Shown: positions 1 through 64,000 of the stretch, piece by piece
How positions within the stretch are numbered: the first letter of the stretch is position 1
How the letters are laid out: every line of letters starts with the position of its first letter
Sequence record: NC_061446.1
Reading direction: 5' to 3' (one strand)
DNA length: 64,000 nucleotides
Notes under the pieces: generated by a model
What the model saw: the letters and a program-made list of their open reading frames with translations, nothing else
Database searches by the model: none
Told to the model about the DNA's origin: nothing
Made by a program: the position numbers and the translations under genes

Positions 1-1461
1 CCAAAGATTAAAGAAGCATACCGGACGGCCATGATGGGTCGTCTGGGTACTTCTCACTTTAGTTCGGAAGTCACTCGCAAGGCATTCCGCCGCATAACTA
101 AGCTGGTAGAAGTCAAGAGCGAAATAATTGAATGGGACGACTTGCTGGAAGACCCTAACCTGAGTGAGGAATTCAGGGATAGTCTGCGTGAAGCGGAAGA
201 AACTCCAGCAAAGACCATGAAAGGCTTTGATAAGATCTACGATAGTCTGGAGAAGTATCGCCAGCGTCGTGACATTATGAATCTGGGTAAACAGATAGCC
301 AAAGATTTTGGCGAAGCTGACCCGGAGGAATTCGACGAGCAGACGTATATGCAAGAGCTGGCTGATAAGCTCGGGCAGGCGCAGCGTGGCACACGAACGA
401 CTGAAAAAGTTTGGACGTTTGGTGGCAAGAAGTCGAACGCAACAAAGTTAGCGAAGCAGGTAATCACCAACCCGAAAGAAGTGATGTACAAGACTGGCTT
501 CAAATCGTATGACAACAAGAACGGCGGTTGGCCGACTACTGGTGTCGTGCTGTTAGCTGGTTCGACGTCTGGCGGTAAGTCTGTGTTGTCAATGAACATC
601 GCAGACCGCATGGCAAAGATCAATGGTATTCACTGTCTCAAGGTCACTCTCGAAATGACCGCCGAGCAGGAAATGAAGCGTATGCTGTCCATGATCAGCG
701 GCATCGACTTCTGGAAGATCAAGCAGGGCAAGCTGTCGCAGCGTGAGCAGAAAGAACTGCTGAAAGCCGCGAAGAAGTACGACAAGATCATGAGCAAGTC
801 GAAGGGACGTAACTCGTTCACTTCGCCTGAGCGTGGCATGTCGATTGATGACGTTCTGTATATGTCGATTCCGTATGGCGTACACGTAACGTTCATCGAC
901 TACGTTGGTCTGCTTGAAGGTATCGACAACGACAACCAGTGGCGTGAACTGTCTACCGTTGTTCGTAAAGCGAAAGTACACGCGTCGGCTACCGGCCAGC
1001 TTGTTGTTATTCTCTGTCAGTTGGATGACCAGTCTGGTCGTATTCGTTACTCCGGTGGTATGCGTGAGCACGCCGACGTTGTGTGGGCGTGGAACTACTC
1101 TGACCCTGAGATCCGTGAAGGCAAAATCATTCCTGTTCAGGTAATGAAAGCGCGTGATGGTGAACTGTTCGAGATGCCTCTGAAAGACGTGTTTGAGAAA
1201 ATGCGTGTTGAAGATGCAGAAGAGGGTACAGAGGTACCGAAGTCGAAAGCTATATCTGCTGACGATATGGAAGGCGGAGATTCCAAGAAGAAATTCGGAA
1301 AAGGTAATTTCAAGAAGAAAGGTGATAAGATTGAGATTAAGAAGTCTCGTCGTGGCGCTGCTGCGTTCCTTAATTCGGGTAACGATAGCGATGACGATGA
1401 TGACGATGACGACGACCTACCGAAGAAAAAGAAAAAGCGCAAGTCCTATGACGTAGCTTAG
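1..1461 (+). CDS. dnaB: DnaB-like replicative helicase, 5'-truncated by window edge
   Basis: Walker A GSTSGGKS, TLEM, Walker B FIDYVGLL, RYSGGMREHAD, KARDG; frame is open from base 1 (PKIKEAYRTAM...). Confidence 0.9.
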   Translation, partial: PKIKEAYRTAMMGRLGTSHFSSEVTRKAFRRITKLVEVKSEIIEWDDLLEDPNLSEEFRDSLREAEETPAKTMKGFDKIYDSLEKYRQRRDIMNLGKQIAKDFGEADPEEFDEQTYMQELADKLGQAQRGTRTTEKVWTFGGKKSNATKLAKQVITNPKEVMYKTGFKSYDNKNGGWPTTGVVLLAGSTSGGKSVLSMNIADRMAKINGIHCLKVTLEMTAEQEMKRMLSMISGIDFWKIKQGKLSQREQKELLKAAKKYDKIMSKSKGRNSFTSPERGMSIDDVLYMSIPYGVHVTFIDYVGLLEGIDNDNQWRELSTVVRKAKVHASATGQLVVILCQLDDQSGRIRYSGGMREHADVVWAWNYSDPEIREGKIIPVQVMKARDGELFEMPLKDVFEKMRVEDAEEGTEVPKSKAISADDMEGGDSKKKFGKGNFKKKGDKIEIKKSRRGAAAFLNSGNDSDDDDDDDDDLPKKKKKRKSYDVA

Positions 1462-1469
1462 GAGTCTTC

Positions 1470-1712
1470 ATGGACAATATCGAATGGCTCGTCTTTGATG
1501 ATGAAGCCCGTAACAACATAGACAAGGATTATGTCTATCACATCCGCACCAAGGAGGGTGCGGAGTACAGTGGTATGTACCCGAACGGTAATGGCTTCCA
1601 CTGTCAGAACCCAGGTGAAGGTCGTCGGACTGATATGAGTGATGTTACTCACTATTCGGTTCAGATGACCTTTGACGATCATGCCGACCAGTTCGTATTC
1701 AAACGTGGGTAA
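1470..1712 (+). CDS. hypothetical protein (80 aa)
   Basis: GGAG RBS then ATG directly after the helicase stop. Confidence 0.75.
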   Translation: MDNIEWLVFDDEARNNIDKDYVYHIRTKEGAEYSGMYPNGNGFHCQNPGEGRRTDMSDVTHYSVQMTFDDHADQFVFKRG

Positions 1713-2508
1713 GCAGTTCGAAGGCCCATACGGACTTGTTGAGTCTGATTCCCTTGTCCCACGTTGGACGTACCCTGTTAGGCATGGACAGGTGCGTCGT
1801 GTAGAAGCGTGGGAACTAGATAAGTTATCAAACACCACAACGCAAGTGCGTATGGTGAATGATATCCATGCGATTCACAGCACGCCAGTAGAGGACTACG
1901 ATGATGACGCACTCGACCTCGACGAAGAAGCCGCAGCGCTCTCAAAAACTGAGTCCCGACTTCTTATCAAGCCTCGACTCAATGAAGTCAGAGCCCGTAA
2001 AAACAAAAACCACGTTGGTCCAGAAAACGTCTTCACCGTCGAAAGTGAAGTAATTGACGGTACGCTGGATAGCGTCGATGAACACGCAAAGACCTTCCGT
2101 GATTATTTGCTACATCAGGTATTCAGCCCTATACTTGGGTTTGATATTGCTGCGGGTGAAGTCGAAGCGATCTCGAAAGACTGTCTCAAAACAGACCTAG
2201 AGATTGATAGCGAGCTTGTGCCTTATATCGAGCGCGTAGGGCTTGCTAACATCATCGGTGTAATGCTCTCAAAGTCTCAGTCCGTGCCAGAGTCAGTGCG
2301 CAGTGATGTGCTGAAAGACTGGCTAATCAAATCGTTTGACGATGTACGCGCAGAGCATAAAGCGAAGACGGGAACCAATACGTTACGCGCCCAGATACGT
2401 CGATTAATGCACGGCAATGATGACCTTGTTGCTAAAGGCGTTGGTATAGGAACAACGCGCGGTTACACTGAACACAGGAAGAAGCAGAACGAGAATGGCC
2501 AAGCCTAA
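1672..2508 (+). CDS. hypothetical protein upstream of terL (small-terminase position; start uncertain, maybe 1852)
   Basis: Long ORF whose end overlaps the terL start; no recognisable motif. Confidence 0.55.
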   Translation: MTIMPTSSYSNVGKQFEGPYGLVESDSLVPRWTYPVRHGQVRRVEAWELDKLSNTTTQVRMVNDIHAIHSTPVEDYDDDALDLDEEAAALSKTESRLLIKPRLNEVRARKNKNHVGPENVFTVESEVIDGTLDSVDEHAKTFRDYLLHQVFSPILGFDIAAGEVEAISKDCLKTDLEIDSELVPYIERVGLANIIGVMLSKSQSVPESVRSDVLKDWLIKSFDDVRAEHKAKTGTNTLRAQIRRLMHGNDDLVAKGVGIGTTRGYTEHRKKQNENGQA

Positions 2509-5326
2509 AAAGGGCCCAGCTTTTACCATACGTCCAAAACGAATAGCTGCGTTTGACGCGCTGCTTGGTGATGACGTAAAGGTGAAAGCCTCCTCTGACG
2601 ATGAAGATTTTCTGTCAGAGAATAGTTCGAGTGCGATTAGCTTTCTCGAAAAGGGCGAGGTCAACATTGTTGATCTCGTTGAAGGCGCTTTAGAACAACG
2701 CACACTTGTGCCGCGTGACTTGAAGTTTGATGACAGTGCAATGCCTAAGGCGAAACACTTCCTTGAGTGGTGTACGAGTCCTGACTTCTTAAAAGCAGAT
2801 CCGTATCTCGAACAGGCCCTTATTGGCCTTCGTCTATTCGGCGAAATTTGTGTACGCTGTAGTCCTAACTTGCAGTGGATGTACACAGAGAATCATGAGC
2901 CACAAGAAACTACAGCCGCGATTGAGAAGCATCTGCACCTGTTGCACAATGGTGTATGCCCTCATTGCGGCGCTCGTCGTTCTGAGATGATTAAAAACGG
3001 TGAGATGAACTTCTATAACGAACTGGCGGTGAACGCCGGACAGCGTTGTGTGATAGCGTCAACTCCTGTTCTTACTTCTCGTGGCATCATGCCCATAGGT
3101 CACATGATGATTGGACACGACAGTCCTGGGTTCCATAAGCCGCAGCGTAACTTCAATGCGCATAACGGCCGTGAGATCAAGAACGTCAGTCAAGTTTATG
3201 TGTCCGATGAAGCACCCACCAAAGTCGTTACGCTTGCAAACGGCATGTGGATTGAAGCAACTCATGAACACCCCGTGCGTACTGAGCAGGGCTTCAAGAA
3301 AGTGTCGAAGCTGCGTGGCGGTGAGCGTATTGAGATTAAGCTCGGTACGAACTCGTGGGGCAAGATTCAACGTCCTGTCAGTATCTATGATGCTGGTCTG
3401 TCTACCCGTGAAGAAGCGTTGCGTTATATCTCCGAACGCAGTGTGCCTCTTGGCGAGAAGATGCAGTACGTTACCGAAGACGTTGACGCACTTCAAATGG
3501 TGTGGTCGATTCTTATCAATGCTGGTCACATGCCGCAGATCGTTCACGGTACGCGTATGTGGAGCTTGGTGTATGACTTGACCGAGAAGCCTGAGTGTCG
3601 TTCTGTTCACGTCGAAGTAATATCCGTTGACGACGGTACTCCGCAGGTAACGTATGACTTGCAGATGGAAGGTCTGCCTCAATTCGTAGCCAGCGGTATG
3701 CTGCACCACAACAGCGGTAAGTCCGTTGTAGTAGCAATGATCTCTACCTATCTGACGCACAGGCTGCTTATGTCGCAGTCACCTACAGGCATTCTGAGCA
3801 TCGACAACACAACCGTACTGCACGGCACGTTCGTCGCACTGACGCAGAAGCAAGCGGCAGATACACTCTGGACTCCATACTTCAACTACATTATGGGTAG
3901 TCCTTGGTTCCAAGCATACCACGATGTGATTCGCAAACACGAACGCCGTTATGGTATAGAGGTGATGAAGATTCGTGACACGTTCGTTCTGTACGGTCAT
4001 CGTAACTTTGTTATCTACCCTGCTGGGCCAGATGGTCGTATTCTTCGTGGTCGAACCCGTGTACTGGCGGTAATCGACGAAGTGGCGTACTTCGACAACG
4101 ACGCCCAATCGAAGAAGATCAAAGTAAGTGCTGGTGCGGTGTATGGTGCACTTGACCGTTCACTCGCAACCGTCCGCGCTAAAGAAAAACGCCAGGTCGA
4201 AGCTGGTTATGATGAAGCGTTCACAGGTTACTTCTGCAACATCAGTAGCCCGGTACACGCCCGTGATAAAATCAACGAACTGCTTCGTATGTCAGTTGGC
4301 TCGAAGACGCTGCTTGGGATTCACGCTCCTACATGGAAGATGAACCCAGACATGCCGCGTAACTCCGAGTTCCTACTTGAAGCGTTTCGTCGTGACCCTG
4401 TAGGTGCAGCCCGAGATTATGGAGCTGAGGCACCGTTGTCTGCAAACCCTTTCATCACGCAGCCTACGTTTATCGCAGATGCTATCCGTGCGAAAGGTCG
4501 TTCGATGTGTACTTATACCCACCACATCATTCGACACAAAGATGGCGAACGCCAGCGTTATGGCAGTCTCGTCAAAGCGGCAACGACAACCAAAGCGTCG
4601 ATACTTGCAATTGACGCAGGCTTCTCAAACAACAGCTTCGCACTCGTCACAGGGTCACGCGATGATGCAGGGATTATCAGTGTCGATTGTCTTGTGGAGA
4701 TCGTACCTAAGCCAGGCATCCCGCTCAACTATACCCTCATATTTGACGAACTCCTAATTCCGTTGTGCAAAGCGCGTAACGTTCGCGTAATGCTTGCTGA
4801 CCAGTGGCAGTCACTCAAGCTGCTGCAAGATGCGAAACTGAAAGTGGATTCAATTGAGGAGTCCGACCAGTATAGCCTGAAGTATCAGGATATGTGGACG
4901 GTCAAGACGATGTTCGAGTCAAACCCAAGTCGTATCAGTCTGCCTCGCATGGTTCACGCAGAGACGATTGCTGACACATTGAAATACGACGGAGACGAAT
5001 ATCCTCAGTGCTTCGAGAACAAACCAACAGAGCACTTGATCATGCAATTGCAGACGGTACAAGATACCGGACGCAGCGTAATCAAGAACACAGGGGCAAC
5101 CGATGACCTGTGGCGAGCAATGGCACTCATGGTATATGGATTTGAGTGTGGTGAGTACGACGAGTATCTGACGAAAGCCGCAGAGGTGACTGTTAACCGT
5201 GACCCGAATCGCTTGGGCCGCGTAGCACATCGTCTTAACTCAGGCACTGCCGGTAGCTCACGCCCTGCGCTGACAGGTGGTCGAGTTCTTGGTTCTGCTC
5301 GTACCCGAATGATTGGCCGTAAATAA
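2495..5326 (+). CDS. terL: terminase large subunit, intein-containing
   Basis: After intein removal Walker A reads AGQR/SGKS; LRGRTR and Walker B VIDEVAYF; ISSP coupling motif; nuclease AIDAG...DDLW; lies next to portal. Confidence 0.9.
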   Translation: MAKPKKGPAFTIRPKRIAAFDALLGDDVKVKASSDDEDFLSENSSSAISFLEKGEVNIVDLVEGALEQRTLVPRDLKFDDSAMPKAKHFLEWCTSPDFLKADPYLEQALIGLRLFGEICVRCSPNLQWMYTENHEPQETTAAIEKHLHLLHNGVCPHCGARRSEMIKNGEMNFYNELAVNAGQRCVIASTPVLTSRGIMPIGHMMIGHDSPGFHKPQRNFNAHNGREIKNVSQVYVSDEAPTKVVTLANGMWIEATHEHPVRTEQGFKKVSKLRGGERIEIKLGTNSWGKIQRPVSIYDAGLSTREEALRYISERSVPLGEKMQYVTEDVDALQMVWSILINAGHMPQIVHGTRMWSLVYDLTEKPECRSVHVEVISVDDGTPQVTYDLQMEGLPQFVASGMLHHNSGKSVVVAMISTYLTHRLLMSQSPTGILSIDNTTVLHGTFVALTQKQAADTLWTPYFNYIMGSPWFQAYHDVIRKHERRYGIEVMKIRDTFVLYGHRNFVIYPAGPDGRILRGRTRVLAVIDEVAYFDNDAQSKKIKVSAGAVYGALDRSLATVRAKEKRQVEAGYDEAFTGYFCNISSPVHARDKINELLRMSVGSKTLLGIHAPTWKMNPDMPRNSEFLLEAFRRDPVGAARDYGAEAPLSANPFITQPTFIADAIRAKGRSMCTYTHHIIRHKDGERQRYGSLVKAATTTKASILAIDAGFSNNSFALVTGSRDDAGIISVDCLVEIVPKPGIPLNYTLIFDELLIPLCKARNVRVMLADQWQSLKLLQDAKLKVDSIEESDQYSLKYQDMWTVKTMFESNPSRISLPRMVHAETIADTLKYDGDEYPQCFENKPTEHLIMQLQTVQDTGRSVIKNTGATDDLWRAMALMVYGFECGEYDEYLTKAAEVTVNRDPNRLGRVAHRLNSGTAGSSRPALTGGRVLGSARTRMIGRK
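3047..3712 (+). mobile_element. intein (222 aa) in the TerL Walker A, endonuclease reduced or degenerate
   Basis: Starts Cys (CVIASTPV), block B ATHEHP, ends YDLQMEG...HHN followed by +1 Ser. Confidence 0.92.
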
Positions 5327-5366
5327 GCTAATTTAGTAGAGTACAGTAATCACAAGGAACAAGATC

Positions 5367-5582
5367 ATGAGCAAGCATTATAACCCGTTGCTGAACAATA
5401 ACTCTGTAAAGTCAGAGTCTGGAGCGAACTCTGTGGAGAGCACAAGTGGCGCATTTGTTGTTGCGTCTGCTAACGTCTGTCCTAAATGTAGCTCCACTAC
5501 AGTGCCGACTAAACTGCTTTCCGGTGAGGACGTAATGTTCTGCACCGGTTGCCGCGTAAGTCTCGCAATCCCTTTAGAGTGA
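5367..5582 (+). CDS. small zinc-ribbon protein
   Basis: CPKC...CTGC pairs; AAGGA RBS. Confidence 0.75.
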   Translation: MSKHYNPLLNNNSVKSESGANSVESTSGAFVVASANVCPKCSSTTVPTKLLSGEDVMFCTGCRVSLAIPLE

Positions 5583-5589
5583 GGTAACG

Positions 5590-7530
5590 ATGGGTATTCA
5601 GGTTGGTCGTCGTCAATTGGGCGGCGCACCCTCGGAGCCTGCAAAGAAGAAACAAAATTCTCTCGGCGCAGCCTCTTTACCGCGCGAGATAGGCAAAGCA
5701 ATCCGCAGTGAGAGTTCACGTCGTCACACAGACTTCGTATCTCAATCTGCGGGTGGCGCAGGAATGGCTGCTGGTAACATGCAGATTGGTTCTGTACCTC
5801 TGGATATCGACTTAGAGCCGATGATGGAAGGTATGGACTATGATGCTGACGACCGACAGCTATTCAATGTCTACCGCGATATGTACCACTTCGACCCAAT
5901 CTGCGGCTCCTACGTAGACTTGTTCTCAACGCTGCCATTCTCCGACGTGAGTTTCAGTGGCGCGAAGGACAGTGTGCTTGAGCCGTACTACGAAGTGAAC
6001 GAGCGTCTGTCACTGACCACCAGCATGCCGAATATCACAACAGATATTCAGGTTACTGGCGCGTTTGTTGGCAGTATGATATACAACAAAGACCGTAAGA
6101 AGTTCATCGACCTGATGACGCACCGTTACGACAACATCGACGTAACGCCTCTGCCGTTTATCAGCCAAGACCCGATGTTCGAGTTGCGTATTCCACAGTA
6201 CGTGAAGTCTGCCTTCGCTAAAGAAGGTAAACGTATTGACGCGCTGAAAAAAGAACTCGGCTCGGGTTTCGTTGATAAGTTGATGAACGACGTGACGATG
6301 GAACTCGACCCTATCGGCACAATCTATATTCCACGTAAGACGTTCAGCTTTGGCGAAGGTATCTCGGTGTTACGCCGTGTGCTGCCTATTTGGCTGATCG
6401 AAAAGAACCTGTATCGTGGAACGCTGATTGAGTCTGGTCGTCGTCAACGCGGTATCTTACATGCCCAGCTGGGTGATGGTGATCAGTGGGAACCGTCGCA
6501 AGAAGAAATGGACTTTATGACCGACCTTCTTCTGTCTGCGGATAGTGACCCGATTGGATCTATCATCACAACTCGTTTGGGCGTGAACATCAGTGAGTTC
6601 CGTCAAGGCGGTGACTTCTGGAAGATTACGGATATCTGGGACCAGACTGCGCAATTCAAAATGCGCGCGATGGGAATCAGTGAAGCGTTCCTCAGTGGTG
6701 AAGCGAACTATGACTCTGGCGCTGCTGGCCTGACGATCTTCGTTGAAGCCATGCGAGCGTTCCGTGATCATCTGACGCGTAAAGTCTACTATGAGAAAGT
6801 CTTCCCGCTTATCAGTATGATGAATGGCCTTGCTGTTCAGCGTAACGGTAAGATCATCAAGAAGAACAATCTCATGGAAGGCGGCCTGACCGAAGTAATG
6901 TACAAACTGAATGACGGTAGCAAACTGTTTATTCCGAACGTGCATTGGTCTAAGCAACTGCGTCCTGACGTTGACCAAGCGATGATGGAAAACTTACGTG
7001 CGATGACTGAGCTAGGCGTTCCGGTTCCGTTACGTGCTATCGCTGCTGCTGGCGGGTATAACTTCGACCAGATTCTTATGGATCAGGATGAAGACCTCGC
7101 TATGCGCCGTAAGCTGATGGCCTATCGCAAACGTCAGTCTGAAATCGACGCTGAGTTTGCTCCGCCTGAGCCTGGTGCTGGTGGGGATGGTGACAGCTTT
7201 AGTTCTGTCAGTAGTATGTCTGCTGATCGTGACCTACAACGTCGCCGTCGTCACATCGCGGGCATTGGTCTGTCTTCTGCTGTTCTTGGTGGTGAGCAAC
7301 GTAAGCTGCTTAACCGAGACTTTGGTGAGCGTTCTGAGATCTTCGAAATCGGTAAGACCGGTAAGAAGAAGCACGTCTTCCGTCAGTCCGTGGCAAACAG
7401 TAAAGCAAACGATGCTATCTGGAAAGCCTCTAAGAACTATGAAGCCAACAAAACGATGCCTCTTGATAACGGTAAGGTGTCCTTCCAGCCTACGCCTCAG
7501 GAGCTTCGTGCAATGTCGAGACTTCGTTAA
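5590..7530 (+). CDS. portal protein (probable)
   Basis: 646 aa directly after terL; segment MRAMGISEAFLSGEANY resembles T4-type portal; GAGG RBS. Confidence 0.7.
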   Translation: MGIQVGRRQLGGAPSEPAKKKQNSLGAASLPREIGKAIRSESSRRHTDFVSQSAGGAGMAAGNMQIGSVPLDIDLEPMMEGMDYDADDRQLFNVYRDMYHFDPICGSYVDLFSTLPFSDVSFSGAKDSVLEPYYEVNERLSLTTSMPNITTDIQVTGAFVGSMIYNKDRKKFIDLMTHRYDNIDVTPLPFISQDPMFELRIPQYVKSAFAKEGKRIDALKKELGSGFVDKLMNDVTMELDPIGTIYIPRKTFSFGEGISVLRRVLPIWLIEKNLYRGTLIESGRRQRGILHAQLGDGDQWEPSQEEMDFMTDLLLSADSDPIGSIITTRLGVNISEFRQGGDFWKITDIWDQTAQFKMRAMGISEAFLSGEANYDSGAAGLTIFVEAMRAFRDHLTRKVYYEKVFPLISMMNGLAVQRNGKIIKKNNLMEGGLTEVMYKLNDGSKLFIPNVHWSKQLRPDVDQAMMENLRAMTELGVPVPLRAIAAAGGYNFDQILMDQDEDLAMRRKLMAYRKRQSEIDAEFAPPEPGAGGDGDSFSSVSSMSADRDLQRRRRHIAGIGLSSAVLGGEQRKLLNRDFGERSEIFEIGKTGKKKHVFRQSVANSKANDAIWKASKNYEANKTMPLDNGKVSFQPTPQELRAMSRLR

Positions 7531-7865
7531 TGTACAACGTGTCAACGTGTTCCATTGACGGCGAAGAAAAGGTGGTGGTGTATCGCCACCCTATCTTTAC
7601 CGATTACGGGATAGGCTTGAAGATTGATCGTAGTGGCGAAATGACTTCCGTTCAGTGCAACATTGTTACTGGTTCTATCGACGGACAGTCTAAGCTGGAA
7701 GTCATCACGGACCACACCGCACCCCTCGAAGTACAAGTGTGGTGTTTTACGTGTATGCTGACTCTGCGGGAATCTGTAAATATGCAGAGCCTATCATTAG
7801 ATGCCTTATTCCCAAACAACGGGGGCATCGTATACTACAACCAAAATCAGGAGAGTACATCGTGA
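7530..7865 (+). CDS. hypothetical protein
   Basis: TAATG coupling to portal stop. Confidence 0.65.
   Translation: MYNVSTCSIDGEEKVVVYRHPIFTDYGIGLKIDRSGEMTSVQCNIVTGSIDGQSKLEVITDHTAPLEVQVWCFTCMLTLRESVNMQSLSLDALFPNNGGIVYYNQNQESTS
7771..7780 (+). promoter_or_regulatory. AATCTGTAAA motif (putative phage promoter)
   Basis: Exact 10-mer recurring upstream of + strand genes; here about 80 nt before GTG 7862. Confidence 0.5.
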
Positions 7866-8248
7866 GTGGATTATTCCCGCATCGCGTTATCAGTGAGAAA
7901 GAAGGTTTCGTATTCATCGTTCAGCCTGCTGACGATAACGATCCTGATGCCGTGGACGCGGCAAAAGAGGTTGAAGAAGTTCTGAAAGAAGCGTGGCCTA
8001 CTGCGCCGTCAGAACTTACTGTTGCTGACGTGACAGACCCAGAAGAAGCCGAACTGATCTACGCTGACGTTGCGCAACTGCTGGAAGAAGCAGAGCGTGA
8101 AGAAGCGAAGCAGATCGTAATCACCAGCATCGTTATCGTTGGCAATCTGGCCATCGTCAACTGTATGCTGACCGGCGAAGATATGGAAGAAGACGACGAA
8201 GACGAAGACGATGATTCCATTGAAGCCGACGAAGAAGAGTTCGATTAA
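7862..8248 (+). CDS. highly acidic hypothetical protein
   Basis: GGAG RBS then GTG 7862; D/E-rich C-terminus. Confidence 0.75.
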   Translation: MSGLFPHRVISEKEGFVFIVQPADDNDPDAVDAAKEVEEVLKEAWPTAPSELTVADVTDPEEAELIYADVAQLLEEAEREEAKQIVITSIVIVGNLAIVNCMLTGEDMEEDDEDEDDDSIEADEEEFD

Positions 8249-8410
8249 CGTCTGCCGTGAGGACCTTCGGGTCCTCATGAATCTCGCAGATACCAACGTT
8301 GCGTATGCAGCGAAGTTCCTTACCAACAAGACAGACGACGAAGCACGTAGTTTGCTTGCTGCGCTCAAAAATGAGGAAGTAGAATCACTGTACGACTTCT
8401 TGGTGACGTA

Positions 8411-8908
8411 ATGGAAACAACATCATTGGACGAAAGTCCTAATAACGCAAGGCATCGCATCTTCTACAAGCAGCCGAAACGAGTACCTCCCTTCGATACA
8501 GCTTTCGTTCGTTCCTCAAATAAGGAAGGTCTGAAAGTTCTCCTATCGGCTGCTCCTGAACATTGTCAGATTATTTTGTTTACGGACGGTCCCGGCGCTG
8601 CTTACGCCATGAAACGCCTCTTTAAGCGCAACTTCAAACTCTGTTCGCAAGCTCTCCAACTTGACCTAAGAACTCTCACGTTCACAGGTCAGGTCGTTTT
8701 TCAGTTCGTTCGTGGTGGTGCAGTCGTCGATCCACTTTCTCGCTACTTCTGTGCTGGCGAAAGCTATTTGCATGAGCTGGCTCAGACAACGAAGATTGCT
8801 CAGGTTGATACAGATACGATTGATTTGTTCTGTTGCGGCCTAGGGTTTCATCGTGCGTTACTTGAGCGTGGTCGAGGCCGTTCTCTCGTATTCGCGGAGG
8901 AAGAATGA
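8411..8908 (+). CDS. hypothetical protein
   Basis: 165-aa ORF, ATGA-coupled to the exonuclease. Confidence 0.65.
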   Translation: METTSLDESPNNARHRIFYKQPKRVPPFDTAFVRSSNKEGLKVLLSAAPEHCQIILFTDGPGAAYAMKRLFKRNFKLCSQALQLDLRTLTFTGQVVFQFVRGGAVVDPLSRYFCAGESYLHELAQTTKIAQVDTDTIDLFCCGLGFHRALLERGRGRSLVFAEEE

Positions 8909-9933
8909 GTAGATCGTTTGCCAGTATCGGAAGGAATTCCGCGCCTGGCTCAGTGCCGAAGATGAAGATCAAGTACGGCAAGCTGCCGATGCTTCACATT
9001 GTTGATGCGTCGAACTGGATGTGCCGTGCTTACTTCGCCACGCAGAAAAGTCCTACGTATGCAAAAGATGGTACGCCTACGTATGGTCTGCGTCAGTTTA
9101 TGTACATGGCGAAAGACCTGATTGACATTGCGGCTAAAGACCCTAATGGCTCCTACATAGCTTTCTGCTTTGACCCAAGCAGTAGCGAAACGTGGCGCTA
9201 TCGTGCTCTCCAGCAATGGGCCTCAGAGCATAAGAAGAAATACATTCGACAGGTGTTCAAGAAGTCTAGCGACTACAAGGGCAATCGCGACCGTTCTCTG
9301 ACCCAAGAGCTTGGTCCGCAGATGACTCTTGCTCGTGAGATATTGAGCATGGCAGGTTATTACGTTGGGCTGAAACGTCCATACGAATGTGACGACCTTG
9401 TCGGTACGTTGAGTGACCGCTTTAAGCACGACTATCTGATCAAGCTGTACTCGCGTGATAAAGACTACGTGCAACTTGTTGACCACAAGAACGTGGAGCT
9501 TATCATGCAGGCGCAGTCGAATGCTGCCGAGCGTCGATTCGATCTCAAAACGGCACAGGGCTTCTTTGGTGTTCCGCCTGACCGTGTTGTTGATATGCTC
9601 GCGCTTTCTGGCGATAGTGTCGATAACGTTCCTGGGATTCCTGGGCTTGGCGAGAAGACTTCTGCCGAGCTTATTCGTAAGTGGGGTGGTGCTTTAGGCA
9701 TACGCGATGCGCTGCTCAGTGGTAAGCTGAAATCAAACGCAGGTTGGGCGAAAGCACTGACCATGCAGATACCAGCAATGGATATTGAATTGCAAATGGA
9801 GCTTGTAACTATCGACCGCAACGTTCCGACGTTACCTCGTAAACTCGAAGCGTTTGCACCAGGCAGACCTGATATAAAAGCGTTGAAAGCTACTAAGAAA
9901 CGCTTGGCTCTGCCTCAACTATTACACGTCTAG
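8905..9933 (+). CDS. 5'-3' exonuclease / flap endonuclease (PolA N-terminal-like)
   Basis: IVDASNWMCRAYFA, YECDDLVGTL, SRDKDYVQL, H3TH LSGDSVDNVPGIPGLGEKT. Confidence 0.92.
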   Translation: MSRSFASIGRNSAPGSVPKMKIKYGKLPMLHIVDASNWMCRAYFATQKSPTYAKDGTPTYGLRQFMYMAKDLIDIAAKDPNGSYIAFCFDPSSSETWRYRALQQWASEHKKKYIRQVFKKSSDYKGNRDRSLTQELGPQMTLAREILSMAGYYVGLKRPYECDDLVGTLSDRFKHDYLIKLYSRDKDYVQLVDHKNVELIMQAQSNAAERRFDLKTAQGFFGVPPDRVVDMLALSGDSVDNVPGIPGLGEKTSAELIRKWGGALGIRDALLSGKLKSNAGWAKALTMQIPAMDIELQMELVTIDRNVPTLPRKLEAFAPGRPDIKALKATKKRLALPQLLHV

Positions 9934-9944
9934 TAGAGGATAGC

Positions 9945-10487
9945 ATGACGGAAAAGATTACGCAGTTGGAGAAATGGTTTGATGCGTCGAAAGTCGCATT
10001 CAAAATGGGAACAGTCAATCCTGATGGTGATGCTGCGTTGCTGCTGGCAATCCATAAACGTCTGGTGAAAGAAGCCGAAGAATCTGGTGGTGAAGACACC
10101 GTGACCGCTGCTCGGGTGAGTCTGGAAGAGTTCCTTGCCGACTTGCGCAAAGAGCTTCGCATGTACGACCTGATCTGCCGTCGCTTCAACACTGATCTGT
10201 ACCAGCATATCAAAATCGGTGATGACGTTAAGATCTATGTTGCGCTCATGGCTGAAACTCCAGGCAGTGCAGTAATGGCAATGACGTACCTGTATCTCGC
10301 TCGCTGCTATACGCTGCAAGATATGGTACTGAACTTCCTCCCGAACGGCTTCCCTGCTCATGATGCTCTCGGTCTTACGTGGAGCATTCAGAAAGGGAAC
10401 AGTTCTAACTTCACCGGAAATCTGGTGGATGATATTGAAACTGTAAATAGCCTGTACAATAAGATGTATAGCTCGGGAGAGAAGTAA
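9945..10487 (+). CDS. hypothetical protein
   Basis: GAGG RBS; 180 aa. Confidence 0.75.
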   Translation: MTEKITQLEKWFDASKVAFKMGTVNPDGDAALLLAIHKRLVKEAEESGGEDTVTAARVSLEEFLADLRKELRMYDLICRRFNTDLYQHIKIGDDVKIYVALMAETPGSAVMAMTYLYLARCYTLQDMVLNFLPNGFPAHDALGLTWSIQKGNSSNFTGNLVDDIETVNSLYNKMYSSGEK

Positions 10488-11080
10488 TGGATTTATCTGC
10501 AATCGGTTACGCCCCGAAGCAGTTTCGAGTAATCCCCGTTGAGAAGGGCAATCTCGTTACTGACTTCATTGAAGGTAAGTTCCGCGTTATTGGCGTTGAG
10601 TGTAACGCTCGTGGTGCTTACGGTAGTCCTATCCAAAAGAGTATTGCACGTCGCTTCCCCGAAGTTGTGCGCCACGTCGATTCAATCGACTATGAGCACG
10701 AACTAACAATCGGTAAGACGCACATGGTACGTGTCAGCACTCGTCATCGTCGCAATCTGTTTGTGGCTAACATGCACATTGCGCGTGGCTTCGGTCTGGG
10801 TCTCAACGGTTCTTCTGAGGGTTTTCACAAACCTATCAATCGTTTCAGCGAGAAGTTCCTGACGCGAGCTTTTGAAGACCTGCTGGAGCAGTGTGCAAAA
10901 GAAAACATTGCACCAGACAGACAGATTGCAATCCAACGTTTCTACGGCGGATTAGGCGGGGTTTCGTGGGAAGAAGTATGTGCAGTTCTGGACGCTATCT
11001 GCGAGAAGCACCAGTTCAATATGTACGCCTATCTACCACGCAACTACAACACTAACTTTGTGCGGGGCGTCGCTCAATAA
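10487..11080 (+). CDS. macrodomain protein (Poa1p/DarG-like)
   Basis: GVECNARGAYGSPIQKSIARRFP and GGLGGVSWEEV match the macrodomain N-x-x-G and GxGGxxW motifs. Confidence 0.75.
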   Translation: MDLSAIGYAPKQFRVIPVEKGNLVTDFIEGKFRVIGVECNARGAYGSPIQKSIARRFPEVVRHVDSIDYEHELTIGKTHMVRVSTRHRRNLFVANMHIARGFGLGLNGSSEGFHKPINRFSEKFLTRAFEDLLEQCAKENIAPDRQIAIQRFYGGLGGVSWEEVCAVLDAICEKHQFNMYAYLPRNYNTNFVRGVAQ

Positions 11081-11092
11081 CTCTGGGGTGTA

Positions 11093-11437
11093 TTGATGAA
11101 TACAATACGCGGATTTGATTGGCTCTTTTACGGAGATGGAACCGATAGTGGCCAACACTCAATTTTAAGCGTCGTTGTTGAACAAGCAACGAAATCAGTG
11201 CAGGTGGAAGTGAAGCCAGGAATGGCGGTGCCTGTAATTCAAGCGATTCAGGAAAATGAAGTCCTGTACGCTCAAACGGACGCTGGCCTGTATCGCATTC
11301 GCTATACTTGTTCGTTCCGTTCACTGGATGCTAACGCATTCCCGAAAGACAAAACAACCTTCCGCTTGAAGCTGATTGCTTGCGATTTTCTGGCGGACGT
11401 AACAACGCACGATAAGCTGTCGGAGTACGTGCCATGA
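11093..11437 (+). CDS. hypothetical protein
   Basis: In-operon ORF, ATGA-coupled downstream. Confidence 0.65.
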   Translation: MMNTIRGFDWLFYGDGTDSGQHSILSVVVEQATKSVQVEVKPGMAVPVIQAIQENEVLYAQTDAGLYRIRYTCSFRSLDANAFPKDKTTFRLKLIACDFLADVTTHDKLSEYVP

Positions 11438-12186
11438 TCACTGTACAGAAAATTGAAGCCCGTTTAAAAAGACTGGACTATACTCGGCCCTCACCTTCGC
11501 GTGAGATGCTTGAGGGACTTATGCAAGACGGGCGCACTCGCATTCTCAAGAAGTCTGAGACTGACTTGTGTGCTGACTCAAATCGTTACTTTGAGTTCTG
11601 TCTTTCGCAAGTCGGCTCTTTCTGTACTGCCGCATATAATGCTGTGGAGATCGGTCTGTCTCTCAACATTCAACCAATCTATATTGCGGCTGCTATTCAT
11701 CTGCACGGCAGCGACTGGCAGTATCGCTTTCTCGAATTAAAGCGTTTCGGCCTGTTGGATCGTGGCGATCACACTGTGTGGCGTTCTGCTGATTCGTGGT
11801 TTGGGCTGGGTGAAGCACGTCGTCGTTTGGTACATGCTGGTGCCTCGTCTGAAATCTCTACCGGTCAGTCTATTCTGCGTATGGCCGTGCGTAAGGGTGA
11901 TATGGAAAAGATTCGTAAGATTGCAGAAACGAATCCGCATCGCATGATGTCCATTCTCAACATCCGTAAGGAGCCTATGTACAATGACCCTCGTACTCTC
12001 GCCGCAAAGAAAGCGCGTGAGAAAGCGAAATCAGATGCTGCGGCTGCCGGTAAGAAGCTGGTGGAGAAAGGCGCGTTCAACGATTTGGGTGGCGTGTTCA
12101 ATAAAACGATCACAAAAGCAGACCCGACACGTCCTCGTACCGCTGATGAATACACAACTGCTGGTGGCCGAAAGTACACCATGTAG
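11434..12186 (+). CDS. hypothetical protein, basic C-terminus
   Basis: 250-aa ORF with GGAG RBS. Confidence 0.75.
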   Translation: MITVQKIEARLKRLDYTRPSPSREMLEGLMQDGRTRILKKSETDLCADSNRYFEFCLSQVGSFCTAAYNAVEIGLSLNIQPIYIAAAIHLHGSDWQYRFLELKRFGLLDRGDHTVWRSADSWFGLGEARRRLVHAGASSEISTGQSILRMAVRKGDMEKIRKIAETNPHRMMSILNIRKEPMYNDPRTLAAKKAREKAKSDAAAAGKKLVEKGAFNDLGGVFNKTITKADPTRPRTADEYTTAGGRKYTM

Positions 12187-12209
12187 GTCACGACTCCAAG
12201 GAGAAGATT

Positions 12210-12587
12210 TTGAAAATCGAATACATAGTTACGCAGATTGAAAAGCTCGTACATAATGAGTACGATACCGTCAATAAATATAGCGGTATGACGGCTAGCG
12301 AAATCGCCAAGACAGAAGGCAAACTTATCTTCATTATGAACAATACATTTGTTCACGATAAGCTCCTGTGTCTGCCTGATGATCATCGTGGTGCTTTTCG
12401 TCCTGTAGAGAATATGGAAACATTGCGCACGGGTCTTCTTGGCCATGTGCATAACATGCCTATCTACAGTGACTGGATGCACGAGCCGCATTCGAGAACG
12501 GGCGTCAACCGAGAGCCTCGGGTGGCTGTTGTTGATCTGGAAACCAACGCAATTTTTCGAATTGAAGCAGAGAAATTTGTTTGCTGA
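12210..12587 (+). CDS. hypothetical protein
   Basis: AAGGAG RBS, TTG start. Confidence 0.65.
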   Translation: MKIEYIVTQIEKLVHNEYDTVNKYSGMTASEIAKTEGKLIFIMNNTFVHDKLLCLPDDHRGAFRPVENMETLRTGLLGHVHNMPIYSDWMHEPHSRTGVNREPRVAVVDLETNAIFRIEAEKFVC

Positions 12588-12640
12588 TTTTCTGCGGACG
12601 GTAATTTCGACAGGTCAAAACAAATAACGGAAACATAATC

Positions 12641-13411
12641 ATGAGCAACGTTGATACAACAATGCCTGAAGGTAAGTGGGAGTTCAATGAGCCAGTTGCT
12701 GCTGTGTTTGATAACATGCTGCAAAACTCAATCCCGTCTTATGATCGTATGCGTGACCTGACGTATCGTTTAGGTCGTCAGTTCGTAACTCCTGGTACGG
12801 CTATCGTTGACTTGGGTGCAAGCCTAGGTCGTGCGATTGAGCCGTTCTGCAAAGAGTTCGGTCCGTACAACTATCATCACTGCCCGCACTCCGATGACGC
12901 AGATAGCGAAACAGGCAATCATTACAGCCTGTATGAGATCGCTCCTGCCATGCGCGAACGCCTGATGACTAACGACGTGTTGGTTGCTGCTGGCGCCAAG
13001 CTGGAGCGTGACTCTCTGACTGACGTTGATACGTTCCGCTTTGATGGACAAGTCGAATGCTCGTTGATTCTGTCTGTGCTCACTCTCCAGTTTACGCCGA
13101 TTGAACATCGTCAGCACATTCTGGAAAAAGTGTACGACAGCCTGGAGAAAGGCGGCGCGTTCATCCTCGTTGAGAAAGTACTCGGTGACGATAACTTCCT
13201 CGACCGTCTTCTGGTAAGCACGTACTATCAGATGAAAGGCGATAACGGTTACTCGCAGGAAAGCATTGCGACGAAACGTAAGTCACTTGAAGGCGTACTC
13301 GTTCCTGTGAAAGCCTCATGGAACGAAGAACTGCTGCGTAAAGCTGGCTTCGACCGCGTAGAGTGCTTCTACCGTGACCTGAACTTCGCAGGCTGGATTG
13401 CAATCAAGTAA
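12641..13411 (+). CDS. cmoA: carboxy-S-adenosyl-L-methionine synthase (CmoA family)
   Basis: WEFNEPVAAVFDNMLQNSIPSY, DLGASLG, LTLQF, GGAFILVEK, NGYSQESIATKRKSLE; Arg at 13277-13279 aligns with E. coli CmoA Arg199. Confidence 0.88.
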   Translation: MSNVDTTMPEGKWEFNEPVAAVFDNMLQNSIPSYDRMRDLTYRLGRQFVTPGTAIVDLGASLGRAIEPFCKEFGPYNYHHCPHSDDADSETGNHYSLYEIAPAMRERLMTNDVLVAAGAKLERDSLTDVDTFRFDGQVECSLILSVLTLQFTPIEHRQHILEKVYDSLEKGGAFILVEKVLGDDNFLDRLLVSTYYQMKGDNGYSQESIATKRKSLEGVLVPVKASWNEELLRKAGFDRVECFYRDLNFAGWIAIK

Positions 13412-13415
13412 CCGT

Positions 13416-13444
13416 GTGGGGTGGCTTCGGCTGCCCACTGCTTT
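13416..13444 (+). terminator. UUCG hairpin with weak U-tract between cmoA and the ligase gene
   Basis: GTGGGGTGGC-TTCG-GCTGCCCAC then TGCTTT. Confidence 0.45.
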
Positions 13445-13457
13445 TGAGGGAACAACC

Positions 13458-14324
13458 ATGGCTAATGTACGCCAAGAACGCTGCGCACGAATGATACGCG
13501 AGTCACTAATCGCAGAAATAAAAAAGGCTCGCTCTAAACGTCCTTACGTCTTCCTCAGTGGCGGCGTAGACTCAAACTGTATTCTGTTTGCTGCACTGGC
13601 TGCTGGTTGCAAGCCAATCACACTGAGCTTCCACATGGAAGGCGTTAACAGTCGTGACTTCCGTGCTGCACAGGCTATCGCTCAGGAGTTTAACCTTGAG
13701 CTGATTGAAGTCGTTCTTCCTAACAGCTATGAGAAGTTGAAGAAAGATGTGCTGCTCATGGCAGAGCGCTACGCCTGCATTCAGAAGAACGAATTTGAAT
13801 GTTCATGGCCAATGCTCTACAGCTTCTTCCATGTTCGCAACCACGCTGCGGAGAATGGCATCAAGAATCCTGTGACGTTTACCGGACAGGGCGCTGACCT
13901 GATGTATCTCAGTAGCAAGAAGGCGAGCATTCACTATAAAGATCGTCCAGACGAATGGCGCAAAGAGGGTCGCGCTAATCCGCATCGCACTCAGGGTCGC
14001 ATCTTACCTGTTATGGCGCGTGATGCTGGTGTGCGTAACATCAAGCCGTGGGATAGCGAAGAAATCCTGCAGGCGTTTCTCGGCACAAGCTGGGAAGACG
14101 TTAACAAGCCTCGTCAGAAAGAGCCGTCGCGCATGGCTTTCGAAGAAGACTTCCAACGTATTCGCGTGTACAACCATCAGAACTTCCAACTCGGTGATAC
14201 CGGAATCGCAGAGCATTTCGAAAAGCTGCTGGCGGACCCTGAGATGAATCCTGATCTTAAATACAAAAGCGTCGTCGGTGTTTACGGTGAGCTTGCCCGT
14301 AAGTACCAGGGAATTGAGTCATGA
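13458..14324 (+). CDS. asparagine-synthase-like ATP-dependent amide ligase (PP-loop domain only)
   Basis: LSGGVDS PP-loop, FTGQGADLMY; no N-terminal Ntn glutaminase domain; GAGG RBS before ATG 13458. Confidence 0.8.
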   Translation: MANVRQERCARMIRESLIAEIKKARSKRPYVFLSGGVDSNCILFAALAAGCKPITLSFHMEGVNSRDFRAAQAIAQEFNLELIEVVLPNSYEKLKKDVLLMAERYACIQKNEFECSWPMLYSFFHVRNHAAENGIKNPVTFTGQGADLMYLSSKKASIHYKDRPDEWRKEGRANPHRTQGRILPVMARDAGVRNIKPWDSEEILQAFLGTSWEDVNKPRQKEPSRMAFEEDFQRIRVYNHQNFQLGDTGIAEHFEKLLADPEMNPDLKYKSVVGVYGELARKYQGIES

Positions 14325-14932
14325 TTCATATCATTGATGGTGGCGTTGGTTGTGATTACGTTTCTGAAAAGTTGCGTGAAGCTGGAATCAATTGCCGTAC
14401 TCATGCGCCCAACAACCCACGCGTTCGCGCTGCATACGCACCTTATGCCTCGCTGTCCATGGGCTTTAGCGTAGAAGAAATTGAGAAGCATATCGGTAAC
14501 GTGCTTGGCACATATCGCGGTCTGTTTCTGATTAGCAGTTACATCGGCTCGCTGGTAGCGCGTAACATGATTGACCAATGCGGCCAAAGCCATAACATCA
14601 TTTACTGCGATGACTTCAAGTGCGGTTCTCTGCCTGTCGTTGCTTCTTCTATTTCTGTAAACACCTATAAGAAGCAACGGCAACTCGGACGTATTGCTGG
14701 ACGTCTCAAACACTTTGACTTTGACCACGAATTTATTATTGCTGACAAGGCAGTGCGATTTGCGGCAGGCTCGGAGTTTGATGAACATGAAGCGCGTAGC
14801 GAACTGAACAACCATGCGAAGTTCCTGTCGAGTCCGTCCATGATTGTTGCAGCACACAAACTCGGTGTGCGTAGCAGCATGTATCATAACTATGCAGGGC
14901 TGGTGAAAGAGTTCATTGAGAATCGCCAGTAG
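14321..14932 (+). CDS. hypothetical protein coupled to the ligase
   Basis: ATGA overlap; N-terminus IHIIDGGVG. Confidence 0.75.
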   Translation: MIHIIDGGVGCDYVSEKLREAGINCRTHAPNNPRVRAAYAPYASLSMGFSVEEIEKHIGNVLGTYRGLFLISSYIGSLVARNMIDQCGQSHNIIYCDDFKCGSLPVVASSISVNTYKKQRQLGRIAGRLKHFDFDHEFIIADKAVRFAAGSEFDEHEARSELNNHAKFLSSPSMIVAAHKLGVRSSMYHNYAGLVKEFIENRQ

Positions 14933-14950
14933 CAGTAACGAGAGGGCACG

Positions 14951-15214
14951 ATGATTAATCGCTTTCAGTTAAAACGAGCTCCAGTGATTGAAGCCTGTCA
15001 GTGGAACGGAGAGAACGTTGAGGAGATGAATCAGTTTCTCAACGGCGGTGGTTACGTTGTAGGTCGTTATGTCCAGATTGGTGTGACGGACAAACAGGGT
15101 AACCCAACTCTGGCTAACGTAGCAGTAGGCAACTACGCAGTGAAAGACGAAGACGGCAAGTACGGCGCAATCACCGCATCAGAGTTGATGGATCTTTACG
15201 TACTGGCGGATTGA
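14951..15214 (+). CDS. small conserved phage protein (PVIEAxQW...GNYAVK, PGDYG-like family)
   Basis: Motif pattern resembles the widespread KPVVIEAVQW...GDYIIK phage family. Confidence 0.6.
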   Translation: MINRFQLKRAPVIEACQWNGENVEEMNQFLNGGGYVVGRYVQIGVTDKQGNPTLANVAVGNYAVKDEDGKYGAITASELMDLYVLAD

Positions 15215-15221
15215 GGAACAC

Positions 15222-15677
15222 ATGAATCTTTTCTCTATTTTAAAACAGCAAGTGAAGAAAGCGCTGTCTACCGAAGCGAACCACGAACCAGAAATTCGTG
15301 CTTTGTTTGACTGGCGTTACTCAGTTGAAATCAAAGGCCAGATGTATATCGTCGGTAAGACAGGAGCGAACACCTGCTTCTATATCGAGCCGGGGACGTC
15401 TGAGCCTATCGCCTGCTATCCCGATGCGTTACTGGAGAAGATCGACCAGTGGGGTTCAGGCAAGTACGTGTCGTATGCTATCTACTTCAAACGCTTCGAA
15501 AGCCCCGTTGCTGAGAACATCAAAAGTCTCGAAAAGGCAATGACAGGCAAGCCGAAGACGTTTAAGAAAGGTTACTTCATCTGTGGCGTTACGCCGAAAG
15601 GCAAGCGCGTCAAGCTCTATCGTCTGCAACAGGGATTGAGCGGAATGCAGTGGGTAGCAGTGGAGCCTAAAAAGTAA
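15222..15677 (+). CDS. hypothetical protein
   Basis: GAGGA RBS; 151 aa. Confidence 0.75.
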   Translation: MNLFSILKQQVKKALSTEANHEPEIRALFDWRYSVEIKGQMYIVGKTGANTCFYIEPGTSEPIACYPDALLEKIDQWGSGKYVSYAIYFKRFESPVAENIKSLEKAMTGKPKTFKKGYFICGVTPKGKRVKLYRLQQGLSGMQWVAVEPKK

Positions 15678-15705
15678 TCACGGACTGTCCGTGTGAGGAG
15701 CAAGT

Positions 15706-15999
15706 ATGATTAGTGACATTACAGTCGGCCATATCTATAAGTCACCTAGTGACAGACCATTTATTGTTGACTGCATTGCTGCGCACGGACAGGATTGCTC
15801 TCTACCTATGGTCGTCTATCGTAATCTTGAAAAGACGTTAGACAAACCGGCAGGTACCGTATGGGTAATCCCTGAGTCGTTGTTCACAATGCAGTTCTCT
15901 GAGTATGAATGTGGAGAACATCATGAACACAACGAACTTGTATCAGCATCTGGCGTCAAGGGGGTTCGATCCTTCTTTTTATCATTGCTGGGTGAGTGA
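15706..15999 (+). CDS. DUF1653-like protein
   Basis: GHIYK...FIVDCIA...MVVYRNL pattern; GAGGAG RBS. Confidence 0.6.
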   Translation: MISDITVGHIYKSPSDRPFIVDCIAAHGQDCSLPMVVYRNLEKTLDKPAGTVWVIPESLFTMQFSEYECGEHHEHNELVSASGVKGVRSFFLSLLGE

Positions 16000-16439
16000 A
16001 ACACAAATGACCGTACCTCTGTTTGCGTTTGACAGAGCGATGCGTGGTCTACAGGTCTACACACCAGATGCACCAAAGCACGACGCTAACCCGAAAGCGT
16101 GTCGTTACTTTACGCGAGCATTCGGCGGCAAGCAGTTGGTGTGGGGATCGGAAATTAAACCTGAACGGGTCGACCGTATTCTTAACTGAGTCTGTGTTCA
16201 AGGCATGTGCATTGCATCGTCTTGGACTTAACGCTTGGTCCGTTCTTGGCTCTGATGTTAGTGACCATCTTTATCGTCAGTTGTGTCTTCTTGGTCTTCG
16301 GTTCGTTTGTCTCGGCGATAACGATCCGGCAGGGCAGAAGTTTAGTCAGACGTTTGGGCTAGGCGCTGTCAGTCGTGACCTTGATGAATTGACTGACGAG
16401 GAACTTCTCGACCTAACTCTACCATTCGTAAGGAAGTAA
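15923..16439 (+). pseudogene. small TOPRIM/primase-like gene split by a +1 frameshift near 16153
   Basis: Frame A (MNTTNLYQHLASRG...KQLVWGSE) continues in frame B (LNLNGSTVFLTESVFKA...GDNDPAG) carrying the TOPRIM Glu and DxD. Confidence 0.65.
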
Positions 16440-16440
16440 A

Positions 16441-16875
16441 ATGGAAAACAAACATAAGATCATCATCCGCATCTTAGGTGATGTAGGCAGCGGTAAGTCT
16501 GCTGCATACTGTCGTATTGCTGCGATGCTGAAAGACAGCGGTGCGACTGTTGTTCATGCTGACGAGAAAGCGTGGAACATGTTGCAGAATGCAGGTGAAG
16601 CCGACCGCGCTCAGGAAGACCTGTATACCTTCTCTCCGCAGATCACTCTCGAAGAAGCCTGCATTCGCTCTGATGCAACTCTGTCGAAAAATCAGATCAT
16701 GCAGTATTTCGCATACGCCCATCTGCCTCAACATCTGCAACGTGTTAGCAAGCCGTTCGCACTGCTGGCGCAAGAGATGGATCAGTATCTGCCTGACGGC
16801 GCTGAAAAGTCTGCGGGTCTGCGTAAACTTCTCGAAGCGAAAGACTGCGCTGTCCGTGCGTTAGTCGCAAAATGA
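16441..16875 (+). CDS. Walker-A-like N-terminus fused to an Acb2/Tad1-like helical hairpin
   Basis: GDVGSGKS; C-terminal FAYAHLP...LPDGAEKSAGLRKLLEAKDCAVRA. Confidence 0.6.
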   Translation: MENKHKIIIRILGDVGSGKSAAYCRIAAMLKDSGATVVHADEKAWNMLQNAGEADRAQEDLYTFSPQITLEEACIRSDATLSKNQIMQYFAYAHLPQHLQRVSKPFALLAQEMDQYLPDGAEKSAGLRKLLEAKDCAVRALVAK

Positions 16876-17000
16876 TCGTACTGTGCTTTCGCTGTCTCAA
16901 AACATACGACATTCTGAAAGCACCTTTGACCAAGACCAAACGGCTGCGCGTCAAAGAGCCAGAGTGTCCTCATTGTGGGTGTAGGGTTTACTTCTCATAA
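16872..17000 (+). CDS. 42-aa zinc-ribbon protein (not in ORF track)
   Basis: ATGA-coupled; MIVLCFRC...ECPHCGCRVYFS. Confidence 0.65.
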   Translation: MIVLCFRCLKTYDILKAPLTKTKRLRVKEPECPHCGCRVYFS

Positions 17001-17010
17001 GGAGGCAATC

Positions 17011-17037
17011 ATGAACGATTGGTTCTACGACTGGTAA
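17011..17037 (+). CDS. micro-ORF MNDWFYDW
   Basis: AAGGAGG RBS 5 nt upstream, TAA TAA double stop, terminator immediately after. Confidence 0.45.
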   Translation: MNDWFYDW

Positions 17038-17043
17038 TAACTC

Positions 17044-17070
17044 AAAGGGTGGCCTAATGGCTGCCCTTTT
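17044..17070 (+). terminator. rho-independent terminator
   Basis: AAAGGGTGGCC-TAAT-GGCTGCCCTTTT. Confidence 0.8.
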
Positions 17071-17192
17071 CTGATCTTAGACAAGTAAAATAAGCCATTA
17101 GGGGTAGCGAATAACCATGCGTAAGGCATATAAAACCATGTGTAGGCAGCGTAGAAACACCACCTTTTTCTTGAGCAGTGGGAAGCGCTTAA

Positions 17193-17202
17193 AATCTGTA
17201 AA
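17193..17202 (+). promoter_or_regulatory. AATCTGTAAA motif
   Basis: Intergenic, 41 nt before ATG 17244. Confidence 0.6.
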
Positions 17203-17243
17203 TATAGCTCAGATACCAATAACTGCTTCTGAGAAGAATAAAA

Positions 17244-17648
17244 ATGAGACCTGAGACTATTGCTCGTACATATAAAGTCCCAAGCCAAACTTTGGAGTCC
17301 GTCCACAACATCTGTGAACGTCAAGGCGTAAAACTGTCCGACGTTGTTCGTCGCTATGTTCAATTCGTCGTTCGCACTCGCGGTGAGTTTCTGCGTTCCG
17401 CGCCTCGTCCTGAGTCGGCTCAGCTTAACGTGCGTATGCCTTTTGATTTAGCTCATTCGTTTAGTCATGTATGTAAGCAAGCAGGTTCTGGTACCAGCAC
17501 AACAATGGTCACTTTCCTGAATGAAATAGTTCAGCTTAATCATATTCCTGAGGAACTCCTTCAGGAGACCGAAGAAGATGTGCGTGAGTATATCCGCAAA
17601 GAACGTGCTCGCCTTGACCTACTGGAAGCTCAATTCGGAAAACAATAA
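17244..17648 (+). CDS. tandem ribbon-helix-helix-like DNA-binding protein
   Basis: Two beta-alpha-alpha-like units: RTYKVP...LSDVVRRYV and QLNVRMP...TMVTFL. Confidence 0.55.
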   Translation: MRPETIARTYKVPSQTLESVHNICERQGVKLSDVVRRYVQFVVRTRGEFLRSAPRPESAQLNVRMPFDLAHSFSHVCKQAGSGTSTTMVTFLNEIVQLNHIPEELLQETEEDVREYIRKERARLDLLEAQFGKQ

Positions 17649-18490
17649 TGACAGTAATAAGTCCAATCCGCTACCAGGGAAATAAGCGAAGTCTTATCCC
17701 TCTCATTCTGGAGCACACACCTTCTGTGCAAGACTGTCCACGTATGGTCGATGTGTTCGGCGGTAGCGCTACTGTGTGCGCGAACATGCCTCAGAAGTTT
17801 CGTGTCTACAACGAACTGAGTCCGCAGGTATTTGAAATCGTCAAGATGCTTGTCGAACAAGACCCGAAGAAAACATTGGGCCAAGTTAAGCGTCTGGTAA
17901 AACATTGGTGCCTGACAAACAGTAACGAAGAAAACTACGATGCGTTCCGTGAAGTTGTCCAGAAGAAGCGCACGGCTATTCTGCATTACGTTGCGCACCG
18001 ACACGCCCACTCGAACATGCTGCGCTTTAATCAGCAGGGCATATACAATGTTGGCTTTGGTGATCGTGGTCTGATTGGCAAGTTCGATGAACTGGAGCAA
18101 GAACTCACTACGTTTCATAGTCACATGCAGGGCGTCCACCTGACGAACATGAAGTACGGTAAGCTGTTGAGCCGTCTCGGTCGCCAATTGAACTCCAACA
18201 CGTTCTGTTACTTCGACCCGCCTTATCTTGCCTCAGGTGCTATGCAGTATGGCAAGTGGACGGAAGCAAACGAACGCAATCTACTCGCAACGCTTGAGCA
18301 ACTGAATCGTTTAGGCGTGCCGTGGATGTTGAGCAACGTTACTGAACATCGACACTTCTCAAACGACTTGTTGAAGCGTTGGCTAAAGAAACATGCAACG
18401 ACTGTGCTCTACCCAAACAAAAGCTATGCGATGAACAACGGCCAGAGTGGTTCGCATAGCACCGTTGAAATTCTGGCAATGAACTACTGA
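17648..18490 (+). CDS. dam: DNA adenine methyltransferase (Dam/D12 class)
   Basis: SPIRYQGNK, DVFGGSATV, YFDPPY. Confidence 0.88.
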   Translation: MTVISPIRYQGNKRSLIPLILEHTPSVQDCPRMVDVFGGSATVCANMPQKFRVYNELSPQVFEIVKMLVEQDPKKTLGQVKRLVKHWCLTNSNEENYDAFREVVQKKRTAILHYVAHRHAHSNMLRFNQQGIYNVGFGDRGLIGKFDELEQELTTFHSHMQGVHLTNMKYGKLLSRLGRQLNSNTFCYFDPPYLASGAMQYGKWTEANERNLLATLEQLNRLGVPWMLSNVTEHRHFSNDLLKRWLKKHATTVLYPNKSYAMNNGQSGSHSTVEILAMNY

Positions 18491-18497
18491 GGTAATC

Positions 18498-18806
18498 ATG
18501 GCACCACCAGTCGGTACAAACATGAAGTTGTGGAGTATTCTCGGCTCAATCGTTCGTGAGCTTGAGAAGATTAACGCCACTGCTTGGTACTTGTCGAAAG
18601 ACCCGAAAGATACCTGCGGCGTTATTTGCTGCGCTATCCCTGACTACACGGACGCCACTCTAATCAAAGAGATTGAGATGCGTGTCGGTCAGATTGAAGA
18701 ACGCAAACGCTACATCGCTGGTCTGCAAAACGGTGAAGCTGGCCATACCTTTGCCTGCGAGCAACGTGCCGACGAACTCTACCAGAAGTATTGTGGTAAG
18801 CGTTAA
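18498..18806 (+). CDS. hypothetical protein
   Basis: GAGG RBS. Confidence 0.7.
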   Translation: MAPPVGTNMKLWSILGSIVRELEKINATAWYLSKDPKDTCGVICCAIPDYTDATLIKEIEMRVGQIEERKRYIAGLQNGEAGHTFACEQRADELYQKYCGKR

Positions 18807-18814
18807 TCTGTAAA
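18805..18814 (+). promoter_or_regulatory. AATCTGTAAA motif
   Basis: At gene boundary, 46 nt before ATG 18861. Confidence 0.6.
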
Positions 18815-18860
18815 ACAATAACATAACAACCTTTTGACTACACACTGCAAGGATATAAAA

Positions 18861-19442
18861 ATGAAAGAGTTCCTGTCTAAGTATTTCGATCTTGAGGAGT
18901 ACGACCGTTGGCCGCTCGCTCTGCTTTTCGTTGGAGCTGTGTTCGCAATCGCAAGTGACTTCCTGTTTGCCTACGATGCAGTCTGGCCGATGTTCGTCGT
19001 CTTCGCGCTGTATACCGTAGCGGTCATTCTCGATGTACGCAACATCATGGAGTCAGGCAACACCGCACCGTCGTGGGGCTGGCTGTTGTTCATTCCTGTT
19101 TATCTGTGGAGGCGCGACACTCTTACGCAAAAGAAGAATCGCAACATCTTCTATGTGTGGATGATTCTGTGCATTCTCTCATTCGGCAGTAGTTATCTCG
19201 CAATGAACCGCGATAACCACGAGCTGGTGGAACAGGATGTGTGTCGTGTGCTCGATACGATTGACGCTCTGCAATCCAACAACATCACCTGCGTTCGTGC
19301 GTACAACATGAAAGAGCAGTATGACGGGTACTGGAAGGGTAGTGCCCATTTGTCCAACAACCGCGACGTTAATGTAAGCGCTGATTACAACAAAGATAAA
19401 GACAGCGTGTACGTTCAAATTCATAGCCTGTTAGGAGAGTAA
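18861..19442 (+). CDS. membrane protein (3-4 TM helices plus soluble C-terminal domain)
   Basis: Hydrophobic segments WPLALLFVGAVFAIA, WPMFVVFALYTVAVIL, IFYVWMILCILSF; AAGGA RBS. Confidence 0.75.
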   Translation: MKEFLSKYFDLEEYDRWPLALLFVGAVFAIASDFLFAYDAVWPMFVVFALYTVAVILDVRNIMESGNTAPSWGWLLFIPVYLWRRDTLTQKKNRNIFYVWMILCILSFGSSYLAMNRDNHELVEQDVCRVLDTIDALQSNNITCVRAYNMKEQYDGYWKGSAHLSNNRDVNVSADYNKDKDSVYVQIHSLLGE

Positions 19443-19443
19443 C

Positions 19444-20142
19444 GTGGAGCAAGAACAAAATCCCCTCGATATGCCTGTTCATATCGTTAACGGTTTTCAA
19501 TTCCGAGAAGAATCTGCAAAGCTGATGGCTTATGCGCTGGACATGAAACGTCTTGGTGCTAACATCGACGCGAACTTCTGGGACACTCGCATTCTCGACG
19601 ACGATCAGAATATTGACATGATTCAGCGCCTGTCTACTACTGGTCCTGTGATTAATCGTCGTAACTTCGACCTGTTCGAATCGGCTGACCGTTGCCGCCG
19701 AAATGCCGCCGTTGTGTTCGAAGCGCTTATCTACGGCTTTGACCTGATGATGCAGGAATTCCGTGAATCGTTCCTCGCGGATGAAGGTGTCTCTCCTTGG
19801 ATTGACCGCCACGACACTAACATGTTCAGTCGTGAGCTGTTGCAATATCTCACTCGTCCGGCAGAAGAATCTGATCTACTCGATCTGCCTACGTATCGTC
19901 GTCAAGCGGCCGTCCTGTGTGACGTTGAGCCTGTGCTGCTTACGCTGCGTGTGCATAACGAAATCCAGTACGTCTGGAACGGCGAGTGGCGGGCGCTGAC
20001 GAACGCTCCGATCGAAACACGCCGTCGTCAATGCGTTAACTGGTATTACAACCACGCATTCACAATCCATCGTCTGCGCCACATGCTGTCGCGCTACCTG
20101 TATCACAAATTTCCTGAGCAGTTCGGAGGCAAAAGTGCGTAA
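19444..20142 (+). CDS. hypothetical protein
   Basis: AGGAG RBS, GTG start; 232 aa. Confidence 0.75.
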   Translation: MEQEQNPLDMPVHIVNGFQFREESAKLMAYALDMKRLGANIDANFWDTRILDDDQNIDMIQRLSTTGPVINRRNFDLFESADRCRRNAAVVFEALIYGFDLMMQEFRESFLADEGVSPWIDRHDTNMFSRELLQYLTRPAEESDLLDLPTYRRQAAVLCDVEPVLLTLRVHNEIQYVWNGEWRALTNAPIETRRRQCVNWYYNHAFTIHRLRHMLSRYLYHKFPEQFGGKSA

Positions 20143-20473
20143 CATCATCGCTGTACTTAAAATGCGTTACATCGAACAACTGCGTGACGGCTACGAAGAC
20201 GGCCCGATTTTCGATATTGTTTACTTTGACGGCGAAGTAAAAGAAGCACCGCACTTTGTGCGTACTCGTATTGCTGATACGCTGTTCCCAAACAGTGTCG
20301 AAGATTCCGCTGTTGGTGGCTACGACTATCTGGTGCTGAGTGTGCGTGACCACGACAACGACGTTGAACTCAAGCCTGGTGACTTTGTTGTTTTCCGTGA
20401 AAACAGCAGCTTCACAACTCTTCGTGGCTTCGATACAGCAGAGGTGATTGATGGAAAACTCCGTCTTAGTTGA
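20135..20473 (+). CDS. hypothetical protein with PGDF motif
   Basis: GGAGG RBS; ELKPGDFVV. Confidence 0.7.
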   Translation: MRNIIAVLKMRYIEQLRDGYEDGPIFDIVYFDGEVKEAPHFVRTRIADTLFPNSVEDSAVGGYDYLVLSVRDHDNDVELKPGDFVVFRENSSFTTLRGFDTAEVIDGKLRLS

Positions 20474-20927
20474 TCTGCGTGAGCGTCTAGTAAAGGCGCT
20501 CGGCCTAACAGTAGTAAGCAGTGGCCAGTCTGCCTGCTATGTTGACCCTGAAGGTAATCCGATGGGTCTGGTTCGTGAGTGGCGTCCTGAGTCGGCAGAG
20601 AATATCCTGCTGGTCATTGAGCGATACGGTCTGTGTGTTGAGCGCACGGTCGACCCACAACATAAACCGCGTCCGGGCGAAGAAGATAAGATTGTGTGGC
20701 TGTACAACGTGTGGTCACGCAATCCAATCTATCGAACATTGTCAGTCGATAACTTTGCTCGTAGCCGTGGTGCTCGCATTGTCGGTCATGACTTAAAGAC
20801 TGCCGTGTTTACGTGGGCTGTGCTTCGTGCTGAACGTGTCAAACAACTGCGCGACTCTAAAGTTGACGCGAAGCTCTATAACTTCGACGTACTGCGGGAG
20901 AAGGTGTATGTATCGCCAGCTCAGTGA
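20448..20927 (+). CDS. hypothetical protein
   Basis: GAGG RBS; 159 aa. Confidence 0.7.
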   Translation: MMENSVLVDLRERLVKALGLTVVSSGQSACYVDPEGNPMGLVREWRPESAENILLVIERYGLCVERTVDPQHKPRPGEEDKIVWLYNVWSRNPIYRTLSVDNFARSRGARIVGHDLKTAVFTWAVLRAERVKQLRDSKVDAKLYNFDVLREKVYVSPAQ

Positions 20928-21318
20928 AAACCCAACGTCGGATGAACTGCGTCAGTATTATGAGCAGATTCATAAAGAAGCCGAAGAAATCATGCAGCAG
21001 GTGTGGGCGCTTCGTGGTTGGACTGTTCGCTGGGAATGGCATAACGGTATTTGTGATGACTGCCAGTTCCTGTTTGACGCATCAGGCAAGTGTCTTGGTG
21101 AGAAACATGCGGCTATCCCACAAGATGCAGGTATGGCAGGCAAGATTGACTCACTCAAGCTGTCTGTCTCTCACACCAAGAAATCTGTAAAGATCAGTAA
21201 CAAGAGCGCTGATAAGCCAGTCGAAGGAAAAGGCCGTAATCTAAGGCTTGCCTATCTCGACTGGCTGCTCAACATTGAAAAGCAGAAAGCTGAGGAGAAA
21301 ACGTGCGCTGTCCCTTAA
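20908..21318 (+). CDS. hypothetical protein
   Basis: GGAGAAGG RBS before ATG 20908. Confidence 0.7.
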   Translation: MYRQLSENPTSDELRQYYEQIHKEAEEIMQQVWALRGWTVRWEWHNGICDDCQFLFDASGKCLGEKHAAIPQDAGMAGKIDSLKLSVSHTKKSVKISNKSADKPVEGKGRNLRLAYLDWLLNIEKQKAEEKTCAVP

Positions 21319-21824
21319 ACGAATTACCGATGAATCTCGATCAGGCTGAACACATTATGGCTAGTGTGTTTACGCTCGCTGGTTCATCGAAATCCAAACG
21401 TCGCGCTACTGCCGCTATGCTCGTCCACTTTCATCACGGCTTCCCAACTGTTATCAGTAGCGGTGTGAACGGTACGCAGCCTGGTGAAAGCAACGTTATG
21501 GAGAACGACGACCTGACGCTCTCGCTCGACACTGTTATTCATGCGGAGGTGAACTGTCTCAATCGCATGGAAGAATACAGCATGTGGGCTGACGAGAAGG
21601 ACATTCTGTTCTGTACCGATTCGCCGTGTCCTAACTGCTTGGCTGATCTCGAAGCCGAAGGCGTTAAGACTGTCGTATATGCGCGTGAGTATCGTCTGAC
21701 TGAACATCTCGACGCATCGAAGATCAAGATGTTCTGCCTCGATATGAAATCGGTAGAACTTCGTATGCTTCGCGGCATCGAGCGCATGAAAGAAGTGATC
21801 GCAACAACACCAGTGTCTAACTAA
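21303..21824 (+). CDS. dCMP deaminase-like zinc-dependent deaminase
   Basis: SGVNG, HAEVNCL, SPCPNC; start may be ATG 21330. Confidence 0.85.
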   Translation: MRCPLNELPMNLDQAEHIMASVFTLAGSSKSKRRATAAMLVHFHHGFPTVISSGVNGTQPGESNVMENDDLTLSLDTVIHAEVNCLNRMEEYSMWADEKDILFCTDSPCPNCLADLEAEGVKTVVYAREYRLTEHLDASKIKMFCLDMKSVELRMLRGIERMKEVIATTPVSN

Positions 21825-21849
21825 GACCAATAACTGAGAGGCTCTCAAC

Positions 21850-22566
21850 ATGGAAAACAAATTCGAATCAGGCTTTAAATGCCACCCGCTCACTAAAGAG
21901 CAGCAGGACCAAGCGTTCCGTGAGTTCGATAGACAGCAACAAAAGTCGCTTGAGCGTCTGACGCAGATGATTGAATCTGATCCCGTGTTGAGGGCCCAGC
22001 ACGAAGAGGCACGTCGCCGCGAGCACCAGCAGAAGTTTGGTGACATGGATTTTTCCAAACTCGAAGAACGTGTAGCTGATACGTTTGAACATTCATCTGG
22101 TGTCGTTCGTGGTGTAGTTCAACGCTATCCACGTATGTCCGACAATCTGCCTCGTGATGGTCGTATTAAAGTTGACGTAATACCAGGGAAACGTATGCTG
22201 CAAACTGATATTCATCTCGGTGATGTAAAGACCGAAGACCTGTCGCTTGCTATGGCTGCCGTTGCATTCGGACTTAGTGGTGAGCAGCTTGGCGTCATCC
22301 CTGCTCCTGGTGGCGGTCAGTTCGTTGAACCGGAAACGCAGTTGAGTTACATCGACGAAGCACCATTTATTCCAAATCATCTACCTCAGCACTATCTGCA
22401 AGCTGATACAGGCCCCATGCCTGCGTTTGGTCGTGCTTTGCGTATAGCTCCGAAAGATTCATGGTCTGCGGAGCGCCGTGATCGTGCTGCGACGTCTGCA
22501 CCTGCTCGTAAGAAACTCCGTGCCCGCACACGCGCCCAGAAGAAAGCGCGTCGTAAACAACGCTGA
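21850..22566 (+). CDS. hypothetical protein with basic C-terminal tail
   Basis: 238 aa; ends RKKLRARTRAQKKARRKQR. Confidence 0.75.
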   Translation: MENKFESGFKCHPLTKEQQDQAFREFDRQQQKSLERLTQMIESDPVLRAQHEEARRREHQQKFGDMDFSKLEERVADTFEHSSGVVRGVVQRYPRMSDNLPRDGRIKVDVIPGKRMLQTDIHLGDVKTEDLSLAMAAVAFGLSGEQLGVIPAPGGGQFVEPETQLSYIDEAPFIPNHLPQHYLQADTGPMPAFGRALRIAPKDSWSAERRDRAATSAPARKKLRARTRAQKKARRKQR

Positions 22567-22576
22567 GGTAACAGCA

Positions 22577-23068
22577 ATGAGTAATGAGATTAAACAAGCC
22601 TCGATGGAGAGCTACAACGCGCTTGGCCTGCCTAGTGATTTTATGAATCTCGTATCAGACGAAGATGCCGCAGACTTTGTGGCTAAACTGTCTGATGAGA
22701 AACGCCGTAAGCTGACTGTCGGTCTGGCTTTGCTTCATCTGCAAATTCCCGATGCGATTCGTTATGAGTTATTGACGAACCACATCGACGAAACTGAGCG
22801 TCTGGTTCACAATGCGTTCCAGGACCTGAGCGCTTCGCTGGTAAACAAGCTGTCGCATGAAGGTAGCGCTGAAACTAAATCAACACTCGGTAGTGTTCGT
22901 CTGGCAATGCTGATGAACATTCTGGGATTTGATGATGCTACTCTTAGTGGCGTCTTGAACGACCCTATCCTGACGCGCCGCGCAAGCCTTGTTGCTGTGA
23001 CTGGCTTGAATGAGATGGGTCAGAAAATCCAACAACTGTACGACGAGAAAAACAATGAGCCAACCTAA
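22577..23068 (+). CDS. hypothetical protein
   Basis: GAGG RBS before ATG 22577. Confidence 0.7.
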   Translation: MSNEIKQASMESYNALGLPSDFMNLVSDEDAADFVAKLSDEKRRKLTVGLALLHLQIPDAIRYELLTNHIDETERLVHNAFQDLSASLVNKLSHEGSAETKSTLGSVRLAMLMNILGFDDATLSGVLNDPILTRRASLVAVTGLNEMGQKIQQLYDEKNNEPT

Positions 23069-23198
23069 CGTAGCAACTCAATCAGAAGAAATGGATCTGG
23101 ATGCAATCCCTGGTCTGGACCCGGATGCAGTGGCACCGAACGGTGTTGATGCAGCAGCATCTGATGAAGGTTGTGAAGGCGGCGCCTGCAAAATCTAA
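23055..23198 (+). CDS. 47-aa acidic peptide ending in an NrdA-like redox tail (GCEGGACKI)
   Basis: ATG 23055 to TAA 23198, then a terminator; C-terminus matches E. coli NrdA GCESGACKI at 8 of 9 positions. Confidence 0.7.
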   Translation: MSQPNVATQSEEMDLDAIPGLDPDAVAPNGVDAAASDEGCEGGACKI

Positions 23199-23201
23199 TT
23201 C

Positions 23202-23224
23202 ATGGGGCCTAGTGCCCCATTTTT
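23202..23224 (+). terminator. rho-independent terminator
   Basis: ATGGGGC-CTAGT-GCCCCAT-TTTT. Confidence 0.8.
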
Positions 23225-23227
23225 CGT

Positions 23228-23770
23228 TTGAGGATAAAAACGATGCAAACAGCCTATCGCTGTAAACATTGTCGCGGCATCTATACTGGAAAAATCAGTA
23301 GTTGCGACTGCGGCGGAAGCTCAAAGTTCGAGTATACGTTAGTGCAAATCATCGACGTGCCTGAGAACGAAGACCAAGTACCTCCGTTCAAAGATCTCAA
23401 ACACTCTCGCGCTCAACGCTACGTGAACGTTAAAGACGGCACGTATGGCAACGGCATCTATGAACTGCGTGAGAAGCGTGAGGGAGAACGTTACTGGTGG
23501 ACACATCTCGGTACTATGCAGAGCGGGTTCGATAGCACTGATATGCCTTACAAGTTCTGCGAAGATAATCGTAAGGCGAACGTTCTGCTGGCGGCTGCCG
23601 GTCCTGTTATGCTCGAAGCGCTGTACATGGCGTATCAGTATTTCCATCTCAAGCGTGAGGTTCAAGGCAGTTCGATTAAGAACGACAGCCGACTGTCCAT
23701 CATTGCCGACGCGATTCGTCAGGGCACTGACCTGTCTGTGTTCGACACACTTCAAATACCTAAGGAATGA
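23228..23770 (+). CDS. hypothetical protein with N-terminal Cys cluster
   Basis: CKHC...CDC; start possibly ATG 23243 after GAGGA. Confidence 0.7.
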   Translation: MRIKTMQTAYRCKHCRGIYTGKISSCDCGGSSKFEYTLVQIIDVPENEDQVPPFKDLKHSRAQRYVNVKDGTYGNGIYELREKREGERYWWTHLGTMQSGFDSTDMPYKFCEDNRKANVLLAAAGPVMLEALYMAYQYFHLKREVQGSSIKNDSRLSIIADAIRQGTDLSVFDTLQIPKE

Positions 23771-24408
23771 TCATGTTGATTGATGCGTTGAAAGCAATCC
23801 CTGCGATTATACTCTGCTACATAGTGTGGCGCTATTTTCTAAACAAGCGTGACCATGATCGTCATCTGATTAAGGCGCAAGAGCAATACAATCGTGGCCG
23901 CCTCGATCGAGGTAACGCCTGGATTCATTTGAAAACGGGCCGTTCTTATACCGTTCTTTGGTTGACCAACACTGGTACGTCTAAGGCAGGATGGGAAATC
24001 AACGTCGTATACACGCACGACTTCCAGCAAATCTATAGCCGCCCGTTCAGTGAGTTCTGCCATAAGTTTCATCATATCAGTCGCGGCGAAAACGAACAGC
24101 CTTTCGAAACTATGCTGATGACCGAGCAGATGCTTAACAATACCGAAATACGTCTTCCTAAAGAAGGTGAGATTTGGTTTGAAGGTACTGTACACGCGAC
24201 GCCTCCTGAACTTATCAAGCGCGGCCATCCACCTCAGGTTGTGTCTCAACGGCGCGCTCGTATTGATAGGGTACTTGGTGTCGGTGACGCACATCCAGTA
24301 GTCTTATTTACTGTAAATGAAAAGCAGACAGCAATGTTGCTTTCGCAATTCATTTTCATCTATCGCAAAGAGGTGTCCTTCGATGGAACAACCAGCTCTT
24401 GTGTTTAA
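23767..24408 (+). CDS. membrane-anchored protein with a DUF1653-like domain
   Basis: N-terminal TM; WIHLKTGRSYTV...VVY...YSRPFSEF. Confidence 0.6.
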   Translation: MIMLIDALKAIPAIILCYIVWRYFLNKRDHDRHLIKAQEQYNRGRLDRGNAWIHLKTGRSYTVLWLTNTGTSKAGWEINVVYTHDFQQIYSRPFSEFCHKFHHISRGENEQPFETMLMTEQMLNNTEIRLPKEGEIWFEGTVHATPPELIKRGHPPQVVSQRRARIDRVLGVGDAHPVVLFTVNEKQTAMLLSQFIFIYRKEVSFDGTTSSCV

Positions 24409-24730
24409 ATACGTGATGTTCGTCCGTACGCGCACCAAAGAGCGTGACGACGGCGTTTACTTGCCTGTGATATTCCCAACGCATATCATGCACTCTGATA
24501 TGTCGGACGAAATGCGCGGCTACGGTATGTCCAACGGTTTTCGAGAGAATCGCTATCACCAGCGTATCGATCCAATCTCGGCCGGCTTTATCAATCTGCG
24601 AACACTTCAATGTTTCGGTGAATCTGAATCTCTGGAACTGAAATCGCGTCCAGAAGACAGCACCATTATCGCAGAGTACATGAAGACTCAGGGTAAAGGT
24701 GCAGAAGCTCCGCCGGAGGATGATGAATAA
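24383..24730 (+). CDS. conserved phage hypothetical protein
   Basis: IFPTHIMH...SAGFI...GESESLELKSRPED pattern; GAGG RBS. Confidence 0.7.
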   Translation: MEQPALVFKYVMFVRTRTKERDDGVYLPVIFPTHIMHSDMSDEMRGYGMSNGFRENRYHQRIDPISAGFINLRTLQCFGESESLELKSRPEDSTIIAEYMKTQGKGAEAPPEDDE

Positions 24731-25218
24731 TGAACGTTCAGCAGAAGTCGAGAGACATTAGACGCAGCAAGCGTAAAGCTGTAATCAGCAAACAGCATGA
24801 GTTCCGTAATGCCTGTAATGAAATGCAGCCGCGTGTTCAGCAAGATCTGATTGATATTCTTGCTGAGTTTGTTCGGGCAGGCTCCGATAAAGACATGCTG
24901 GTGTTTAGACGCCCTGTGTACCGCATAGGTAAGTACAAGTTTCAGCTACAGGTTACTGTCAAATTCTTTGACACGCGCAACACGCAGTTCAACGTTGAGC
25001 TTGTATCTAAAGGCTTTACGACTCTGCTGGAGCAAAACGTTCGTCACCGTAGTTGGTTCCTGCCGGACACAGTTCTCGTCGAGCACAATATCTATCTCAG
25101 GGATATGATGTATCGTGCGCAACAGGCGGTGTTCACAGGTAAAGAGTGGGAATTGGAATACGATCCAAACATAAGTGTAGACGATTCCGTATTCACTCAC
25201 ATCTATCTCGTGGAGTAG
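24730..25218 (+). CDS. hypothetical protein
   Basis: TAATG coupling. Confidence 0.7.
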   Translation: MNVQQKSRDIRRSKRKAVISKQHEFRNACNEMQPRVQQDLIDILAEFVRAGSDKDMLVFRRPVYRIGKYKFQLQVTVKFFDTRNTQFNVELVSKGFTTLLEQNVRHRSWFLPDTVLVEHNIYLRDMMYRAQQAVFTGKEWELEYDPNISVDDSVFTHIYLVE

Positions 25219-25220
25219 TC

Positions 25221-25562
25221 ATGGACATTCTAAAATCAATCTGGGCTAGCCCTTTTTGGGACAGTCCTGCGTCTGCATTTGTGCCTACGACGCTTATCAT
25301 CTCATTCTTTATCTATACTGAATGGCGTGAGCGTCGTACTCTGCGTCTGTCTCGTAAGGCATTCGCAGACGGCTGGGATCCGAAGAAGAATGCGCTCTTC
25401 CGTCACAAGTGGTTTCCATTCATGACGTGTCGTGTGGACTTTTATTCGAATAGCCCGAATGACAAGTTCACGCCGTCAGTGTTTGTGCAAAGGAATGGTG
25501 GGCGTTATGTAGAGATGCCTGCCTGTGTGTTACGTTACCGCTATACTGAGATTAAACAATGA
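25221..25562 (+). CDS. membrane-anchored hypothetical protein
   Basis: GGAG RBS; TM FVPTTLIISFFIY. Confidence 0.65.
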   Translation: MDILKSIWASPFWDSPASAFVPTTLIISFFIYTEWRERRTLRLSRKAFADGWDPKKNALFRHKWFPFMTCRVDFYSNSPNDKFTPSVFVQRNGGRYVEMPACVLRYRYTEIKQ

Positions 25563-25900
25563 CACCAGCAATCCGCTTTAACGAGCAGACCTGCGATCTG
25601 CTGAAAAAGATCTTCGGCATCAACAAGCCCTTCTTTGTTGTGCGCCGAGACGTAATCATCGAAAACGATAAGCAGTTCGGTGAGCGTGTGTATCTGGCCA
25701 ACGGCACTCATGTCGTTACCGTGCCTAACGTTCAGGGCCTCGATCTCGGCGATAAGCTCTATCTCGCAGAAGACAGTGAGGTGTACGAGTGGCATCCTCA
25801 TTTCGACCGCCCCAAATATGAAGCGAGCAACAATCAAAAGGAAGCGCTCGCTTTTGGCTTTCACCCTATCGTCCATCATACAGACAGCCGGAACTCTTAA
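25559..25900 (+). CDS. hypothetical protein
   Basis: ATGA-coupled; TAATG-coupled to thyA. Confidence 0.7.
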   Translation: MTPAIRFNEQTCDLLKKIFGINKPFFVVRRDVIIENDKQFGERVYLANGTHVVTVPNVQGLDLGDKLYLAEDSEVYEWHPHFDRPKYEASNNQKEALAFGFHPIVHHTDSRNS

Positions 25901-27003
25901 TGAACAATCAACCTCTCGATCTGCGCGATCCCAACCAGTACGAACTGTATTCCCTGCACTGCGTGGATGAACAGTACATCAATCTCGGCAATGCTATTCT
26001 GATGCACGGTACTGACGAAACAGATCTCGGCCGTACCGAAGACACGTGGCGTACTCTGATTGGTATTGGCTTTCAGTTGACCAACACGCTGATCGCTTTC
26101 CCTGCGCTGCTGTCTGCACGTAAGAACTGGTTCGCTGCCGTTGATGAAATGTGCTGGATGGCGCGCGGTGAAACAAACATCGGCAGTCTCAATTCCAAAA
26201 TCTGGAACGAGTGGGCTGACGAAGACGGCGAATGCGGTCCTATCTACGGTCTGATGTGGCGTATGTGGCCTGATATCAAAACCTTCCCGACTATTGAGTC
26301 GATGAAGGCGCGTCAGATTAGCGATGCTGAGATCGAGCGCATCTCCAAAGAGATCAATCGCATGAAGGCTGCTGGCTACACTGAAACAGAAATGGCTGAT
26401 GGTCGTGTGTGCTACGAGGGTACGATCGACCAGTTCGCTGATGCTCTGCGTCAGGTAATGAATCGCAGTCGTTCACGTCGCATCCGCGTTCAGGCATACA
26501 ATCCGGCGTATCTCAACATGCAGGGTCTACCGCCATGTCACACTGAGTTTGAGTTCAATGTGACCAAGCCCACACTGTACGAAACGGCTCAGATGGAAGC
26601 ACGTCAGATGGCACCTGCCGAAGACTCGCTGCACATCACGGTGACAATGCGTTCCAACGACACACTTTTAGGGCGTCCGTTTAATATCATCGGCTACAGC
26701 GCCATGCACCAAATGATCGCGAAGTGGGCAGGCATGAACGTTGGCAGCTTTACGCTGAACACTACCAACACGCATCTGTACACTCACCACTTTGAAGCGT
26801 TCAAAAAGCAAAGTGAACAGTGGGCAGTTCTCGCAGACAACATGAAACGCACTGGCGAACCTGTTGTCTATCCTATGCTGGAAATCAGTGACGACATTCT
26901 TGGCCTGACGCCGGAAGAGTTGCTGGATAACGCCAACGCTGAATGGTTCCAGCTTCTCGATTATGCACCGGCACAGGCAGTCAAAGGACGGGTGACAAAG
27001 TGA
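25900..27003 (+). CDS. thyA: thymidylate synthase
   Basis: EMCWMARGETN, IWNEWAD..GECGPIYG, LPPCH, RSND.LLGRPFNI, HLYTHH. Confidence 0.92.
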   Translation: MNNQPLDLRDPNQYELYSLHCVDEQYINLGNAILMHGTDETDLGRTEDTWRTLIGIGFQLTNTLIAFPALLSARKNWFAAVDEMCWMARGETNIGSLNSKIWNEWADEDGECGPIYGLMWRMWPDIKTFPTIESMKARQISDAEIERISKEINRMKAAGYTETEMADGRVCYEGTIDQFADALRQVMNRSRSRRIRVQAYNPAYLNMQGLPPCHTEFEFNVTKPTLYETAQMEARQMAPAEDSLHITVTMRSNDTLLGRPFNIIGYSAMHQMIAKWAGMNVGSFTLNTTNTHLYTHHFEAFKKQSEQWAVLADNMKRTGEPVVYPMLEISDDILGLTPEELLDNANAEWFQLLDYAPAQAVKGRVTK

Positions 27004-27653
27004 ACAACAACATTCTTCTGATCAAGCGCGTTTCTTCTTACCTGTATGTAGGCTATTGCGAAAATGCAAGTGACATTCCCCGTCGTGGTGTTGAGATGCT
27101 GGACATTGTTGTGCCGAGCCCTGTAAGTGGTGACTCAGACAACATTCTCGATATGAAAGCGCGTTGCATCTATCATTTGCCACACAACTGTTTCCTGCTG
27201 CAACATGTAGATGGTGAGTTCGAGGGCAACGAATACCCGGCGTGGACGAAAAAGCATTGTCGGGATAACATGGAAATCTTCCAGCGTTCGTCTCATGGCC
27301 GTGAGCAGGCAGCGATTGAACTCATGCTGAATGAACTGCGTGATGCGGAAGTTGAGCATCCGGAATGGCCGGAAGAAGCAATTCATGCAGGCTCCATTCT
27401 CGTGGAAGAAGCGGGTGAGTTGCTGCGCGATTGCGTGTCCTTCGATGAAACAGGTGACGATAAGCTGATCGTTAATATGCAGATCGAAGCCGTACAGACA
27501 GGTGCAATGGCATTGCGCTTCCTGAAAAATCTGTCCACGTCGCAGAAGCGCACTATCCCGCATAATGCTCTGCGTACTATCTTAAACTCAGAGATGACTC
27601 CGGAAGAGCAACTGGCGGAGATGCGTCGTCTTATCGATCACGGAGTACGCTAA
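27000..27653 (+). CDS. protein with MazG-like helical NTP-pyrophosphatase domain
   Basis: HPEWPEEAIHAGSILVEEAGEL...EAVQTGAMALRF. Confidence 0.55.
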   Translation: MNNNILLIKRVSSYLYVGYCENASDIPRRGVEMLDIVVPSPVSGDSDNILDMKARCIYHLPHNCFLLQHVDGEFEGNEYPAWTKKHCRDNMEIFQRSSHGREQAAIELMLNELRDAEVEHPEWPEEAIHAGSILVEEAGELLRDCVSFDETGDDKLIVNMQIEAVQTGAMALRFLKNLSTSQKRTIPHNALRTILNSEMTPEEQLAEMRRLIDHGVR

Positions 27654-28585
27654 TGCGTTTACTAAAGTATATCCCAAGTGCAGGCATCACGCACACGCCA
27701 CCAGCCGGCGGTGAGTATGTTCGTGATATGGTAATCGACTTTGGCGATCATCCGAAGCCTGACGTAGGTCACCATGATGAACTCTGTCTGTTCGATCTGC
27801 GTCTGACCAATGTGGATGTGTATCACGAACAAGATAGCGTCCACATCTGCCTGCCTGACATGAGCCACATCTACGCCAACTTCGATATGGAGATCTGCCG
27901 CTCGCAGGAGTATCAGTTCTGGATGGGTGACAACGCTCATGCTCCTTCTGCTGATGCTATCGTTCACGCACATATCGTTAAAGGTCATCTTCCTAATCTG
28001 CACAAAGACTTCGATGCGTTTGTCGAATGGCTGTTTGATCGTATGCGTGAAATTCCTCGTCTCAACATCGATCACATGGTGCTGAAAGGCAAAGGTCAAA
28101 TGTACGATGCAAATACCAAAAACTCGTATGACCTTTGGGGCATGTTCCGCTACTGGTTGATGCTGGGTCGTAATCTGACTATCGGGTATTCGCTCGACAA
28201 TCAGATAACGCTCAACGATACACACATCTCTGAGAAGGGTGTGCGCTGGTGGTTGATTGAGCACAACAAACAACTGATGGAAGTCGCGCGTGAGAACGAT
28301 CTGCTGGCTGCATTCATCACGTTTGGCTCCGATAGCCCTGGCTCTGAGGACGAGTATGCGTATACGTTCGTTGGCAAAGACGGCAACTTCATGCGCAGCC
28401 ACGTAGACGTTAGCGAGTTCATGCACCTCGCTGTTCACGGCCACTTCCCTGAACTGGTCTGCGATTCGAGCGGCAAGAACTTCAACGTGACGTTTAACTT
28501 CGCGCAGTATTTCCCGGAAGAGTATCACGCGTACCAAAACTATCGCGGCGGTGATTACCATCGCGCTCTGTCTCGCTTCGTCTGA
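27653..28585 (+). CDS. hypothetical protein (310 aa)
   Basis: GGAG RBS, TAATG coupling. Confidence 0.75.
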   Translation: MRLLKYIPSAGITHTPPAGGEYVRDMVIDFGDHPKPDVGHHDELCLFDLRLTNVDVYHEQDSVHICLPDMSHIYANFDMEICRSQEYQFWMGDNAHAPSADAIVHAHIVKGHLPNLHKDFDAFVEWLFDRMREIPRLNIDHMVLKGKGQMYDANTKNSYDLWGMFRYWLMLGRNLTIGYSLDNQITLNDTHISEKGVRWWLIEHNKQLMEVARENDLLAAFITFGSDSPGSEDEYAYTFVGKDGNFMRSHVDVSEFMHLAVHGHFPELVCDSSGKNFNVTFNFAQYFPEEYHAYQNYRGGDYHRALSRFV

Positions 28586-28635
28586 CGGGCTTCGGCCTCC
28601 TGTCAGTAATTTGATTGTCTAACAGGAGAGCCGAC

Positions 28636-28971
28636 ATGAACTACGATCCAAAGAAAGATTTCCACCCGTTTCAATATCTGGGCGCACCTAAAGTCCCGCA
28701 CACAGGCTTCTTAGGTAATACAGTGAACTTGGTTGAGAACGACGTAAACATCGGCAGCGATGAATGCACGTTCGAGTTCACTGTAGCTCAGATGAACGCG
28801 ATGGACAGAGGTACTGTTACGTTCAGGGCGAAAGACTCTGGCGGTGGTATCGACATTAAGAAATGCTCAGTCTCAGGTTTGAAAATGGTAATTAAGCTGG
28901 ACAGAAGGGTGATCGAGTTCGGCAAAGTTCAAGTCGAATGGCAGACTACTCCTCGCCACTACTATTACTGA
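28636..28971 (+). CDS. hypothetical protein
   Basis: AGGAG RBS before ATG 28636. Confidence 0.7.
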   Translation: MNYDPKKDFHPFQYLGAPKVPHTGFLGNTVNLVENDVNIGSDECTFEFTVAQMNAMDRGTVTFRAKDSGGGIDIKKCSVSGLKMVIKLDRRVIEFGKVQVEWQTTPRHYYY

Positions 28972-28980
28972 ATCTGTAAA
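28971..28980 (+). promoter_or_regulatory. AATCTGTAAA motif upstream of the ParB-like/MTase pair
   Basis: 34 nt before ATG 29015. Confidence 0.6.
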
Positions 28981-29014
28981 GACAGAGAAAGAGCAACCGA
29001 TAAGAGATACGACA

Positions 29015-29725
29015 ATGGCAAAAACTGCTATCAAAACAAAGGACGGAAAGAAGAAAAAGAATGATGGGCTAAAGTTCGAGTTGAATAAACTCAGCTCCGT
29101 CAATCAATTAAAAGGCGCAGCGTATAACCCGCGTTTCATTACAGACAGTCGCCTGAAAGCACTCGAAGGTTCTTTGGGTAGCTTCGGCGACTTGTCTGGT
29201 ATCGTGTTCAACAACAACATCAAATCTGGTGTGTTGATCTCAGGCCACCAGCGCTTGAAGTCAATCGAAGGCTGGAAGACTCGTATCGAGGTCCAGAAGT
29301 CTGTTGATAAGCACGGCACTATCGGCCTGGGTTATATTCACGCAACGCATCCGAAGAAGTCTGATAAGGTGATCAGCATTCCTCTGCGTATCGTGAACTG
29401 GACCGATAAGAAAGCAGAGTACGCTGCAAACATCGCGGCGAACGCCCACGGAGGTGAGTTCGATAACAAGAAACTCGCCAAGCTGGTTGAGCAACTCGAC
29501 CTCAACACAATCAAGCCGCAGTTGCTTGGCCTTGACCCGTTAGAGATTCGCGGTCTGCAAGCCAAGCTGAAAGTTCAGGCTGTTGTTCAGGACGAGAAAC
29601 GTGCTGGCAAGACAACTGGCCAGATGAACGGCAGTACCGGTAAGTTCAATGAGTACAACCCTGATGATGTGGGTGAAGCTCTGAACTGCACCTGCCCGCG
29701 TTGTGGATTCAAGTTCGAGGGATAA
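29015..29725 (+). CDS. ParB/Srx-like N-terminal domain protein with C-terminal zinc knuckle
   Basis: YNPRFIT, LISGHQRLKSI, terminal CTCPRCGFKF. Confidence 0.8.
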   Translation: MAKTAIKTKDGKKKKNDGLKFELNKLSSVNQLKGAAYNPRFITDSRLKALEGSLGSFGDLSGIVFNNNIKSGVLISGHQRLKSIEGWKTRIEVQKSVDKHGTIGLGYIHATHPKKSDKVISIPLRIVNWTDKKAEYAANIAANAHGGEFDNKKLAKLVEQLDLNTIKPQLLGLDPLEIRGLQAKLKVQAVVQDEKRAGKTTGQMNGSTGKFNEYNPDDVGEALNCTCPRCGFKFEG

Positions 29726-29726
29726 T

Positions 29727-31856
29727 ATGATCATCAAGCCGCCTACGATGAAGGAAATCAACAAGCTGGATAAACCCTGGCGTGGTATGAGTTTCTTCGC
29801 AGGTTGCGGTGGGTCTTCGACCGGTCACAAGATGGCCGGTATCGACATTGTGTTGAGCAACGAGTTTGTTGACTCAGCACGAGAGTCCTACGAAGCGAAC
29901 CATCCGACAACTAAAGTGCTGCCTCATGACATTCGCCGCTTAGACCCAGGCAAGCTGTTGCGCTTCGCTGGTCTGAACAAAGGCGAACTGGATTTACTTG
30001 ACGGTAGTCCTCCTTGCTTCACCGAAGACACGATCATTCATACAGCAGACGGCATGAAGTTCATTTCGGACATGAACGTCGGCGATAGAGCAATGACCAG
30101 TGTCGGGCAGTATCATCCCGTGTACGACACGATGGTGCGACCTTACGTCGGCACGATGCACAAAATCGAAACACTGATCAGCAGCAACAAAGCAACGCCC
30201 GAGCATCCGTTCTTTATCAGACGTCCACTTGAGGCGGGTGGCTTCTCTGATCCGTTCTGGTGCGATGCGAAAGACGTGCAGGAAGGTGATCTACTCGGTA
30301 CACCTCGTGTTACACCTGACCAGCCTGCTGATGTGTACCACAATCAGATGAATCAATTGCCGAAGATGATTCGTCAGTGGGTAAGCATTCCTGAGTTCTG
30401 GTGGATGGTAGGTCACTGGTGTGATCGTGGTTCAATCGAAACTATCGGTGGCATTGAAGCAGTTAGCTTCGAGTCGCATACCAGTATTGAAAACGCGATG
30501 ATTGAGCAGGCGTTTGACGCGCTTAAACTCAGCAGCCTGAATCGCATCGAAACAATGACAGCGCAACGTAGAACGTTCCGTACTGTTATTGATGTTGAGC
30601 TGGTGCAGTTTCTGCGCCGCTTTATCAGTCACGGCAACAACACGTTCTCTCGTCGTCTGCCTGCCATGTTGTTCCACATCAACGCGGAACTGAAACAGCA
30701 ATTCATTCTGGGCTGTGCTGGCATGGATTATGTGACTGCTATGGGCACGGGCATTGCTATCACTTCTGCAAGCAGGCGCTTCCTGCTTGAACTGAATTAC
30801 CTGTGCTGCTCTGCATTCAATCGTCCTTTGTTTGACGGATTGACTTGGGGCGACCTGTATTTCGGTAGTTCGTTAACGCCTCGTGAACGTAACAGTGCGC
30901 GTGAGCATATCGGCTACCTGTTCTTGCAGGACGAGCACAACTTCTTCCATGAGTTCAGCAAAGAAGACTCGCATCTCTGGACAGAAGTGATTGAGAACCT
31001 AGCGTATCAAGCAACCTGTGACGTCTATAACTTCTCTGTTGAAGTGGACGAGACGTATGTGGCGAACGGTGTTGTTGTTCACAACTGCAAAGGCTTCTCT
31101 ACTGCTGGCGTGAAAGAAGAAGGCTGGGGCAAAGAAGTTAAGTACAGCGATAACAAGTATCAGCAGGTTGATGACCTGTTCGATCAGTATTGTCGTATGT
31201 TGAAAGGCATGATGCCGAAAGTGTTCACTGCGGAAAACGTTAGCGGTCTTGTTAAGGGTGCCTCGAAAGGTTACTTCCTTGAGATCATGCGAACGTTTGA
31301 CGAGATTGGCTATTACGTCCGAGCGCCGCTGCTTAATGCTGCATGGCTTGGTGTGCCTCAGTCCCGTGAACGTATCATCTTTATGGGTGTACGCAAAGAC
31401 GTAGCACACGCTCTCGGTTATAAGAGCAATCAGGCTGCTGTGCCTGACGTAGTGCCATGCGATACAATGGCCTTCCTTGCAGACGCACTGCCTCACATTC
31501 AGCGATATAAGTCCACGAAGAAGGATATCATCACGTATCTTCCTGCGATGAACGGACCGATGCCGACAATCACTGCGGCTGATGCTATAGCGTATGAGAC
31601 GGCGCGATTCTCGTCTGCTGGGTTCGTTGAAGACAACAAAGGTCATCGTCGTAAGTTAACCATCGACGAACTGAAAGTTGTTTCCGGCCTGCCGTCAGAC
31701 TATAAGCTGAAAGGCAAGTTTGAAGAACAGTGGGAGCGCCTAGGTCGTATCTGTGTTCCGGCAATGACACAGGCTGCATCGAAAGCTCTTATCGAACATG
31801 TCCTGCTGCCTTATGCTAAGAAGCGTAAGAAGAAGCCTGGCGAAATCTTTAAGTAA
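29727..31856 (+). CDS. C5 cytosine DNA methyltransferase-family enzyme with intein; predicted carboxymethyltransferase
   Basis: Motif I FFAGCGG, IV GSPP/CKGFS (split by intein), VI ENV, VIII QSRER, X LGRICVP (Arg at 31746-31748 instead of Asn). Confidence 0.85.
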   Translation: MIIKPPTMKEINKLDKPWRGMSFFAGCGGSSTGHKMAGIDIVLSNEFVDSARESYEANHPTTKVLPHDIRRLDPGKLLRFAGLNKGELDLLDGSPPCFTEDTIIHTADGMKFISDMNVGDRAMTSVGQYHPVYDTMVRPYVGTMHKIETLISSNKATPEHPFFIRRPLEAGGFSDPFWCDAKDVQEGDLLGTPRVTPDQPADVYHNQMNQLPKMIRQWVSIPEFWWMVGHWCDRGSIETIGGIEAVSFESHTSIENAMIEQAFDALKLSSLNRIETMTAQRRTFRTVIDVELVQFLRRFISHGNNTFSRRLPAMLFHINAELKQQFILGCAGMDYVTAMGTGIAITSASRRFLLELNYLCCSAFNRPLFDGLTWGDLYFGSSLTPRERNSAREHIGYLFLQDEHNFFHEFSKEDSHLWTEVIENLAYQATCDVYNFSVEVDETYVANGVVVHNCKGFSTAGVKEEGWGKEVKYSDNKYQQVDDLFDQYCRMLKGMMPKVFTAENVSGLVKGASKGYFLEIMRTFDEIGYYVRAPLLNAAWLGVPQSRERIIFMGVRKDVAHALGYKSNQAAVPDVVPCDTMAFLADALPHIQRYKSTKKDIITYLPAMNGPMPTITAADAIAYETARFSSAGFVEDNKGHRRKLTIDELKVVSGLPSDYKLKGKFEEQWERLGRICVPAMTQAASKALIEHVLLPYAKKRKKKPGEIFK
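30015..31085 (+). mobile_element. intein (357 aa) at the MTase catalytic PC motif; degenerate LAGLIDADG remnants
   Basis: Starts CFTEDT, block B ATPEHP, ends YNFSVE...VVHN; +1 residue is the catalytic Cys. Confidence 0.93.
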
Positions 31857-31864
31857 GGACGTCT

Positions 31865-31969
31865 ATGTTCTACGTGGGATTGGGTCTGGGTATCGTGATT
31901 GGAATCATCCTCACGCTATTCTGTCTGTGGTTTTTCTTCCTGAAGGGCTTCGCGGTATTCAAGCCGTGA
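31865..31969 (+). CDS. 34-aa single-TM membrane peptide (not in ORF track)
   Basis: AAGGA RBS; MFYVGLGLGIVIGIILTLFCLWFFFLKGFAVFKP. Confidence 0.6.
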   Translation: MFYVGLGLGIVIGIILTLFCLWFFFLKGFAVFKP

Positions 31970-32002
31970 TCAATTAGGACAAGGACGTCCAGGAGAATTG
32001 AA

Positions 32003-32569
32003 ATGTCTTATTGTTTAGTTCGTGCAATGATGATTGCTCATGTGCAGGACGGACAACTGGTTTGTTCTAAGTACAAGATCAAACTTAGTGCAAGTAACTC
32101 CACGCAACTGCATAACTTCATGCACCGCATCTTCTTTGAATACAACGGTCGTATTCTGCTAGAAGATGAACAGGACCGCGACGCGCTGCCTACACTTAAC
32201 TATCGCAAGCAGGCCAAAGTGCTTGAGGGTAATGGTAGCGTGTTCAGCCGCATCACTCAACTCGGTCAGAAGCACGGCATCACTTGTCATCTGGTTAACG
32301 CGTTTAAGTCGCGTCTGGACGAACTGGCTTACATGTTCTATCTGGTGCAGCCTACAGGCGTTGCGTGTCAGGTACTCGATACCGACAAAGAAGAACTCTG
32401 GGGCAAGACGCTGCTGGTGGGCGCTGACTCTGACGTTGACTATGTAGGGCGCAACGTTGTGCCAATCTTCTGCGATGAAAACTACAACGTTGACGACGCG
32501 GTGCTGGGCAACAACCTATTCACACTGTACGACGATACCACCAAGCTGATGGTGATGGTCGGCAAATAA
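32003..32569 (+). CDS. hypothetical protein
   Basis: AGGAG RBS. Confidence 0.75.
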   Translation: MSYCLVRAMMIAHVQDGQLVCSKYKIKLSASNSTQLHNFMHRIFFEYNGRILLEDEQDRDALPTLNYRKQAKVLEGNGSVFSRITQLGQKHGITCHLVNAFKSRLDELAYMFYLVQPTGVACQVLDTDKEELWGKTLLVGADSDVDYVGRNVVPIFCDENYNVDDAVLGNNLFTLYDDTTKLMVMVGK

Positions 32570-32570
32570 A

Positions 32571-32753
32571 ATGATACGCTACCCGATAATATTCCTCGCT
32601 ACATGGATGCTGGTAGCGTACTCATTATCGACACTGGATGTTTCGCCTGAGTGGTGTGAAAGAATAGGCATGGTATCTGCCGCTATCATCACTCACATCG
32701 AAATCAAATGGCAGCGCTTTATACGAGAGCATTGTCAATATCCCGCCGAGTAA
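32571..32753 (+). CDS. small membrane protein
   Basis: Two short hydrophobic segments. Confidence 0.55.
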   Translation: MIRYPIIFLATWMLVAYSLSTLDVSPEWCERIGMVSAAIITHIEIKWQRFIREHCQYPAE

Positions 32754-32812
32754 TCGGCATATCGGTGTGTGGCACAAACGTGACTGCACCCTCTACCTAA
32801 AAGGTATGTACT

Positions 32813-33736
32813 ATGTCTAAGAAACACACTTCTTATACCAGCGCTTTCGCAATCGGTGAAATGGCTGTTCTGTCTCTTGATCGTTTCGGCCAAAACAAAG
32901 TGCCGTATGGCGTTGTTGAAGGCTGCATGATCTACGGCGACCAGCGCATGTATCGCGTGTCGCTGTTCGTGAACGATGGTCCTGCAAACAACCCGTCAGC
33001 GTTTCTGCATCAAGGTCGCCCAGTCGATGGCTTCCTTGCAGACGATCTGAAAGTCATTACCGACTATCAGTACGCAGACCACATTGGACATGTCGGCCGC
33101 TTCGAAGATCCGAAGCACGAAGTGATTGGCGACTCTAAGTTCAAAGTCGGCCAGCTGGTGGAGGTCGATGTTGACCTCGAACGCGAAGGCGAGTACGACA
33201 AGTTCAACATCCCGGTGATGATTACGGGTGTGCGATACGAAGAAGGCAAAATTCTGTATGACGTAAGCATTCAACGTGCGTACTATGAAGATGGTCGTAT
33301 CAATGGCGGTCGTTTGGTGCGTGACACTTTGACCAATATTGATAGCGTCTTTATCAAACCTGTTGGCGGTTGGCCTGAGACTGTTGTGACTCTCGAAGGC
33401 GATAACGGTCAGTCTGTTGTTGTGAAAGGCGGTAGTGTCACAATCAATAGTCCTAAGATCACGCTGGGCGGCGAAGAACTAAATGTTCTCACGGCAGATA
33501 CAGCGCCTGAGGAAGAAAAAGTTCTGCTCCTTAATGATCTGTTTGACGCTGCGTATGAGGCACATCTCAATGGTGTGTCTTGCGGTGAAAACAACAAGGA
33601 GGCGGCGCGTAACTTCCTTGCTCAGTATATCCGAGAGCAGGATAAGCGTCTGGAGAAGTTCCGTGCTGTCGGTTCTGCGACTGGTCGCATCTCAGGCCGC
33701 ACAGAAAACATGAGCGCTAAACCTCGATCAGAGTAA
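32813..33736 (+). CDS. hypothetical protein with two SH3-like beta modules
   Basis: Internally repeated FAIGE / FKVGQ ... YRV / YDV units; followed by a terminator. Confidence 0.7.
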   Translation: MSKKHTSYTSAFAIGEMAVLSLDRFGQNKVPYGVVEGCMIYGDQRMYRVSLFVNDGPANNPSAFLHQGRPVDGFLADDLKVITDYQYADHIGHVGRFEDPKHEVIGDSKFKVGQLVEVDVDLEREGEYDKFNIPVMITGVRYEEGKILYDVSIQRAYYEDGRINGGRLVRDTLTNIDSVFIKPVGGWPETVVTLEGDNGQSVVVKGGSVTINSPKITLGGEELNVLTADTAPEEEKVLLLNDLFDAAYEAHLNGVSCGENNKEAARNFLAQYIREQDKRLEKFRAVGSATGRISGRTENMSAKPRSE

Positions 33737-33742
33737 CTAATG

Positions 33743-33767
33743 TGGGTGGCTTCGGCCGCCCATTTTT
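33743..33767 (+). terminator. rho-independent terminator
   Basis: TGGGTGGC-TTCG-GCCGCCCA-TTTTT. Confidence 0.85.
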
Positions 33768-33775
33768 GTATCTAT

Positions 33776-33785
33776 AATCTGTAAA
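33776..33785 (+). promoter_or_regulatory. AATCTGTAAA motif
   Basis: Right after the terminator, 19 nt before ATG 33805. Confidence 0.6.
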
Positions 33786-33804
33786 TATCAGACAGGAGGG
33801 TAAC

Positions 33805-34149
33805 ATGGATAAAGATAAACTTAGTGTCAGAGAGTTGACCGACTACGTTGCCAAACGCGTTAACGAAAATGCCAGTGCGACTCTGACTGACATTGATGAA
33901 GATGCGTGGCGTAGTCATGCGCGTGATGTAGTTGAGGGTGTCATGCGTTCATGTGCCGAGCGTCCAGAAATGGGTGTTCGTGTTGTGTGTGATGACTCAA
34001 ACAATCCTCAATACAACATCGACAATAACATTCTGTCCATTGATGTGATTATCAATGACCCGACAGTCCTTCGTAAACTTCGCATAGGAAATGACAATGC
34101 TAAAACGTCTGTTTGCGTTCTTGTTCAGAAAGAAGAAAAAGACCTTTGA
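33805..34149 (+). CDS. small protein resembling the tail-sheath C-terminal segment
   Basis: AGGAGG RBS; VVCDDSNNPQYNIDNNILSIDVII. Confidence 0.6.
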   Translation: MDKDKLSVRELTDYVAKRVNENASATLTDIDEDAWRSHARDVVEGVMRSCAERPEMGVRVVCDDSNNPQYNIDNNILSIDVIINDPTVLRKLRIGNDNAKTSVCVLVQKEEKDL

Positions 34150-34585
34150 AGAAAAACTGACTGTTCTGGCGGAAGGCAGAGCCGCTGATCCAGAAACCAC
34201 ACGACGTCTGGACGATGCGCTTAGACGTAGACCTTCAGGGAGTCCTGGATATCAGCCTGATCCCTTTGGACACAAAGTTGCACCTCCCCCGAAGAAACGC
34301 TATCAGACTACGCCGACGCCTATGCCTGAGCGCAAGAACTTCAATGGTCAGCCTCGTCGTGGCATGACAGTCAATCAAGCGTCTTCCAATCGCGCTCAGA
34401 CAGACGATTTAATTCTGGCTGTGATGATGCAGCAGACCTACGTTGCACCAACACCAATTCGTTCGCACGATGATAGCTGTCGCGTAGATCATACACCAAG
34501 CTACCGTCATAGCGACCCTGACCCAAGCCCATCCTGTGATGGCGGTTCTGATTCTGGTTACAGTGGAGGTAGTGGTTGTGATTAA
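34091..34585 (+). CDS. Pro/Ser/Gly-rich low-complexity protein
   Basis: Ends SCDGGSDSGYSGGSGCD. Confidence 0.65.
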   Translation: MTMLKRLFAFLFRKKKKTFEEKLTVLAEGRAADPETTRRLDDALRRRPSGSPGYQPDPFGHKVAPPPKKRYQTTPTPMPERKNFNGQPRRGMTVNQASSNRAQTDDLILAVMMQQTYVAPTPIRSHDDSCRVDHTPSYRHSDPDPSPSCDGGSDSGYSGGSGCD

Positions 34586-34919
34586 ACGTCTAATGAACTG
34601 GATAGGCTTGATGCTTATCTCAGATGCAAACAAGCGTAAGCTCCGTCAGCACGAAGCAATGATGCGAGCATGTACCGATGTGTATGACTGGTGCGGCGCT
34701 GACTTGCCTCAGACGGCCGAAGCTGTCGAGTACGTCCGAACACGCGCTCTAGGTTATGAGAACCGATTGAACATCCACAACGGTAAAATCATGACGCCAT
34801 ACGAAGCGCATACAGGCATCAGCAACTGGCGTGACGCTATGCGCCGTAAGTATCTGCACAGCGAAGTGAACTTTGATGGCCAGACGTTCACAGCACCAAA
34901 GAACGAATCTGTAAACTAA
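34536..34919 (+). CDS. hypothetical protein (start uncertain)
   Basis: In-operon ORF. Confidence 0.55.
   Translation: MMAVLILVTVEVVVVIKRLMNWIGLMLISDANKRKLRQHEAMMRACTDVYDWCGADLPQTAEAVEYVRTRALGYENRLNIHNGKIMTPYEAHTGISNWRDAMRRKYLHSEVNFDGQTFTAPKNESVN
34906..34915 (+). promoter_or_regulatory. AATCTGTAAA motif
   Basis: At gene end, 33 nt before ATG 34949. Confidence 0.55.
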
Positions 34920-34948
34920 GAACACGATCAACATATACCGAGAAAAAT

Positions 34949-35413
34949 ATGGAACGTAACTCAGACGAAAAGATTGTGGTACTGGATGCAGATGTGTATC
35001 GCACTCTTGTACAATACGCAGAATGCGGTGAACGCGACTGCGGGCCTAACTTCTTTGGAAAATCCGTGAAAGAACTCGAAAAACACGCACGGCACTTTAA
35101 TCCACATCTACGAGCACCGTTTGAGCAGATGTTGACTAACGAGCGCCTGGGTAAAGCCGAACGTCGTCGGCTGGTGAAGAAAGCACGTCGCCTTAGTTCA
35201 CAGCGCGAGCCTGTACGCTTCCTCGTTGACCACCAGCACAAGGTAATCTATCCGATTATCATTACTGGTGTGTCGTCTGACAATCAACTGCGTTTGAAGT
35301 ATCACGCACTGTCTGACGGCTGGGACTCTGCTGCTATGGTTGATCGCATCTTCGAAACACCAGAAGAACTGCCGCAGTCTTATCGTATGCTCAGGGAAGG
35401 GGAGAACGTCTAA
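34949..35413 (+). CDS. hypothetical protein
   Basis: 154-aa ORF coupled to the ASCH gene. Confidence 0.7.
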   Translation: MERNSDEKIVVLDADVYRTLVQYAECGERDCGPNFFGKSVKELEKHARHFNPHLRAPFEQMLTNERLGKAERRRLVKKARRLSSQREPVRFLVDHQHKVIYPIIITGVSSDNQLRLKYHALSDGWDSAAMVDRIFETPEELPQSYRMLREGENV

Positions 35414-35814
35414 TGAAAGCTCTATCCATTCGTCAACCCTGGGCGTGGTTGATTACCAAAGGCTACAAGAAGATTGAGAACCGCACGTGGGACACAAAGA
35501 AACGCGGACGCTTTCTCATTCATGCAAGTTCGAAACGTCCTAGCGACGACGACATGCGTGTAGCCAAAGAGATCTGCGACGGCCTGAACATCAAGCTGCC
35601 TGAGAAGCATGAGTTCGAGCTGGGTGCTATTGTGGGCTATGCCACTCTGTGTGGTACGACAACGCAATCTGACGACCCGTTCTTCTTCGGCCCTGTTGGT
35701 CTGCAACTGAAAGATTGTCGCGCCACCGAGCCTGTTCGTTGCAAAGGCGCTCTCAGCTTCTTTAACACACCGTACTGTGTCGTAGGCGGTAAAGTGATTC
35801 AGTCGCCACGATGA
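35413..35814 (+). CDS. ASCH domain protein
   Basis: MKALSIRQPWAWLI..G.KKIENRTW. Confidence 0.88.
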   Translation: MKALSIRQPWAWLITKGYKKIENRTWDTKKRGRFLIHASSKRPSDDDMRVAKEICDGLNIKLPEKHEFELGAIVGYATLCGTTTQSDDPFFFGPVGLQLKDCRATEPVRCKGALSFFNTPYCVVGGKVIQSPR

Positions 35815-36026
35815 GGCCCATACTGGTTGTTCATGGAGGCAAAGTTCTGCCTGCTCAACTGGTAAATGAAGATCGTAAAGACGTGTACTTTGTTCGGCAC
35901 ATGACGATCAGAGGACAAAACGTGTACGTCGCAGGATTGGCACCAGTTGCTACTGTTGTGTTTCTCTATGGCTACTCGCCTACTGTTGATGACTATGAAG
36001 TTGTAAAACAGATGCGAGGCAAGTAA
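35811..36026 (+). CDS. hypothetical protein
   Basis: ATGA-coupled; followed by a terminator. Confidence 0.6.
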   Translation: MRPILVVHGGKVLPAQLVNEDRKDVYFVRHMTIRGQNVYVAGLAPVATVVFLYGYSPTVDDYEVVKQMRGK

Positions 36027-36029
36027 ATC

Positions 36030-36055
36030 AAGGGTGGCCTGACGGCTGCCCTTTT
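36030..36055 (+). terminator. rho-independent terminator
   Basis: AAGGGTGGCC-TGAC-GGCTGCCCTTTT. Confidence 0.8.
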
Positions 36056-36072
36056 CGCGTTTAAGGAGCGTT

Positions 36073-36477
36073 ATGTTACCGTTTGCACCTAAGACCCGCG
36101 TAGTCAGTATGCGCAACGGCAATAAGGACTACGATGTTCGTATTGACCGTGAGACGAAGTGGGGCAACAAGTTCTATATGACCAAAGAGACCGTGGCCGA
36201 ACGTGATCGTGTGTGCGATGAACATGAGATAGACCTGTGGTTAAAAATCTACAGTGGTGAGATACGCATAGGTCATTTGCTTGAGCTTTATGGCAAGAGA
36301 CTTGGCTGCTGGTGTAGTCCAAAGCGCTGTCACGGAGACGCGTTAGCTAGAGCGGCTGAATGGGCGTACAATGCAAACTGTAAATGGGAACGTATAAAAG
36401 CCACTTACAGGAAGCGTCGCCGTGCAGCAAACAAAGCCAATAGCAAGAAAGGTAGGAAGAAAGTTTCTCGGAAGTAG
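36073..36477 (+). CDS. DUF4326-like protein
   Basis: VRIDRETKWGNKF, GKRLGCWCSPKRCHGDAL; AAGGAG RBS. Confidence 0.82.
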   Translation: MLPFAPKTRVVSMRNGNKDYDVRIDRETKWGNKFYMTKETVAERDRVCDEHEIDLWLKIYSGEIRIGHLLELYGKRLGCWCSPKRCHGDALARAAEWAYNANCKWERIKATYRKRRRAANKANSKKGRKKVSRK

Positions 36478-36484
36478 CCCGTCG

Positions 36485-36976
36485 ATGAAGGCTATGAATT
36501 GGGAAGTGTACATCAGTGCATTCAGCGGCAGAGCTTACGGCCAGTTCGCTGTTGCATGGGGTGCTTCTCACATGGTGATTCATACGCTCGATGTTACCGA
36601 GTGTGTGCGCAATAACTGCGACCAGTTATACATCGACAAACTGGACAAGATCATTGAGTGCCTAAATGCGTTCAATGGTCTGCTTGGTACGACCAACATA
36701 GGTCATTGTCGTGAGTGGCTGAATCCTATTGAGACAGGTGCTACAGGCAGTGTGGCATTCTGTCACTACGTCACGGACAAAGAGGCCAACATCTATTTCG
36801 AGCTGGCGTCCTGCACCGAGAAGATTCGCTTCTACCCAGCACCGGCAGGCAAGCATAAGCTGCGTAATCTGAAAACCAGCCTTGTTCGTTTAGAACAGGA
36901 GCTGGTCAAACACAGACAGGCTATGCTTGATACCATGAGTGTGGTCAACGAAACACGCGCTATGCTAAATCTGTAA
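36485..36976 (+). CDS. hypothetical protein
   Basis: In-frame ATG 36485. Confidence 0.6.
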   Translation: MKAMNWEVYISAFSGRAYGQFAVAWGASHMVIHTLDVTECVRNNCDQLYIDKLDKIIECLNAFNGLLGTTNIGHCREWLNPIETGATGSVAFCHYVTDKEANIYFELASCTEKIRFYPAPAGKHKLRNLKTSLVRLEQELVKHRQAMLDTMSVVNETRAMLNL

Positions 36977-36977
36977 A
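36968..36977 (+). promoter_or_regulatory. AATCTGTAAA motif
   Basis: Overlaps a stop codon, 40 nt before ATG 37018. Confidence 0.6.
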
Positions 36978-37017
36978 TATAGCGTATACCACATATACCT
37001 AGAATAAGGAACTTGGC

Positions 37018-37350
37018 ATGGCTATGACTCAAACGCAGTACGCTCTTTCTAAGGTGGCAGAAGAAGCTACCGAGATCGCAAAAGAGTGCCACAAGATCAT
37101 GCACTTCGGGTTTAACTCCTCTGACCCGAATGATCCGAAGCGAGTCAAGAACATTGACCGACTGATTGCAGAACTGCATGATCTCGAAGGCGCTCTCCTA
37201 TTTCTGCGTGATAACTCGGGCGGTGAGTTCGAGTTTATCCCTGATACCTGCACTGCGTTGGCTAAGTACGATAAGATTGCACGGCACATGGGCTACGCGA
37301 TTGAGTCAGGCAATGTTGAACCTTTCGATTTAGAAGACGAGGATGAATAA
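37018..37350 (+). CDS. MazG-like NTP pyrophosphohydrolase
   Basis: LSKVAEEATEIAKEC...LIAELHDLEG; AAGGA RBS. Confidence 0.6.
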   Translation: MAMTQTQYALSKVAEEATEIAKECHKIMHFGFNSSDPNDPKRVKNIDRLIAELHDLEGALLFLRDNSGGEFEFIPDTCTALAKYDKIARHMGYAIESGNVEPFDLEDEDE

Positions 37351-37865
37351 TGAGTTACTCTTTCGTTGTTGAGTGGAATATCCGCTTGAAGGCCGATACG
37401 CCTAAAGAAGTTATGAGCATGTTGAAAGCGTGGCACAGACACCCGCATCGCTTCGACGCGTTTTTGAATCTCGGTGTTGACGTTAGTGCAGCATTGGGTT
37501 GTGGTCTGGACTCAATCGCAGGTATTTACTACGAGAGTAACTTCATCCACGGGTCGGGTGTAGTGCCCTATATTCGCACCTGCGCTAACTTCACGCGACG
37601 TAGCTCAGGAACTGATCGTCTGGTAGGTTTCATCAACTGGCTGGAGCCGTATATCGATCATCGTGATGAAGTCATCGGCATCGTTCGTGGTGAAGACGAC
37701 CTCTACCACTTCGACGATACTCGTGGGTATGGATTTGGTCTTATTCCTGAGCCGCCTCCAAGTAAACCGTTCTACGAAATTCGTATCATCAACAACCGCG
37801 CACAAATCGACTATAAGCGTGGTGATCTTCATAACCTTTATCCGTGGGTATCTTATGCTTACTAA
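37350..37865 (+). CDS. hypothetical protein
   Basis: TAATG coupling. Confidence 0.7.
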   Translation: MSYSFVVEWNIRLKADTPKEVMSMLKAWHRHPHRFDAFLNLGVDVSAALGCGLDSIAGIYYESNFIHGSGVVPYIRTCANFTRRSSGTDRLVGFINWLEPYIDHRDEVIGIVRGEDDLYHFDDTRGYGFGLIPEPPPSKPFYEIRIINNRAQIDYKRGDLHNLYPWVSYAY

Positions 37866-38529
37866 CATTGCTCGTCTCGTTGCTACACAGGCACACTCTG
37901 GTCAGGTACGCAAGTACAATAACGAACCGTACATCAATCACCCGCTGCGTGTTGCACAGTGGCTGTCTCAGTTTAACGTTGGTGAACTGATCGAAGCAGG
38001 CGCCATCTGTCACGATGTTCTCGAAGATACCGACGTCGGCTATAGCGCTCTGGAACTCACTGTCGGTACACCTGTTGCTGATCTCGTTCAGGAAGTAACT
38101 AACGGTGTTTATCCGGCAGGCACTTCTCGCGTTCAGAAATACTGGGGTAATATCTCCAAGCTACTGACCGCCAGTCATCAGGCACAAACGCTCAAGTGCG
38201 GTGACGTGTATGACAACTGCAAAGACGTGTACGATCTGGACCCGTCGTATGCAGCACGTTACATCGCCGAGAAGTTCTTCCTCGTGCGTCTGTTCACTCG
38301 CGCTCAGTCTGACGTGCGTAATGCAACGTTGAATCTGCTGTCGTCTGTCTATAACGGCATGTCCGACGGGCACCGCATCTACTGTCTGGACTACATGCAG
38401 CAACTCGAACGTGAGTGTCCGGACGAACTGTTGATTCACTTCCACAACGCGCTGGTAGAAGCCAACGAACACAATGGCTGTACTCTGCGTATCGGAGATG
38501 CGTATGGAACTGAAACTGCCGCCGTTTAA
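37855..38529 (+). CDS. HD-domain hydrolase (SpoT/Mesh1-like small alarmone hydrolase)
   Basis: AHSGQVRK...EPYINHPLRVA, CHDVLEDT, KCGDVYDN. Confidence 0.85.
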   Translation: MLTNIARLVATQAHSGQVRKYNNEPYINHPLRVAQWLSQFNVGELIEAGAICHDVLEDTDVGYSALELTVGTPVADLVQEVTNGVYPAGTSRVQKYWGNISKLLTASHQAQTLKCGDVYDNCKDVYDLDPSYAARYIAEKFFLVRLFTRAQSDVRNATLNLLSSVYNGMSDGHRIYCLDYMQQLERECPDELLIHFHNALVEANEHNGCTLRIGDAYGTETAAV

Positions 38530-38878
38530 AACTCGCAGCGTACTTGTAGAGAACATGGAAGTTCGAAACAAACACGCCACAGCCGTTGTTGCCGTCAGTG
38601 AAACAAGCTGGTGGGGTTATCGCAAACGTAACCTGCGCGTTGCAATGAAGTGCAACAAGATCACTCGTAAGGAAATAGAGTGGTCAGCGTTGGTCAAATG
38701 GGATGATGGCTATATTGTTGCTCCCATCTGCGAAGACAGCGACGTCCTTACAGTCGCAAACAACACACTCCGCGATATGCGCAACATGAACTTGCAGCGT
38801 TATGAGCAGTTGCTTGCGCATCGCCTGACCATTCACATGAGGAAACATCATGGCCGCACATGCAGTTTATCTGTTTGA
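38474..38878 (+). CDS. hypothetical protein (start uncertain)
   Basis: In-operon ORF. Confidence 0.55.
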   Translation: MAVLCVSEMRMELKLPPFKTRSVLVENMEVRNKHATAVVAVSETSWWGYRKRNLRVAMKCNKITRKEIEWSALVKWDDGYIVAPICEDSDVLTVANNTLRDMRNMNLQRYEQLLAHRLTIHMRKHHGRTCSLSV

Positions 38879-39233
38879 GAACGTGGAAGATGAAGTTGCT
38901 TTCACCGAACGCCGCTTTCATAAAAGCATTCTTTTCATGAAGGGCATCAATAAAAACCTGCCTGTGGTGGAAGAAAGCAAAGAAGTAACGTTCGCCGTAT
39001 ACGAAGTGGGTAACACCAAGACGTATGCTGCAACTGTTGGTCAGCCTCTTCCAGAAAATCTGCGTCTCGCACTGAACCTAGAACCGGTTCGTGTGTGGCG
39101 TTTGATTCGTCGTAAAGACGATGTGTTCTTTGTCGGCGAAAACTCAGAAGCTATCGTTGCGGATAGCGTAGTGCCTATGGAAATTCGTGTTGAAGGAGCG
39201 CAGGATGCAGAACGTTGCTGGTCACGCGCTTGA
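38850..39233 (+). CDS. hypothetical protein
   Basis: GAGGA RBS. Confidence 0.7.
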   Translation: MAAHAVYLFENVEDEVAFTERRFHKSILFMKGINKNLPVVEESKEVTFAVYEVGNTKTYAATVGQPLPENLRLALNLEPVRVWRLIRRKDDVFFVGENSEAIVADSVVPMEIRVEGAQDAERCWSRA

Positions 39234-39861
39234 ACTGACAGCGAAGGACGTTGAGGCTTATTGGCGGGGACGTGCGTATATTGAAGCAGCTCGTATTGCA
39301 CACAACCATCAGGAAGACCCGACTGCGTATACTCTGACCTTTCAGTTCATTGAGCCATATCTTCCTCAGGGCTGGGAAGTTATCAACCCGATACGTGAGC
39401 AGCACGAAGGTGAATTGCCTGACGCCGTGTTTGAGCCAGGTGAAACCCTTGAGCCACGCTTCGTCGTCATGCTGGCACTGATGATCGATAGCGATAAAAC
39501 TCATGTGGGCGGCAAAACAATCAAATCTATGGCGCATCTGTCTTCTGTTGCGCGTGACAAACGAATCGTGTTGGTGCTTAACGGTCACGACACAGCACTT
39601 GCGCGGCATCTTGCGCTTGAAGCTGGGTACGAAGTGAGTGAAGCAGGTCTGATTGATATGGCCAAAGCTGTTGGTGATAAAGCTATGCGCCGTGCTGAAC
39701 ACACCGGATTCTTTGAACTCGATACTCCACGCGAGCGCAAAGAGCGTGACCCAAATCTCGACGCGGTACGACACAAGCACAATCGTGTTGGCCGTCACTC
39801 AGGCAATCAACGATTTAATGCCAAGCCGCAGCGTCAGAATTTCAAAGGCCGAGGCCGATGA
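39205..39861 (+). CDS. hypothetical protein
   Basis: AAGGAG RBS before ATG 39205. Confidence 0.7.
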   Translation: MQNVAGHALELTAKDVEAYWRGRAYIEAARIAHNHQEDPTAYTLTFQFIEPYLPQGWEVINPIREQHEGELPDAVFEPGETLEPRFVVMLALMIDSDKTHVGGKTIKSMAHLSSVARDKRIVLVLNGHDTALARHLALEAGYEVSEAGLIDMAKAVGDKAMRRAEHTGFFELDTPRERKERDPNLDAVRHKHNRVGRHSGNQRFNAKPQRQNFKGRGR

Positions 39862-40199
39862 AAAACGAAACATATGCGATTGAGTATGTGGACAACGTAC
39901 CACTGCGCGTCCATATCTTTCGGCCAGAGGCAAGTCCAGAGCAAAGCGATTACCAGGCTCTGGTGAGCATTGACGCGTTCGACAAGCGTATGTGCCTTGC
40001 CTGTAAGAAAGACCCAACAGTTCGTCGCTTCTGGATTCAACGTAAGCACGAATGGGAACATCTCGTGGAGTCTGATCGACGCATGATGCGTTTGAGAATG
40101 TCTCCTACATTCATCAATCTTCCAAAGCAGATACACGAAGACCTCTGGACGTTCTACCGTGAAGTCGGCTGGGACTATAAAAGCAAACGATTCATTTGA
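39858..40199 (+). CDS. hypothetical protein
   Basis: GAGG RBS, ATGA coupling. Confidence 0.7.
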   Translation: MKNETYAIEYVDNVPLRVHIFRPEASPEQSDYQALVSIDAFDKRMCLACKKDPTVRRFWIQRKHEWEHLVESDRRMMRLRMSPTFINLPKQIHEDLWTFYREVGWDYKSKRFI

Positions 40200-40355
40200 C
40201 CAAAAATCCACTATCTCTGCCGCTGTCTGCTGTTTGCATTCTGGCGGTATCGACGCGCACGGGAGTCTTTCTCGATGTGCTTAATAATGAAAAGACACCA
40301 GCAGGCCAATGTATCAGCCATGTTGTAGATGCTGTCCTTGCTGAGGGGAGTTCTT

Positions 40356-40703
40356 ATGGACTTGAAAGATTGGTTGATCACAACGGAGACAATCGTTCAC
40401 AAGATGGTTGTTGATCCCGTTGGTGGTACGGCTGTTGGGATAGTCGAAACTGTTTACTACGGACCGAAACGTCTTGGTCGTCGTCGCATTCAGGGCATTA
40501 GTCGTTCGTGCATCTGCCACGATATTTATCGTCGTCAGGCAATTTGGATGGACGTCAACGGTATGGACGAACTGTTGCCCAAGTACAACACGGCTAAGTC
40601 ATTGTGTCGTAGACTACGCACAGAAATCAACAAGCTCGTAGCAGAGGGTAAAGTAAATGGCGAGTCCATTAGCGAAAATCAACATCGGCAGCCCGTTGCC
40701 TGA
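40356..40703 (+). CDS. hypothetical protein
   Basis: GAGGGGAG RBS before ATG 40356. Confidence 0.65.
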   Translation: MDLKDWLITTETIVHKMVVDPVGGTAVGIVETVYYGPKRLGRRRIQGISRSCICHDIYRRQAIWMDVNGMDELLPKYNTAKSLCRRLRTEINKLVAEGKVNGESISENQHRQPVA

Positions 40704-41382
40704 AAGCGGTGATCTGATCTACAAACAGATTCTTGATGGTAGCATTGAGATTCTGGACAGCACACTCGACCTACATCGGCAGAGCAGTGTGGTGCTGCGT
40801 AACACCAAAGAGCTGGGTATTGATATACTCAATGGCGTCTGGACGTATACTCCTAAGTACACGTATGAAAACAGACACCCTCTGGCGTATACGTTCGGTC
40901 AAATGATGGCTGATCCAAACAGCACATATCAGGACCTGGCGAAGGAGCTTACAACCAAAGCGGAGCAAGATATGTTCTATGCACCGCTGCGCAAGCTCCG
41001 TGCGTTCATAATCAACCACGATACAGTTACGGGTAAAACTGATTTGCGTATGCCAGATGCGTGGATAGTAAACATCGACGCTGCGCTGACAATGCGTGAC
41101 TTCATGGGCGTAGTTGAAGGCTACGTTCAGTCCAAGCAACGTCAGGAAGTTGCGGAGGTTGTCTTTGAGAAGTATTACGCTACAGGCGAAAGCACAAAGA
41201 ACTCCAAGGCACGTCTGTTGTTTAGTGGTGGTACGTTAGTTATGGTTGATCCGGATCGCCATACAGCAGGGACTGCCAATCTGTTCGATATGACGTCCAT
41301 CTTCAAGTTCGTGTCGCGTCCGTGGAATCACGGTCTGACGCAGAATCATTTCCGTACCTATCGCAAGTTAGTAAATCTGTAA
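40657..41382 (+). CDS. hypothetical protein
   Basis: GAGG RBS; 241 aa. Confidence 0.75.
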   Translation: MASPLAKINIGSPLPESGDLIYKQILDGSIEILDSTLDLHRQSSVVLRNTKELGIDILNGVWTYTPKYTYENRHPLAYTFGQMMADPNSTYQDLAKELTTKAEQDMFYAPLRKLRAFIINHDTVTGKTDLRMPDAWIVNIDAALTMRDFMGVVEGYVQSKQRQEVAEVVFEKYYATGESTKNSKARLLFSGGTLVMVDPDRHTAGTANLFDMTSIFKFVSRPWNHGLTQNHFRTYRKLVNL

Positions 41383-41383
41383 A
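41374..41383 (+). promoter_or_regulatory. AATCTGTAAA motif
   Basis: Overlaps a stop codon, 64 nt before ATG 41448. Confidence 0.6.
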
Positions 41384-41447
41384 TACTAACTGCTAAAGTT
41401 ACTCTATCTTATTCATACTATCTTTCAACTAACATGAGGAAACAAGC

Positions 41448-42155
41448 ATGGCTTCTAAAGAACGTGCTGGTGTTGTGGACAATTCTGCTAAGTCAGCTAA
41501 ATCTGGTGGCAGCGCGGGTAGACGTGTTACTGCTCCGATCTACAACGGCACCCAAACTTCTGCGCAGGTCGCATCCGCTGCATCTACCTCCGTGCTGCCT
41601 GTATCTGGCGTGTCTCTCGCTGCGCAAATCTACAGCCGCGCGGACAGCCTGCGCTTCGCTACTTCTGAGCTGTCTACAACTTTGCAGCGCCTGGGCCTGT
41701 ATGAACCCGCGCCGTCTAAAGGTGAAGATCTGGCAAACGCGGCACACGATAACGTGCTGCGCGTTATCAACGAAGAACTCAACGGTGCGATGCGTTTCGC
41801 CAATGACGTTCTGTTCTCGTCTGTTCACGGTGACGACGAAGAAGAAATCGGCGAAGATTGTGACAGCGAAAAAGAAGCCCAGGGCGCTATTCACAAAACG
41901 CAGTTCGGCCGCAGCGTTTACGGTGACTCGCAGGCAGCTATTCAGCGTCTGCTGAGTATTCAGAACCTGGCCAACCGTGTCAATCTGTCTCTGGTTGGCG
42001 TTGAAGGCCCTGCTGACTGCCGTGCTGCTCAGGTGAACGATAGCGTTCATGGCTGCCTGTGCAATCTGGCTGATCACATCGACGATACCGTCACTACTCT
42101 GCATCGCGTTAATGCAGACCTGTCTACCAACCTGCTGGGGGCTACAGGGCAATGA
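41448..42155 (+). CDS. helical hypothetical protein
   Basis: GAGGA RBS; 235 aa. Confidence 0.75.
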   Translation: MASKERAGVVDNSAKSAKSGGSAGRRVTAPIYNGTQTSAQVASAASTSVLPVSGVSLAAQIYSRADSLRFATSELSTTLQRLGLYEPAPSKGEDLANAAHDNVLRVINEELNGAMRFANDVLFSSVHGDDEEEIGEDCDSEKEAQGAIHKTQFGRSVYGDSQAAIQRLLSIQNLANRVNLSLVGVEGPADCRAAQVNDSVHGCLCNLADHIDDTVTTLHRVNADLSTNLLGATGQ

Positions 42156-43159
42156 TCGACTTCAAGGCTGTTAAGTTCGACGAAGACCGCAAGCCGTACA
42201 TCGTTGAGCGCGGTGCCAAAGGTAAGTTCCAGCGTCGCTATCTGAATGATGCGGAACAACAGGAGCATAAAGAGTGGGATTCGGCGCGCGTTAGTCGCAT
42301 CAACTCAGAACTGGATTCTATGTCTGTTGCACCTGCTCGTGGACAAACTCGTCATACTCAGGCCGTTGATACGCTGGGTACGGACCGGGCCGAAGCGCGT
42401 ACCTCTTCATTCCGTAGTTGCTACGATCACGCTGACGGCCCGACGGGTCCTGTTGGTCCGGGCCCGTGTCCAGTTGGCGCAGACCCTGTGATTCCGTATT
42501 CTCTGGAAAGCGGCTCAGAGCAGGACGTCCCGGTCGGCCAGCGCGTAGCTCGTCGTTCTGTTAACCTGATGGACAGCATTGCGCATCTGACGCTGGCTCT
42601 GTATGAGTTCGGAGCTATCGACAATGCGTGTGTTGCTGATGTTCGTTCGCGCGTCATGGATCTTGCAGAAGGCCTTCATGACGACGAAGACTCTATGCGC
42701 ATTCAGGCAGAAGACGAGCTTGTGGAGCCATACTACTACGTTAAGTCTATGGCCGCGTTGCTGTACGGTTCATACACTCAGTCGCGTACTCAGGCTCCAT
42801 TGAAAGTCGTTGGCTACCACGCCGCTCCGGTTATTACTCTGACGCAGTACCTGATGGGTCTTATCTTCCCTGAAGGTGATATGGCACGTCGTGCTCAGAC
42901 CGGTAACCTGCTGCATCGCGGTGATGACTCCGTGCGCGATCTGGCGCTAGACATTATGACCGTGTACAACAACATTCAGGCTGACATTAGCGAAGCTGGT
43001 GTTCGTCTGCTGGGTGAGATGCCGGAAGAAATTGGCGGGTTGAATGTGGGTCTGGGTGAGCTGGCGTCTCTGGACGTTGTTCGTGCCGTTGACGAAATGC
43101 TGGAGTATCTGGTGATTCGTGTTGATGGCCTGACGCAGATGCTGCGCGACCAACTGTAA
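42152..43159 (+). CDS. helical hypothetical protein
   Basis: ATGA coupling; 335 aa; last + strand gene. Confidence 0.75.
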   Translation: MIDFKAVKFDEDRKPYIVERGAKGKFQRRYLNDAEQQEHKEWDSARVSRINSELDSMSVAPARGQTRHTQAVDTLGTDRAEARTSSFRSCYDHADGPTGPVGPGPCPVGADPVIPYSLESGSEQDVPVGQRVARRSVNLMDSIAHLTLALYEFGAIDNACVADVRSRVMDLAEGLHDDEDSMRIQAEDELVEPYYYVKSMAALLYGSYTQSRTQAPLKVVGYHAAPVITLTQYLMGLIFPEGDMARRAQTGNLLHRGDDSVRDLALDIMTVYNNIQADISEAGVRLLGEMPEEIGGLNVGLGELASLDVVRAVDEMLEYLVIRVDGLTQMLRDQL

Positions 43160-43174
43160 TCTGCTGTAGAAAGC

Positions 43175-43212
43175 AAAAAGGGCGGCCCTCGTAATTGAGA
43201 GTCGCCCTTTTT
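43175..43212. terminator. bidirectional terminator between convergent blocks
   Basis: AAAAAGGGCGGC...GTCGCCCTTTTT with A-tract and T-tract flanks. Confidence 0.85.
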
Positions 43213-43214
43213 CG

Positions 43215-43679
43215 TTATAGCGCCAAACCTATGCCGATAGCTGCTGCAATACGAGTCAACCACAATTGAAAATCCGCAGACTTCTGATCTTCAATACGTG
43301 CCTTACGCTCTGCTGCTAAGTCATCGGATAGCCCATTCGCTCTCACCTCTTCGGCTTGAGCCAAACGCAATAGCTTGTTGCGTTCATCAATGGTCAGATT
43401 GAGCACATCGAGTAACTTGTTTCGTTCCTCGGTGCGGTCTTTCCCTGCCTGATACAGATTAATCAAATCAACCATTCCCTTGTTTTCAAGCACTGCAACC
43501 TTCTTGTCTTCTACCACTTTGATAGTGACAGTAGGCTTGGCAGGAACGGCTTCCTTTTCCCACTCAACTTTGTTGATCTGCTGAATGTCTTGCATGGTTG
43601 TTTTCTTGGTTGCGTCGATACCAGATAAAGAACTGCAACCAGTCACTAGCAAGCACAGGAGTAACGTGATTATTTTCAT
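43215..43679 (-). CDS. outer-membrane lipoprotein, o-spanin-like (extra C-terminal hydrophobic helix)
   Basis: Lipobox LLVTGC, coiled-coil body; overlaps the i-spanin-like gene by 4 nt. Confidence 0.65.
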   Translation of the reverse strand: MKIITLLLCLLVTGCSSLSGIDATKKTTMQDIQQINKVEWEKEAVPAKPTVTIKVVEDKKVAVLENKGMVDLINLYQAGKDRTEERNKLLDVLNLTIDERNKLLRLAQAEEVRANGLSDDLAAERKARIEDQKSADFQLWLTRIAAAIGIGLAL

Positions 43680-43987
43680 AGCTTATTGTACCTGTCCACC
43701 AGCTCATCCATGCTGTCATCTTTACTTGGAGGCTTAACGTCAGTCTCAGGCTTCCGCGTATTCAGATCTTTCACCGCCTCGTTAACAGTCTTGCTGTCTT
43801 GGACTTGGTTCTCGATTGCTGCCTCACGCGTATTGTCAGCGGCTTTCTGCTCACCTGTAGTAGTCGATGGGCTTGCTTTAGGGCGACGGAACAACAGCGC
43901 CGTTATGACAAGCACAACAACAGATGCGAAAACCTTCCAGTATTTCATAAACACTTCAATAGCCTTAGACATAATCACGCTCTCCAC
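43676..43987 (-). CDS. i-spanin-like inner-membrane protein
   Basis: N-terminal TM VFASVVVLVITALLF then polar helical domain; start may be 43972. Confidence 0.6.
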   Translation of the reverse strand: MESVIMSKAIEVFMKYWKVFASVVVLVITALLFRRPKASPSTTTGEQKAADNTREAAIENQVQDSKTVNEAVKDLNTRKPETDVKPPSKDDSMDELVDRYNKL

Positions 43988-44292
43988 TATTCTTTATCTG
44001 TCTCCTGCTTCTCTGCTTTAGTCGTCTGCATGTTGACGAGGTTCTCAACAGTAAACGCAAGGGAGAAGTAGGTAAGATGGTCGGTCTGACCGTTCATCAG
44101 CAAGCCAATGAACATACCGGTAGACACGAACACTGCGGCGACGGAGGATATTGGATTGAGTGTCCAGTACTCCTTCCAGTTTAAGCCTTCTCGCTTAGTC
44201 TTGACCACATAATTCATCAAGACACCGCCGACATATGAAAGAAAGAAGGCTACGATTTGGATTGTCGGCATTTGTGATATTACATCACCCAT
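43987..44292 (-). CDS. holin-like membrane protein
   Basis: 2-3 TM segments, charged C-terminal tail, upstream of the spanin pair; GGGAG RBS before ATG 44292. Confidence 0.55.
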   Translation of the reverse strand: MGDVISQMPTIQIVAFFLSYVGGVLMNYVVKTKREGLNWKEYWTLNPISSVAAVFVSTGMFIGLLMNGQTDHLTYFSLAFTVENLVNMQTTKAEKQETDKE

Positions 44293-44314
44293 GTTGCAAT
44301 ACTCCCTATTAGAC

Positions 44315-44343
44315 AAAAGAAAGGGAGAGCCGAAGCCCTCCCT
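44315..44343 (-). terminator. rho-independent terminator
   Basis: Minus strand AGGGAGGGC-TTCG-GCTCTCCCT-TTCTTTT. Confidence 0.75.
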
Positions 44344-44348
44344 ATAGA

Positions 44349-44588
44349 TCAAAGTTGCTCAGAGGTAATCTGACCATCTTGATACAGTTCGCGCTTACGC
44401 GCTTTCCACGTTGAAGAAAGTTCAGAGAAGAACTCTCTCGCACGATCATCGTCAAGCTCAAACGGTTGCTGTACGCCATACTTAGCACACAGGCCATTGA
44501 ACGTTGCATTGTACTCGGTCTGCAAAAGCGATTTGTCTGCGCTCTCGCTGATATACTGCTTGGCCGACATGGCTACTGTTAGTTGCAT
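44349..44588 (-). CDS. hypothetical protein (79 aa)
   Basis: GAGGA RBS. Confidence 0.7.
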   Translation of the reverse strand: MQLTVAMSAKQYISESADKSLLQTEYNATFNGLCAKYGVQQPFELDDDRAREFFSELSSTWKARKRELYQDGQITSEQL

Positions 44589-44623
44589 GATACCATCCTC
44601 TTATTATCTACTCGCATAAATTA

Positions 44624-45223
44624 TCATGCGAATTTCAAAACGAGGTCGTTCACGATAACAGCCTTAGACTGGTCAGTAGGCGTTGTGTTGTTTGCATACA
44701 CTTTACCTCCCACCAGGCGTAAGTCTGCATTCGACACCTCGCTGCCGACGCTACACACAGCAAGGAATGCAGCACCGGCGTCGTTGTTGCCTGTCTGCAA
44801 GTTGATCGTGTTTGAGTACGCACCGACAACAATACACCAAGTGGGCGTAGCGTCTTTCAGGAAGTAACATGAACGGTTGTCGCTGTACGAAACAGCAAGG
44901 CGCATGTTCATCGCAGACGCAAGCAGCACTGGCACGTTATTGGCCAGCAGTGACATAGCAGCCTTGTTGCCAGTAACGCCACCAACATAATCAGCAACGC
45001 GAGCAGACAACAATGGGCCGATGCGCGTGTACACTGCGTTGTTGCCTGCCAACTGAGTGGCCTCGGCGAGCAATGCCTGTACTTCTGCTTTAGTAGGCAT
45101 CGTGCCTGTATAAAACAGAATTGAGTTGGTAGTTGTGGTGAACGAGGTGGGTATCGTCCCTCCAACAAGACCGTTGTATGCACTGCGCATCATCGCATTC
45201 GCTGTAGCAGGAAGCATTCTCAT
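44624..45223 (-). CDS. virion fibre-family paralog (short)
   Basis: ILFYTGTMP ... VGSEVSNADLRL shared scaffold motifs. Confidence 0.65.
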   Translation of the reverse strand: MRMLPATANAMMRSAYNGLVGGTIPTSFTTTTNSILFYTGTMPTKAEVQALLAEATQLAGNNAVYTRIGPLLSARVADYVGGVTGNKAAMSLLANNVPVLLASAMNMRLAVSYSDNRSCYFLKDATPTWCIVVGAYSNTINLQTGNNDAGAAFLAVCSVGSEVSNADLRLVGGKVYANNTTPTDQSKAVIVNDLVLKFA

Positions 45224-46134
45224 TACGCACCCTCCACAAAGTTGTCAGCGATACGAATGGTAAGATCAGAAACAGCCATCATGCCATACTCGCCAATAGA
45301 AGTTGTACCCAGCGTAATATCTGCACCTACATCCAGCACAATACCGAAGTAGTCCTCAGTAGTAGCGCCTAGGTAGGCTTGAGTTGTACTCGGCACACTA
45401 CCGGTCAGTGGTACAAGCACAACATGCGTCAGGGCAGCAACAACAAAGTCACTGCCCTTCTCTGCATACGGGGTGAATGATAGCTGGTTCGTAGTGGACG
45501 TACCGTTCATGCTCAAGCGTAACTTACGCGCCTGAATATTCAGACCGTCATTCATACCTGTAGTGACAGTGATACGCGTCCACTCCAGGGTTGTCGGGTC
45601 CTGGTACTCAAGGCGAATGTTACCTGCGTTGATTACGTTCGCGTTTGGAATAAAGAACGAACGGAATCGTAAGGTACGGCCGTAGTCGTATTCCACTGTA
45701 TCGTTCGCATCCCACGCAGGGGCAACACCGACAGCTACGTCAGAGCAGGCAGCAACGTTGGCCAGTACCTGCTGCGGTGTCTTACTCCATCCGGCGCTTG
45801 GCGTATATCGAGAATACTCAGGGAACACAGCATACGTCTGAATAGACTGCTTGGTAGTAGGGTCTATTGTAACACGTCCCTGACCATATCCGCCTATTGG
45901 CATAAGACTGCGCGCCTTGCTGTACTGACGACACAAGATACCGTTAGCATCAGCTACCTGAGTCTGGTACTTGATCTCTACGGCAGCACGGGACGACGCG
46001 ACAAGATCAACTAATGACTTAGGAACGTTGTTGCTGCTACCGTTTCGGAAGAACGCTGCCCAGCCGCTTGCGTTTGCAGAAGTGCCGACAGTTTGCAGTA
46101 GCTGGTAGAGCGCTTGCTTTTCAGAGACTAACAT
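45223..46134 (-). CDS. virion fibre-family paralog (long, inserted beta-sandwich)
   Basis: YDYGRTLRF insert; ends LDVGADITL...VSDLTI. Confidence 0.65.
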   Translation of the reverse strand: MLVSEKQALYQLLQTVGTSANASGWAAFFRNGSSNNVPKSLVDLVASSRAAVEIKYQTQVADANGILCRQYSKARSLMPIGGYGQGRVTIDPTTKQSIQTYAVFPEYSRYTPSAGWSKTPQQVLANVAACSDVAVGVAPAWDANDTVEYDYGRTLRFRSFFIPNANVINAGNIRLEYQDPTTLEWTRITVTTGMNDGLNIQARKLRLSMNGTSTTNQLSFTPYAEKGSDFVVAALTHVVLVPLTGSVPSTTQAYLGATTEDYFGIVLDVGADITLGTTSIGEYGMMAVSDLTIRIADNFVEGA

Positions 46135-46143
46135 AATGCCTCC

Positions 46144-46677
46144 TTAGAGTTTGATGCGCATATCAGCAACACGCAAAAGCTGACCGGCAACAACAGCACC
46201 GCCTAAGATTTTCAGGTCGGCGTTTGAGTTTTCATCACCGACAGTACCTACAATGCAGTTATACAGGTTGGTGCCAGTCGTGAATCCAGTCCAGTTATCC
46301 ACGGAAGTACCGGCAGAACACTGACGCAACATGAACCACGTAGGCGTACCAGAAGCAGCGATGTTGAAAACGTTAGGCTGGCTGCTCAGTGGCAGGTTAA
46401 GCACGTTGTTGTCGTAGTCCATGGTAGGGGTGAACGTACCAAGAGATACGTTGCCCAAGAAGTTTGTTGGGGTTGCGAATGCCGAAATTGCAGCGGCAGA
46501 CCACGTAGTTAGAGTGTTCGCAGTCGTCAGCAAAGCCTGTAGTTGTTCATCGGTCGGAGGAGTACCTGAGAACAAAGCAAGGTGAGTCAAGTTGCCACCA
46601 ACAAATGAGCCAGGCGACATACGAGTGCAAAGCGCAATCTGAGACTGTAGTGTGTTATAGGCTTTAGAGACGCGCAT
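46144..46677 (-). CDS. virion fibre-family paralog (short)
   Basis: LALFSGTPP, GTPTWF, GTVGDENSNADL. Confidence 0.65.
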   Translation of the reverse strand: MRVSKAYNTLQSQIALCTRMSPGSFVGGNLTHLALFSGTPPTDEQLQALLTTANTLTTWSAAAISAFATPTNFLGNVSLGTFTPTMDYDNNVLNLPLSSQPNVFNIAASGTPTWFMLRQCSAGTSVDNWTGFTTGTNLYNCIVGTVGDENSNADLKILGGAVVAGQLLRVADMRIKL

Positions 46678-46678
46678 G

Positions 46679-47740
46679 TTAGTATACCTCAGTTACGACA
46701 GGTTTATAAGTTACAGTAAACGAGCTAACAGCCTGTTCCTGAGCAGGATAGACAGTGGCGTCGTTCAACACGAGGTCAAAGTTTGCGGCTTGTTTCAGAT
46801 CGTCTGTGATCGACAGGCCATAGTGCGCAAAGTATCGACCAAATGAAACGGAACTTAATCCGTTAGACAGACCTGTGCTGATTGCCCAGCCTGAGCCGTA
46901 CATAGTAGGCATCATCACCACGTGTTGAATCTTACCGAGAGTGCGCGGCGCAGAACCAGAAGCATAGTCACCATAAAACTGCAACGCAAACGAACCAACG
47001 CCAGTAGAGAATGGGTTAGCAGCAGCCTTAGAGACGATACGCCAGCGACGTCCCTGAACACTGGTCGGAAGCTGGAAGTATTTCTCAGCATTAGCAGAGG
47101 TTACTGTCAGATTAGCTGTAATACTGGTTGCGTCCACCCATGAACTGCCTTGTTGTACCTGAAGGAAGAGCATGTTCGCAGCAGCACCGCTAAACATATT
47201 GTTTGCAGGCAGCAGGCAGATTGCGCCGAGAGAGTTGATGATAACCTCAGCACCGAAATCATATTCAGCCAGGGTCCACGTACCGTCAGCATTTGCTGTC
47301 TTAACCGAAGGTACGGTTGCGTTACCGGGTGCGACGCACGGTGGGAGATACGCGGCTGTCGTTGATGCCGTACGGTGAGCCAGAATAGTGCAGAACAACA
47401 TATCCAGCTGTAGACCGTTTACTCCCAGATTGCCTACTAGATCTTGATAGACCGTGCTGTATGAGGCGAACGTCACTTTAGGCAGTACGCGCTTGCCACG
47501 GTAGCCCTGTACTGTGGTCCACGCAGGAGCAGGAGACACTTGATACGCCGAAACAGTTGTTGGGAGTGCTTGATGCTGAGAGTTACCCATTTGGGTTTGC
47601 AAAAATGCACGACCGCTCACCATGTTGTTCAGAACGGTTTGCAGATCATAGTTCAATGTAGCAGGAAGATTCCCTTCCATAAATGCACCGAACACTACAA
47701 GAGGAGTGTTCTGATAAATCGGTAGAATTTTCATATTCAT
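46679..47740 (-). CDS. virion fibre-family paralog (long, discoidin/F5-8-like insert)
   Basis: YDFGAEV...RRWRIV...LQFYG; clear paralog of 48322..49398. Confidence 0.65.
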   Translation of the reverse strand: MNMKILPIYQNTPLVVFGAFMEGNLPATLNYDLQTVLNNMVSGRAFLQTQMGNSQHQALPTTVSAYQVSPAPAWTTVQGYRGKRVLPKVTFASYSTVYQDLVGNLGVNGLQLDMLFCTILAHRTASTTAAYLPPCVAPGNATVPSVKTANADGTWTLAEYDFGAEVIINSLGAICLLPANNMFSGAAANMLFLQVQQGSSWVDATSITANLTVTSANAEKYFQLPTSVQGRRWRIVSKAAANPFSTGVGSFALQFYGDYASGSAPRTLGKIQHVVMMPTMYGSGWAISTGLSNGLSSVSFGRYFAHYGLSITDDLKQAANFDLVLNDATVYPAQEQAVSSFTVTYKPVVTEVY

Positions 47741-47771
47741 GCCCTTGGTTTAAAGACAGTTCAAATTAATG

Positions 47772-47795
47772 ACGTGGCAGCCGAAGCCACCACGT
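47772..47795 (-). terminator. UUCG hairpin
   Basis: Minus strand ACGTGGTGGC-TTCG-GCTGCCACGT. Confidence 0.55.
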
Positions 47796-47800
47796 AAGTA

Positions 47801-48325
47801 TTACAGTTGAATGGTAAGATCAAGGAAACGATAAGCCTGACCCGTCTTAATCGTACCACCAATGAACTGTAGTTCTGCATCAGACCCTTGAGCACCGACA
47901 GTGCCTATCCAGAAAGGACCAGCTATCGCCGAATTGTAGGTGAAGCCCGCCCACGATGCCACAGTGTTCGAAGTAATGCTGCGAGCAACATAGAACGTAG
48001 GCGTGCCGTCAGCCTCTCCGATCAATGTCGAAGATAAACCCCCAAGTGGCAGAGTCACTGTACGAGCAGCCGCATTGACTATGGGCGTCATTGTAGGGCA
48101 AGCCATATCTCCGAGGTAGTTTGTCTGGAGTAGACCGAGATTCGACACAACGCTTGCCCAGTTGAGCACACTACCGACACCACCATGGGGCATCAGATCC
48201 AATGCTTTGCTGATCTTAGGTGCAGTGCCTTTGAATAACGCTATGTGCAAAATCCCGTTGGAGATCTGAGCCGCAGGAAACGCAGCATTCATTTGAGCAA
48301 GCGAAAGACCTTTGTTGCTAATCAT
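47801..48325 (-). CDS. virion fibre-family paralog (short)
   Basis: IALFKGTAP, GTPTFY, GTVGAQGSDAEL. Confidence 0.65.
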   Translation of the reverse strand: MISNKGLSLAQMNAAFPAAQISNGILHIALFKGTAPKISKALDLMPHGGVGSVLNWASVVSNLGLLQTNYLGDMACPTMTPIVNAAARTVTLPLGGLSSTLIGEADGTPTFYVARSITSNTVASWAGFTYNSAIAGPFWIGTVGAQGSDAELQFIGGTIKTGQAYRFLDLTIQL

Positions 48326-49398
48326 ACTCCCCTCCCAACGAGTGCATCTTGCTTAACGCGAAACGTAGGCACAGGCGCTTCGCCAAACGTTGTACTGTAG
48401 GTCGTGTCCGGCATAACGATATCCGTACTGGCGCCTAACTTTAGATCGTCAGTGACAGTAAGGTGTGTCATACCAAAGTAACGTCCAGCAACAGTAGCAG
48501 CCGCAGCAGGCAGATTAAAGTTCCACGGCGTGCTGTTTGCATAGCTCGCATTGGCCATCAGGTTCAATACAGACATGTGTTTGTACTTGCCTAACGTGCG
48601 TGGCTTCGTTCCTGTATAGTTGCCATAGAACTGCAAGCTAAACGGATAGTGCCCAGTAGTAGACCAAGGCCATGTCACTGTCTTGTTGATCAGACGCCAC
48701 TTCTGAGCTTTAATAGAAGCAGGCAGGCTGTAGGCAACAGGAGAGTAGTTGCTGGTGGTTCGAACGTTTGCGTAAATATCTACAGCATCAGTCCACACAT
48801 TCCCGATAAGAGCTTGTAGCACAGTACCCTGCGTACCGAGAGGCATAAGTGAGGCAACACTTGCACCTATGTTCACACCAACAAGTCCTTTGAGTTCCAT
48901 CTCAGCGCCGAAGTCATACTCGGCCATCAGCCAGTTCCCTGCTTCGGTAAGGCTATATTGAGGACTCAGATAATTGCCTGTGTTTACTGAGAACTGAGTG
49001 CTGGTGGTTCCCATCTTGTGTGCGAGAATGGTAACAGCAACGCTCTCATTATAAGCATTAACGGTACCTGCAAATCGCGCATCAAGCGCAGGCAATCGTA
49101 CTTTAGGCACGATACGCATTAACGCATTGATAGCTGCGCCGTAGCCCAAAGAGCCACTGAACTCAACCCACGCAGGATAGAAGTTCGTGCCGAGAAACGT
49201 CGATGCAGTTACTGGATTGAACTGCCAACGAAACGGTGCAGTGCTTGCGGGCTGCTTTTGAAACAAACGAATGGCAATAGCATCGTTGAAGGTACTATGA
49301 ATACCACGCTCACCATTTGCAGGCACATCGGTGTCATACAACAGACCCAGCGAGAACACCGAAGCAATGTTCGCCGCCTGGTACGGGAAAAGTTCCAT
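48322..49398 (-). CDS. virion fibre-family paralog (long)
   Basis: YDFGAEM...QKWRLI...LQFYG...PRTLGK. Confidence 0.65.
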   Translation of the reverse strand: MELFPYQAANIASVFSLGLLYDTDVPANGERGIHSTFNDAIAIRLFQKQPASTAPFRWQFNPVTASTFLGTNFYPAWVEFSGSLGYGAAINALMRIVPKVRLPALDARFAGTVNAYNESVAVTILAHKMGTTSTQFSVNTGNYLSPQYSLTEAGNWLMAEYDFGAEMELKGLVGVNIGASVASLMPLGTQGTVLQALIGNVWTDAVDIYANVRTTSNYSPVAYSLPASIKAQKWRLINKTVTWPWSTTGHYPFSLQFYGNYTGTKPRTLGKYKHMSVLNLMANASYANSTPWNFNLPAAAATVAGRYFGMTHLTVTDDLKLGASTDIVMPDTTYSTTFGEAPVPTFRVKQDALVGRGV

Positions 49399-49407
49399 AG
49401 CGCGTCC

Positions 49408-49989
49408 TTAGCTGAATGTGATGTTGTTAAGAATGATAGTACCATTCAGATTGAACGTACCATCGTTATTGTTCGTGAGAGACGCACCCATAGCAATCAA
49501 GTCCTGAGCGGTAAACTCAACAACCGTAGCAACGCTAACAGTCGCAGGAGCAAGTGTGGAGGTGGTCTGACTAATGAACAGATACATGCGATTGAAAGGC
49601 TTCGCATAGGAGAAACGCCCAAGCAGGCTATTCAGGTCAAACATGCGCTTGCCATTGCCTGCGTTGACTACCCGCAAGGTGCCAGTCGAGGCATAAGCAG
49701 TGTCCATCACGCAGCCGGGAACGTTAGCTGCCAGATAAGTACGCAGAGAGTTCAGACTAAACAGAGCTTGCGCTTGGTTGGTCCACGTAGTATCGGGCAC
49801 AGCATCTCCGGAGGAGAACACAATCGCAGCAGCAGGCTCAGCAGAGACATGAGTACCACCAGCCTGCATAGCGTTTGCCGCGTTGTATGCAGTGACTGAA
49901 CTAGGCAGCCACGGCGCGTCAACAACAGCAGCCGCAGATGAACCCAAAACATCGCCACGCATATTGAGCATCGCTTTAGAAATATACAT
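49408..49989 (-). CDS. virion protein (short, divergent)
   Basis: Position in array; A/T/S/G/N-rich beta composition. Confidence 0.55.
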   Translation of the reverse strand: MYISKAMLNMRGDVLGSSAAAVVDAPWLPSSVTAYNAANAMQAGGTHVSAEPAAAIVFSSGDAVPDTTWTNQAQALFSLNSLRTYLAANVPGCVMDTAYASTGTLRVVNAGNGKRMFDLNSLLGRFSYAKPFNRMYLFISQTTSTLAPATVSVATVVEFTAQDLIAMGASLTNNNDGTFNLNGTIILNNITFS

Positions 49990-50891
49990 CAGCTACTCCT
50001 TTGAGTGAAGCGAAGTTTAGGGCAGTACATCATGTTCTTCTGATTAGGATAAACCTGATCAGTCAACTTGAATGGCCCCTGAGTACCAACAGCACCAGCG
50101 GTAAACATGATGTTATCAGAATAATCAGTATCACCATGCGTAAACGTATTGCAATGCGCAAGAGCCGCCCACGAAGGAGAGGTCACGGCACTGGTCGGTG
50201 GTGTATCTACAGAACTAAGCAGAACACGCATAGCAGTAACTGAGGTCGCAGTAGAACTTTTATAGCGGTAGCGCTTAGACGCAACAGGAGCAGATAAAGC
50301 CAAACACGTAGAGTCACCAGCAATAGCAGCCGCGTTGCCTAACGATACTTCCTGCCCTTGATCATCAACAGCAACCAGAGAGAAGATAGAGTTGGGAGTT
50401 GTGTTGTACTTAACGTGAGTCACAGTCACCGGAGTGTCGAACTCAAAGTCAATATCAACTCCACCCATACGTGCAGCAGGAACGTTGCCGCTGCCTGATC
50501 CCATAATCAATGTGATGTCGCGATCAGTAATGCCTGAACGAGTGATACGGTGAGGCATAAGCTGAGATACCACAGTAGCAGCAGTACCAACGGTCCCATA
50601 GTACGATACCCCTTTGGGGATGTACTGAGATTGGAGAGCAAGTGCAATCACGTTGCCGTTCTCAATTCCAGTAATAGGGTTTCGCACAAAGCCGATTGCC
50701 TGATTGTACATATCGGCAAGTGACTTATTGTTGAAGGCTGCATCAAAGCCTTCTTTTGACGTAGGCAGCTTACCACTAAACGCAAACAGATTCCAGCCCG
50801 CCCCGGCATTAGGGTCACTGAGCATGGTTGCGTTATTCGCGTTTGTGCCAACAACTGACTGCGCCATGATGCGTGTGTTAATGATCTTCAT
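49989..50891 (-). CDS. virion fibre-family paralog (long)
   Basis: LFAFSGKLP, FEFDTPVTV insert, GAVGTQG. Confidence 0.6.
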   Translation of the reverse strand: MKIINTRIMAQSVVGTNANNATMLSDPNAGAGWNLFAFSGKLPTSKEGFDAAFNNKSLADMYNQAIGFVRNPITGIENGNVIALALQSQYIPKGVSYYGTVGTAATVVSQLMPHRITRSGITDRDITLIMGSGSGNVPAARMGGVDIDFEFDTPVTVTHVKYNTTPNSIFSLVAVDDQGQEVSLGNAAAIAGDSTCLALSAPVASKRYRYKSSTATSVTAMRVLLSSVDTPPTSAVTSPSWAALAHCNTFTHGDTDYSDNIMFTAGAVGTQGPFKLTDQVYPNQKNMMYCPKLRFTQRSS

Positions 50892-51346
50892 TAGCTCACC
50901 ACCGGTGCAACAGATTTGTTATTCGCTTTCGTGTCAGACAGGTCGAGCGTAGGAACAGACACGCGGAACACAATGTTGTCATACAGAGGTTCAATCGTCT
51001 GATCTGTTACGAATGCACCACTAACAAGAGGAGCATCCACACGAGGCGCTGCTGGGTTTGACACGAAAGTACGTGGCGTAAACTTAGACTGTACCTGAGT
51101 AACAGCAGGACCGTTGAGAACAATCTGGTCTGCGTCAGATACGCGCTGGTTAAGAATCTGCGTCCACGTATAGATAGGCAGGTAGGCAGACAGAGAAGAC
51201 GTAACACGTTCCTGAGAGAACGCAGAAACTTTCTCGTTGGTTGTCGGCTTCGCTGGCTGAGATGCAGTGCTGATCTCAAGCTGAGACATAACGAACACGT
51301 AGTCAGCAAAGAGATCTGGATCATACGCAATAACTGGTACGAACAT
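50891..51346 (-). CDS. virion protein (short)
   Basis: TAATG coupling at both ends; start ATG 51346. Confidence 0.55.
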   Translation of the reverse strand: MFVPVIAYDPDLFADYVFVMSQLEISTASQPAKPTTNEKVSAFSQERVTSSLSAYLPIYTWTQILNQRVSDADQIVLNGPAVTQVQSKFTPRTFVSNPAAPRVDAPLVSGAFVTDQTIEPLYDNIVFRVSVPTLDLSDTKANNKSVAPVVS

Positions 51347-52431
51347 TAGTAGACTCCTTGACGAATGCTGTAGTGATCGATGATGGCTGTGCATGAGGCA
51401 GACGCACCAGAACCGTAGCCACCAGTAACAGTGAACGCAGCGCTGTTGGACATTTTCATCACGTACACAAAGGTATCAACCTGAGTGCCGTCAATGTAGA
51501 TCGTATGTGTACCTGTAATTGCGTCATACACGTACTTGAAGCGAACAGGCACGGTAGTTTTTAGCGCAGCATACGGAGCCATATCGCGCACGACTTTCGT
51601 TGTACCGCTATCGCCAACGTTATTACGCACAACAAAGGCTTTCTCTGTAGTGCGGTCAAACGCTAAGATGCTGCGGTTGGTCAGAGTCGAATAGTAACGC
51701 AAAGGCTGCCATTCAGCAAAGTCCGTATCTGACGTTTGAGCGTAGTCACACTCAATGGTGAATGACTTGCTTACATCAACGATGTTGCTGTTATTGTATT
51801 GCAACACACCGGTGGTGCCCATGTTGATGCCATTCGCCACAGGCTTAACGTCACCAGACATGCCATATTGGTTGCCTATGTAGTCAAAGAACGAACCAGT
51901 ATTGAACGCATTGGCATCGAATGCAGTAACTTCATTGCCAGGCAGCCAAGTAGCGAGTGAGTTCTCAACCCACATGTTGGCCAGCGGGATGTTGAACGAC
52001 AGAATAGAAATCTGCGTCTTATATCCGTTCGGGTCGTACTTAACGTTCAGATCAGGGTAAAGCAGAGTTACGTCCGTTCCTACAGTCAAGCACACAGGCA
52101 GAATGCCGCCGAGAATCAGATGTGTCGGTACACCCTCAGCCGTAGCAGTAAGAGCGCAGTCAGACACTGTAATCTTCTTACGGTCGATTGTGCGGACGCA
52201 GTTTGTGCCTTTAGCGATCACAGTGCAGATGCCAGTCGAAGCAGCAAGCGCCGCGTCAAACATGTAACCTGCACCAGTCTGAGGCTGGAAGTTTAGGCAC
52301 TTGTTTAAGTCGGCTTCGGTATAGCCTGCATTCAGCTTAACCAGATAGCAGGACTTATCGTCCGCAGTTGATTGAGCAAACAGACGCGCTAACTGAGGCA
52401 CAGCAGAAGTACCAAAGAGCTTGTAATCCAT
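51346..52431 (-). CDS. virion protein with lectin/ConA-like C-terminal domain
   Basis: Start ATG 52431; PVRFKYVYD...HTIYIDG beta-sandwich pattern. Confidence 0.55.
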   Translation of the reverse strand: MDYKLFGTSAVPQLARLFAQSTADDKSCYLVKLNAGYTEADLNKCLNFQPQTGAGYMFDAALAASTGICTVIAKGTNCVRTIDRKKITVSDCALTATAEGVPTHLILGGILPVCLTVGTDVTLLYPDLNVKYDPNGYKTQISILSFNIPLANMWVENSLATWLPGNEVTAFDANAFNTGSFFDYIGNQYGMSGDVKPVANGINMGTTGVLQYNNSNIVDVSKSFTIECDYAQTSDTDFAEWQPLRYYSTLTNRSILAFDRTTEKAFVVRNNVGDSGTTKVVRDMAPYAALKTTVPVRFKYVYDAITGTHTIYIDGTQVDTFVYVMKMSNSAAFTVTGGYGSGASASCTAIIDHYSIRQGVY

Positions 52432-52432
52432 G

Positions 52433-53389
52433 TTATACCTCGGTAGACAGACGGAGCTGGGCAACCGTAGCGAACTCACCTGGGCCGAGAGATGTAGCCA
52501 TCAACTCGATAGGCTTGCCGCTGCCGATAGCGCCAACTTCACAGGCAAAGTAAGTAGGAATGTAGTTGCCGTTAGCCAGAGCACCGTAGTTGGTGTCCTG
52601 AATAAGAACCATAGCCCACTTAATTGATTTGTACGCAGCGTTACGGCCAACATCAGAAGCAGTAACAGGCAACACACGGCGAGTACCAGAGGTCTGAATG
52701 AAACGGTAGCGCTTAGACTGCGGAATAGCAGTAGCAATCACGTTACCTTCTTGGTTCGCAGCAATTGACCACGAAACAGCAGTACCTAAGATACCCAGCT
52801 CGTCGATGGGTGCAATAGTACCTGCACACGCAGAGCTAACGTCACCAACGTCAGACAACACGCCGTCAATAGTAACAGCGAAGTCATACGTCAGGTCAGT
52901 AGATGACAGATGGATTCCTGGCATAAGTGCATCATGCGGAACACCTGCGTAATCCCACGGGCGATAGCCAGCAGGACCGATACCCCACAGTGCTTTGTTG
53001 CCTGCGTCGTTACTCGTAAGGTATGCAGTGTTAATCTGCACAGCGGCAGCACCGTTATACCCGACAGGACGTGCCTTGGAGGGGTAGTGAATGGTTGCAC
53101 CGTTCTTGATCTCGTATACATGACCAGAACGCGCTTTCCATCCTTCCTGTTGATCTAAGAGAGGCAACAGACCTTCAGTTGTAGGACGAAGCACGAGACG
53201 AGTAGCAGCAACTGCGTTATCGAACAGGTTGCGCATATCATACAGGTGCTGAGAGAAGTTACCCTGAGCAGCCAAGTCAGTATCGAAGAAGAACACGTTA
53301 ACGGTCTGCCCGTTAGACAAGTTCGACGCCCAACCTGAACCCAAGTTGAGCACACTGAACGGCAGTAAGTTGTGTCCTAAGATGCGCAT
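52433..53389 (-). CDS. virion fibre-family paralog (long)
   Basis: YDFAVTI insert, KWAMVL, EVGAIGSG. Confidence 0.6.
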   Translation of the reverse strand: MRILGHNLLPFSVLNLGSGWASNLSNGQTVNVFFFDTDLAAQGNFSQHLYDMRNLFDNAVAATRLVLRPTTEGLLPLLDQQEGWKARSGHVYEIKNGATIHYPSKARPVGYNGAAAVQINTAYLTSNDAGNKALWGIGPAGYRPWDYAGVPHDALMPGIHLSSTDLTYDFAVTIDGVLSDVGDVSSACAGTIAPIDELGILGTAVSWSIAANQEGNVIATAIPQSKRYRFIQTSGTRRVLPVTASDVGRNAAYKSIKWAMVLIQDTNYGALANGNYIPTYFACEVGAIGSGKPIELMATSLGPGEFATVAQLRLSTEV

Positions 53390-53886
53390 TAGAACTCCTT
53401 AGAGTCTTTAATAACGGTGGCGAGGAACTTACCGTTACGCAGGTTAGATGACGACAGAATCAAGTCAGCACCTGAACCAGCACCACCGATAGTCAGAATC
53501 AGGAAGCCACCATAAGGCGTGCTTGCAATATCTTTGTTGAAGACAATCACGTTGTACGTGCTCAACAGGTCGGTGATAGAGCCAGCAAATGTGCCTTGCA
53601 GTGTAGCGCTCAGACGGAACTTATATTTGTTATCAGAGCCATGAATCCAGCGCACAGGGTTAACGGTAACAGAAGTCAGATCAAGCACCGCAGTTGCACC
53701 GATAGCTGTCTGCACTGTAGTGCCATCGGCAACAACAATGTTTGCAGGGTCTGGTACTTTAGCGAGGCAGATTGTCTTCTGCATATTTGACAGGCCGTAC
53801 TTCAACGGCGGATCAGTAGCTGGACGTTTGCCCGCATCTGGAATCACAATACCGTTGGCGACCAAAGGGAACGAAACTATTTCCAT
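53389..53886 (-). CDS. virion fibre-family paralog (short)
   Basis: TIGGAGSGADLIL. Confidence 0.6.
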   Translation of the reverse strand: MEIVSFPLVANGIVIPDAGKRPATDPPLKYGLSNMQKTICLAKVPDPANIVVADGTTVQTAIGATAVLDLTSVTVNPVRWIHGSDNKYKFRLSATLQGTFAGSITDLLSTYNVIVFNKDIASTPYGGFLILTIGGAGSGADLILSSSNLRNGKFLATVIKDSKEF

Positions 53887-53954
53887 TTTGTATCTCCAGT
53901 TAACTCGCTATAAATTACTGACAAGTCGAATCGCGTAGGAAGTCAAAACTTGTC

Positions 53955-55007
53955 TTACATCAAAAACCGCCGCTTTATCACCACAGCGTCGTAGGCATTC
54001 ATTGTCGCGGTAGGCACTTCATTGGGATTTATGTCTGAGGCAACATTGAAATCAACACCCGCTTTCGATAAAACAACATACACAGGAGCAGCTCGTTCGA
54101 ATGCAATAGGCATCGCTCCCCACTTTAATGCGTAAGCAGGAGTATCGTCGTGTGTGCCCTGACCGAAGTATGCAGCGTCAGGCTGCGCGGCAGAACTACC
54201 TAGAGAACCCGCTGAATACGACGTCGTATAAGACCACCCGCCACCAGAGAAGTAATACGAGCCATAGGTTGATGAACTGAACGGCTGAAACAGTCTCGGG
54301 AAGATTGTGTTGGCGAATGTCTCATGGTTATACGGCGAACCTGCATACAGCGAACTCAGAGTAAGGCTGTTTACTGTGACAGTCGCAGTATCAGTGGCAA
54401 CGTTCAGCGAAGTGATGCCAATGTTTTGCAGATACGAACTCCCTGTTCTCGTCCAGCGACCAATACCACTACCACCACCGCCTGTAATCGTACCGCCTTC
54501 ACTTGAAGTCACACCAGCAGAAGTTGTAGGCACAGAGTACAGAGATTTAGTAAACACTGAGCCGTCAAACGCAGGCAGAACCATATCCGAGTAGGCAGGA
54601 ACACTTGGTCTTCCGCTGCCATATGAATCAAGTAGACTGCCTGTTCCTTCTTGTGCGGTGCCGATACTATCATCCAGCTTACCGATAGCGTAGTAACGAC
54701 AGAACATATCTATCGCGCTTACCACCCTATTACCACCCGTCTGAGAGAAGCCTGACTTACGCACAGAAGGCACGTAGTTATAGAAGAGGCGATTACTCTT
54801 CCAACCAGCGCCGCGAACGCATTGCATTTCATTCTGGGCATTAACAAGAGCGCAGAAAGAGCGAGACTTGTTGATCTTGTCCATCATCTCAGGATAGGAC
54901 GACTTACTTGTTGGAGGCTCAACATCATCCGAGAAAAGGAACATGCGACGACGAGCCGTCTCAATCTTCTTCTCTAAGATTTGCGCTCCGTTTGAAATAA
55001 AAAGCAT
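53955..55007 (-). CDS. virion protein, second paralog subgroup
   Basis: RRRMFLFSD...; S/G/T-rich; AAGGAG RBS. Confidence 0.55.
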   Translation of the reverse strand: MLFISNGAQILEKKIETARRRMFLFSDDVEPPTSKSSYPEMMDKINKSRSFCALVNAQNEMQCVRGAGWKSNRLFYNYVPSVRKSGFSQTGGNRVVSAIDMFCRYYAIGKLDDSIGTAQEGTGSLLDSYGSGRPSVPAYSDMVLPAFDGSVFTKSLYSVPTTSAGVTSSEGGTITGGGGSGIGRWTRTGSSYLQNIGITSLNVATDTATVTVNSLTLSSLYAGSPYNHETFANTIFPRLFQPFSSSTYGSYYFSGGGWSYTTSYSAGSLGSSAAQPDAAYFGQGTHDDTPAYALKWGAMPIAFERAAPVYVVLSKAGVDFNVASDINPNEVPTATMNAYDAVVIKRRFLM

Positions 55008-55036
55008 AACCACTCCTTAGCAAAACTTTATTCGGC

Positions 55037-56080
55037 TCACATGCGATAGAGAGTCTTGGAACCGAAAGGGTTTTCAGCTTCGATGCTCAATACTGCAACA
55101 TCACCAGTGTCCGCGGGTGCGGTCTGTATAATGTCTTGGCCGACCTTGGCACGAAGCATATACCCTTGACCATTGCACTTGAATATCATCATGCAAGAAG
55201 TCAGAGTTACGGCAGGCGTGTTTGTCTTGCCAGTAACCGCAGTGCGCATAGGAAATGCGTCTGCATTATCACGAGTGTAGCCACCAACACCATTTGAGGT
55301 AGTCGGGGCGTCCCACGCAGTAAACTGATTTAGTCCACTGTAGCTATAGCGTTTGCCCACAGGCCGAATGAACGTAATGTGAGGAGCATTAGCATCTCGA
55401 TAGATAGAAGGGATGATCTGCACAGGAGAGGAAGTGGTTTGGATGTATGAGTAGGACTGAGCGCCAGTCTCTGCTCTTGTTGATAGGTCAAGAGAGGCAT
55501 TCATAAACCCAGCATCATACCCACTATACGTTCCCCAAAAGCTGTCAACATTTCGAGCGTACTGATTGCCTGCCTTAGAACTGTAGGATTCAATCTGAGC
55601 GGACTGCCTCATGTTCTCAGGAAAGACGAGCATACACGACGAAGGCCAATAGTACCCTGTCTCGCAAGTGTCTCGACTCACACCGTTCCAACCGCTAAAT
55701 ACAGGGTTGCCGTTAGACCACTGCTGACCGTTGCCTTCTGCCGTGTCATACACACAGAAATAACGTTCAGCCACAGCTTTAGGAGTCTGCACTGCCGTGT
55801 AGCTATTGTGTGGTGCAGCGTTGCCTGAGATAAGATTAGCGCTACGTGCTGGGTAGAAGTAGTTGTCCTTAACGCCACTCATAGGACTCAAGGTAATCTG
55901 GTCGCCCCGTGTGTCTGAGCTATTACCCCAAGCACGAACCGACTTCACCTTTGAGATGTAGTGTTCTTCGTCCAAATGAGCGTCAGATATATCCGTCTGA
56001 TCGTCAAAGTAAAGCGCACGATGTACCGCCAGCTTGGCTATCGTGTTCGCCTTGTTGTTGTGGTACGTTGCGTATAGCAT
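55037..56080 (-). CDS. virion protein, second paralog subgroup
   Basis: HRALYFD ... KVGQDII. Confidence 0.55.
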   Translation of the reverse strand: MLYATYHNNKANTIAKLAVHRALYFDDQTDISDAHLDEEHYISKVKSVRAWGNSSDTRGDQITLSPMSGVKDNYFYPARSANLISGNAAPHNSYTAVQTPKAVAERYFCVYDTAEGNGQQWSNGNPVFSGWNGVSRDTCETGYYWPSSCMLVFPENMRQSAQIESYSSKAGNQYARNVDSFWGTYSGYDAGFMNASLDLSTRAETGAQSYSYIQTTSSPVQIIPSIYRDANAPHITFIRPVGKRYSYSGLNQFTAWDAPTTSNGVGGYTRDNADAFPMRTAVTGKTNTPAVTLTSCMMIFKCNGQGYMLRAKVGQDIIQTAPADTGDVAVLSIEAENPFGSKTLYRM

Positions 56081-56158
56081 AAACTGTCCTTAAGCCCTAA
56101 TGTGTGGCTTGCTAAAACACCGCATGATGCGGTCACGCCCATGAGGATTATTGTTCGC

Positions 56159-57088
56159 TTACACGCTTATCACTTCTTGAAACGGCAACTCTATCCGTGA
56201 CATACTAATCGTCGGAGTATTCCCAGCCTGCTGCGTCGAAGCCGTGTAGTCTTTCGATTGCTCCGGCTTGAACAGCTTGACTTCATTTCCCCACAACATT
56301 GGGATGATGCAGTACGATAGGTCAGCACCTGACTCAGGAACACCAATAGCCGCAGTAGGAACTGTAGGCAGAACGGTGCCAGATTTGTAGGGCAACTGAA
56401 ATCTACTGTTACCTGAGATAACCACATGACCACACCATAACAATAACACCGAGCCAGTATCAGCATTGATGTTGTTGTAGACAGGACGCGTTGTAGGGCT
56501 GGAGTCCGATTCATGCTGAGACACGGTTGGGCTTGTGAACACGTCCGTTGTTGTGCGCAACAAAGCTATGCCTTGTGTCATGATTCCGCCATACGAAGTG
56601 GACTGCCCTCGTGCAATATCTGAATACATTTGAGGCAGTACCCAGTTAGCGTTAGGTATAGGTGAATTACCGACACGACTAGGAATCAGACTCGCAATGG
56701 TTCCGTTTGTAATCCACGGCTTACCGCTAGTAGACATGGTAAACGGAGTAACACTGTCATTGCCTACAAGCCCTTCATTCTGGCCGTTGCATCTACCACT
56801 AGCATTGAATCCAGTTGGTATAGGCAGCATAGTCTGAGCGAATGCGGCCTCGGATTTGAAGTCAGGGATAGCGCCTAAGTTTGATATGCGTGTGAGTTTT
56901 AACTGACTGCTTGTACCTACCATTACAGGCGACAGCTTCACCTGATTGTTGTCAACGATGGTCTCCACGTGAGTTCGTGCGTTACGCATATAGTCCATGA
57001 CGCCTGCAACAGTCATCGTAGAAAATGGACGCTCGGAAAACATCGCGTAGAGTCTAATATCTTTCCTCTTTGGTATGACGAGTTGCAT
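56159..57088 (-). CDS. virion protein, second paralog subgroup
   Basis: RLYAMFSERP ... DLSYCII; AAGGA RBS. Confidence 0.55.
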   Translation of the reverse strand: MQLVIPKRKDIRLYAMFSERPFSTMTVAGVMDYMRNARTHVETIVDNNQVKLSPVMVGTSSQLKLTRISNLGAIPDFKSEAAFAQTMLPIPTGFNASGRCNGQNEGLVGNDSVTPFTMSTSGKPWITNGTIASLIPSRVGNSPIPNANWVLPQMYSDIARGQSTSYGGIMTQGIALLRTTTDVFTSPTVSQHESDSSPTTRPVYNNINADTGSVLLLWCGHVVISGNSRFQLPYKSGTVLPTVPTAAIGVPESGADLSYCIIPMLWGNEVKLFKPEQSKDYTASTQQAGNTPTISMSRIELPFQEVISV

Positions 57089-57196
57089 AAAATATCCTTG
57101 GTAAAGAACTTGTCTTTGCGGACATATGCAAAAACAGAGCGAAAACTCTGATAAAAGGTAAAAGGGCCCGTACCATTACGATACAGGCCATTTCAG

Positions 57197-57778
57197 TTAC
57201 ACCAGCAGACGACCTGCGATAGTGATTGCTACACCATTGAGAGTGGTGTCAGCAGTGTCCGGCGCAACAACACGGAGCTGATCTCCAGCAACCAGAATGA
57301 TCTCTTGGTCCAGATAGGATGCAAGAGGAGCAAACACACCAGTCTTAGAGCCAGCACCGAACGTAACAGTACCGAGCTGAATAACAGCTTGGGTGGCACT
57401 GTCATAAGCACTTACTTTGAATACGGCCTGAGCCGTAGCAGCAACATCAGCAACAGCCATAGAGCCGACAAAGTTTTTGATGATTGCAGTAGTACGCACC
57501 GACAGGTAACGAGCAATCTCTTGGCCACCAGCGTAGCGCTTGAGAACACTCATACCCACGTCATATGGATTTACAGACTGTAGCTGGTTAACCCACTTGG
57601 TGCGCACGGCAGAATAGACATACAGACCCGGCTGATTAGAGCCAGATACAGCAGTCAAGTTCCACACACGGCCGTTAGTTGGGTTAGCAGGGAAGGTCGG
57701 TCCAGATGAATTAGGGTCACCTGGTGCGCGTGTAATCTGAGACTGTGCGCCTGCGAGCTGAATACCAAAAGCGTACAT
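57197..57778 (-). CDS. virion protein
   Basis: GPTFPANPTNGRVW; AGGAG RBS. Confidence 0.6.
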   Translation of the reverse strand: MYAFGIQLAGAQSQITRAPGDPNSSGPTFPANPTNGRVWNLTAVSGSNQPGLYVYSAVRTKWVNQLQSVNPYDVGMSVLKRYAGGQEIARYLSVRTTAIIKNFVGSMAVADVAATAQAVFKVSAYDSATQAVIQLGTVTFGAGSKTGVFAPLASYLDQEIILVAGDQLRVVAPDTADTTLNGVAITIAGRLLV

Positions 57779-57789
57779 ATTTTTTCTCC

Positions 57790-58011
57790 TTAGGCGATTC
57801 GCACATGTCCAGTAACAGCGTACGGGAATGTTACTTTGACCGTGTTCTTGTCAACAATGATAACGTCGAGCGGCAGCACTTGATGGAGTTTACCATCAGG
57901 CATATTCACACATGTAGTCACTGCAACTTCACGACCAAAGTTGTGCGTAATCGTCCATTCAGAGGCAGCCTCTTCTTGTAGGAAGGTTCGCCCCATTGAA
58001 TAGTTGATCAT
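57790..58011 (-). CDS. single W-x-I-x-HN-x-G beta module protein
   Basis: WTITHNFG...DKNTVKVTF; GAGGA RBS before ATG 58011. Confidence 0.6.
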   Translation of the reverse strand: MINYSMGRTFLQEEAASEWTITHNFGREVAVTTCVNMPDGKLHQVLPLDVIIVDKNTVKVTFPYAVTGHVRIA

Positions 58012-58018
58012 AAGTTCC

Positions 58019-58927
58019 TCACATTTCAAAAGTGTATTGCGGCTTTATAGCATCAGACAAACGCGCAGTACCTTCACCGTCCATGACAGGCTTGACCTCA
58101 GCAATATCGCTCTCTAAAAGCAGAGCAATGTTCACTTCCTTCTTCTCATTCACGAATGCAGCCATTCCCCAAACAGGAACAGACACTCCAGGTGTGCCGC
58201 CAGTAATATCATGGAACACGTTAGGTATGCCCCAGTAAATATTCCAGTAGCTGCCTCCAGAGTTATTGAAGCTGATAACCTTCACAACTACACCATACTT
58301 TAATCGGCCATCATTTGGCAAAGCATTCGCGCTCATTACCAAACTGCCGTTGGAGTTCCAGCTATAGTTACTCCCGTTCGTATACACTACGGTATCAAGA
58401 GCTTGGCTGTAACTGTACCCTCCTAGCGTGGTGTTGTACATCGTGTTGCCAGCTTGGCTATTGAGATTGCCGTTGGCATAGAGAGGAAGAGTTCGGTCGA
58501 GACCAAATATAGCCATCCCCTGAGGTATGGAGTCTCCATTTGGAATCATCACCATGCCTAGATTGTCGCTCAAGTTAAGAGCAAACTGCCTTTCCATGTA
58601 TCGGTAGCTAGGCACTTTGGGTTCGCTTATAGGAGAGAACGAACCTGAATTAACACCGCCGTTGCTGGCATAGGTGTGATAGACTTTGCGTGTGTGCAGC
58701 CATTTGCGCTTACCATCTGCGCTTATGCCTGCTGCTGGGTTTAAAGGGATTGTGCCATTAACGGCAAAATCTTTGGCGCTTGTAACTGACTTTTCAGCAC
58801 ACAATTTAACGAAGCCTGCCCATGTGAGTGCGCTCATATCGGGTTTAGCCGTAGCAGCTTCAAACAAGAACAGGCTTCGCTCGATCATATGCTTTTGAGC
58901 AGTGCGTTTAGCTGGTGCGAAAAGCAT
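58019..58927 (-). CDS. virion protein, second paralog subgroup
   Basis: ERSLFLFEA ... ESDIAEV. Confidence 0.55.
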   Translation of the reverse strand: MLFAPAKRTAQKHMIERSLFLFEAATAKPDMSALTWAGFVKLCAEKSVTSAKDFAVNGTIPLNPAAGISADGKRKWLHTRKVYHTYASNGGVNSGSFSPISEPKVPSYRYMERQFALNLSDNLGMVMIPNGDSIPQGMAIFGLDRTLPLYANGNLNSQAGNTMYNTTLGGYSYSQALDTVVYTNGSNYSWNSNGSLVMSANALPNDGRLKYGVVVKVISFNNSGGSYWNIYWGIPNVFHDITGGTPGVSVPVWGMAAFVNEKKEVNIALLLESDIAEVKPVMDGEGTARLSDAIKPQYTFEM

Positions 58928-58939
58928 ATGCTACCTACC

Positions 58940-59536
58940 TTAGTACAGGATGACCGTACCAGACTGAGCCGTATCGAACGTGATAGTAAGCTGGCTTGTA
59001 CTGTCGTGTACGATAGACTTCGGCTGTACTTCTTTGCTGCCCTGATAGATACGAACAGCAGGGTTATAGCCGAGGTTATGTACAACAACCCACTGCGCTT
59101 CATCGGTGAAGGTAGCGGTGAATGCAACTGTTGGAGTAGGCAGGCCGTTTTCGACACCAGACAACAGCACGGCAGTACCGGCAACAGGCTCAGGGAACAG
59201 AACTACCGTAGTGTTCGCATCCTGAGAGTGAATGGAGGAAGGCTGAACAACGTCACCATTTTCATCGTAGCACTGTACGATTGGCGTAGCGGTGTTCATG
59301 TTGTGCGTAATCTCCCAACGAGAAGACGCGGAAGGTTTGGAGTAACGGTACATCGTCATCTGTTGAGTCAGAGGTACCCAAACAGGCACATCGCCAAGTT
59401 CGACGCACAGCATCAAACGCTTATCCATAAGAATGGCCATGCCTGGCTTAGGGTCAGCAGGCCAGTCGGTAGCAACGTCGAACACGAAGTTCTTGATTGA
59501 GCCGAACGTTAAGTCGAGCGTCCCGAGGACTTTCAT
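58940..59536 (-). CDS. virion protein with two HN-x-G modules
   Basis: WEITHNMN..., WVVVHNLG...; AGGAG RBS before ATG 59536. Confidence 0.65.
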   Translation of the reverse strand: MKVLGTLDLTFGSIKNFVFDVATDWPADPKPGMAILMDKRLMLCVELGDVPVWVPLTQQMTMYRYSKPSASSRWEITHNMNTATPIVQCYDENGDVVQPSSIHSQDANTTVVLFPEPVAGTAVLLSGVENGLPTPTVAFTATFTDEAQWVVVHNLGYNPAVRIYQGSKEVQPKSIVHDSTSQLTITFDTAQSGTVILY

Positions 59537-59557
59537 AAATCTTCTCCTGAAAGGTAA

Positions 59558-59583
59558 AAAGGGCAGGCAGATGCCCACCCTTT
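59558..59583 (-). terminator. probable rho-independent terminator
   Basis: AAAGGG...CCCTTT imperfect inverted repeat with an A-tract on the + strand. Confidence 0.5.
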
Positions 59584-59603
59584 CATTATGCTACTGAATC
59601 GAA

Positions 59604-61223
59604 TTACGCTTCTGGTTCAACGTAGGCGTTAGTACCAGTTACGAATGCGATTGCGACTTTCTTCGCAGTAGTCAGCTCGACGCGCAGGCTGTTTGCGTCA
59701 ATGAACACGACTTCATCAGGGATGATCTGATAGCCAGTGTCATCAACAACGGTAACAGTACCGTACTTCACACCCGCGTTGTGCGTGAAGGTATGCGCAG
59801 TTGCAGCAGCGTCACCGCCAGCAGTTTTATCGTACTGGTACAGTTTAGCAGCAGCACCGCCGGAACCAGCAGCGATAGCGTCGTCAACATATTTCTTGCT
59901 GACGGCAGACGCGTCGGTCAGAGCACCAGTACCGGTCAAGGTCAGTGCTTCAACTTCACCGCCAGTAGCGTCGATGAAGCCACCCGCAGTTTTAACCGCA
60001 GCAACGTCAACGATGATTTTGCTGTTGGTAGTGTCCTGTTTCAGGCCAGTACCCAGGGCAGCAGCAGCAATCTGCTCGTAACCCACACCACCGTCAGCAA
60101 CTGCGATACCATCTACAGTACGAGACAGAGTTGAGCCATCCAGTTTAACGCGAGTAGAACCAGCGTTATCTTCCAGACCACCAGCAGCATCCAGCTTCGC
60201 AGTAACAGCGTTAGAGCTGATCTGAATACCAGCACCAACTTTGACGTTAACGACGTTGCCAGATTTTTCCAGACCATCGCCAGCGTTGAACTCAGAAGCA
60301 CCGCCAAAGGTAGTCCAGACAGTACCATCGAAGCGACGATATTCTTTGATCGCTTTAACCCAGGTCACAGCACCGCCAGCTTCGCTGTCAGTCGGGTCGA
60401 ATACGATTACGAACTTGCTGCCGTCGTAACGCACGATCATGTTGTCAGCCAGGCCGGTGATAGAACCGAAATTCGGGTTGACCTGATCAGCAGCCAGAAT
60501 GATGTACTGCTTACCAGCTACCAGCTCTGGGTCGAGAGTACCATCTTCCTGAATCGCGTCGGAGTCGTGCAGCCAGTCGATACCAGCAACAGCGTTGTCA
60601 ATATCGATCTTACGAGCAGCGTCGTTCGGGTTGGCCGGAGCAGCCAGGTTAGCAACGGTATGACCGTTAGCATCGAGGTCGCCAGAGAGCTGGCCGTCGG
60701 CTGCGTTCAGCTTACCAGTCAGACCGGTTTCAACAGTACCGACTTTACCATCCAGTGCAGTGATCTGAGACTGAATGTTAGAAGTCGCGCCAGACACATA
60801 ACCCAACTCTGTAGCAGTTACGTTGCTGGTGGCCAGTTCGTTATCAGCGCCCGCGATAACAACACCGTTTTCAGTCAGGCCGGTGATTTTGTCTTGCTTG
60901 GTAGCAACAACAGTGGCAACGTGTTTCTTAGAAACAGCAGCATTGTCGCCAGAAGCAGACTGGTCAGGACCAGACAGCAGAAGGTCAGCAGTCATCGGCA
61001 CAGAGCCGTCAGCCAGAACAGCGCCTTCTACGGAGCCACCACCGCCGAAATCTTTGATTGCAGTACCGTCGAAGTATTTGTATTTCGCATCGGTGCTGTT
61101 ATACCAGATACGCGCAGTTTGCGCAGCAACCAGATCGCCTACAGCCGGGTCAGCGGTCAAAACTTCTGGACGGAAGTTCTTAATCTGGCCGCTGAGCATC
61201 AGTTCAATATTACCAGTACGCAT
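59604..61223 (-). CDS. tail-fibre/decoration-like virion protein (539 aa)
   Basis: DAARKIDID / DASAVSKKYVD motifs, AGDGL..SGN repeats, C-terminal HN-x-G module; AGGAG RBS. Confidence 0.7.
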   Translation of the reverse strand: MRTGNIELMLSGQIKNFRPEVLTADPAVGDLVAAQTARIWYNSTDAKYKYFDGTAIKDFGGGGSVEGAVLADGSVPMTADLLLSGPDQSASGDNAAVSKKHVATVVATKQDKITGLTENGVVIAGADNELATSNVTATELGYVSGATSNIQSQITALDGKVGTVETGLTGKLNAADGQLSGDLDANGHTVANLAAPANPNDAARKIDIDNAVAGIDWLHDSDAIQEDGTLDPELVAGKQYIILAADQVNPNFGSITGLADNMIVRYDGSKFVIVFDPTDSEAGGAVTWVKAIKEYRRFDGTVWTTFGGASEFNAGDGLEKSGNVVNVKVGAGIQISSNAVTAKLDAAGGLEDNAGSTRVKLDGSTLSRTVDGIAVADGGVGYEQIAAAALGTGLKQDTTNSKIIVDVAAVKTAGGFIDATGGEVEALTLTGTGALTDASAVSKKYVDDAIAAGSGGAAAKLYQYDKTAGGDAAATAHTFTHNAGVKYGTVTVVDDTGYQIIPDEVVFIDANSLRVELTTAKKVAIAFVTGTNAYVEPEA

Positions 61224-61247
61224 TATCTTTCTCCTGAGTGCGTGGGA

Positions 61248-61991
61248 TTAGAAGAAGTTACTCTCGCAGTCATCAAGGCTACAACGCAGCGCTTGGTATG
61301 CGGAGATTCTTTCTTCCGTTAAATTGATATATTTATCATCAATATTGTACTTCACTCGAATAGGCACATCGTACCCATCAAGCAAGCCGTGACGTTGGTA
61401 GACTTCAAGGCGAAGTACGGGTGAGCTGACCTGAGCACGTTCCATAATATTCAGGTCAATCTTGTCGGCGTAGATGAACGGTCGTTCTCTCCTACACAAG
61501 ATGTAATCTATCTCATGCAAATTAAAGAGTGTGAAATTCATATAGCCAATAATAAACTCGGCAATGAGTTTAAATGACTCGCTCATGTCCTGCCGGAACT
61601 GTTGTGTGAGAATCTGATCAACGTGAGGCTTGATAACCATACGCATCTCATACCAGCTCTCACAAAACAGAGCAGGGAAATCTTCAGGGTGATGGGCCAT
61701 GAGACCCAGCACGTCTTTTTCCGTATCTGCGAAAGAGTTTAAAATGTCAGTGGCATCAATATCCGTCTCGACGCCACGGCCAGTTGAAATGAATCGACGC
61801 TCAATGTCTCTCAACCAAGACTCTGATGCAGATAGGTATTGAAGCAGTGTTTCTCTTGCGGCAGCCGTGAACTCATGCCTGTTGGAGTCTAAGACTTCTC
61901 CAAGCATAAAGGCTTTCGCTTTGTAGAAATCACTATAGCGTTCGGCGGTGAATCGTCTGAACCCTATGTTATTCTTCAAATAGCCCATCAT
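61248..61991 (-). CDS. hypothetical helical protein
   Basis: 247 aa; ATGA-type coupling. Confidence 0.7.
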   Translation of the reverse strand: MMGYLKNNIGFRRFTAERYSDFYKAKAFMLGEVLDSNRHEFTAAARETLLQYLSASESWLRDIERRFISTGRGVETDIDATDILNSFADTEKDVLGLMAHHPEDFPALFCESWYEMRMVIKPHVDQILTQQFRQDMSESFKLIAEFIIGYMNFTLFNLHEIDYILCRRERPFIYADKIDLNIMERAQVSSPVLRLEVYQRHGLLDGYDVPIRVKYNIDDKYINLTEERISAYQALRCSLDDCESNFF

Positions 61992-62506
61992 CGCAATGCC
62001 CTCAAATCATTCAACTCCGAGTTGCCTTGAGCATTCGGGGTTGTATAAAGAGAACTGGATATGCTCTGCAAACGCAGACCGAGCTTCTCAAGTTCCTGTT
62101 GGCTCCCACCTAACTTCTCAAGCACTTCGCGCATAAGCTCGACGGAAACTTGATGGTCCTGGGATTGTTGAGAGATGATTCGTTCGAAGCGCTGCATAGC
62201 ACGAAGAACGGAGTTCAAGCCCTCTTTCATATCCAAATTATCCACTGGCGCAGAGTCAGAGATTGATTGAAGCATCCTCATCATCTGCGCCAGATCAGCT
62301 TGCAGTACGTCGCTGTCGGGGTTGACAACGGTGGCCGCCGCTTCCAGTTCTGCGTTCCGCTCCTTCAATTGTTCCAGTTCTTCAAGCTGGGGCAGTATCT
62401 TCCACCAAACATAGGCACCGCCTAGGATCAGCAGAACAACAGAGAAGACAGTCGCATAGTTGGACGCAAGCAACTTGTATAAAATATCCGCCCACATTAT
62501 ATTCAA
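61988..62506 (-). CDS. membrane-anchored coiled-coil protein
   Basis: TM VFSVVLLILGGAYVWW then heptad-rich region. Confidence 0.7.
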   Translation of the reverse strand: MNIMWADILYKLLASNYATVFSVVLLILGGAYVWWKILPQLEELEQLKERNAELEAAATVVNPDSDVLQADLAQMMRMLQSISDSAPVDNLDMKEGLNSVLRAMQRFERIISQQSQDHQVSVELMREVLEKLGGSQQELEKLGLRLQSISSSLYTTPNAQGNSELNDLRALR

Positions 62507-62787
62507 CCCTTACAGGTGTTATCGTTCAGATCGACAATAATCCTCTCGGCACCTGGTTCGTTTACGTCAGTGGTTTTGTACGTGTGCGCCATCCGAGGCT
62601 TGAACTCTAAGCAACTCTGTCCATAACGTCCATCGACAACACAAATGGCAGACAAGCAGCTCACATCTTCCTTGAGTATCAAGTTTTCAGGAGATTCGTT
62701 GGCACTCCTAACAGCAGTGATCACGAAACCAACCACAGCGAGGGAAATGGCAACAGTAATCGCAATCCTAAGTCGCTTGGCTTGCAT
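62503..62787 (-). CDS. small N-anchored periplasmic protein with 4 Cys
   Basis: TM IAITVAISLAVVGFVITAV; C..C..C..C. Confidence 0.65.
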   Translation of the reverse strand: MQAKRLRIAITVAISLAVVGFVITAVRSANESPENLILKEDVSCLSAICVVDGRYGQSCLEFKPRMAHTYKTTDVNEPGAERIIVDLNDNTCKG

Positions 62788-62851
62788 TTCGGGTTATACC
62801 TCATGATCCTTTTATCTGCTTGAAATTAGCGAACCACTCGCATCTAGGAGG

Positions 62852-63877
62852 TTATTCCTCCAAGACACCACTAATTTCCGCAAACATGTTCTTGTAGACC
62901 AAAGAACCATCCAGCTTGTCTAGGCGTTCAGGAAGAACGTACAGCTTAGGTGAAGTACGCATGTTCACCCAAGTTTTCTCATTACGATCAAGTCCTCCAA
63001 GTATCGGGACAATGACCATACTGAGGTTTCTATTCGCTCTAACAAAGCCAATGTCAATATGCTTCCTGTTAATGCTTATGAACAGCTTGTTGATTGCGTC
63101 CAAACCAACAGGCCTATTGAATTCCGTATCGCTAACTGTATTGACCAAGCTAATGAGAATACCCCTGTCTCTGCTCTCTATATCAAACAAATCAGACTTC
63201 AAATCAGCAACGGTCGATGCGGAGAAGTAGGAGACGTCATGTCCGTAGTCTTTGAGACAGGCACCAAGCGCACGGGCTGATTCAATATGCGCTATGTTGT
63301 CATCTCTCAGAATGTAGACTGGAGCGTCAGCCTGATACGTTCTCTGAGTCATTAAGTTGATAAGATCACACGAGGGCTTGCCAACAGCGGCCAAGCCCTT
63401 ATTCGCAATGTAAAACTTGTCGCGGTACACATCGTACACGTTTGGTGGCATATACTTCATGTAATCATCGTCCAGACTAAGTATCATGCGAGGCTTAGTG
63501 AGCTGGACGACAAGTTGCATACTACGAAGCGATGCTCTATATTCCGTGTCAGACAGCACACGACTTATCGGAAGATACTGCACAACTACGAACCGGTCAT
63601 CAATGGAATCGACAACCGACCGTATTAACGTACTGCCTAGCGTTGGCCCAGCAGAGAATTGGGTAACGATCATTAAGCCATTTTCAACTAAGCCTTTCGA
63701 CTCAGATAGCGTCATGCCGTTACCCGTCTGCTTTACCGCGCGCTCCCACGTTATTGAGGGTTCGTCACGCTGATCGGCATGTACATTAACTGCGCCACCC
63801 CAGAGACAGGCTCCAAGAAGGTAAGCAGCAATACGTTGTCTGGATCGGCTTCTGCTGGATTGACCGTGTCCGGCCAT
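62852..63877 (-). CDS. secreted periplasmic-binding-protein-like protein
   Basis: Signal-like RQRIAAYLLGACLWGGAVNVHA; VVVQYL...KPRMILSLDDD resembles ABC_sub_bind-type sensor domains. Confidence 0.5.
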   Translation of the reverse strand: MAGHGQSSRSRSRQRIAAYLLGACLWGGAVNVHADQRDEPSITWERAVKQTGNGMTLSESKGLVENGLMIVTQFSAGPTLGSTLIRSVVDSIDDRFVVVQYLPISRVLSDTEYRASLRSMQLVVQLTKPRMILSLDDDYMKYMPPNVYDVYRDKFYIANKGLAAVGKPSCDLINLMTQRTYQADAPVYILRDDNIAHIESARALGACLKDYGHDVSYFSASTVADLKSDLFDIESRDRGILISLVNTVSDTEFNRPVGLDAINKLFISINRKHIDIGFVRANRNLSMVIVPILGGLDRNEKTWVNMRTSPKLYVLPERLDKLDGSLVYKNMFAEISGVLEE

Positions 63878-64000
63878 AGCACTTCTCCTCTCTCGTCAGT
63901 GACGTAAGGAATGCCGGAGCCCTTGCCCAATCCATGACGCAAAGCCCATACGGTGTCGGCATTCTCCTGCACGAACACTAACCCTTTGACTGTTGCTTCA
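63751..64000 (-). CDS. 3' part of a virion protein with an HN/HG-LG module (truncated by window edge)
   Basis: Frame open to 64000; WALRHGLG...PD.V...NVLLLTFLEPVSGVA. Confidence 0.6.
   Translation of the reverse strand, partial: EATVKGLVFVQENADTVWALRHGLGKGSGIPYVTDERGEVLWPDTVNPAEADPDNVLLLTFLEPVSGVAQLMYMPISVTNPQ

Follow-up and report, generated by a model that had tools for sequence, protein, structure and literature searches.

The 64,000-nt stretch of DNA analysed here (the window) comes from, and is identical in sequence and coordinates to, Erwinia phage pEa_SNUABM_30 (NC_061446.1), an Alexandravirus and 259.8 kb jumbo phage, and holds five genes of interest on its plus strand, gp017 to gp019 in one locus and gp047 and gp048 in another, all five of which lie where a preliminary description of this DNA had placed them. 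We find that gp017 (12641..13411) encodes a predicted carboxy-SAM synthase, a homologue of CmoA, which matches E. coli CmoA (PDB 4gek) with an E value of 1e-29, phrog_4752 with 8e-80 and TIGR00740 with 1.6e-40, the last at 139 bits and thus short of the NCBIfam equivalog cutoff of 193 bits. An insertion of ~70 aa relative to E. coli CmoA (residues ~67-138) splits the profile match, and the identity to the experimentally active SpCmoA is 30%. Arg213 of gp017 (nt 13277-13279) aligns with Arg199 of EcCmoA, the equivalence following from chain position 213 of 4gek minus its 14-residue tag, and its codon begins at 13277, just where an Arg199 equivalent had been proposed. The RefSeq annotation of gp017 is "tRNA methyltransferase".

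Beginning 47 nt downstream of cmoA, as the adjoining PP-loop gene of the preliminary description, gp018 (13458..14324, plus strand) encodes a predicted CmoY-type ATP-dependent amide ligase of 288 aa, with a probable start at ATG 13458, preceded by a ribosome-binding site, rather than at TTG 13398. An Asn-synthase PP-loop domain (PF00733, E 4.8e-9, spanning residues 45-254 of the longer ORF) stands alone, the glutaminase domain being absent; Ser34, Gly36 and Asp38 of the PP-loop are invariant in the family alignment, and the QueC PP-loop profile also matches (E 2.2e-5). With SpCmoY, a glycine ligase that likewise consists of a PP-loop domain without an N-terminal glutaminase domain (supplement of PMC12783734), the protein shares 33-35% identity (E 6e-38). 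The similarity-network clusters in PMC12783734 were drawn at a threshold of 1e-56, and since the pairwise E value is weaker than this, the identity of the amine is not transferable to gp018 by homology.

The ligase is a swapped cassette among close relatives. In a blastn comparison with Dickeya phage AD1, similarity stops at 13411 and restarts at 14327, and the intervening segment (13412..14326, plus strand) comprises a hairpin between the cmoA and ligase genes (13419-13436) and a ligase gene that we call type A; in AD1-type relatives the segment is replaced by a DUF1611 gene and a type-B ligase. The lineage holds at least three ligase types with mutual identities of 24-35%, namely type A in pEa_SNUABM_30, type B with DUF1611 in AD1, Alexandra and Snuvirus, and type C with a 2OG-Fe(II) oxygenase in Y3 and Yoloswag, and their distribution is at odds with phylogeny. 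The type-A ligase of Rivsvirus is 84% identical to gp018 although its flanking genes are only 27-53% identical, which points to strong constraint on this enzyme.

The next gene, gp019 (14321..14932, plus strand), overlaps the ligase stop by 4 nt and is the translationally coupled unknown gene reported earlier, an orphan of 203 aa. Searches of Pfam, NCBIfam and PHROG give no match, a search space of 1.84 billion proteins yields no more than 5 representative clusters, and the AF2 model (pLDDT 43) offers no confident fold. The preliminary description had taken gp019 for a fifth functional component of the pathway, such as a supplier or modifier of the amine, and the stop/start overlap, its location immediately downstream of the ligase in 40 records irrespective of ligase type, and the lack of gp019 as well as the other pathway genes from Dickeya phage JA11 are consistent with such a role. 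JA11, however, is also without the unrelated neighbours gp020 and gp021, so the co-absence there is unspecific, and gp019 is missing from Snuvirus (at least 9 records), Yoloswag, PaBG and S-B43, all four of which keep CmoA, CmoX and the ligase. Given also the lack of a detectable domain or confident fold, we consider a fifth component unlikely; gp019 is restricted to part of the lineage and is probably no core component of the pathway.

At the second locus, gp047 (29015..29725, plus strand) encodes a putative, divergent ParB-N-like protein (phrog_620, E 5.7e-32), the ParB-like gene that had been noted ~15 kb from cmoA, and ends 1 nt upstream of cmoX (gp048). A Pfam search of gp047 returns no match even at E ≤ 1, and PF02195 is matched weakly by 7 of 35 relatives (best 5e-4). 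Foldseek searches with an AF2 model (pLDDT 77) give ParB-CDP 6sdk (E 3.7e-4) and Noc 7ol9 as top matches, at probabilities of 0.99-1.00 and low TM scores of 0.3-0.4 (for 6sdk, probability 1.00 and TM 0.33-0.39), and these low-TM fold matches, taken with the PHROG match, suggest a divergent ParB-like protein. Its C-terminal tail is Cys-rich (CxC...CPxC).

The largest of the five genes, gp048 (29727..31856, plus strand), encodes a 709-aa CmoX precursor, a putative DNA cytosine carboxymethyltransferase with an intein. PF00145 matches with E 6.4e-38, and the best PDB match is SpCmoX (8YF3, E 2.9e-55), ahead of every ordinary C5-MTase by ~39 orders of magnitude (HaeIII MTase, 2.9e-16). The N-extein (residues 1-96; 29727..30014, plus strand) aligns with SpCmoX residues 22-99 and holds the cofactor-binding motifs through the Ser-Pro-Pro of motif IV, and the C-extein (residues 454-709; 31086..31856, plus strand), delimited by alignment with SpCmoX and by read-through of the junction in PaBG, has as its first residue the motif IV catalytic Cys, the same Cys serving as +1 residue in splicing, and then runs through motifs VI and VIII and a short target-recognition region to motif X. 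The residues that contact cytosine, Glu of motif VI and Arg of motif VIII, are shared with SpCmoX and the PaBG homologue. The target-recognition region is unalignable with that of SpCmoX, so GC specificity is not to be assumed. The motif X string LGRICVP, singled out in the preliminary description, is present, and its Arg674 (nt 31746-31748) aligns with the Cx-SAM-binding Arg350 of SpCmoX (residue 350 of 8YF3, numbering checked against Cys98), in place of the Asn of SAM-using C5-MTases; the equivalent Arg is invariant in 7 relatives, PaBG and S-B43. Wild-type SpCmoX uses Cx-SAM as its sole cofactor, and its R350N mutant used neither cofactor (PMC12783734). In M.MpeI N374K, an engineered Cx-SAM-using variant of a CpG methyltransferase (cited in PMC12783734), a basic residue in place of the motif-X Asn likewise lets the C5-MTase fold transfer carboxymethyl from Cx-SAM. 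Whereas M.MpeI N374K is an engineered single-site variant of a bacterial enzyme, gp048 is a natural phage enzyme with Arg at this position, another target-recognition region and an intein, and M.MpeI (4dkj) is a weak match to it (E 8.4e-5).

The intein (357 aa, residues 97-453; 30015..31085, plus strand), detected with Hint_2, Intein_splicing, PT-HINT and TIGR01443, carries the canonical class 1 residues, that is, Cys1, a block-B Thr-x-x-His, the terminal His-Asn and the +1 Cys; TIGR01443 scores 23.6 bits against a cutoff of 15.6, and the Pfam Hint families match below their gathering scores. The SPPC motif (S95-C98 in SpCmoX) is completed in gp048 only after splicing; before it, the identical SPPC string arises from Ser-Pro-Pro followed by Cys1 of the intein. 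The intein is found at this single position in every one of the 51 Erwinia, Dickeya and Yersinia records, and the PaBG homologue is intein-less and continuous across the same junction. In four intein alleles, the central ~220 aa match no homing endonuclease family (LAGLIDADG, HNH or other), an absence that bears on intein mobility, not on splicing. An intein placed within motif IV, just before its catalytic Cys, with no endonuclease domain and no Pfam Hint match above the gathering cutoff, could be spliced inefficiently, and a type-A ligase that differs sharply from the characterised one might not act on DNA, in which case the pathway would end at 5-carboxymethylcytosine (5cxmC) or be inactive. 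We regard this outcome as improbable. The gp048 ORF is intact, the splice-junction residues (Cys1, block-B Thr and His, His-Asn and +1 Cys) do not vary across 7 relatives whose inteins are as little as 36-38% identical, a pattern typical of selection for splicing, conservation of the exteins is 74-97%, and the type-A ligase is held under the strong constraint seen in Rivsvirus. These conserved residues thus lead us to predict that gp048 splices. The preliminary description had further listed "intein gating" as a feature of the pathway, a proposal that fares poorly: Asteriusvirus phages of E. coli have an intein at the same site in a canonical Asn-type C5-MTase, which suggests a site that inteins commonly target and not one peculiar to this pathway, and gating itself would be inference only.

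CmoA, the ligase, the ParB-like protein and CmoX each match the same 53 records (48 Erwinia, 2 Dickeya (AD1), 1 Yersinia and 2 PaBG), and none of the four genes occurs in JA11, JA13 and JA29, syntenic Dickeya phages that retain the flanking backbone (see also PMC6143709, Table 5). The check for co-occurrence among related phages that had been suggested for the five genes comes out in favour of four of them, gp019 being missing from several carriers of the others. In pEa_SNUABM_30 cmoA and cmoX lie ~15 kb apart, in two loci separated by 14.7 kb, and PaBG has the contiguous order parB-cmoX-cmoA-x-ligase. The distance between cmoA and cmoX, the RefSeq label on gp017, the weak resemblance of gp018 to the PP-loop enzymes QueC, NadE and LarE, and the mention of SAM depletion as a possible side effect in PMC12783734 would all fit a different arrangement, in which CmoA serves RNA or metabolism (host cmo5U tRNA via host CmoB, or a SAM drain), gp048 is an ordinary 5mC MTase and the ligase acts on a small molecule or RNA. 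This arrangement is very improbable in our judgement, given that gp048 has Arg rather than Asn at the cofactor-selecting position of motif X, that its nearest solved relative is the Cx-SAM-specific SpCmoX, and that the four genes come and go as a set, which PaBG has as one contiguous cluster. In keeping with the preliminary description, no cmoB is annotated within the window, and none is found among the ~30 proteins scanned outside the minus-strand block at 43-64 kb, which also argues against a tRNA role.

These findings make it likely, on the strength of sequence comparison, that pEa_SNUABM_30 carries its own version of the CmoA/CmoX/CmoY pathway of cytosine carboxymethylation and amidation characterised in Synechococcus phage S-B43 (Yang et al., Nat Commun, December 2025; PMC12783734; SpCmoX structure 8YF3). 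All three proteins are specifically related to those of S-B43, and the route proposed in the preliminary description, from CmoA to Cx-SAM, from the Arg-variant C5-MTase to 5cxmC and from the PP-loop ligase to an amide, matches the cyanophage pathway to which it correctly pointed; its core idea is thus supported, and the core chemistry is already known. The same paper reports an association of ParB domains with CmoX, so the ParB partner is not new either. What we add is the lineage-wide pattern of presence and absence, the single-site intein and the swap of the ligase cassette. S-B43 and pEa_SNUABM_30 share the three enzyme families, the SPPC-type motif IV, the Arg at the R350 position, a ligase without glutaminase domain and the placement of cmoA beside the ligase gene. 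They differ in that identity is only 30-35% for CmoA and the ligase and 34-47% for the CmoX exteins, and in that pEa_SNUABM_30, a ~260-kb jumbo phage of an enterobacterial plant pathogen, has a 357-aa intein at the catalytic Cys of CmoX and its genes in two loci 14.7 kb apart. Pseudomonas phage PaBG (Baikalvirus), a jumbo phage with a related backbone, encodes members of all four families at 42-50% identity, but its cluster is contiguous and its CmoX intein-less; an additional gene of 150 aa separates cmoA from the ligase there, and what follows downstream is a 203-aa gene other than gp019. The parB-cmoX-cmoA-ligase cluster of PaBG has been annotated, not studied.

Homologies, key residues, intein anatomy, co-occurrence and the cassette swap can be read from the sequence itself; from these we infer a two-locus, post-replicative hypermodification of cytosine encoded by the phage, including each enzymatic activity, the amine attached, the motif targeted, the part played by ParB and the protection conferred. 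In this model, gp017 would convert SAM and host prephenate to carboxy-SAM, and gp048 would be made as an inactive precursor with a class 1 intein directly before the catalytic cysteine, the splicing of which would join Ser-Pro-Pro to that Cys and yield a CmoX-type enzyme. The motif-X Arg would select carboxy-SAM, and CmoX would then write 5cxmC on phage DNA at a short motif, probably aided by gp047 in engaging DNA. Finally, gp018 would adenylate the 5cxmC carboxylate and couple it to an amine, for which glycine or some other small amino acid is the default guess, with protection against host restriction as the likely benefit. We tentatively raise the further possibility that the ligase position, flanked by cmoA and gp019, acts as an exchangeable module that sets specificity, such that types A, B with DUF1611 and C with the 2OG oxygenase attach or tailor different amines. 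If so, the 5-carboxymethylcytosine amides of near-identical jumbo phages would differ chemically and include at least one base yet undescribed, a natural polymorphism of hypermodified cytosine driven by host restriction.

The 5hmC/5hmU systems, contrasted with this pathway in PMC12783734, are alike in placing a reactive handle at the pyrimidine C5 and then a decoration that varies between related phages. There the handle is a hydroxyl, introduced at the nucleotide level by thymidylate-synthase-like enzymes, whereas the CmoX route uses a carboxylate that an enzyme of MTase fold adds to DNA already polymerised. The carboxymethylcytosine pathway has been chemically shown in one cyanophage only, and the literature searched contains no evidence, from chemistry or sequencing signal, for modified DNA in any phage of the present lineage. 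Some 50 sequenced, cultivable jumbo phages of plant pathogens form a comparative series with a common CmoA/CmoX/ParB backbone, at least three ligase types and varied accessory enzymes, which includes natural relatives without the whole system (the JA11 group) and an intein-less, contiguous version (PaBG); a side-by-side description of their DNA would reveal which amines the carboxyl handle bears and whether the ligase type sets the adduct. The DNA of Erwinia and Dickeya biocontrol phages is probably modified, which affects restriction mapping, sequencing chemistry and the interpretation of host range. Separately, a thymidylate-synthase homologue in the window keeps dUMP-type residues and resembles an ordinary ThyA relative with insertions.

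We find that the predicted modification genes of Erwinia jumbo phage pEa_SNUABM_30 (NC_061446.1/MZ443778.1; 259,771 bp; Alexandravirus; host Erwinia amylovora; window coordinates are record coordinates) make up a real, coherent system, and that this system is a further example of a known pathway, in a phage lineage and a host group new to it. The carboxymethylation-amidation chemistry set out in the preliminary description is right, the same enzyme families having been characterised in Synechococcus phage S-B43, published in 2025. There, CmoA makes carboxy-SAM (Cx-SAM); SpCmoX, a C5-methyltransferase (C5-MTase) homologue in which the motif-X Asn is replaced by Arg350, writes 5-carboxymethylcytosine (5cxmC) at GC sites; and SpCmoY, homologous to Asn synthetase but lacking the glutaminase domain, attaches glycine, which yields 5gcxmC (Yang et al., Nat Commun, Dec 2025, PMC12783734; the S-B43 coordinates used here agree with its source data). 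That study reports 5,615 candidate CmoX sequences, often on the same contig as CmoA, an AMP-forming ligase and a ParBc-domain protein, and ligase clusters that differ in pocket residues; Erwinia, jumbo phages and inteins are not mentioned in it. For Alexandravirus, AD1, Y3 and PaBG, a literature search turned up no published evidence that their DNA is modified. The novelties are descriptive and number three: an intein is fixed at the catalytic Cys, the genes are divided between two loci under strict phyletic coupling, and near relatives have exchanged ligase cassettes.

The first enzyme, gp017 (12641-13411, + strand; RefSeq 'tRNA methyltransferase'), matches E. coli CmoA (4gek, E 1e-29) and TIGR00740 (E 1.6e-40), the latter scoring under the equivalog cutoff, as the match is split by a ~70-aa insertion, and is 30% identical to SpCmoA. 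Removal of the 4gek tag offset aligns gp017 Arg213, whose codon starts at 13277, with native EcCmoA Arg199, as had been read from the sequence; the reported lack of cmoB also holds, with none annotated in the window and none among the ~30 proteins scanned. From homology, we have high confidence that gp017 would produce Cx-SAM. The cmoA protein is just 90% identical between SNUABM_30 and phB78, as against 99-100% for the ligase, gp019, the ParB-like protein and the CmoX C-extein, which suggests a separate recombination event inside cmoA.

The candidate writer is gp048 (29727-31856, + strand; RefSeq 'hypothetical'), a C5-MTase (PF00145, E 6.4e-38) with Hint/intein signatures, for which the precursor and its pieces were queried as they stand. 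Its closest solved relative is SpCmoX (8YF3, E 2.9e-55), followed by HaeIII methylase (2.9e-16). Motifs IV, VI and VIII are retained, the recognition region fails to align with that of SpCmoX, and the motif-X string LGRICVP noted earlier is present, with Arg674 (nt 31746) aligning on SpCmoX Arg350. This Arg signature, together with the closest structure, makes it quite likely that CmoX would write 5cxmC.

The gp048 intein spans residues 97-453 (nt 30015-31085, + strand) and has a Cys as first residue, a block-B Thr..His and a terminal His-Asn; no endonuclease domain was detected in it. The residue directly after it, Cys454, is the motif-IV catalytic Cys, so that the active-site loop exists only post-splicing. 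This site is occupied by the same intein in 48/48 Erwinia, 2/2 Dickeya and 1/1 Yersinia records, and across seven representatives intein identity goes down to 36-38% and the exteins are 74-97% identical, with the splice residues invariant; that invariance makes it very likely that the intein would splice and restore motif IV. CmoX of PaBG has no intein and is continuous across the junction position. A C5-MTase of Escherichia phage A4 (Asteriusvirus; 1270-3168 in local coordinates of genome segment L020) has the canonical motif-X Asn and is interrupted by a distant relative of this intein (21-23% identity), with the motif-IV catalytic Cys likewise as the +1 residue, and this site thus appears to be a recurrent intein target in phage (jumbo-phage) C5-MTases. 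Intein gating of CmoX, as first put forward, is possible but not indicated, given an intein at the equivalent site of the Asn-type A4 enzyme. Elsewhere in the window, the terminase large subunit gp004 (2495-5326, + strand) is unusually long at 943 aa and has a weak Intein_splicing match at residues 227-406 (E 7e-5), and so probably holds a second intein; terminase inteins are mentioned for this phage group in the PaBG paper.

The predicted ligase, gp018 (likely start, the ATG at 13458; RefSeq 'hypothetical'), matches Asn_synthase and QueC PP-loop models and shares 35% identity with SpCmoY (E 6e-38). Homology, adjacency to cmoA and co-occurrence make it moderately likely that this enzyme would amidate 5cxmC. 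Glycine, the substrate of S-B43 CmoY, is the only precedent for the amine; the best match of gp018 to solved structures by sequence, beta-lactam synthetase, reaches just E 0.43 and offers no template to favour a particular amine.

Ligase classes, defined by identity to gp018 across the 53 records of the lineage, comprise type A (84-100%; 11 records, with SNUABM_30, phB78, SNUABM_39/2/35/36 and SNUABM_5), a Yersinia class (53%; 1 record, fHe-Yen9-02), a PaBG class (42%; 2 records), type C (34-35%; 5 records, with Y3, SNUABM_52 and Yoloswag) and type B (24-25%; 34 records, with AD1, Alexandra and most others). These classes are discordant with phylogeny: the ligase is a swapped cassette, which is the chief new finding. 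AD1, the closest backbone relative, has flanking proteins 73-86% identical and a ligase 24% identical to those of SNUABM_30; for Rivsvirus SNUABM_5 the figures are 27-53% for the flanks and 84% for the ligase. Alignment of the DNA with AD1 breaks off at 13411, the stop codon of cmoA, and picks up again where gp019 starts (14327). The replaced segment contains a DUF1611 protein in AD1 and Snuvirus, the latter also with a 420-aa protein, a 2OG-Fe(II) oxygenase in Y3 and Yoloswag, and no accessory gene in SNUABM_30. Types A and B are each ~34-35% identical to SpCmoY, yet 24% to one another. This pattern is as expected if the adduct rather than the handle diversifies; the ligase types may specify different, possibly new, cytosine amides. 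Extra small unannotated genes adjoin the ligase in fHe-Yen9-02 (190 aa; 4834-5406 of genome segment L010) and PaBG (150 aa; 4533-4985 of genome segment L008, no Pfam match), so that variability of the slot is greater still. Inside the SNUABM_30 cassette, the stretch that separates cmoA from the ligase gene holds a GC-rich hairpin (13419-13436, + strand; 4-nt loop) followed by a T-rich tail, which may act as a partial terminator or in RNA stability; shuffled sequence gives terminator-like counts at least as high as this region does.

The inter-locus gap is 14.7 kb and ~27 genes, including those for a Dam-type MTase, a dCMP deaminase and a thymidylate-synthase homologue, and promoter and terminator scans of both loci gave counts no higher than shuffled sequence. 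Tblastn with CmoA, the ligase, the ParB-like protein and the CmoX C-extein recovers, for each query, an identical set within the lineage: 48 Erwinia, 2 AD1, 1 Yersinia fHe-Yen9-02 and 2 PaBG records. The backbone, with a macro-domain gene (49-51% identity), a gp015 homologue, primase, gp044 and the thymidylate-synthase homologue (54% identity), is shared by the Salmondvirus Dickeya phages JA11, JA13 and JA29, in which searches found none of the four genes; Day et al. 2018 (PMC6143709) tabulated the same presence/absence pattern without interpretation. Such co-distribution is good evidence that CmoA, ligase, ParB-like protein and CmoX would act as a single functional unit despite the gap. PaBG has them in one contiguous order, parB-cmoX-cmoA-x-ligase, and JA11 is a natural system-free comparator. 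The examined JA11 region (segments L021/L022; MH389777.1 2936-25000) is also without gp019-gp021, gp045-gp046, gp050 and gp051.

Co-occurrence of five genes in relatives, the check named in the preliminary description, holds for these four, which are present or absent together, but not for gp019, the proposed fifth component, which Snuvirus, Yoloswag, PaBG and S-B43 all lack. This gene (RefSeq 'hypothetical') overlaps the ligase stop by 4 nt and keeps 84% identity to its AD1 counterpart across the ligase swap, and therefore belongs to the conserved flank, not the cassette. It has no domain match, its profile matches among 1.84 billion representatives are confined to 5 clusters, all within the lineage, its AF2 fold from a 13-sequence alignment is unusable (pLDDT 43), and the same-sized downstream gene of PaBG has no detectable relation to it; we regard gp019 as a neighbouring gene, for which an accessory role in the pathway is unlikely.

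The ParB-like gp047 (29015-29725, + strand; phrog_620, E 5.7e-32; RefSeq 'ParB-like partition protein') is followed by cmoX after 1 nt, an arrangement seen in all relatives examined. It had been offered as a partner in the system; the gene is present, and the link is already published (PMC12783734). No Pfam model matched gp047, and a sequence search of the PDB gave no match at E<=10. Its family has 183 clusters at E<=0.001, with a precomputed Pfam domain in 0/120 clusters listed; 7/35 family members weakly match PF02195. The most probable fold matches of its AF2 model (pLDDT 77) are ParB-CDP, ParB-CTPgammaS and Noc, with low TM scores, and a role as a DNA-engaging helper is plausible.

Between the two loci lies gp026 (17648-18490, + strand), a Dam-family N6-adenine methyltransferase (TIGR00571, E 8.7e-31), and the phage probably also bears adenine methylation. 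The thymidylate-synthase homologue gp043 (25900-27003, + strand) is ~100 aa longer than ThyA via insertions; wholesale replacement of C or T by gp043, which would remove the CmoX substrate, is unsupported, as the catalytic Cys and dUMP-type Asn are kept and the best matches are ordinary ThyA. It is directly followed by the conserved genes gp044 (27000-27653, + strand), whose homologue is kept in JA11, and gp045 (27653-28585, + strand). Beyond the lineage, CmoA-, ligase- or CmoX-like genes are found in Salmonella phage Sen-NF, Staphylococcus phages (vB-SscS-F1, SPbeta-like), Aeromonas phage HJ05, Moraxella phage Mcat8 and ~32 Flavobacterium phage records.

What the first reader, a model, noticed from the sequence alone, without database searches (positions are those of the whole stretch)
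23055..23198. Stand-alone 47-aa mimic of the ribonucleotide reductase redox tail
Seen: an acidic flexible peptide ending DEGCEGGACKI-stop, followed by its own terminator. Established: E. coli NrdA ends DDGCESGACKI, and this Cys754/Cys759 pair shuttles electrons from thioredoxin/glutaredoxin to the active site; L. leichmannii class II RNR ends similarly (CEGGAC). No RNR catalytic gene is in the window. Inference: a trans-acting electron shuttle that boosts host or phage RNR turnover, or a decoy for Trx/Grx. It lies near dCMP deaminase and thyA.
Basis: partly seen in the sequence, partly recalled or inferred. Interest (0 to 1): 0.78.

Follow-up and report, generated by a model that had tools for sequence, protein, structure and literature searches.

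The report
Free-standing ribonucleotide reductase redox tail
This 47-residue phage gene encodes, as a free peptide, the flexible two-cysteine tail that normally ends the large subunit of bacterial ribonucleotide reductase and recharges it; the same stand-alone tail is a widespread, unnamed family in giant phages and in Neisseria and Moraxella.

Summary
The window is Erwinia phage pEa_SNUABM_30. ORF 23055-23198 is annotated gp036 (hypothetical) and ends ...DEGCEGGACKI, followed by a hairpin and T-run.

It belongs to a family of more than 100 acidic peptides of about 40-120 aa. Of 113 members, 109 end C-x4-C-K-I/L. Column by column, the last 11 positions match real class Ia NrdA tails, and some 12-residue ends are identical. 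A family profile scores 22-39 bits on NrdA C-termini, against at most 11 bits for shuffles. The alignment starts where the NrdA core ends.

The key case is a set of AT-rich phage contigs. There nrdA stops just before the tail, and the gene immediately upstream, a nucleotidase-like protein, carries the tail at its own C-terminus.

This phage and SPN3US have no class I RNR of their own. In phages the peptide gene sits among dNTP-metabolism genes. Neisseria keeps a copy between iscS and iscU although its NrdA has a tail.

Best reading: a detached, trans-acting RNR dithiol tail that works on host NrdA through host thioredoxin or glutaredoxin. Whether it boosts or blocks turnover is not shown. No database names the family, and I found no paper describing it.

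The parts
23055..23198 (+). gp036: 47-aa acidic, unstructured peptide; a stand-alone homologue of the class Ia NrdA C-terminal redox tail
   Evidence: ORF and translation; annotated CDS; PHROG 24014 E 1.4e-17; family alignments A1 and A2; purifying selection; AF2 gives no secondary structure
23139..23195 (+). Tail-equivalent segment (residues 29-47, from N-G-V-D to the end). It corresponds to the NrdA stretch from the 'DG' that ends the catalytic core to the C-terminus. The Cys pair is Cys40 (23172-23174) and Cys45 (23187-23189), followed by K-I.
   Evidence: PDB profile hit on E. coli R1 750-761; tblastn of E. coli NrdA; column shares equal to NrdA tails; profile alignment to NrdA tails starting at the DG
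23055..23138 (+). N-terminal acidic segment (residues 1-28, including the I-P-G-L-D-P motif kept in jumbo-phage members). It has no counterpart in NrdA. A role in docking is inferred only.
   Evidence: Alignments A1 and A2; a profile of N-terminal halves finds no NrdB or other RNR chain in the PDB
23202..23230 (+). Intrinsic-terminator-like hairpin (7 pairs, 5 G-C) and T-run directly after the stop codon
   Evidence: an identical hairpin follows the homologous gene in L018 and L020
22577..23068 (+). gp035 (163 aa, no known family). Its stop overlaps the start of gp036 by 14 nt, so translational coupling is possible. Context only: it is not conserved with the peptide in other phage lineages.
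21330..21824 (+). dCMP deaminase (context: dNTP-metabolism neighbourhood)
   Evidence: PF00383, E 2e-10; annotated
25900..27003 (+). Thymidylate synthase, annotated only as hypothetical in the record (context: dNTP-metabolism neighbourhood)
   Evidence: PF00303, E 1.2e-54

Best explanation
gp036 is a detached class Ia ribonucleotide reductase alpha-subunit tail, made as a free, disordered, acidic peptide. Shown: it is homologous to the NrdA tail from the end of the catalytic core to the C-terminal C-x4-C-K-I; it is conserved under purifying selection; it sits among dNTP-metabolism genes; and nature uses such a detached tail next to a tail-less nrdA. Inferred: the reduced peptide enters the active site of the host (Erwinia) NrdA as the enzyme's own tail does. 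There it reduces the active-site disulfide left by each turnover and becomes a disulfide itself. Host thioredoxin or glutaredoxin then re-reduces it, since both recognise this very motif. In a phage that has no RNR of its own but heavy DNA demand, extra diffusible tails would sustain or raise host dNDP output. The N-terminal acidic segment may replace the covalent tether by docking the peptide; this step is purely inferred.
For: (1) Identity with NrdA tails. The family profile's 11 best PDB hits are E. coli R1, aligned end to end. The last 11 columns use the same residues in 82 distinct peptide ends and 66 distinct NrdA ends, and three 12-residue ends are identical in both sets. The family HMM scores 22-39 bits on NrdA C-terminal 70-mers, against at most 11.1 bits for 660 shuffles, and the longest alignment (26 residues) begins at the DG that closes the NrdA core. 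The Erwinia NrdA tail (P0219) matches gp036 at 9 of the last 12 residues. (2) Natural split. In contigs L022-L024 a class Ia nrdA that is 70% identical to the E. coli gene stops at ...NTRDGSGDQL, with no Cys pair, and only 46 nt separate it from nrdB. The gene directly upstream (P0101, 224 aa, related to phage 5'-nucleotidases at E 7e-9) ends with the family tail. (3) Both cysteines, their spacing and the G-A-C-K-I/L end are kept in 109 of 113 members, and the 4 exceptions are read-through or truncated calls. This fits a dithiol/disulfide cycle better than mere binding. (4) Context. Neighbours are dCMP deaminase and ThyA here, ThyA and MazG in 15 jumbo-phage loci, dNMP kinase in L142 and DNA polymerase with a 5'-3' exonuclease in L045, and DHFR with nrdAB in L022. 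(5) No RNR in this phage or in SPN3US, so the client must be a host enzyme. (6) A thioredoxin gene directly follows the peptide gene in Moraxella bovoculi. (7) The peptide is predicted to be unstructured.
Against: No experiment bears on it. The host NrdA already carries its own tethered tail, whose local concentration a free peptide can hardly match, so a simple 'more tails, more flux' benefit is not obvious. Neisseria keeps the peptide inside the isc (Fe-S assembly) operon although its NrdA is tailed. This shows the free tail has a role other than replacing a missing one, and that role may not concern RNR. Only one lineage with a tail-less nrdA was found, and three cultured phage NrdAs closest to it keep their tails. 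Whole-database searches with the family profile did not bring up NrdA at E <= 1e-3. The similarity is therefore short, and its significance rests on the terminal anchoring and the shuffle control. No phage thioredoxin or glutaredoxin was found, though only weak tests were used.
Confidence: 0.5

Rival explanations
1. Competitive mimic or decoy. The free tail occupies host thioredoxin or glutaredoxin 1, or the NrdA active-site channel, and so lowers re-reduction of host RNR or diverts host thiol-reducing power. This would make it a small disordered RNR-pathway inhibitor, similar in logic to yeast Sml1.
For: The motif is exactly what Trx/Grx and the NrdA active site recognise. The host enzyme already has a tail, so an added copy competes with it by construction. 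Small disordered inhibitors that interfere with the R1 tail are known (Sml1, as summarised in PMC6382339).
Against: These phages have no RNR of their own and carry ThyA, dCMP deaminase and dNMP/dTMP kinases that need dNDP/dNMP supply, so blocking host RNR would starve them. A binding decoy needs neither cysteine strictly, yet both are invariant. In L022 the detached tail sits beside a tail-less nrdA, where only a productive role makes sense. Neisseria and Moraxella keep the gene in their chromosomes.
Confidence: 0.2
2. General small dithiol carrier. The family is a portable Trx/Grx-rechargeable Cys pair that serves clients other than RNR, for example persulfide or Fe-S chemistry of the ISC machinery in Neisseria. 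In this phage it serves some other thiol-dependent step.
For: In Neisseria, Eikenella and Kingella the gene lies between iscS and iscU: 13 of 38 genome loci and 47 of 70 metagenome loci. Other bacterial neighbours are a thioredoxin, a hemerythrin-domain protein and an Nramp transporter.
Against: Every phage context found is DNA-precursor or replication metabolism, not Fe-S assembly. The tail matches NrdA tails specifically, down to the K-I/L end. In some Neisseria nrdA lies directly after hscB, about 2.5 kb from the peptide gene, so the isc link may itself be an RNR link.
Confidence: 0.17
3. Functionless remnant: a leftover 3' end of a captured nrdA gene that happens to keep an open frame.
For: It is homologous to the 3' end of nrdA, and phages often carry gene fragments.
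Against: It has its own start, its own terminator and an annotated CDS. It is conserved across at least five jumbo-phage genera and many metagenomic phages, with pN/pS 0.06-0.42 at near-saturated synonymous divergence. 68 clusters at 50% identity were found among 1.84 billion proteins. It has no DNA similarity to E. coli nrdA. The peptide ends differ from the host's at position -6, so it is not a recent capture.
Confidence: 0.03
4. Precursor of a ribosomally made, post-translationally modified peptide (bacteriocin-like).
For: It is short and acidic with a Cys-containing C-terminus. One distant member gave a weak NCBIfam hit to a thiazolylpeptide precursor model (E 0.037, 14 bits against a cut-off of 25).
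Against: The hit is below cut-off, applies to one member only, and lies in the N-terminal part. No modifying enzymes, transporters or immunity genes are nearby in any of the contexts read. The match to NrdA tails explains the C-terminus fully.
Confidence: 0.02

Closest known systems
C-terminal redox tail of class Ia ribonucleotide reductase alpha subunit (E. coli NrdA, Cys754/Cys759)
   Same: The same end motif, D-D-G-C-x-(G/S)-G-A-C-K-I/L, at the extreme C-terminus. The same acidic, disordered character. Homology runs from the end of the catalytic core to the last residue. The Cys pair presumably has the same partners: Trx/Grx and the active-site cysteines, the latter from established knowledge of the enzyme.
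   Different: It is not attached to any RNR. It is a separate 47-aa gene product in a genome without RNR. It carries an extra N-terminal acidic segment with no counterpart in NrdA.
Tail-less nrdA plus tail-bearing upstream gene in metagenomic phage contigs L022-L024 (found here)
   Same: The same family tail, supplied from a separate gene.
   Different: There the tail is fused to a 5'-nucleotidase-like domain and sits next to its evident client, a tail-less NrdA. Here it is a bare peptide with no phage RNR.
Naturally split RNR genes (Pseudomonas aeruginosa NrdJa/NrdJb; the split nrdA of Aeromonas phage Aeh1). Recalled from my own knowledge, not tested here.
   Same: RNR function divided over two polypeptides, with the C-terminal piece carrying the re-reduction cysteines.
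   Different: Those pieces are large parts of the enzyme encoded beside the rest of it. gp036 is the tail alone, and the enzyme is the host's.
Sml1 (yeast) and Spd1-type small disordered RNR regulators
   Same: Small, intrinsically disordered proteins acting on the large subunit at the step where its C-terminal Cys pair regenerates the active site (PMC6382339).
   Different: Those are inhibitors without a Cys pair and without similarity to the tail. gp036 is the tail itself.
Dedicated RNR reductants (thioredoxin, glutaredoxin, NrdH) and the Grx domain fused to NrdB in Facklamia ignava (PMC6187632, listed)
   Same: Modular, movable parts of the RNR electron-supply chain. The Facklamia case shows that such parts can be re-wired by gene fusion or fission.
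   Different: Those are folded thioredoxin-fold proteins with C-x-x-C. gp036 is unfolded, has C-x4-C, and would sit one step further down the chain.

Membership tests
Class Ia RNR alpha (NrdA) C-terminal redox tail | Two cysteines spaced C-x4-C within the last 8 residues, ending K-I or K-L | tested here: met
   gp036 ends C-E-G-G-A-C-K-I. 109 of 113 family members and the NrdA tails share this end.
Class Ia RNR alpha (NrdA) C-terminal redox tail | Sequence homology to authentic NrdA tails beyond the Cys pair | tested here: met
   The 11 top PDB profile hits are E. coli R1 750-761. Column shares match over the last 11 positions and three 12-residue ends are identical. The HMM scores 22-39 bits against at most 11.1 for shuffles, with alignments of up to 26 residues.
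Class Ia RNR alpha (NrdA) C-terminal redox tail | Flexible, unstructured segment | tested here: met
   AF2 with 52 sequences gives no secondary structure, pLDDT 64 and pTM 0.21. This is a prediction only.
Class Ia RNR alpha (NrdA) C-terminal redox tail | Covalently continuous with the RNR catalytic barrel (PF02867) | tested here: not met
   It is a stand-alone 47-aa ORF with its own start and terminator. There is no Pfam RNR domain in it or its neighbours and no NrdA or NrdB anywhere in the genome.
Class Ia RNR alpha (NrdA) C-terminal redox tail | Shuttles reducing equivalents from Trx/Grx to the active-site cysteines | not testable with these tools
   Inferred from homology and from the split arrangement in L022.
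Stand-alone tail peptide family (PHROGs 24014, 14561, 38753; unnamed) | Significant match to the family profiles; short acidic protein ending in the tail motif | tested here: met
   PHROG E-values 1.4e-17, 4.7e-14 and 9.9e-9. 63 and 68 relatives were found in the two large protein searches.
Thioredoxin / glutaredoxin / NrdH | Thioredoxin fold with a C-x-x-C active site | tested here: not met
   No Pfam or NCBIfam hit; spacing is C-x4-C; no predicted fold.
NrdB (beta subunit) C-terminal tail mimic | Similarity of the N-terminal acidic segment to the beta tail that binds alpha | tested here: not met
   A profile of eight N-terminal halves (A3) against all PDB sequences at E <= 10 returned no RNR chain.
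RiPP / thiazolylpeptide precursor (TIGR03892) | Score above the curated cut-off; adjacent modification genes | tested here: not met
   gp036 has no hit. One distant member scores 14.4 bits against a cut-off of 25. No modification genes appear in any context read.
Sml1/Spd1-type RNR inhibitors | Sequence membership in those families | tested here: not met
   No Pfam family of any kind matches gp036. Functional likeness was not tested.

The most novel reading that the evidence does not exclude
Free RNR tails are a distinct, widespread class of diffusible dithiol peptides. RNR-less phages use them to take over the re-reduction step of the host's ribonucleotide reductase, making host dNDP synthesis faster or independent of the state of the enzyme's own tail. 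Neisseriaceae and Moraxella have fixed the same peptide as a housekeeping link between thiol redox, Fe-S assembly and RNR.
Probability: 0.3. Interest if true: 0.85.

Novelty: new variant of a known kind. Interest (0 to 1): 0.78.

Why it matters
The Cys-pair tail of RNR has been studied for decades as a part of the enzyme. Here it is a gene of its own: conserved, unannotated, present in many giant phages that lack RNR, in small phages, and in the chromosomes of Neisseria (inside the isc operon) and Moraxella. One phage lineage has split the tail off its nrdA. If the peptide works in trans, it is a very cheap way (47 codons) for a virus to act on the host's rate-limiting enzyme for DNA precursors. 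It would also be a new kind of small redox carrier in bacteria. It gives a name and a testable role to three PHROG families of unknown function and to an overlooked small gene in a major human-associated genus.

Tried and rejected
1. A conserved three-gene module (gp034-gp035-peptide). Genes of the same size precede the peptide in SPN3US, but they are not detectably homologous, so I dropped it.

2. The N-terminal half as a mimic of the NrdB tail that binds alpha. A profile search of the PDB found no RNR chain, so this is not supported.

3. A RiPP precursor. There was only one sub-threshold hit for one distant member.

4. Recent capture from a host nrdA. There is no DNA similarity to any of 5,426 E. 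coli genomes, and the peptide ends differ from enterobacterial NrdA at position -6.

5. An RNA element on either strand. Rfam found nothing at E <= 1.

6. A phage-encoded thioredoxin or glutaredoxin partner. tblastn with a Moraxella thioredoxin and a C-x-x-C motif scan found nothing convincing, and the one C-P-Y-C protein (gp269) has no Grx domain. These are weak tests.

7. Relatives of the fused protein P0101. There are none in IMG/VR, and in cultured phages only the nucleotidase part has relatives.

8. Tail-less NrdA in the cultured phages closest to L022 (Privateer, SSU5, Va2). All keep a tail.

9. Literature. Searches on RNR tails in phages, on SPN3US gp234 and on the motif string found no description of a stand-alone tail. 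Zhang et al. 2007 is not held.

10. The first attempt to scan genome contigs with alignment A2 failed for lack of a conserved stretch. I repeated it with the closer set A4.

All sequences used come from tool outputs.

Full report
What the window is. The window equals bases 1-64000 of Erwinia phage pEa_SNUABM_30 (NC_061446.1, 259,771 bp, genus Alexandravirus, host Erwinia amylovora). The finding's ORF is the annotated CDS MPK69_gp036, 'hypothetical protein'.

The observation. ORF 23055-23198 (+) encodes 47 residues ending DEGCEGGACKI. It has 10 acidic and 1 basic residue. Its ATG overlaps the stop of upstream gp035 by 14 nt. A 7-bp G+C-rich hairpin at 23202-23220 with a T-run follows the stop, and the same hairpin follows the homologous gene in other Alexandravirus genomes. 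AlphaFold2 with a 52-sequence alignment predicts no secondary structure (pLDDT 64, pTM 0.21). Rfam finds no RNA family on either strand. dCMP deaminase (21330-21824) and thymidylate synthase (25900-27003, annotated only as hypothetical) lie nearby.

It is a real, selected gene. PHROGs holds three families of unknown function that match it (E 1.4e-17, 4.7e-14, 9.9e-9). Pfam and NCBIfam hold nothing. The large protein collections give 63 relatives with a word-indexed profile search. An exhaustive HMM search of 1.84 billion representatives gives 68 clusters at E <= 1e-3. Nearly all are 38-120 aa. tblastn finds it in 65 phage records, most of them jumbo phages: Alexandravirus, Derbicusvirus, Erskinevirus (phiEaH2), Huxley/Machina, Seoulvirus (SPN3US), Cronobacter CR5 and Proteus 7. 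Over the last 31 codons pN/pS is 0.06-0.42 while synonymous divergence is near saturation; for example, window against Derbicus shows 21.5 synonymous and 7.5 non-synonymous differences.

It is the NrdA tail. A profile of the family searched against every PDB sequence returns E. coli R1 as its 11 best hits. In each, the last 12 profile positions align to R1 residues 750-761, end to end, at E about 0.8, which is not significant alone. I fetched E. coli nrdA and nrdB from NC_000913.3; the accession came from the term I entered in the literature search, which found papers that contain it. tblastn of NrdA against the whole phage genome gives 23163-23195 as its top hit (9 of 11 identical, E 1.5), near-tied with two chance-level hits, so on its own it is weak. 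A search with the NrdA C-terminal region gave 120 enterobacterial NrdAs, five of them named Erwinia. E. pyrifoliae NrdA ends ...QDDGCESGACKI, and Symbiopectobacterium NrdA ends ...DDGCEGGACKI. Scans of genome and metagenome contigs brought in further authentic NrdA tails of gamma- and beta-proteobacteria that end ...DDGC(E/A)GGACK(I/L). I then compared 82 distinct peptide ends with 66 distinct NrdA ends. The commonest residue agrees at 10 of the last 11 positions. Position -6 is the exception: G 87%/S 13% in the peptides against S 59%/G 39% in NrdA. Both cysteines and the Gly at -5 are at or near 100% in both sets, and three 12-residue ends are identical between the sets. A family HMM scores 22-39 bits on NrdA C-terminal 70-mers, while 660 shuffles of those 70-mers reach at most 11.1 bits. 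The longest alignment (26 residues, 38.6 bits) starts at the D-G that closes the NrdA core. So the second half of the peptide corresponds to the whole NrdA tail. The first half, acidic and carrying an I-P-G-L-D-P motif in jumbo phages or a D-L-D-x-L-D motif elsewhere, has no NrdA counterpart. It also shows no likeness to NrdB tails.

The decisive natural case. One relative, P0101, is 224 aa long. Its first 170 or so residues resemble phage 5'-nucleotidases (E 7e-9 and 2e-6), and its C-terminus is the family tail. It is encoded directly upstream of nrdA-nrdB and next to a DHFR gene in three returned contigs of about 29% G+C (L022-L024); five contigs in all carry the protein. That NrdA is 70% identical to E. 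coli NrdA up to residue 740. It then stops at ...NTRDGSGDQL, with no Cys pair, and only 46 nt separate it from nrdB. Here the tail has been moved from the enzyme to a neighbouring gene, which makes sense only if the tail works in trans. This arrangement is rare. The three cultured phage NrdAs closest to it that I read keep their tails, and no relatives of P0101 are in IMG/VR.

Who is the client in this phage? The complete genome has no annotated RNR. It has no tblastn match to E. coli NrdA or NrdB other than the tail itself, and no RNR domain in 12 large unannotated ORFs. SPN3US, from an unrelated jumbo lineage that also carries the peptide (SPN3US_0234), likewise has none. No phage thioredoxin or glutaredoxin was found, but only with weak tests. 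The client is therefore most likely the host class Ia enzyme, and the reductant is host thioredoxin or glutaredoxin. This step is inference.

Context elsewhere. In 15 jumbo-phage loci the gene lies 2-3 kb after thyA and about 60-100 nt before a MazG-like pyrophosphohydrolase. In smaller phages it lies between RdgC and a dNMP kinase, after a DNA polymerase and a 5'-3' exonuclease, or between RusA and the terminase. The two genes upstream in the window (gp034, gp035) are not conserved with it. In bacteria the gene is chromosomal. In Neisseria species, Eikenella and Kingella it sits between iscS and iscU, sometimes after inserted cassettes such as a Fic module. In Moraxella it sits between aroE and an acyl-CoA dehydrogenase, and in M. 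bovoculi a thioredoxin gene follows it directly. Neisseria NrdA has its own tail (...DDGCAGGACKI), and in some genomes nrdA lies just after hscB, about 2.5 kb from the peptide gene. So a free tail coexists with a tailed enzyme in cells, as it must in infected Erwinia.

Mechanism and rivals. From established enzymology, the alpha tail's Cys pair reduces the active-site disulfide after each turnover and is itself reduced by thioredoxin or glutaredoxin. For eukaryotic R1 this is summarised in PMC6382339. My recollection, not checked here, is that the tail of one R1 monomer can serve the neighbouring monomer. The best-supported reading is that gp036 performs this cycle as a diffusible peptide on host NrdA (confidence about 0.5). 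The main weakness is that a free peptide must compete with a tethered tail, so the benefit is unclear unless the N-terminal segment docks it. A decoy or inhibitor role (0.2) fits the mimicry but not the phages' dependence on host RNR, the invariance of both cysteines, or the L022 arrangement. A general dithiol-carrier role with non-RNR clients (0.17) is suggested by the isc linkage in Neisseria. A dead gene fragment (0.03) and a RiPP precursor (0.02) are contradicted by the data.

Novelty. No Pfam or NCBIfam model exists and the PHROGs carry no function. No paper in the searched library describes a stand-alone RNR tail. The part itself is well known, but its existence as an independent, widespread gene is not. 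I rate it a new variant of a known kind.

Slip. All sequence statements above come from tool outputs.

Noticed in passing
window 29727-31856 (+), gp048: A C-5 cytosine DNA methylase (PF00145, E 6e-38) whose N-terminal part is interrupted by an intein-like Hint/intein-splicing region at about residues 96-453. The record annotates it only as hypothetical.
   Followed up: no
window 22354-22380 (+), inside gp034: The 9-residue motif D-E-A-P-F-I-P-N-H of gp034 recurs (7 of 9 identical, E 0.004 in a pairwise test) in the N-terminal extension of longer members of the tail-peptide family such as P0017. It may be a shared short docking motif or chance.
   Followed up: partly
L010, L011, L049-L058, L090-L135 (Neisseria and relatives): An unannotated 42-aa gene of this family sits between iscS and iscU across many Neisseria species, Eikenella and Kingella. 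The iscS-to-peptide gap holds variable inserted cassettes (a Fic-domain pair in L011, two unknown AT-rich genes in L010) or nothing (L054).
   Followed up: partly
L063 8195-8515 (Moraxella bovoculi): A thioredoxin-family gene (PF00085) starts about 70 nt after the stand-alone tail gene. In L069 the neighbours are an Nramp transporter and a hemerythrin-domain protein.
   Followed up: no
L018 2091-2249 and L020 2091-2249 (Alexandravirus 2910A and SNUABM_3); L019 2373-2537: In other Alexandravirus genomes the syntenic gene has a different middle part containing R-D-G-G-G-E, which recalls the R-D-G-A-E-D that begins the NrdA tail. In two of them the end is C-E-G-G-G-C-K-I (Gly for Ala), as in the NrdA of Vibrio phage Va2.
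   Followed up: partly
L031 9041-10108 (IMG/VR jumbo-phage contig): The open frame that ends in the tail runs back 355 codons without a stop, so the tail may be fused there to the upstream gene product. Alternatively the true start may be internal.
   Followed up: no
L022 1944-4970: The tail-less nrdA is 1008 codons long because of an intein-like insertion between E. coli positions about 440 and 439-740 (weak Pfam Intein_splicing hit).
   Followed up: no
L005 34065-35828 and L006 14134-16020 (same phage, outside the window): Two paralogous large proteins (gp113, gp146) each carry a KMPT-N domain (PF20294, E about 1e-18). Both are annotated as hypothetical.
   Followed up: no

Follow-up and report, generated by a model that had tools for sequence, protein, structure and literature searches.

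The N374K and N374R variants of M.MpeI, reported in 2021 by Wang and Kohli, are said to be engineered carboxymethyltransferases. A natural enzyme of this activity, SpCmoX of Synechococcus phage S-B43, was described in December 2025 as a Cx-SAM-dependent cytosine C5-carboxymethyltransferase (Yang et al., Nat Commun, PMC12783734). Its crystal structure (PDB 8YF3), entitled 'DNA cytosine C5-carboxymethyltransferase in complex with Cx-SAM', shows the carboxylate of Cx-SAM contacted by R350, a position equated with the engineered N374K of M.MpeI (PMC12783734). Cx-SAM is the sole cofactor accepted by the wild-type enzyme, and the R350N variant is dead with both SAM and Cx-SAM; the target of SpCmoX is GC and the end modification of S-B43 is 5-glycylcarboxymethylcytosine (PMC12783734). 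Amongst the engineered enzymes, a cationic side chain at N374 of M.MpeI best supported the use of CxSAM, the rationale being a modelled salt bridge, and M.CviPI Y205K is likewise an engineered carboxymethyltransferase, with cationic M.CviPI variants keeping some SAM activity (PMC13288465). Neither the main text nor the supplements of the CmoX paper mention Erwinia, Dickeya, PaBG or inteins (PMC12783734). Our literature searches turned up no paper that connects cmoA with Erwinia phages, and no biochemical or mass-spectrometric data on Erwinia phage pEa_SNUABM_30 or its genus.

The stretch of DNA analysed here (the window) comprises the first 64 kb of pEa_SNUABM_30, a 260-kb Alexandravirus and jumbo myovirus that infects an enterobacterial plant pathogen. 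The features considered are listed in Table 1. The product of the central gene matched PF00145 (6e-38), indicating a C5 cytosine methyltransferase fold, and Hint/Intein_splicing matches were also returned by Pfam. Removal of the intein leaves a spliced protein of 352 aa. Downstream of the catalytic Cys, the C-extein contains motif VI (ENV), motif VIII (QSRER), the target-recognition region, motif IX and motif X (ERLGRICVP). An initial annotation of this DNA had described motifs I, IV, VI, VIII and IX as canonical, which is correct for I, VI, VIII and IX; motif IV, however, is split by the intein and becomes canonical only after splicing.

Table 1. Coordinates of the predicted DNA-modification genes and their parts within the 64,000-nt window.
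Feature	Coordinates	Strand	Length	Sequence features	Existing annotation
CmoA homologue (carboxy-S-adenosyl-L-methionine synthase)	12641..13411	+	256 aa		'tRNA methyltransferase'
CmoY-like ATP-dependent amide ligase	13458..14324	+	288 aa	PF00733 (4.8e-9)	'hypothetical protein'
ParB-like protein	29015..29725	+		C-terminal CxxC zinc-ribbon motif; immediately upstream of CmoX	'ParB-like partition protein'
CmoX precursor gene	29727..31856	+	709 aa		RefSeq: 'hypothetical protein' MPK69_gp048
N-extein	29727..30014	+	96 aa	Motif I FFAGCGGSS; E46/F47, D68 (adenosine contacts); C-terminal end ...LLDGSPP	
Intein	30015..31085	+	357 aa	Cys1 (CFTEDTIIH); block B TPEH; C-terminal VVVHN, then +1 Cys	
C-extein	31086..31856	+	256 aa plus stop	Catalytic Cys (+1 residue) in CKGFS, then other motifs	
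Motif X Arg codon (CGT)	31746..31748	+		SpCmoX R350 and HhaI N304 by alignment	

The initial annotation had drawn attention to an Arg in motif X, where C5 methyltransferases almost always carry Asn. Re-reading the DNA in the frame of the precursor gene gave exactly the reported residues, with positions 31740-31760 (CTA GGT CGT ATC TGT GTT CCG) encoding L-G-R-I-C-V-P. In the 709-aa precursor the Arg is residue 674; in the spliced protein it is R317. Its placement at the motif X Asn was confirmed by alignment: the column of the family profile that holds it falls on the GN of both M.HaeIII (IGNAVP) and M.HhaI (FGNSV, N304) amongst PDB sequences, and ERLGR of the window protein aligns with ERVGR in 8YF3, where a residue count identifies the Arg as R350. 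M.MpeI (4DKJ) aligned with the family profile over residues 123-299 only, with motif X outside, and the equivalence to N374 therefore rests on the literature and on the HhaI and HaeIII alignments. The statement in the initial annotation that a basic residue at this position of engineered M.MpeI salt-bridges the carboxylate of Cx-SAM agrees with the published work, in which that salt bridge is a modelled one (PMC13288465).

In an alignment of 122 sequences, made up of the spliced window protein, SpCmoX and the 120 top-ranking homologues from the database, this column contained R in 118 and N in the remaining 4. The Arg is therefore not a chance substitution. It is also retained in Yoloswag (QQWERLGRVCVP), the most distant Erwinia-phage relative examined, and in the homologue from Pseudomonas phage PaBG. 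The 4 Asn-bearing sequences are close homologues that form a single clade, and thus the cofactor is not fixed by family membership alone. Moreover, the description of the Arg as a 'single-residue switch' proved an oversimplification, given that SpCmoX R350N works with neither cofactor; other features of the pocket must therefore differ from those of the engineered enzymes. The idea that the residue might provide a usable search signature has fared better, as a search for 'SPPC + Arg' gathered 5,615 candidates (Yang et al., PMC12783734). The Gly-Arg signature of motif X does identify natural carboxymethyltransferases, and has been known to do so, with biochemistry and a crystal structure, since December 2025.

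The spliced window protein and SpCmoX align over their full length (36% identity, 353 columns, E 1e-70). F25, E47, F48, D69, S95-P96-P97-C98 and R350 of SpCmoX are all kept, and with them every named cofactor-binding residue of that enzyme. The SPPC motif is invariant across the family alignment; split in the window gene, it is restored when the intein is removed. The best PDB sequence match of the C-extein was 8YF3 (1e-32), and the family profile matched 8YF3 at 1.4e-98 with the next match at 3.4e-44 (HaeIII, 3e-44). AlphaFold2 run on the spliced protein as a single sequence reached a pLDDT of 34; a 103-sequence alignment was used instead and gave a model with pLDDT 93.6 and pTM 0.92, for which Foldseek placed 8YF3 first in the PDB (E 6.7e-30, TM 0.73/0.77). 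By sequence and by structure, the window enzyme is nearer to SpCmoX than to SAM-dependent methyltransferases. We put at roughly 0.8 the probability that it is a member of the CmoX family, one not yet characterised, and that the pathway outlined below is right as a whole. The enzyme would be expected to use Cx-SAM and to transfer its carboxymethyl group to cytosine C5, in line with the natural carboxymethyltransferase proposed in the initial annotation; the family itself had already been published in December 2025.

A full set of C5-methyltransferase motifs would also be found in an ordinary SAM-dependent 5-methylcytosine methyltransferase, with the Arg merely tolerated and the phage CmoA acting in tRNA modification or SAM depletion. 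The position of cmoA, 16 kb off rather than adjacent, is compatible with this, as is the SAM activity retained in part by engineered cationic M.CviPI variants (PMC13288465). However, wild-type SpCmoX uses Cx-SAM only (PMC12783734), the Arg is present in 118/122 homologues, and phages of the group have either all three of CmoA, ligase and CmoX or none of them. Moreover, 5-methylcytosine would offer an amide ligase no substrate. We consider a SAM-dependent enzyme very unlikely here.

Motif IV of the window gene (GSPPC-KGFS) is interrupted by an intein lying between SPP and the catalytic Cys. This 357-residue insertion was absent from the initial annotation. All landmarks of a class 1 intein are present (N-terminal Cys, TxxH, terminal HN and +1 Cys) and are kept in Yoloswag, with which the intein shares only 39% identity. 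Homologue P0001, which has no intein (71% identity, 353 aa), aligns gap-free across the junction, as do the likewise intein-less PaBG homologue and SpCmoX. Judging from these motifs, the CmoX precursor is predicted to splice. Intein matches were found in 51 phage records, 48 from Erwinia, 2 from Dickeya and 1 from Yersinia phages. Pfam scores were below the gathering cut-offs, at 30-33 bits for Intein_splicing (cut-off 35.8) and 24-25 for Hint_2 (cut-off 28.4). A PDB sequence search with the intein returned nothing significant, and no endonuclease family was recognised in its middle part by Pfam or by the PDB sequence search.

An interrupted catalytic motif might mean that the gene is dead or active only under some conditions, with an intein that splices rarely or never, little or no mature enzyme and an Arg that is a relic. 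The Pfam scores under threshold and the endonuclease part without a structure-database match would both fit such a gene. Against this, the inteins of this phage and of Yoloswag both retain Cys1, TxxH, the terminal HN and the +1 Cys despite their low identity to each other, and the intein-bearing gene persists in all 51 records. The exteins, moreover, are under purifying selection, with a dN/dS against Yoloswag of about 0.12 (0.13 for the C-extein). A dead or seldom active gene is, in our judgement, most improbable, and we return to the reading of a functional CmoX.

The initial annotation had proposed a survey of whether methyltransferases of this GR type co-occur with phage cmoA. A cmoA homologue and a CmoY-like ligase indeed lie in the same window, the ligase directly after cmoA and both 16 kb upstream of cmoX. 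The CmoA homologue had TIGR00740 (CmoA) as its best NCBIfam match (1.6e-40, under the curated cut-off), no Pfam match at E<0.01, and E. coli CmoA (4GEK/4IWN) and H. influenzae YecO (1IM8) as its best PDB matches; it shares 30% identity with SpCmoA (E 5e-27) and 42% with the PaBG homologue. The ligase consists of the synthetase domain of asparagine synthetase B only, with a PP-loop (SGGVDS) and without the glutaminase domain, and shares 35% identity with SpCmoY (E 7e-38) and 42.5% with the 'asparagine synthase' of PaBG. The ParB-like protein had no Pfam match at E<0.01; it shares 43% identity (3e-50) with its ParB-like counterpart in PaBG, encoded upstream of the CmoX homologue there. ParBc genes have been reported as neighbours of CmoX, and the cmoA, the cmoY-like ligase and the upstream ParB-like gene of the window match the reported CmoX neighbourhoods (PMC12783734).

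A metagenomic CmoX homologue with 50% identity sits in a cluster ordered CmoX-chorismate mutase-CmoA-ligase. As a candidate chorismate mutase in the window, gp016 (12210-12587) was rejected, since it has no similarity to the CM_2 gene beside cmoA in metagenomic locus L011; no homologue of that CM_2 gene was found in isolate phages. Similarly, neither gp016 nor gp019, the genes flanking cmoA and the ligase, matched a neighbour in PaBG or L011. The latter gene, gp019, is the next conserved backbone gene and shares 79% identity with its counterpart in SNUABM_17.

By tblastn, CmoX, CmoA, the ligase and the intein each matched 48 Erwinia-phage records, and a collection-wide tblastn search placed CmoA, the ligase and CmoX at one place per record. 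Day et al. (2018) listed a methyltransferase, a ParB-like gene, an asparagine synthase and a further methyltransferase that are all found in AD1 and Y3 and all absent from JA11. In PaBG, gp310-gp306 encode a ParB-like protein, a cytosine methylase, a 'tRNA methyltransferase', a hypothetical protein and an asparagine synthase, i.e. the order ParB-CmoX-CmoA-x-ligase.

The cassette that follows cmoA, up to the next conserved gene, differs between near-identical phages. Four arrangements were seen: ligase A alone; DUF1611 with ligase B; a 420-aa protein of unknown function with DUF1611, a racemase-like protein and ligase B; and a ligase with a 2OG-Fe(II) oxygenase. Sister phages carry a different ligase (24% identity) together with DUF1611, racemase-like or 2OG-oxygenase genes. 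These differences bear on the last step of the pathway. 5cxmC could itself be the final product, or the ligase could make something other than a simple amino-acid amide, giving an end modification unlike the 5-glycylcarboxymethylcytosine of S-B43. Consistent with this are the modest identity of the window ligase to SpCmoY (35%), the other ligase and extra genes of the sister phages, and the several ligase clusters with differing binding pockets described by Yang et al. (PMC12783734). On the other hand, the window ligase is of the type closest to SpCmoY and the PaBG ligase, and lies directly after cmoA. We therefore regard a different end product as a real possibility, if the less probable one; it concerns the last step only and leaves the Arg finding unaffected.

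Under the CmoX reading, the pathway would begin with phage CmoA converting SAM and prephenate to Cx-SAM, to which host CmoA could contribute. The CmoX precursor would excise its intein and join ...GSPP to CKGFS..., so that the +1 Cys of splicing becomes the catalytic nucleophile of motif IV. Mature CmoX would then flip out the cytosine of its presumed target sequence, the Cys would attack C6, and the C5 carbanion would take the carboxymethyl group from Cx-SAM, whose carboxylate would be held by R317. The CmoY-like PP-loop ligase would adenylate the carboxylate of the predicted product, 5cxmC, and amidate it with an amine, likely glycine or another small amine. The outcome would be hypermodified DNA resistant to host restriction.

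If this is correct, four vaguely annotated genes of pEa_SNUABM_30 become one coherent predicted DNA-hypermodification pathway, which would then be shared by some 50 jumbo phages sequenced from Erwinia, Dickeya and Yersinia hosts. Such phages are studied for biocontrol, and DNA that resists host restriction is therefore of practical interest. On a further and more speculative reading, the carboxymethyltransferase would be a zymogen in which the catalytic Cys doubles as splicing nucleophile; DNA modification would depend on protein splicing and might be timed by it. Sister phages would attach different amines, perhaps including undescribed ones, to a common 5cxmC handle. That the CmoA/CmoX pathway of the Alexandravirus, Sasquatchvirus and Yoloswagvirus jumbo phages has these two features, an intein-interrupted zymogen and swapped cassettes, neither of them described for the family, is a tentative suggestion, and one we would sooner doubt than assert. 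Three small observations are new, namely the intein at the catalytic Cys, the swapping of ligase cassettes and the sub-clade with Asn; each offers a natural set for testing cofactor specificity and how wide the range of 5cxmC derivatives is.

Lastly, we compared the locus with the known systems. The window enzyme has in common with SpCmoX the SPPC of motif IV, the motif X Arg in ER(L/V)GR and the named Cx-SAM contacts, and is likewise accompanied by CmoA and an Asn-synthetase-like ligase. Its ParB-like neighbour is of the sort described close to many CmoX genes (PMC12783734), although the S-B43 cluster has none annotated in the roughly 3.5 kb upstream of it. The window enzyme differs in its low overall identity (36% only), in a diverged target-recognition region and in the intein at the catalytic Cys. 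Moreover, its cmoA and ligase are 16 kb away whereas those of S-B43 are adjacent. Outside the Erwinia/Dickeya/Yersinia group, the closest isolate is PaBG (CmoX 47%, CmoA 42%, ligase 42.5%, ParB-like 43%), in which, by contrast, the genes are all adjacent and without an intein; the PaBG cluster is uncharacterised and annotated as ordinary metabolism genes. M.HhaI and M.HaeIII have the same fold and order of motifs (I-X) as the window enzyme, and the same catalytic Cys/Glu/Arg set, but carry GN where it has GR in motif X and FPC or PPC where it has SPPC in motif IV, and are SAM-dependent without CmoA or ligase partners. In the engineered M.MpeI N374K/R and M.CviPI Y205K, as in the natural family, a cationic motif X residue beside the transferred group enables the use of Cx-SAM. 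However, the engineered enzymes gained a neomorphic activity by one mutation in a true methyltransferase and still use SAM, whereas the natural family is Cx-SAM-specific.

The window is the first 64 kb of the Alexandravirus pEa_SNUABM_30 record (MZ443778 / NC_061446; 259,771 bp), whose host is Erwinia amylovora; in a megablast, 29000-33000 matched that phage with 100% identity and unchanged coordinates. Read in the frame of the gene at 29727..31856, nucleotides 31740-31760 are CTA GGT CGT ATC TGT GTT CCG (LGRICVP), and the motif X Arg codon CGT, which the initial annotation had placed at 31746-31748, matches the DNA exactly. The gene product matches the C5 cytosine methyltransferase family (Pfam PF00145, 6.4e-38), with Hint and Intein_splicing matches mid-protein. 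The features discussed here are listed in the table.

Features of the window and of the cassettes that follow cmoA in related jumbo phages
Feature	Coordinates	Description
CmoA homologue	12641-13411	Top NCBIfam family TIGR00740 CmoA, 1.6e-40, under curated cut-off
Asparagine-synthetase-like PP-loop ligase	13458-14324	Directly after cmoA; PF00733 match
Window cassette	13458-14932	One ligase, SpCmoY/PaBG type
Dam-family N6-adenine DNA methyltransferase	17648-18490	TIGR00571, 8.7e-31
Gene preceding CmoX precursor gene		RefSeq 'ParB-like partition protein'
CmoX precursor gene	29727..31856 (+)	RefSeq 'hypothetical protein' MPK69_gp048
Intein, class 1, 357 residues	30015-31085	Between SPP and catalytic Cys of motif IV
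Y3 cassette (L013)	5760-9900 (locus)	Ligase + 2OG-Fe(II) oxygenase
AD1 cassette (L014)	5760-9900 (locus)	DUF1611 + different ligase
SNUABM_17 cassette (L015)	5760-9900 (locus)	420-aa unknown protein + DUF1611 + alanine-racemase-like protein + ligase of AD1 type

The intein carries Cys1, a TPEH block B, the C-terminal His-Asn and the +1 Cys, with junctions ...LLDGSPP/CFTEDTIIH... and ...VANGVVVHN/CKGFSTAG..., and its insertion point is exactly the motif IV catalytic Cys. Its removal leaves 352 aa in which GSPPCKGFS is uninterrupted, and this protein aligns with no gap at the junction to the intein-less homologues (PaBG, S-B43 and metagenomic). Motif IV had been described as canonical; this holds for the spliced protein only, as in the gene the intein splits it. 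Because the intein sits between SPP and the catalytic Cys, the +1 Cys of splicing would also be the CmoX nucleophile. We found no description of an intein in a C5 methyltransferase in the literature. In Escherichia phage A4 (Asteriusvirus; locus L016, 2770-4668), a homologous but distant intein (23% identical; junctions GGFP/C...VVHN/CQAWS) interrupts a cytosine methyltransferase of the ordinary Asn type (LGNGW) at the same site. The target of this intein lineage therefore appears to be motif IV across C5 methyltransferases, rather than CmoX specifically. In Yoloswag, the most distant of the Erwinia phage relatives compared, the exteins share 77% identity with those of the window (dN/dS 0.12-0.13) and the intein diverges much faster (39% identity), while Cys1, His-Asn, the +1 Cys and the motif X Arg are all kept. 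This pattern argues for an enzyme that is both spliced and under selection.

The top PDB sequence match of the C-extein was 8YF3 (1.1e-32), with ERLGRICVP paired with ERVGRMVPP. This entry holds the Synechococcus phage S-B43 enzyme SpCmoX, a natural DNA cytosine C5-carboxymethyltransferase whose carboxy-S-adenosyl-L-methionine (Cx-SAM) comes from a phage CmoA (Yang et al., Nat Commun, 7 Dec 2025, PMC12783734). The 1.9 Å structure of SpCmoX shows Arg-350 in the place of M.HhaI Asn-304 and in direct contact with the carboxymethyl group, an arrangement likened to the engineered M.MpeI N374K (PMC12783734). SpCmoX and the spliced window protein share 36% identity over the full length (E 1e-70), the Arg of the window protein (R317) aligns to R350 in the sequence taken from the S-B43 locus, and F25, E47, F48, D69, S95-P96-P97-C98 and R350 of SpCmoX are all kept. 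A 103-member family profile searched against PDB sequences put the Arg column at the Asn of IGNAVP (M.HaeIII) and FGNSV (M.HhaI), and a separate local alignment to HhaI reproduced this correspondence. For the spliced protein, AlphaFold2 produced a confident model from the 103-member alignment (pLDDT 93.6, pTM 0.92), whose top structural match in the PDB was also 8YF3 (E 6.7e-30, TM 0.73/0.77), with HhaI and HaeIII ranking lower. Thus, none of the alignments displaces the Arg from the N374 site. That a basic residue there salt-bridges Cx-SAM, as the initial annotation held, is backed by work on M.MpeI, in which cationic side chains at N374 gave the best CxSAM use and modelling indicated a new salt bridge (PMC13288465).

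We aligned the spliced window protein and SpCmoX with the best 120 of 1,196 homologue matches. The motif X position is Arg in 118/122 sequences and Asn in the other four; by this alignment, the Arg is a conserved character across the clade and not an isolated substitution. In a tree with HhaI as outgroup, the window protein grouped with metagenomic proteins P0001-P0008 in a well-supported clade, and the Asn-type proteins (P0050, P0051, P0071 and P0091; ERLGNSVPP) formed a single clade (SH-aLRT 99) nested within the Arg-type tree, keeping SPPC and the other conserved family residues. We found no CmoA-like ORF within the 17-21 kb visible around two Asn-type genes (L009, L010), whereas a CmoA-like gene lies 3-5 kb downstream of two Arg-type sisters (L018, L019), a comparison of two against two on partly visible contigs. 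The Asn-type clade may represent a natural reversion to SAM use and offers a natural test case for the proposed single-residue switch. In SpCmoX, the wild type uses Cx-SAM only and R350N uses neither SAM nor Cx-SAM (PMC12783734); hence Cx-SAM use requires the Arg, but more than a single mutation separates the natural enzyme from a methyltransferase.

Co-occurrence with a phage cmoA had been suggested as a check, and a CmoA homologue is indeed encoded in the same window. Its top PDB matches are E. coli CmoA (4GEK/4IWN) and YecO (1IM8), with 30% identity to SpCmoA and 42% to the PaBG homologue. A His/Asp-rich insertion of ~20-25 residues (about residues 70-95; HHCPHSDDADSETGNH) sets it apart from the CmoA proteins of E. 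coli and S-B43 and probably explains its score under curated family cut-offs. The ligase shares 35% identity with SpCmoY (E 7e-38), which joins glycine to C5-carboxymethylcytosine (5cxmC; PMC12783734), and 42.5% with the PaBG 'asparagine synthase'. ParBc neighbours occur at many CmoX genes (Yang et al., PMC12783734), and the ParB-like protein upstream of the window CmoX is 43% identical to its counterpart upstream of the PaBG homologue. Among the closest relatives, the partners form a single cluster in PaBG (ParB-CmoX-CmoA-x-ligase), in S-B05 and S-B43 (CmoA-CmoY-CmoX) and on a 278-kb metagenomic contig (L011; CmoX-chorismate mutase-CmoA-ligase). When the phage collection was searched, 48 Erwinia phage records were matched by each of the CmoX C-extein, CmoA, ligase and intein, and the last three also matched one Yersinia phage and the two records of Dickeya AD1. 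Day et al. 2018 reported the two methyltransferase genes, the ParB-like gene and the asparagine synthase gene as common to AD1 and Y3 and jointly missing in JA11, leaving this uninterpreted.

By homology and context, we infer that pEa_SNUABM_30 has all four steps of a pathway whose first three are modelled on SpCmoA and SpCmoX and whose fourth is modelled on SpCmoY (PMC12783734). CmoA would convert SAM and prephenate to Cx-SAM; precursor splicing would bring the catalytic Cys into its motif; CmoX would carboxymethylate C5 of the target cytosine, with R317 holding the cofactor carboxylate; and the ligase would adenylate and then amidate the new carboxylate. Prephenate supply was flagged as an open question by Yang et al. 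(PMC12783734). On L011 (11022-13010), the CmoX and CmoA homologues flank a type II chorismate mutase gene (PF01817, 8.8e-12), which would give that phage its own prephenate, the co-substrate of CmoA. Neither the window nor the collection of sequenced phage isolates yielded a homologue of this gene. Since the window also encodes a Dam-family methyltransferase, the phage probably has a second, conventional DNA modification.

Among near-identical jumbo phages, the genes between cmoA and a conserved gp019-like gene differ sharply. Identity between the two types of ligase is 24%, against 79% for the flanking gene. Such cassette swapping suggests differing end modifications on one 5cxmC handle.

Erwinia, Dickeya, PaBG and inteins are not mentioned in the CmoX paper and its supplements (PMC12783734), and our literature search found no link of Erwinia, Dickeya or Yersinia jumbo phages with cmoA or 5cxmC. 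CmoX enzymes have already been published as a class, together with their signature and partners; the window protein differs from SpCmoX in its target-recognition region, which is not conserved between the two.
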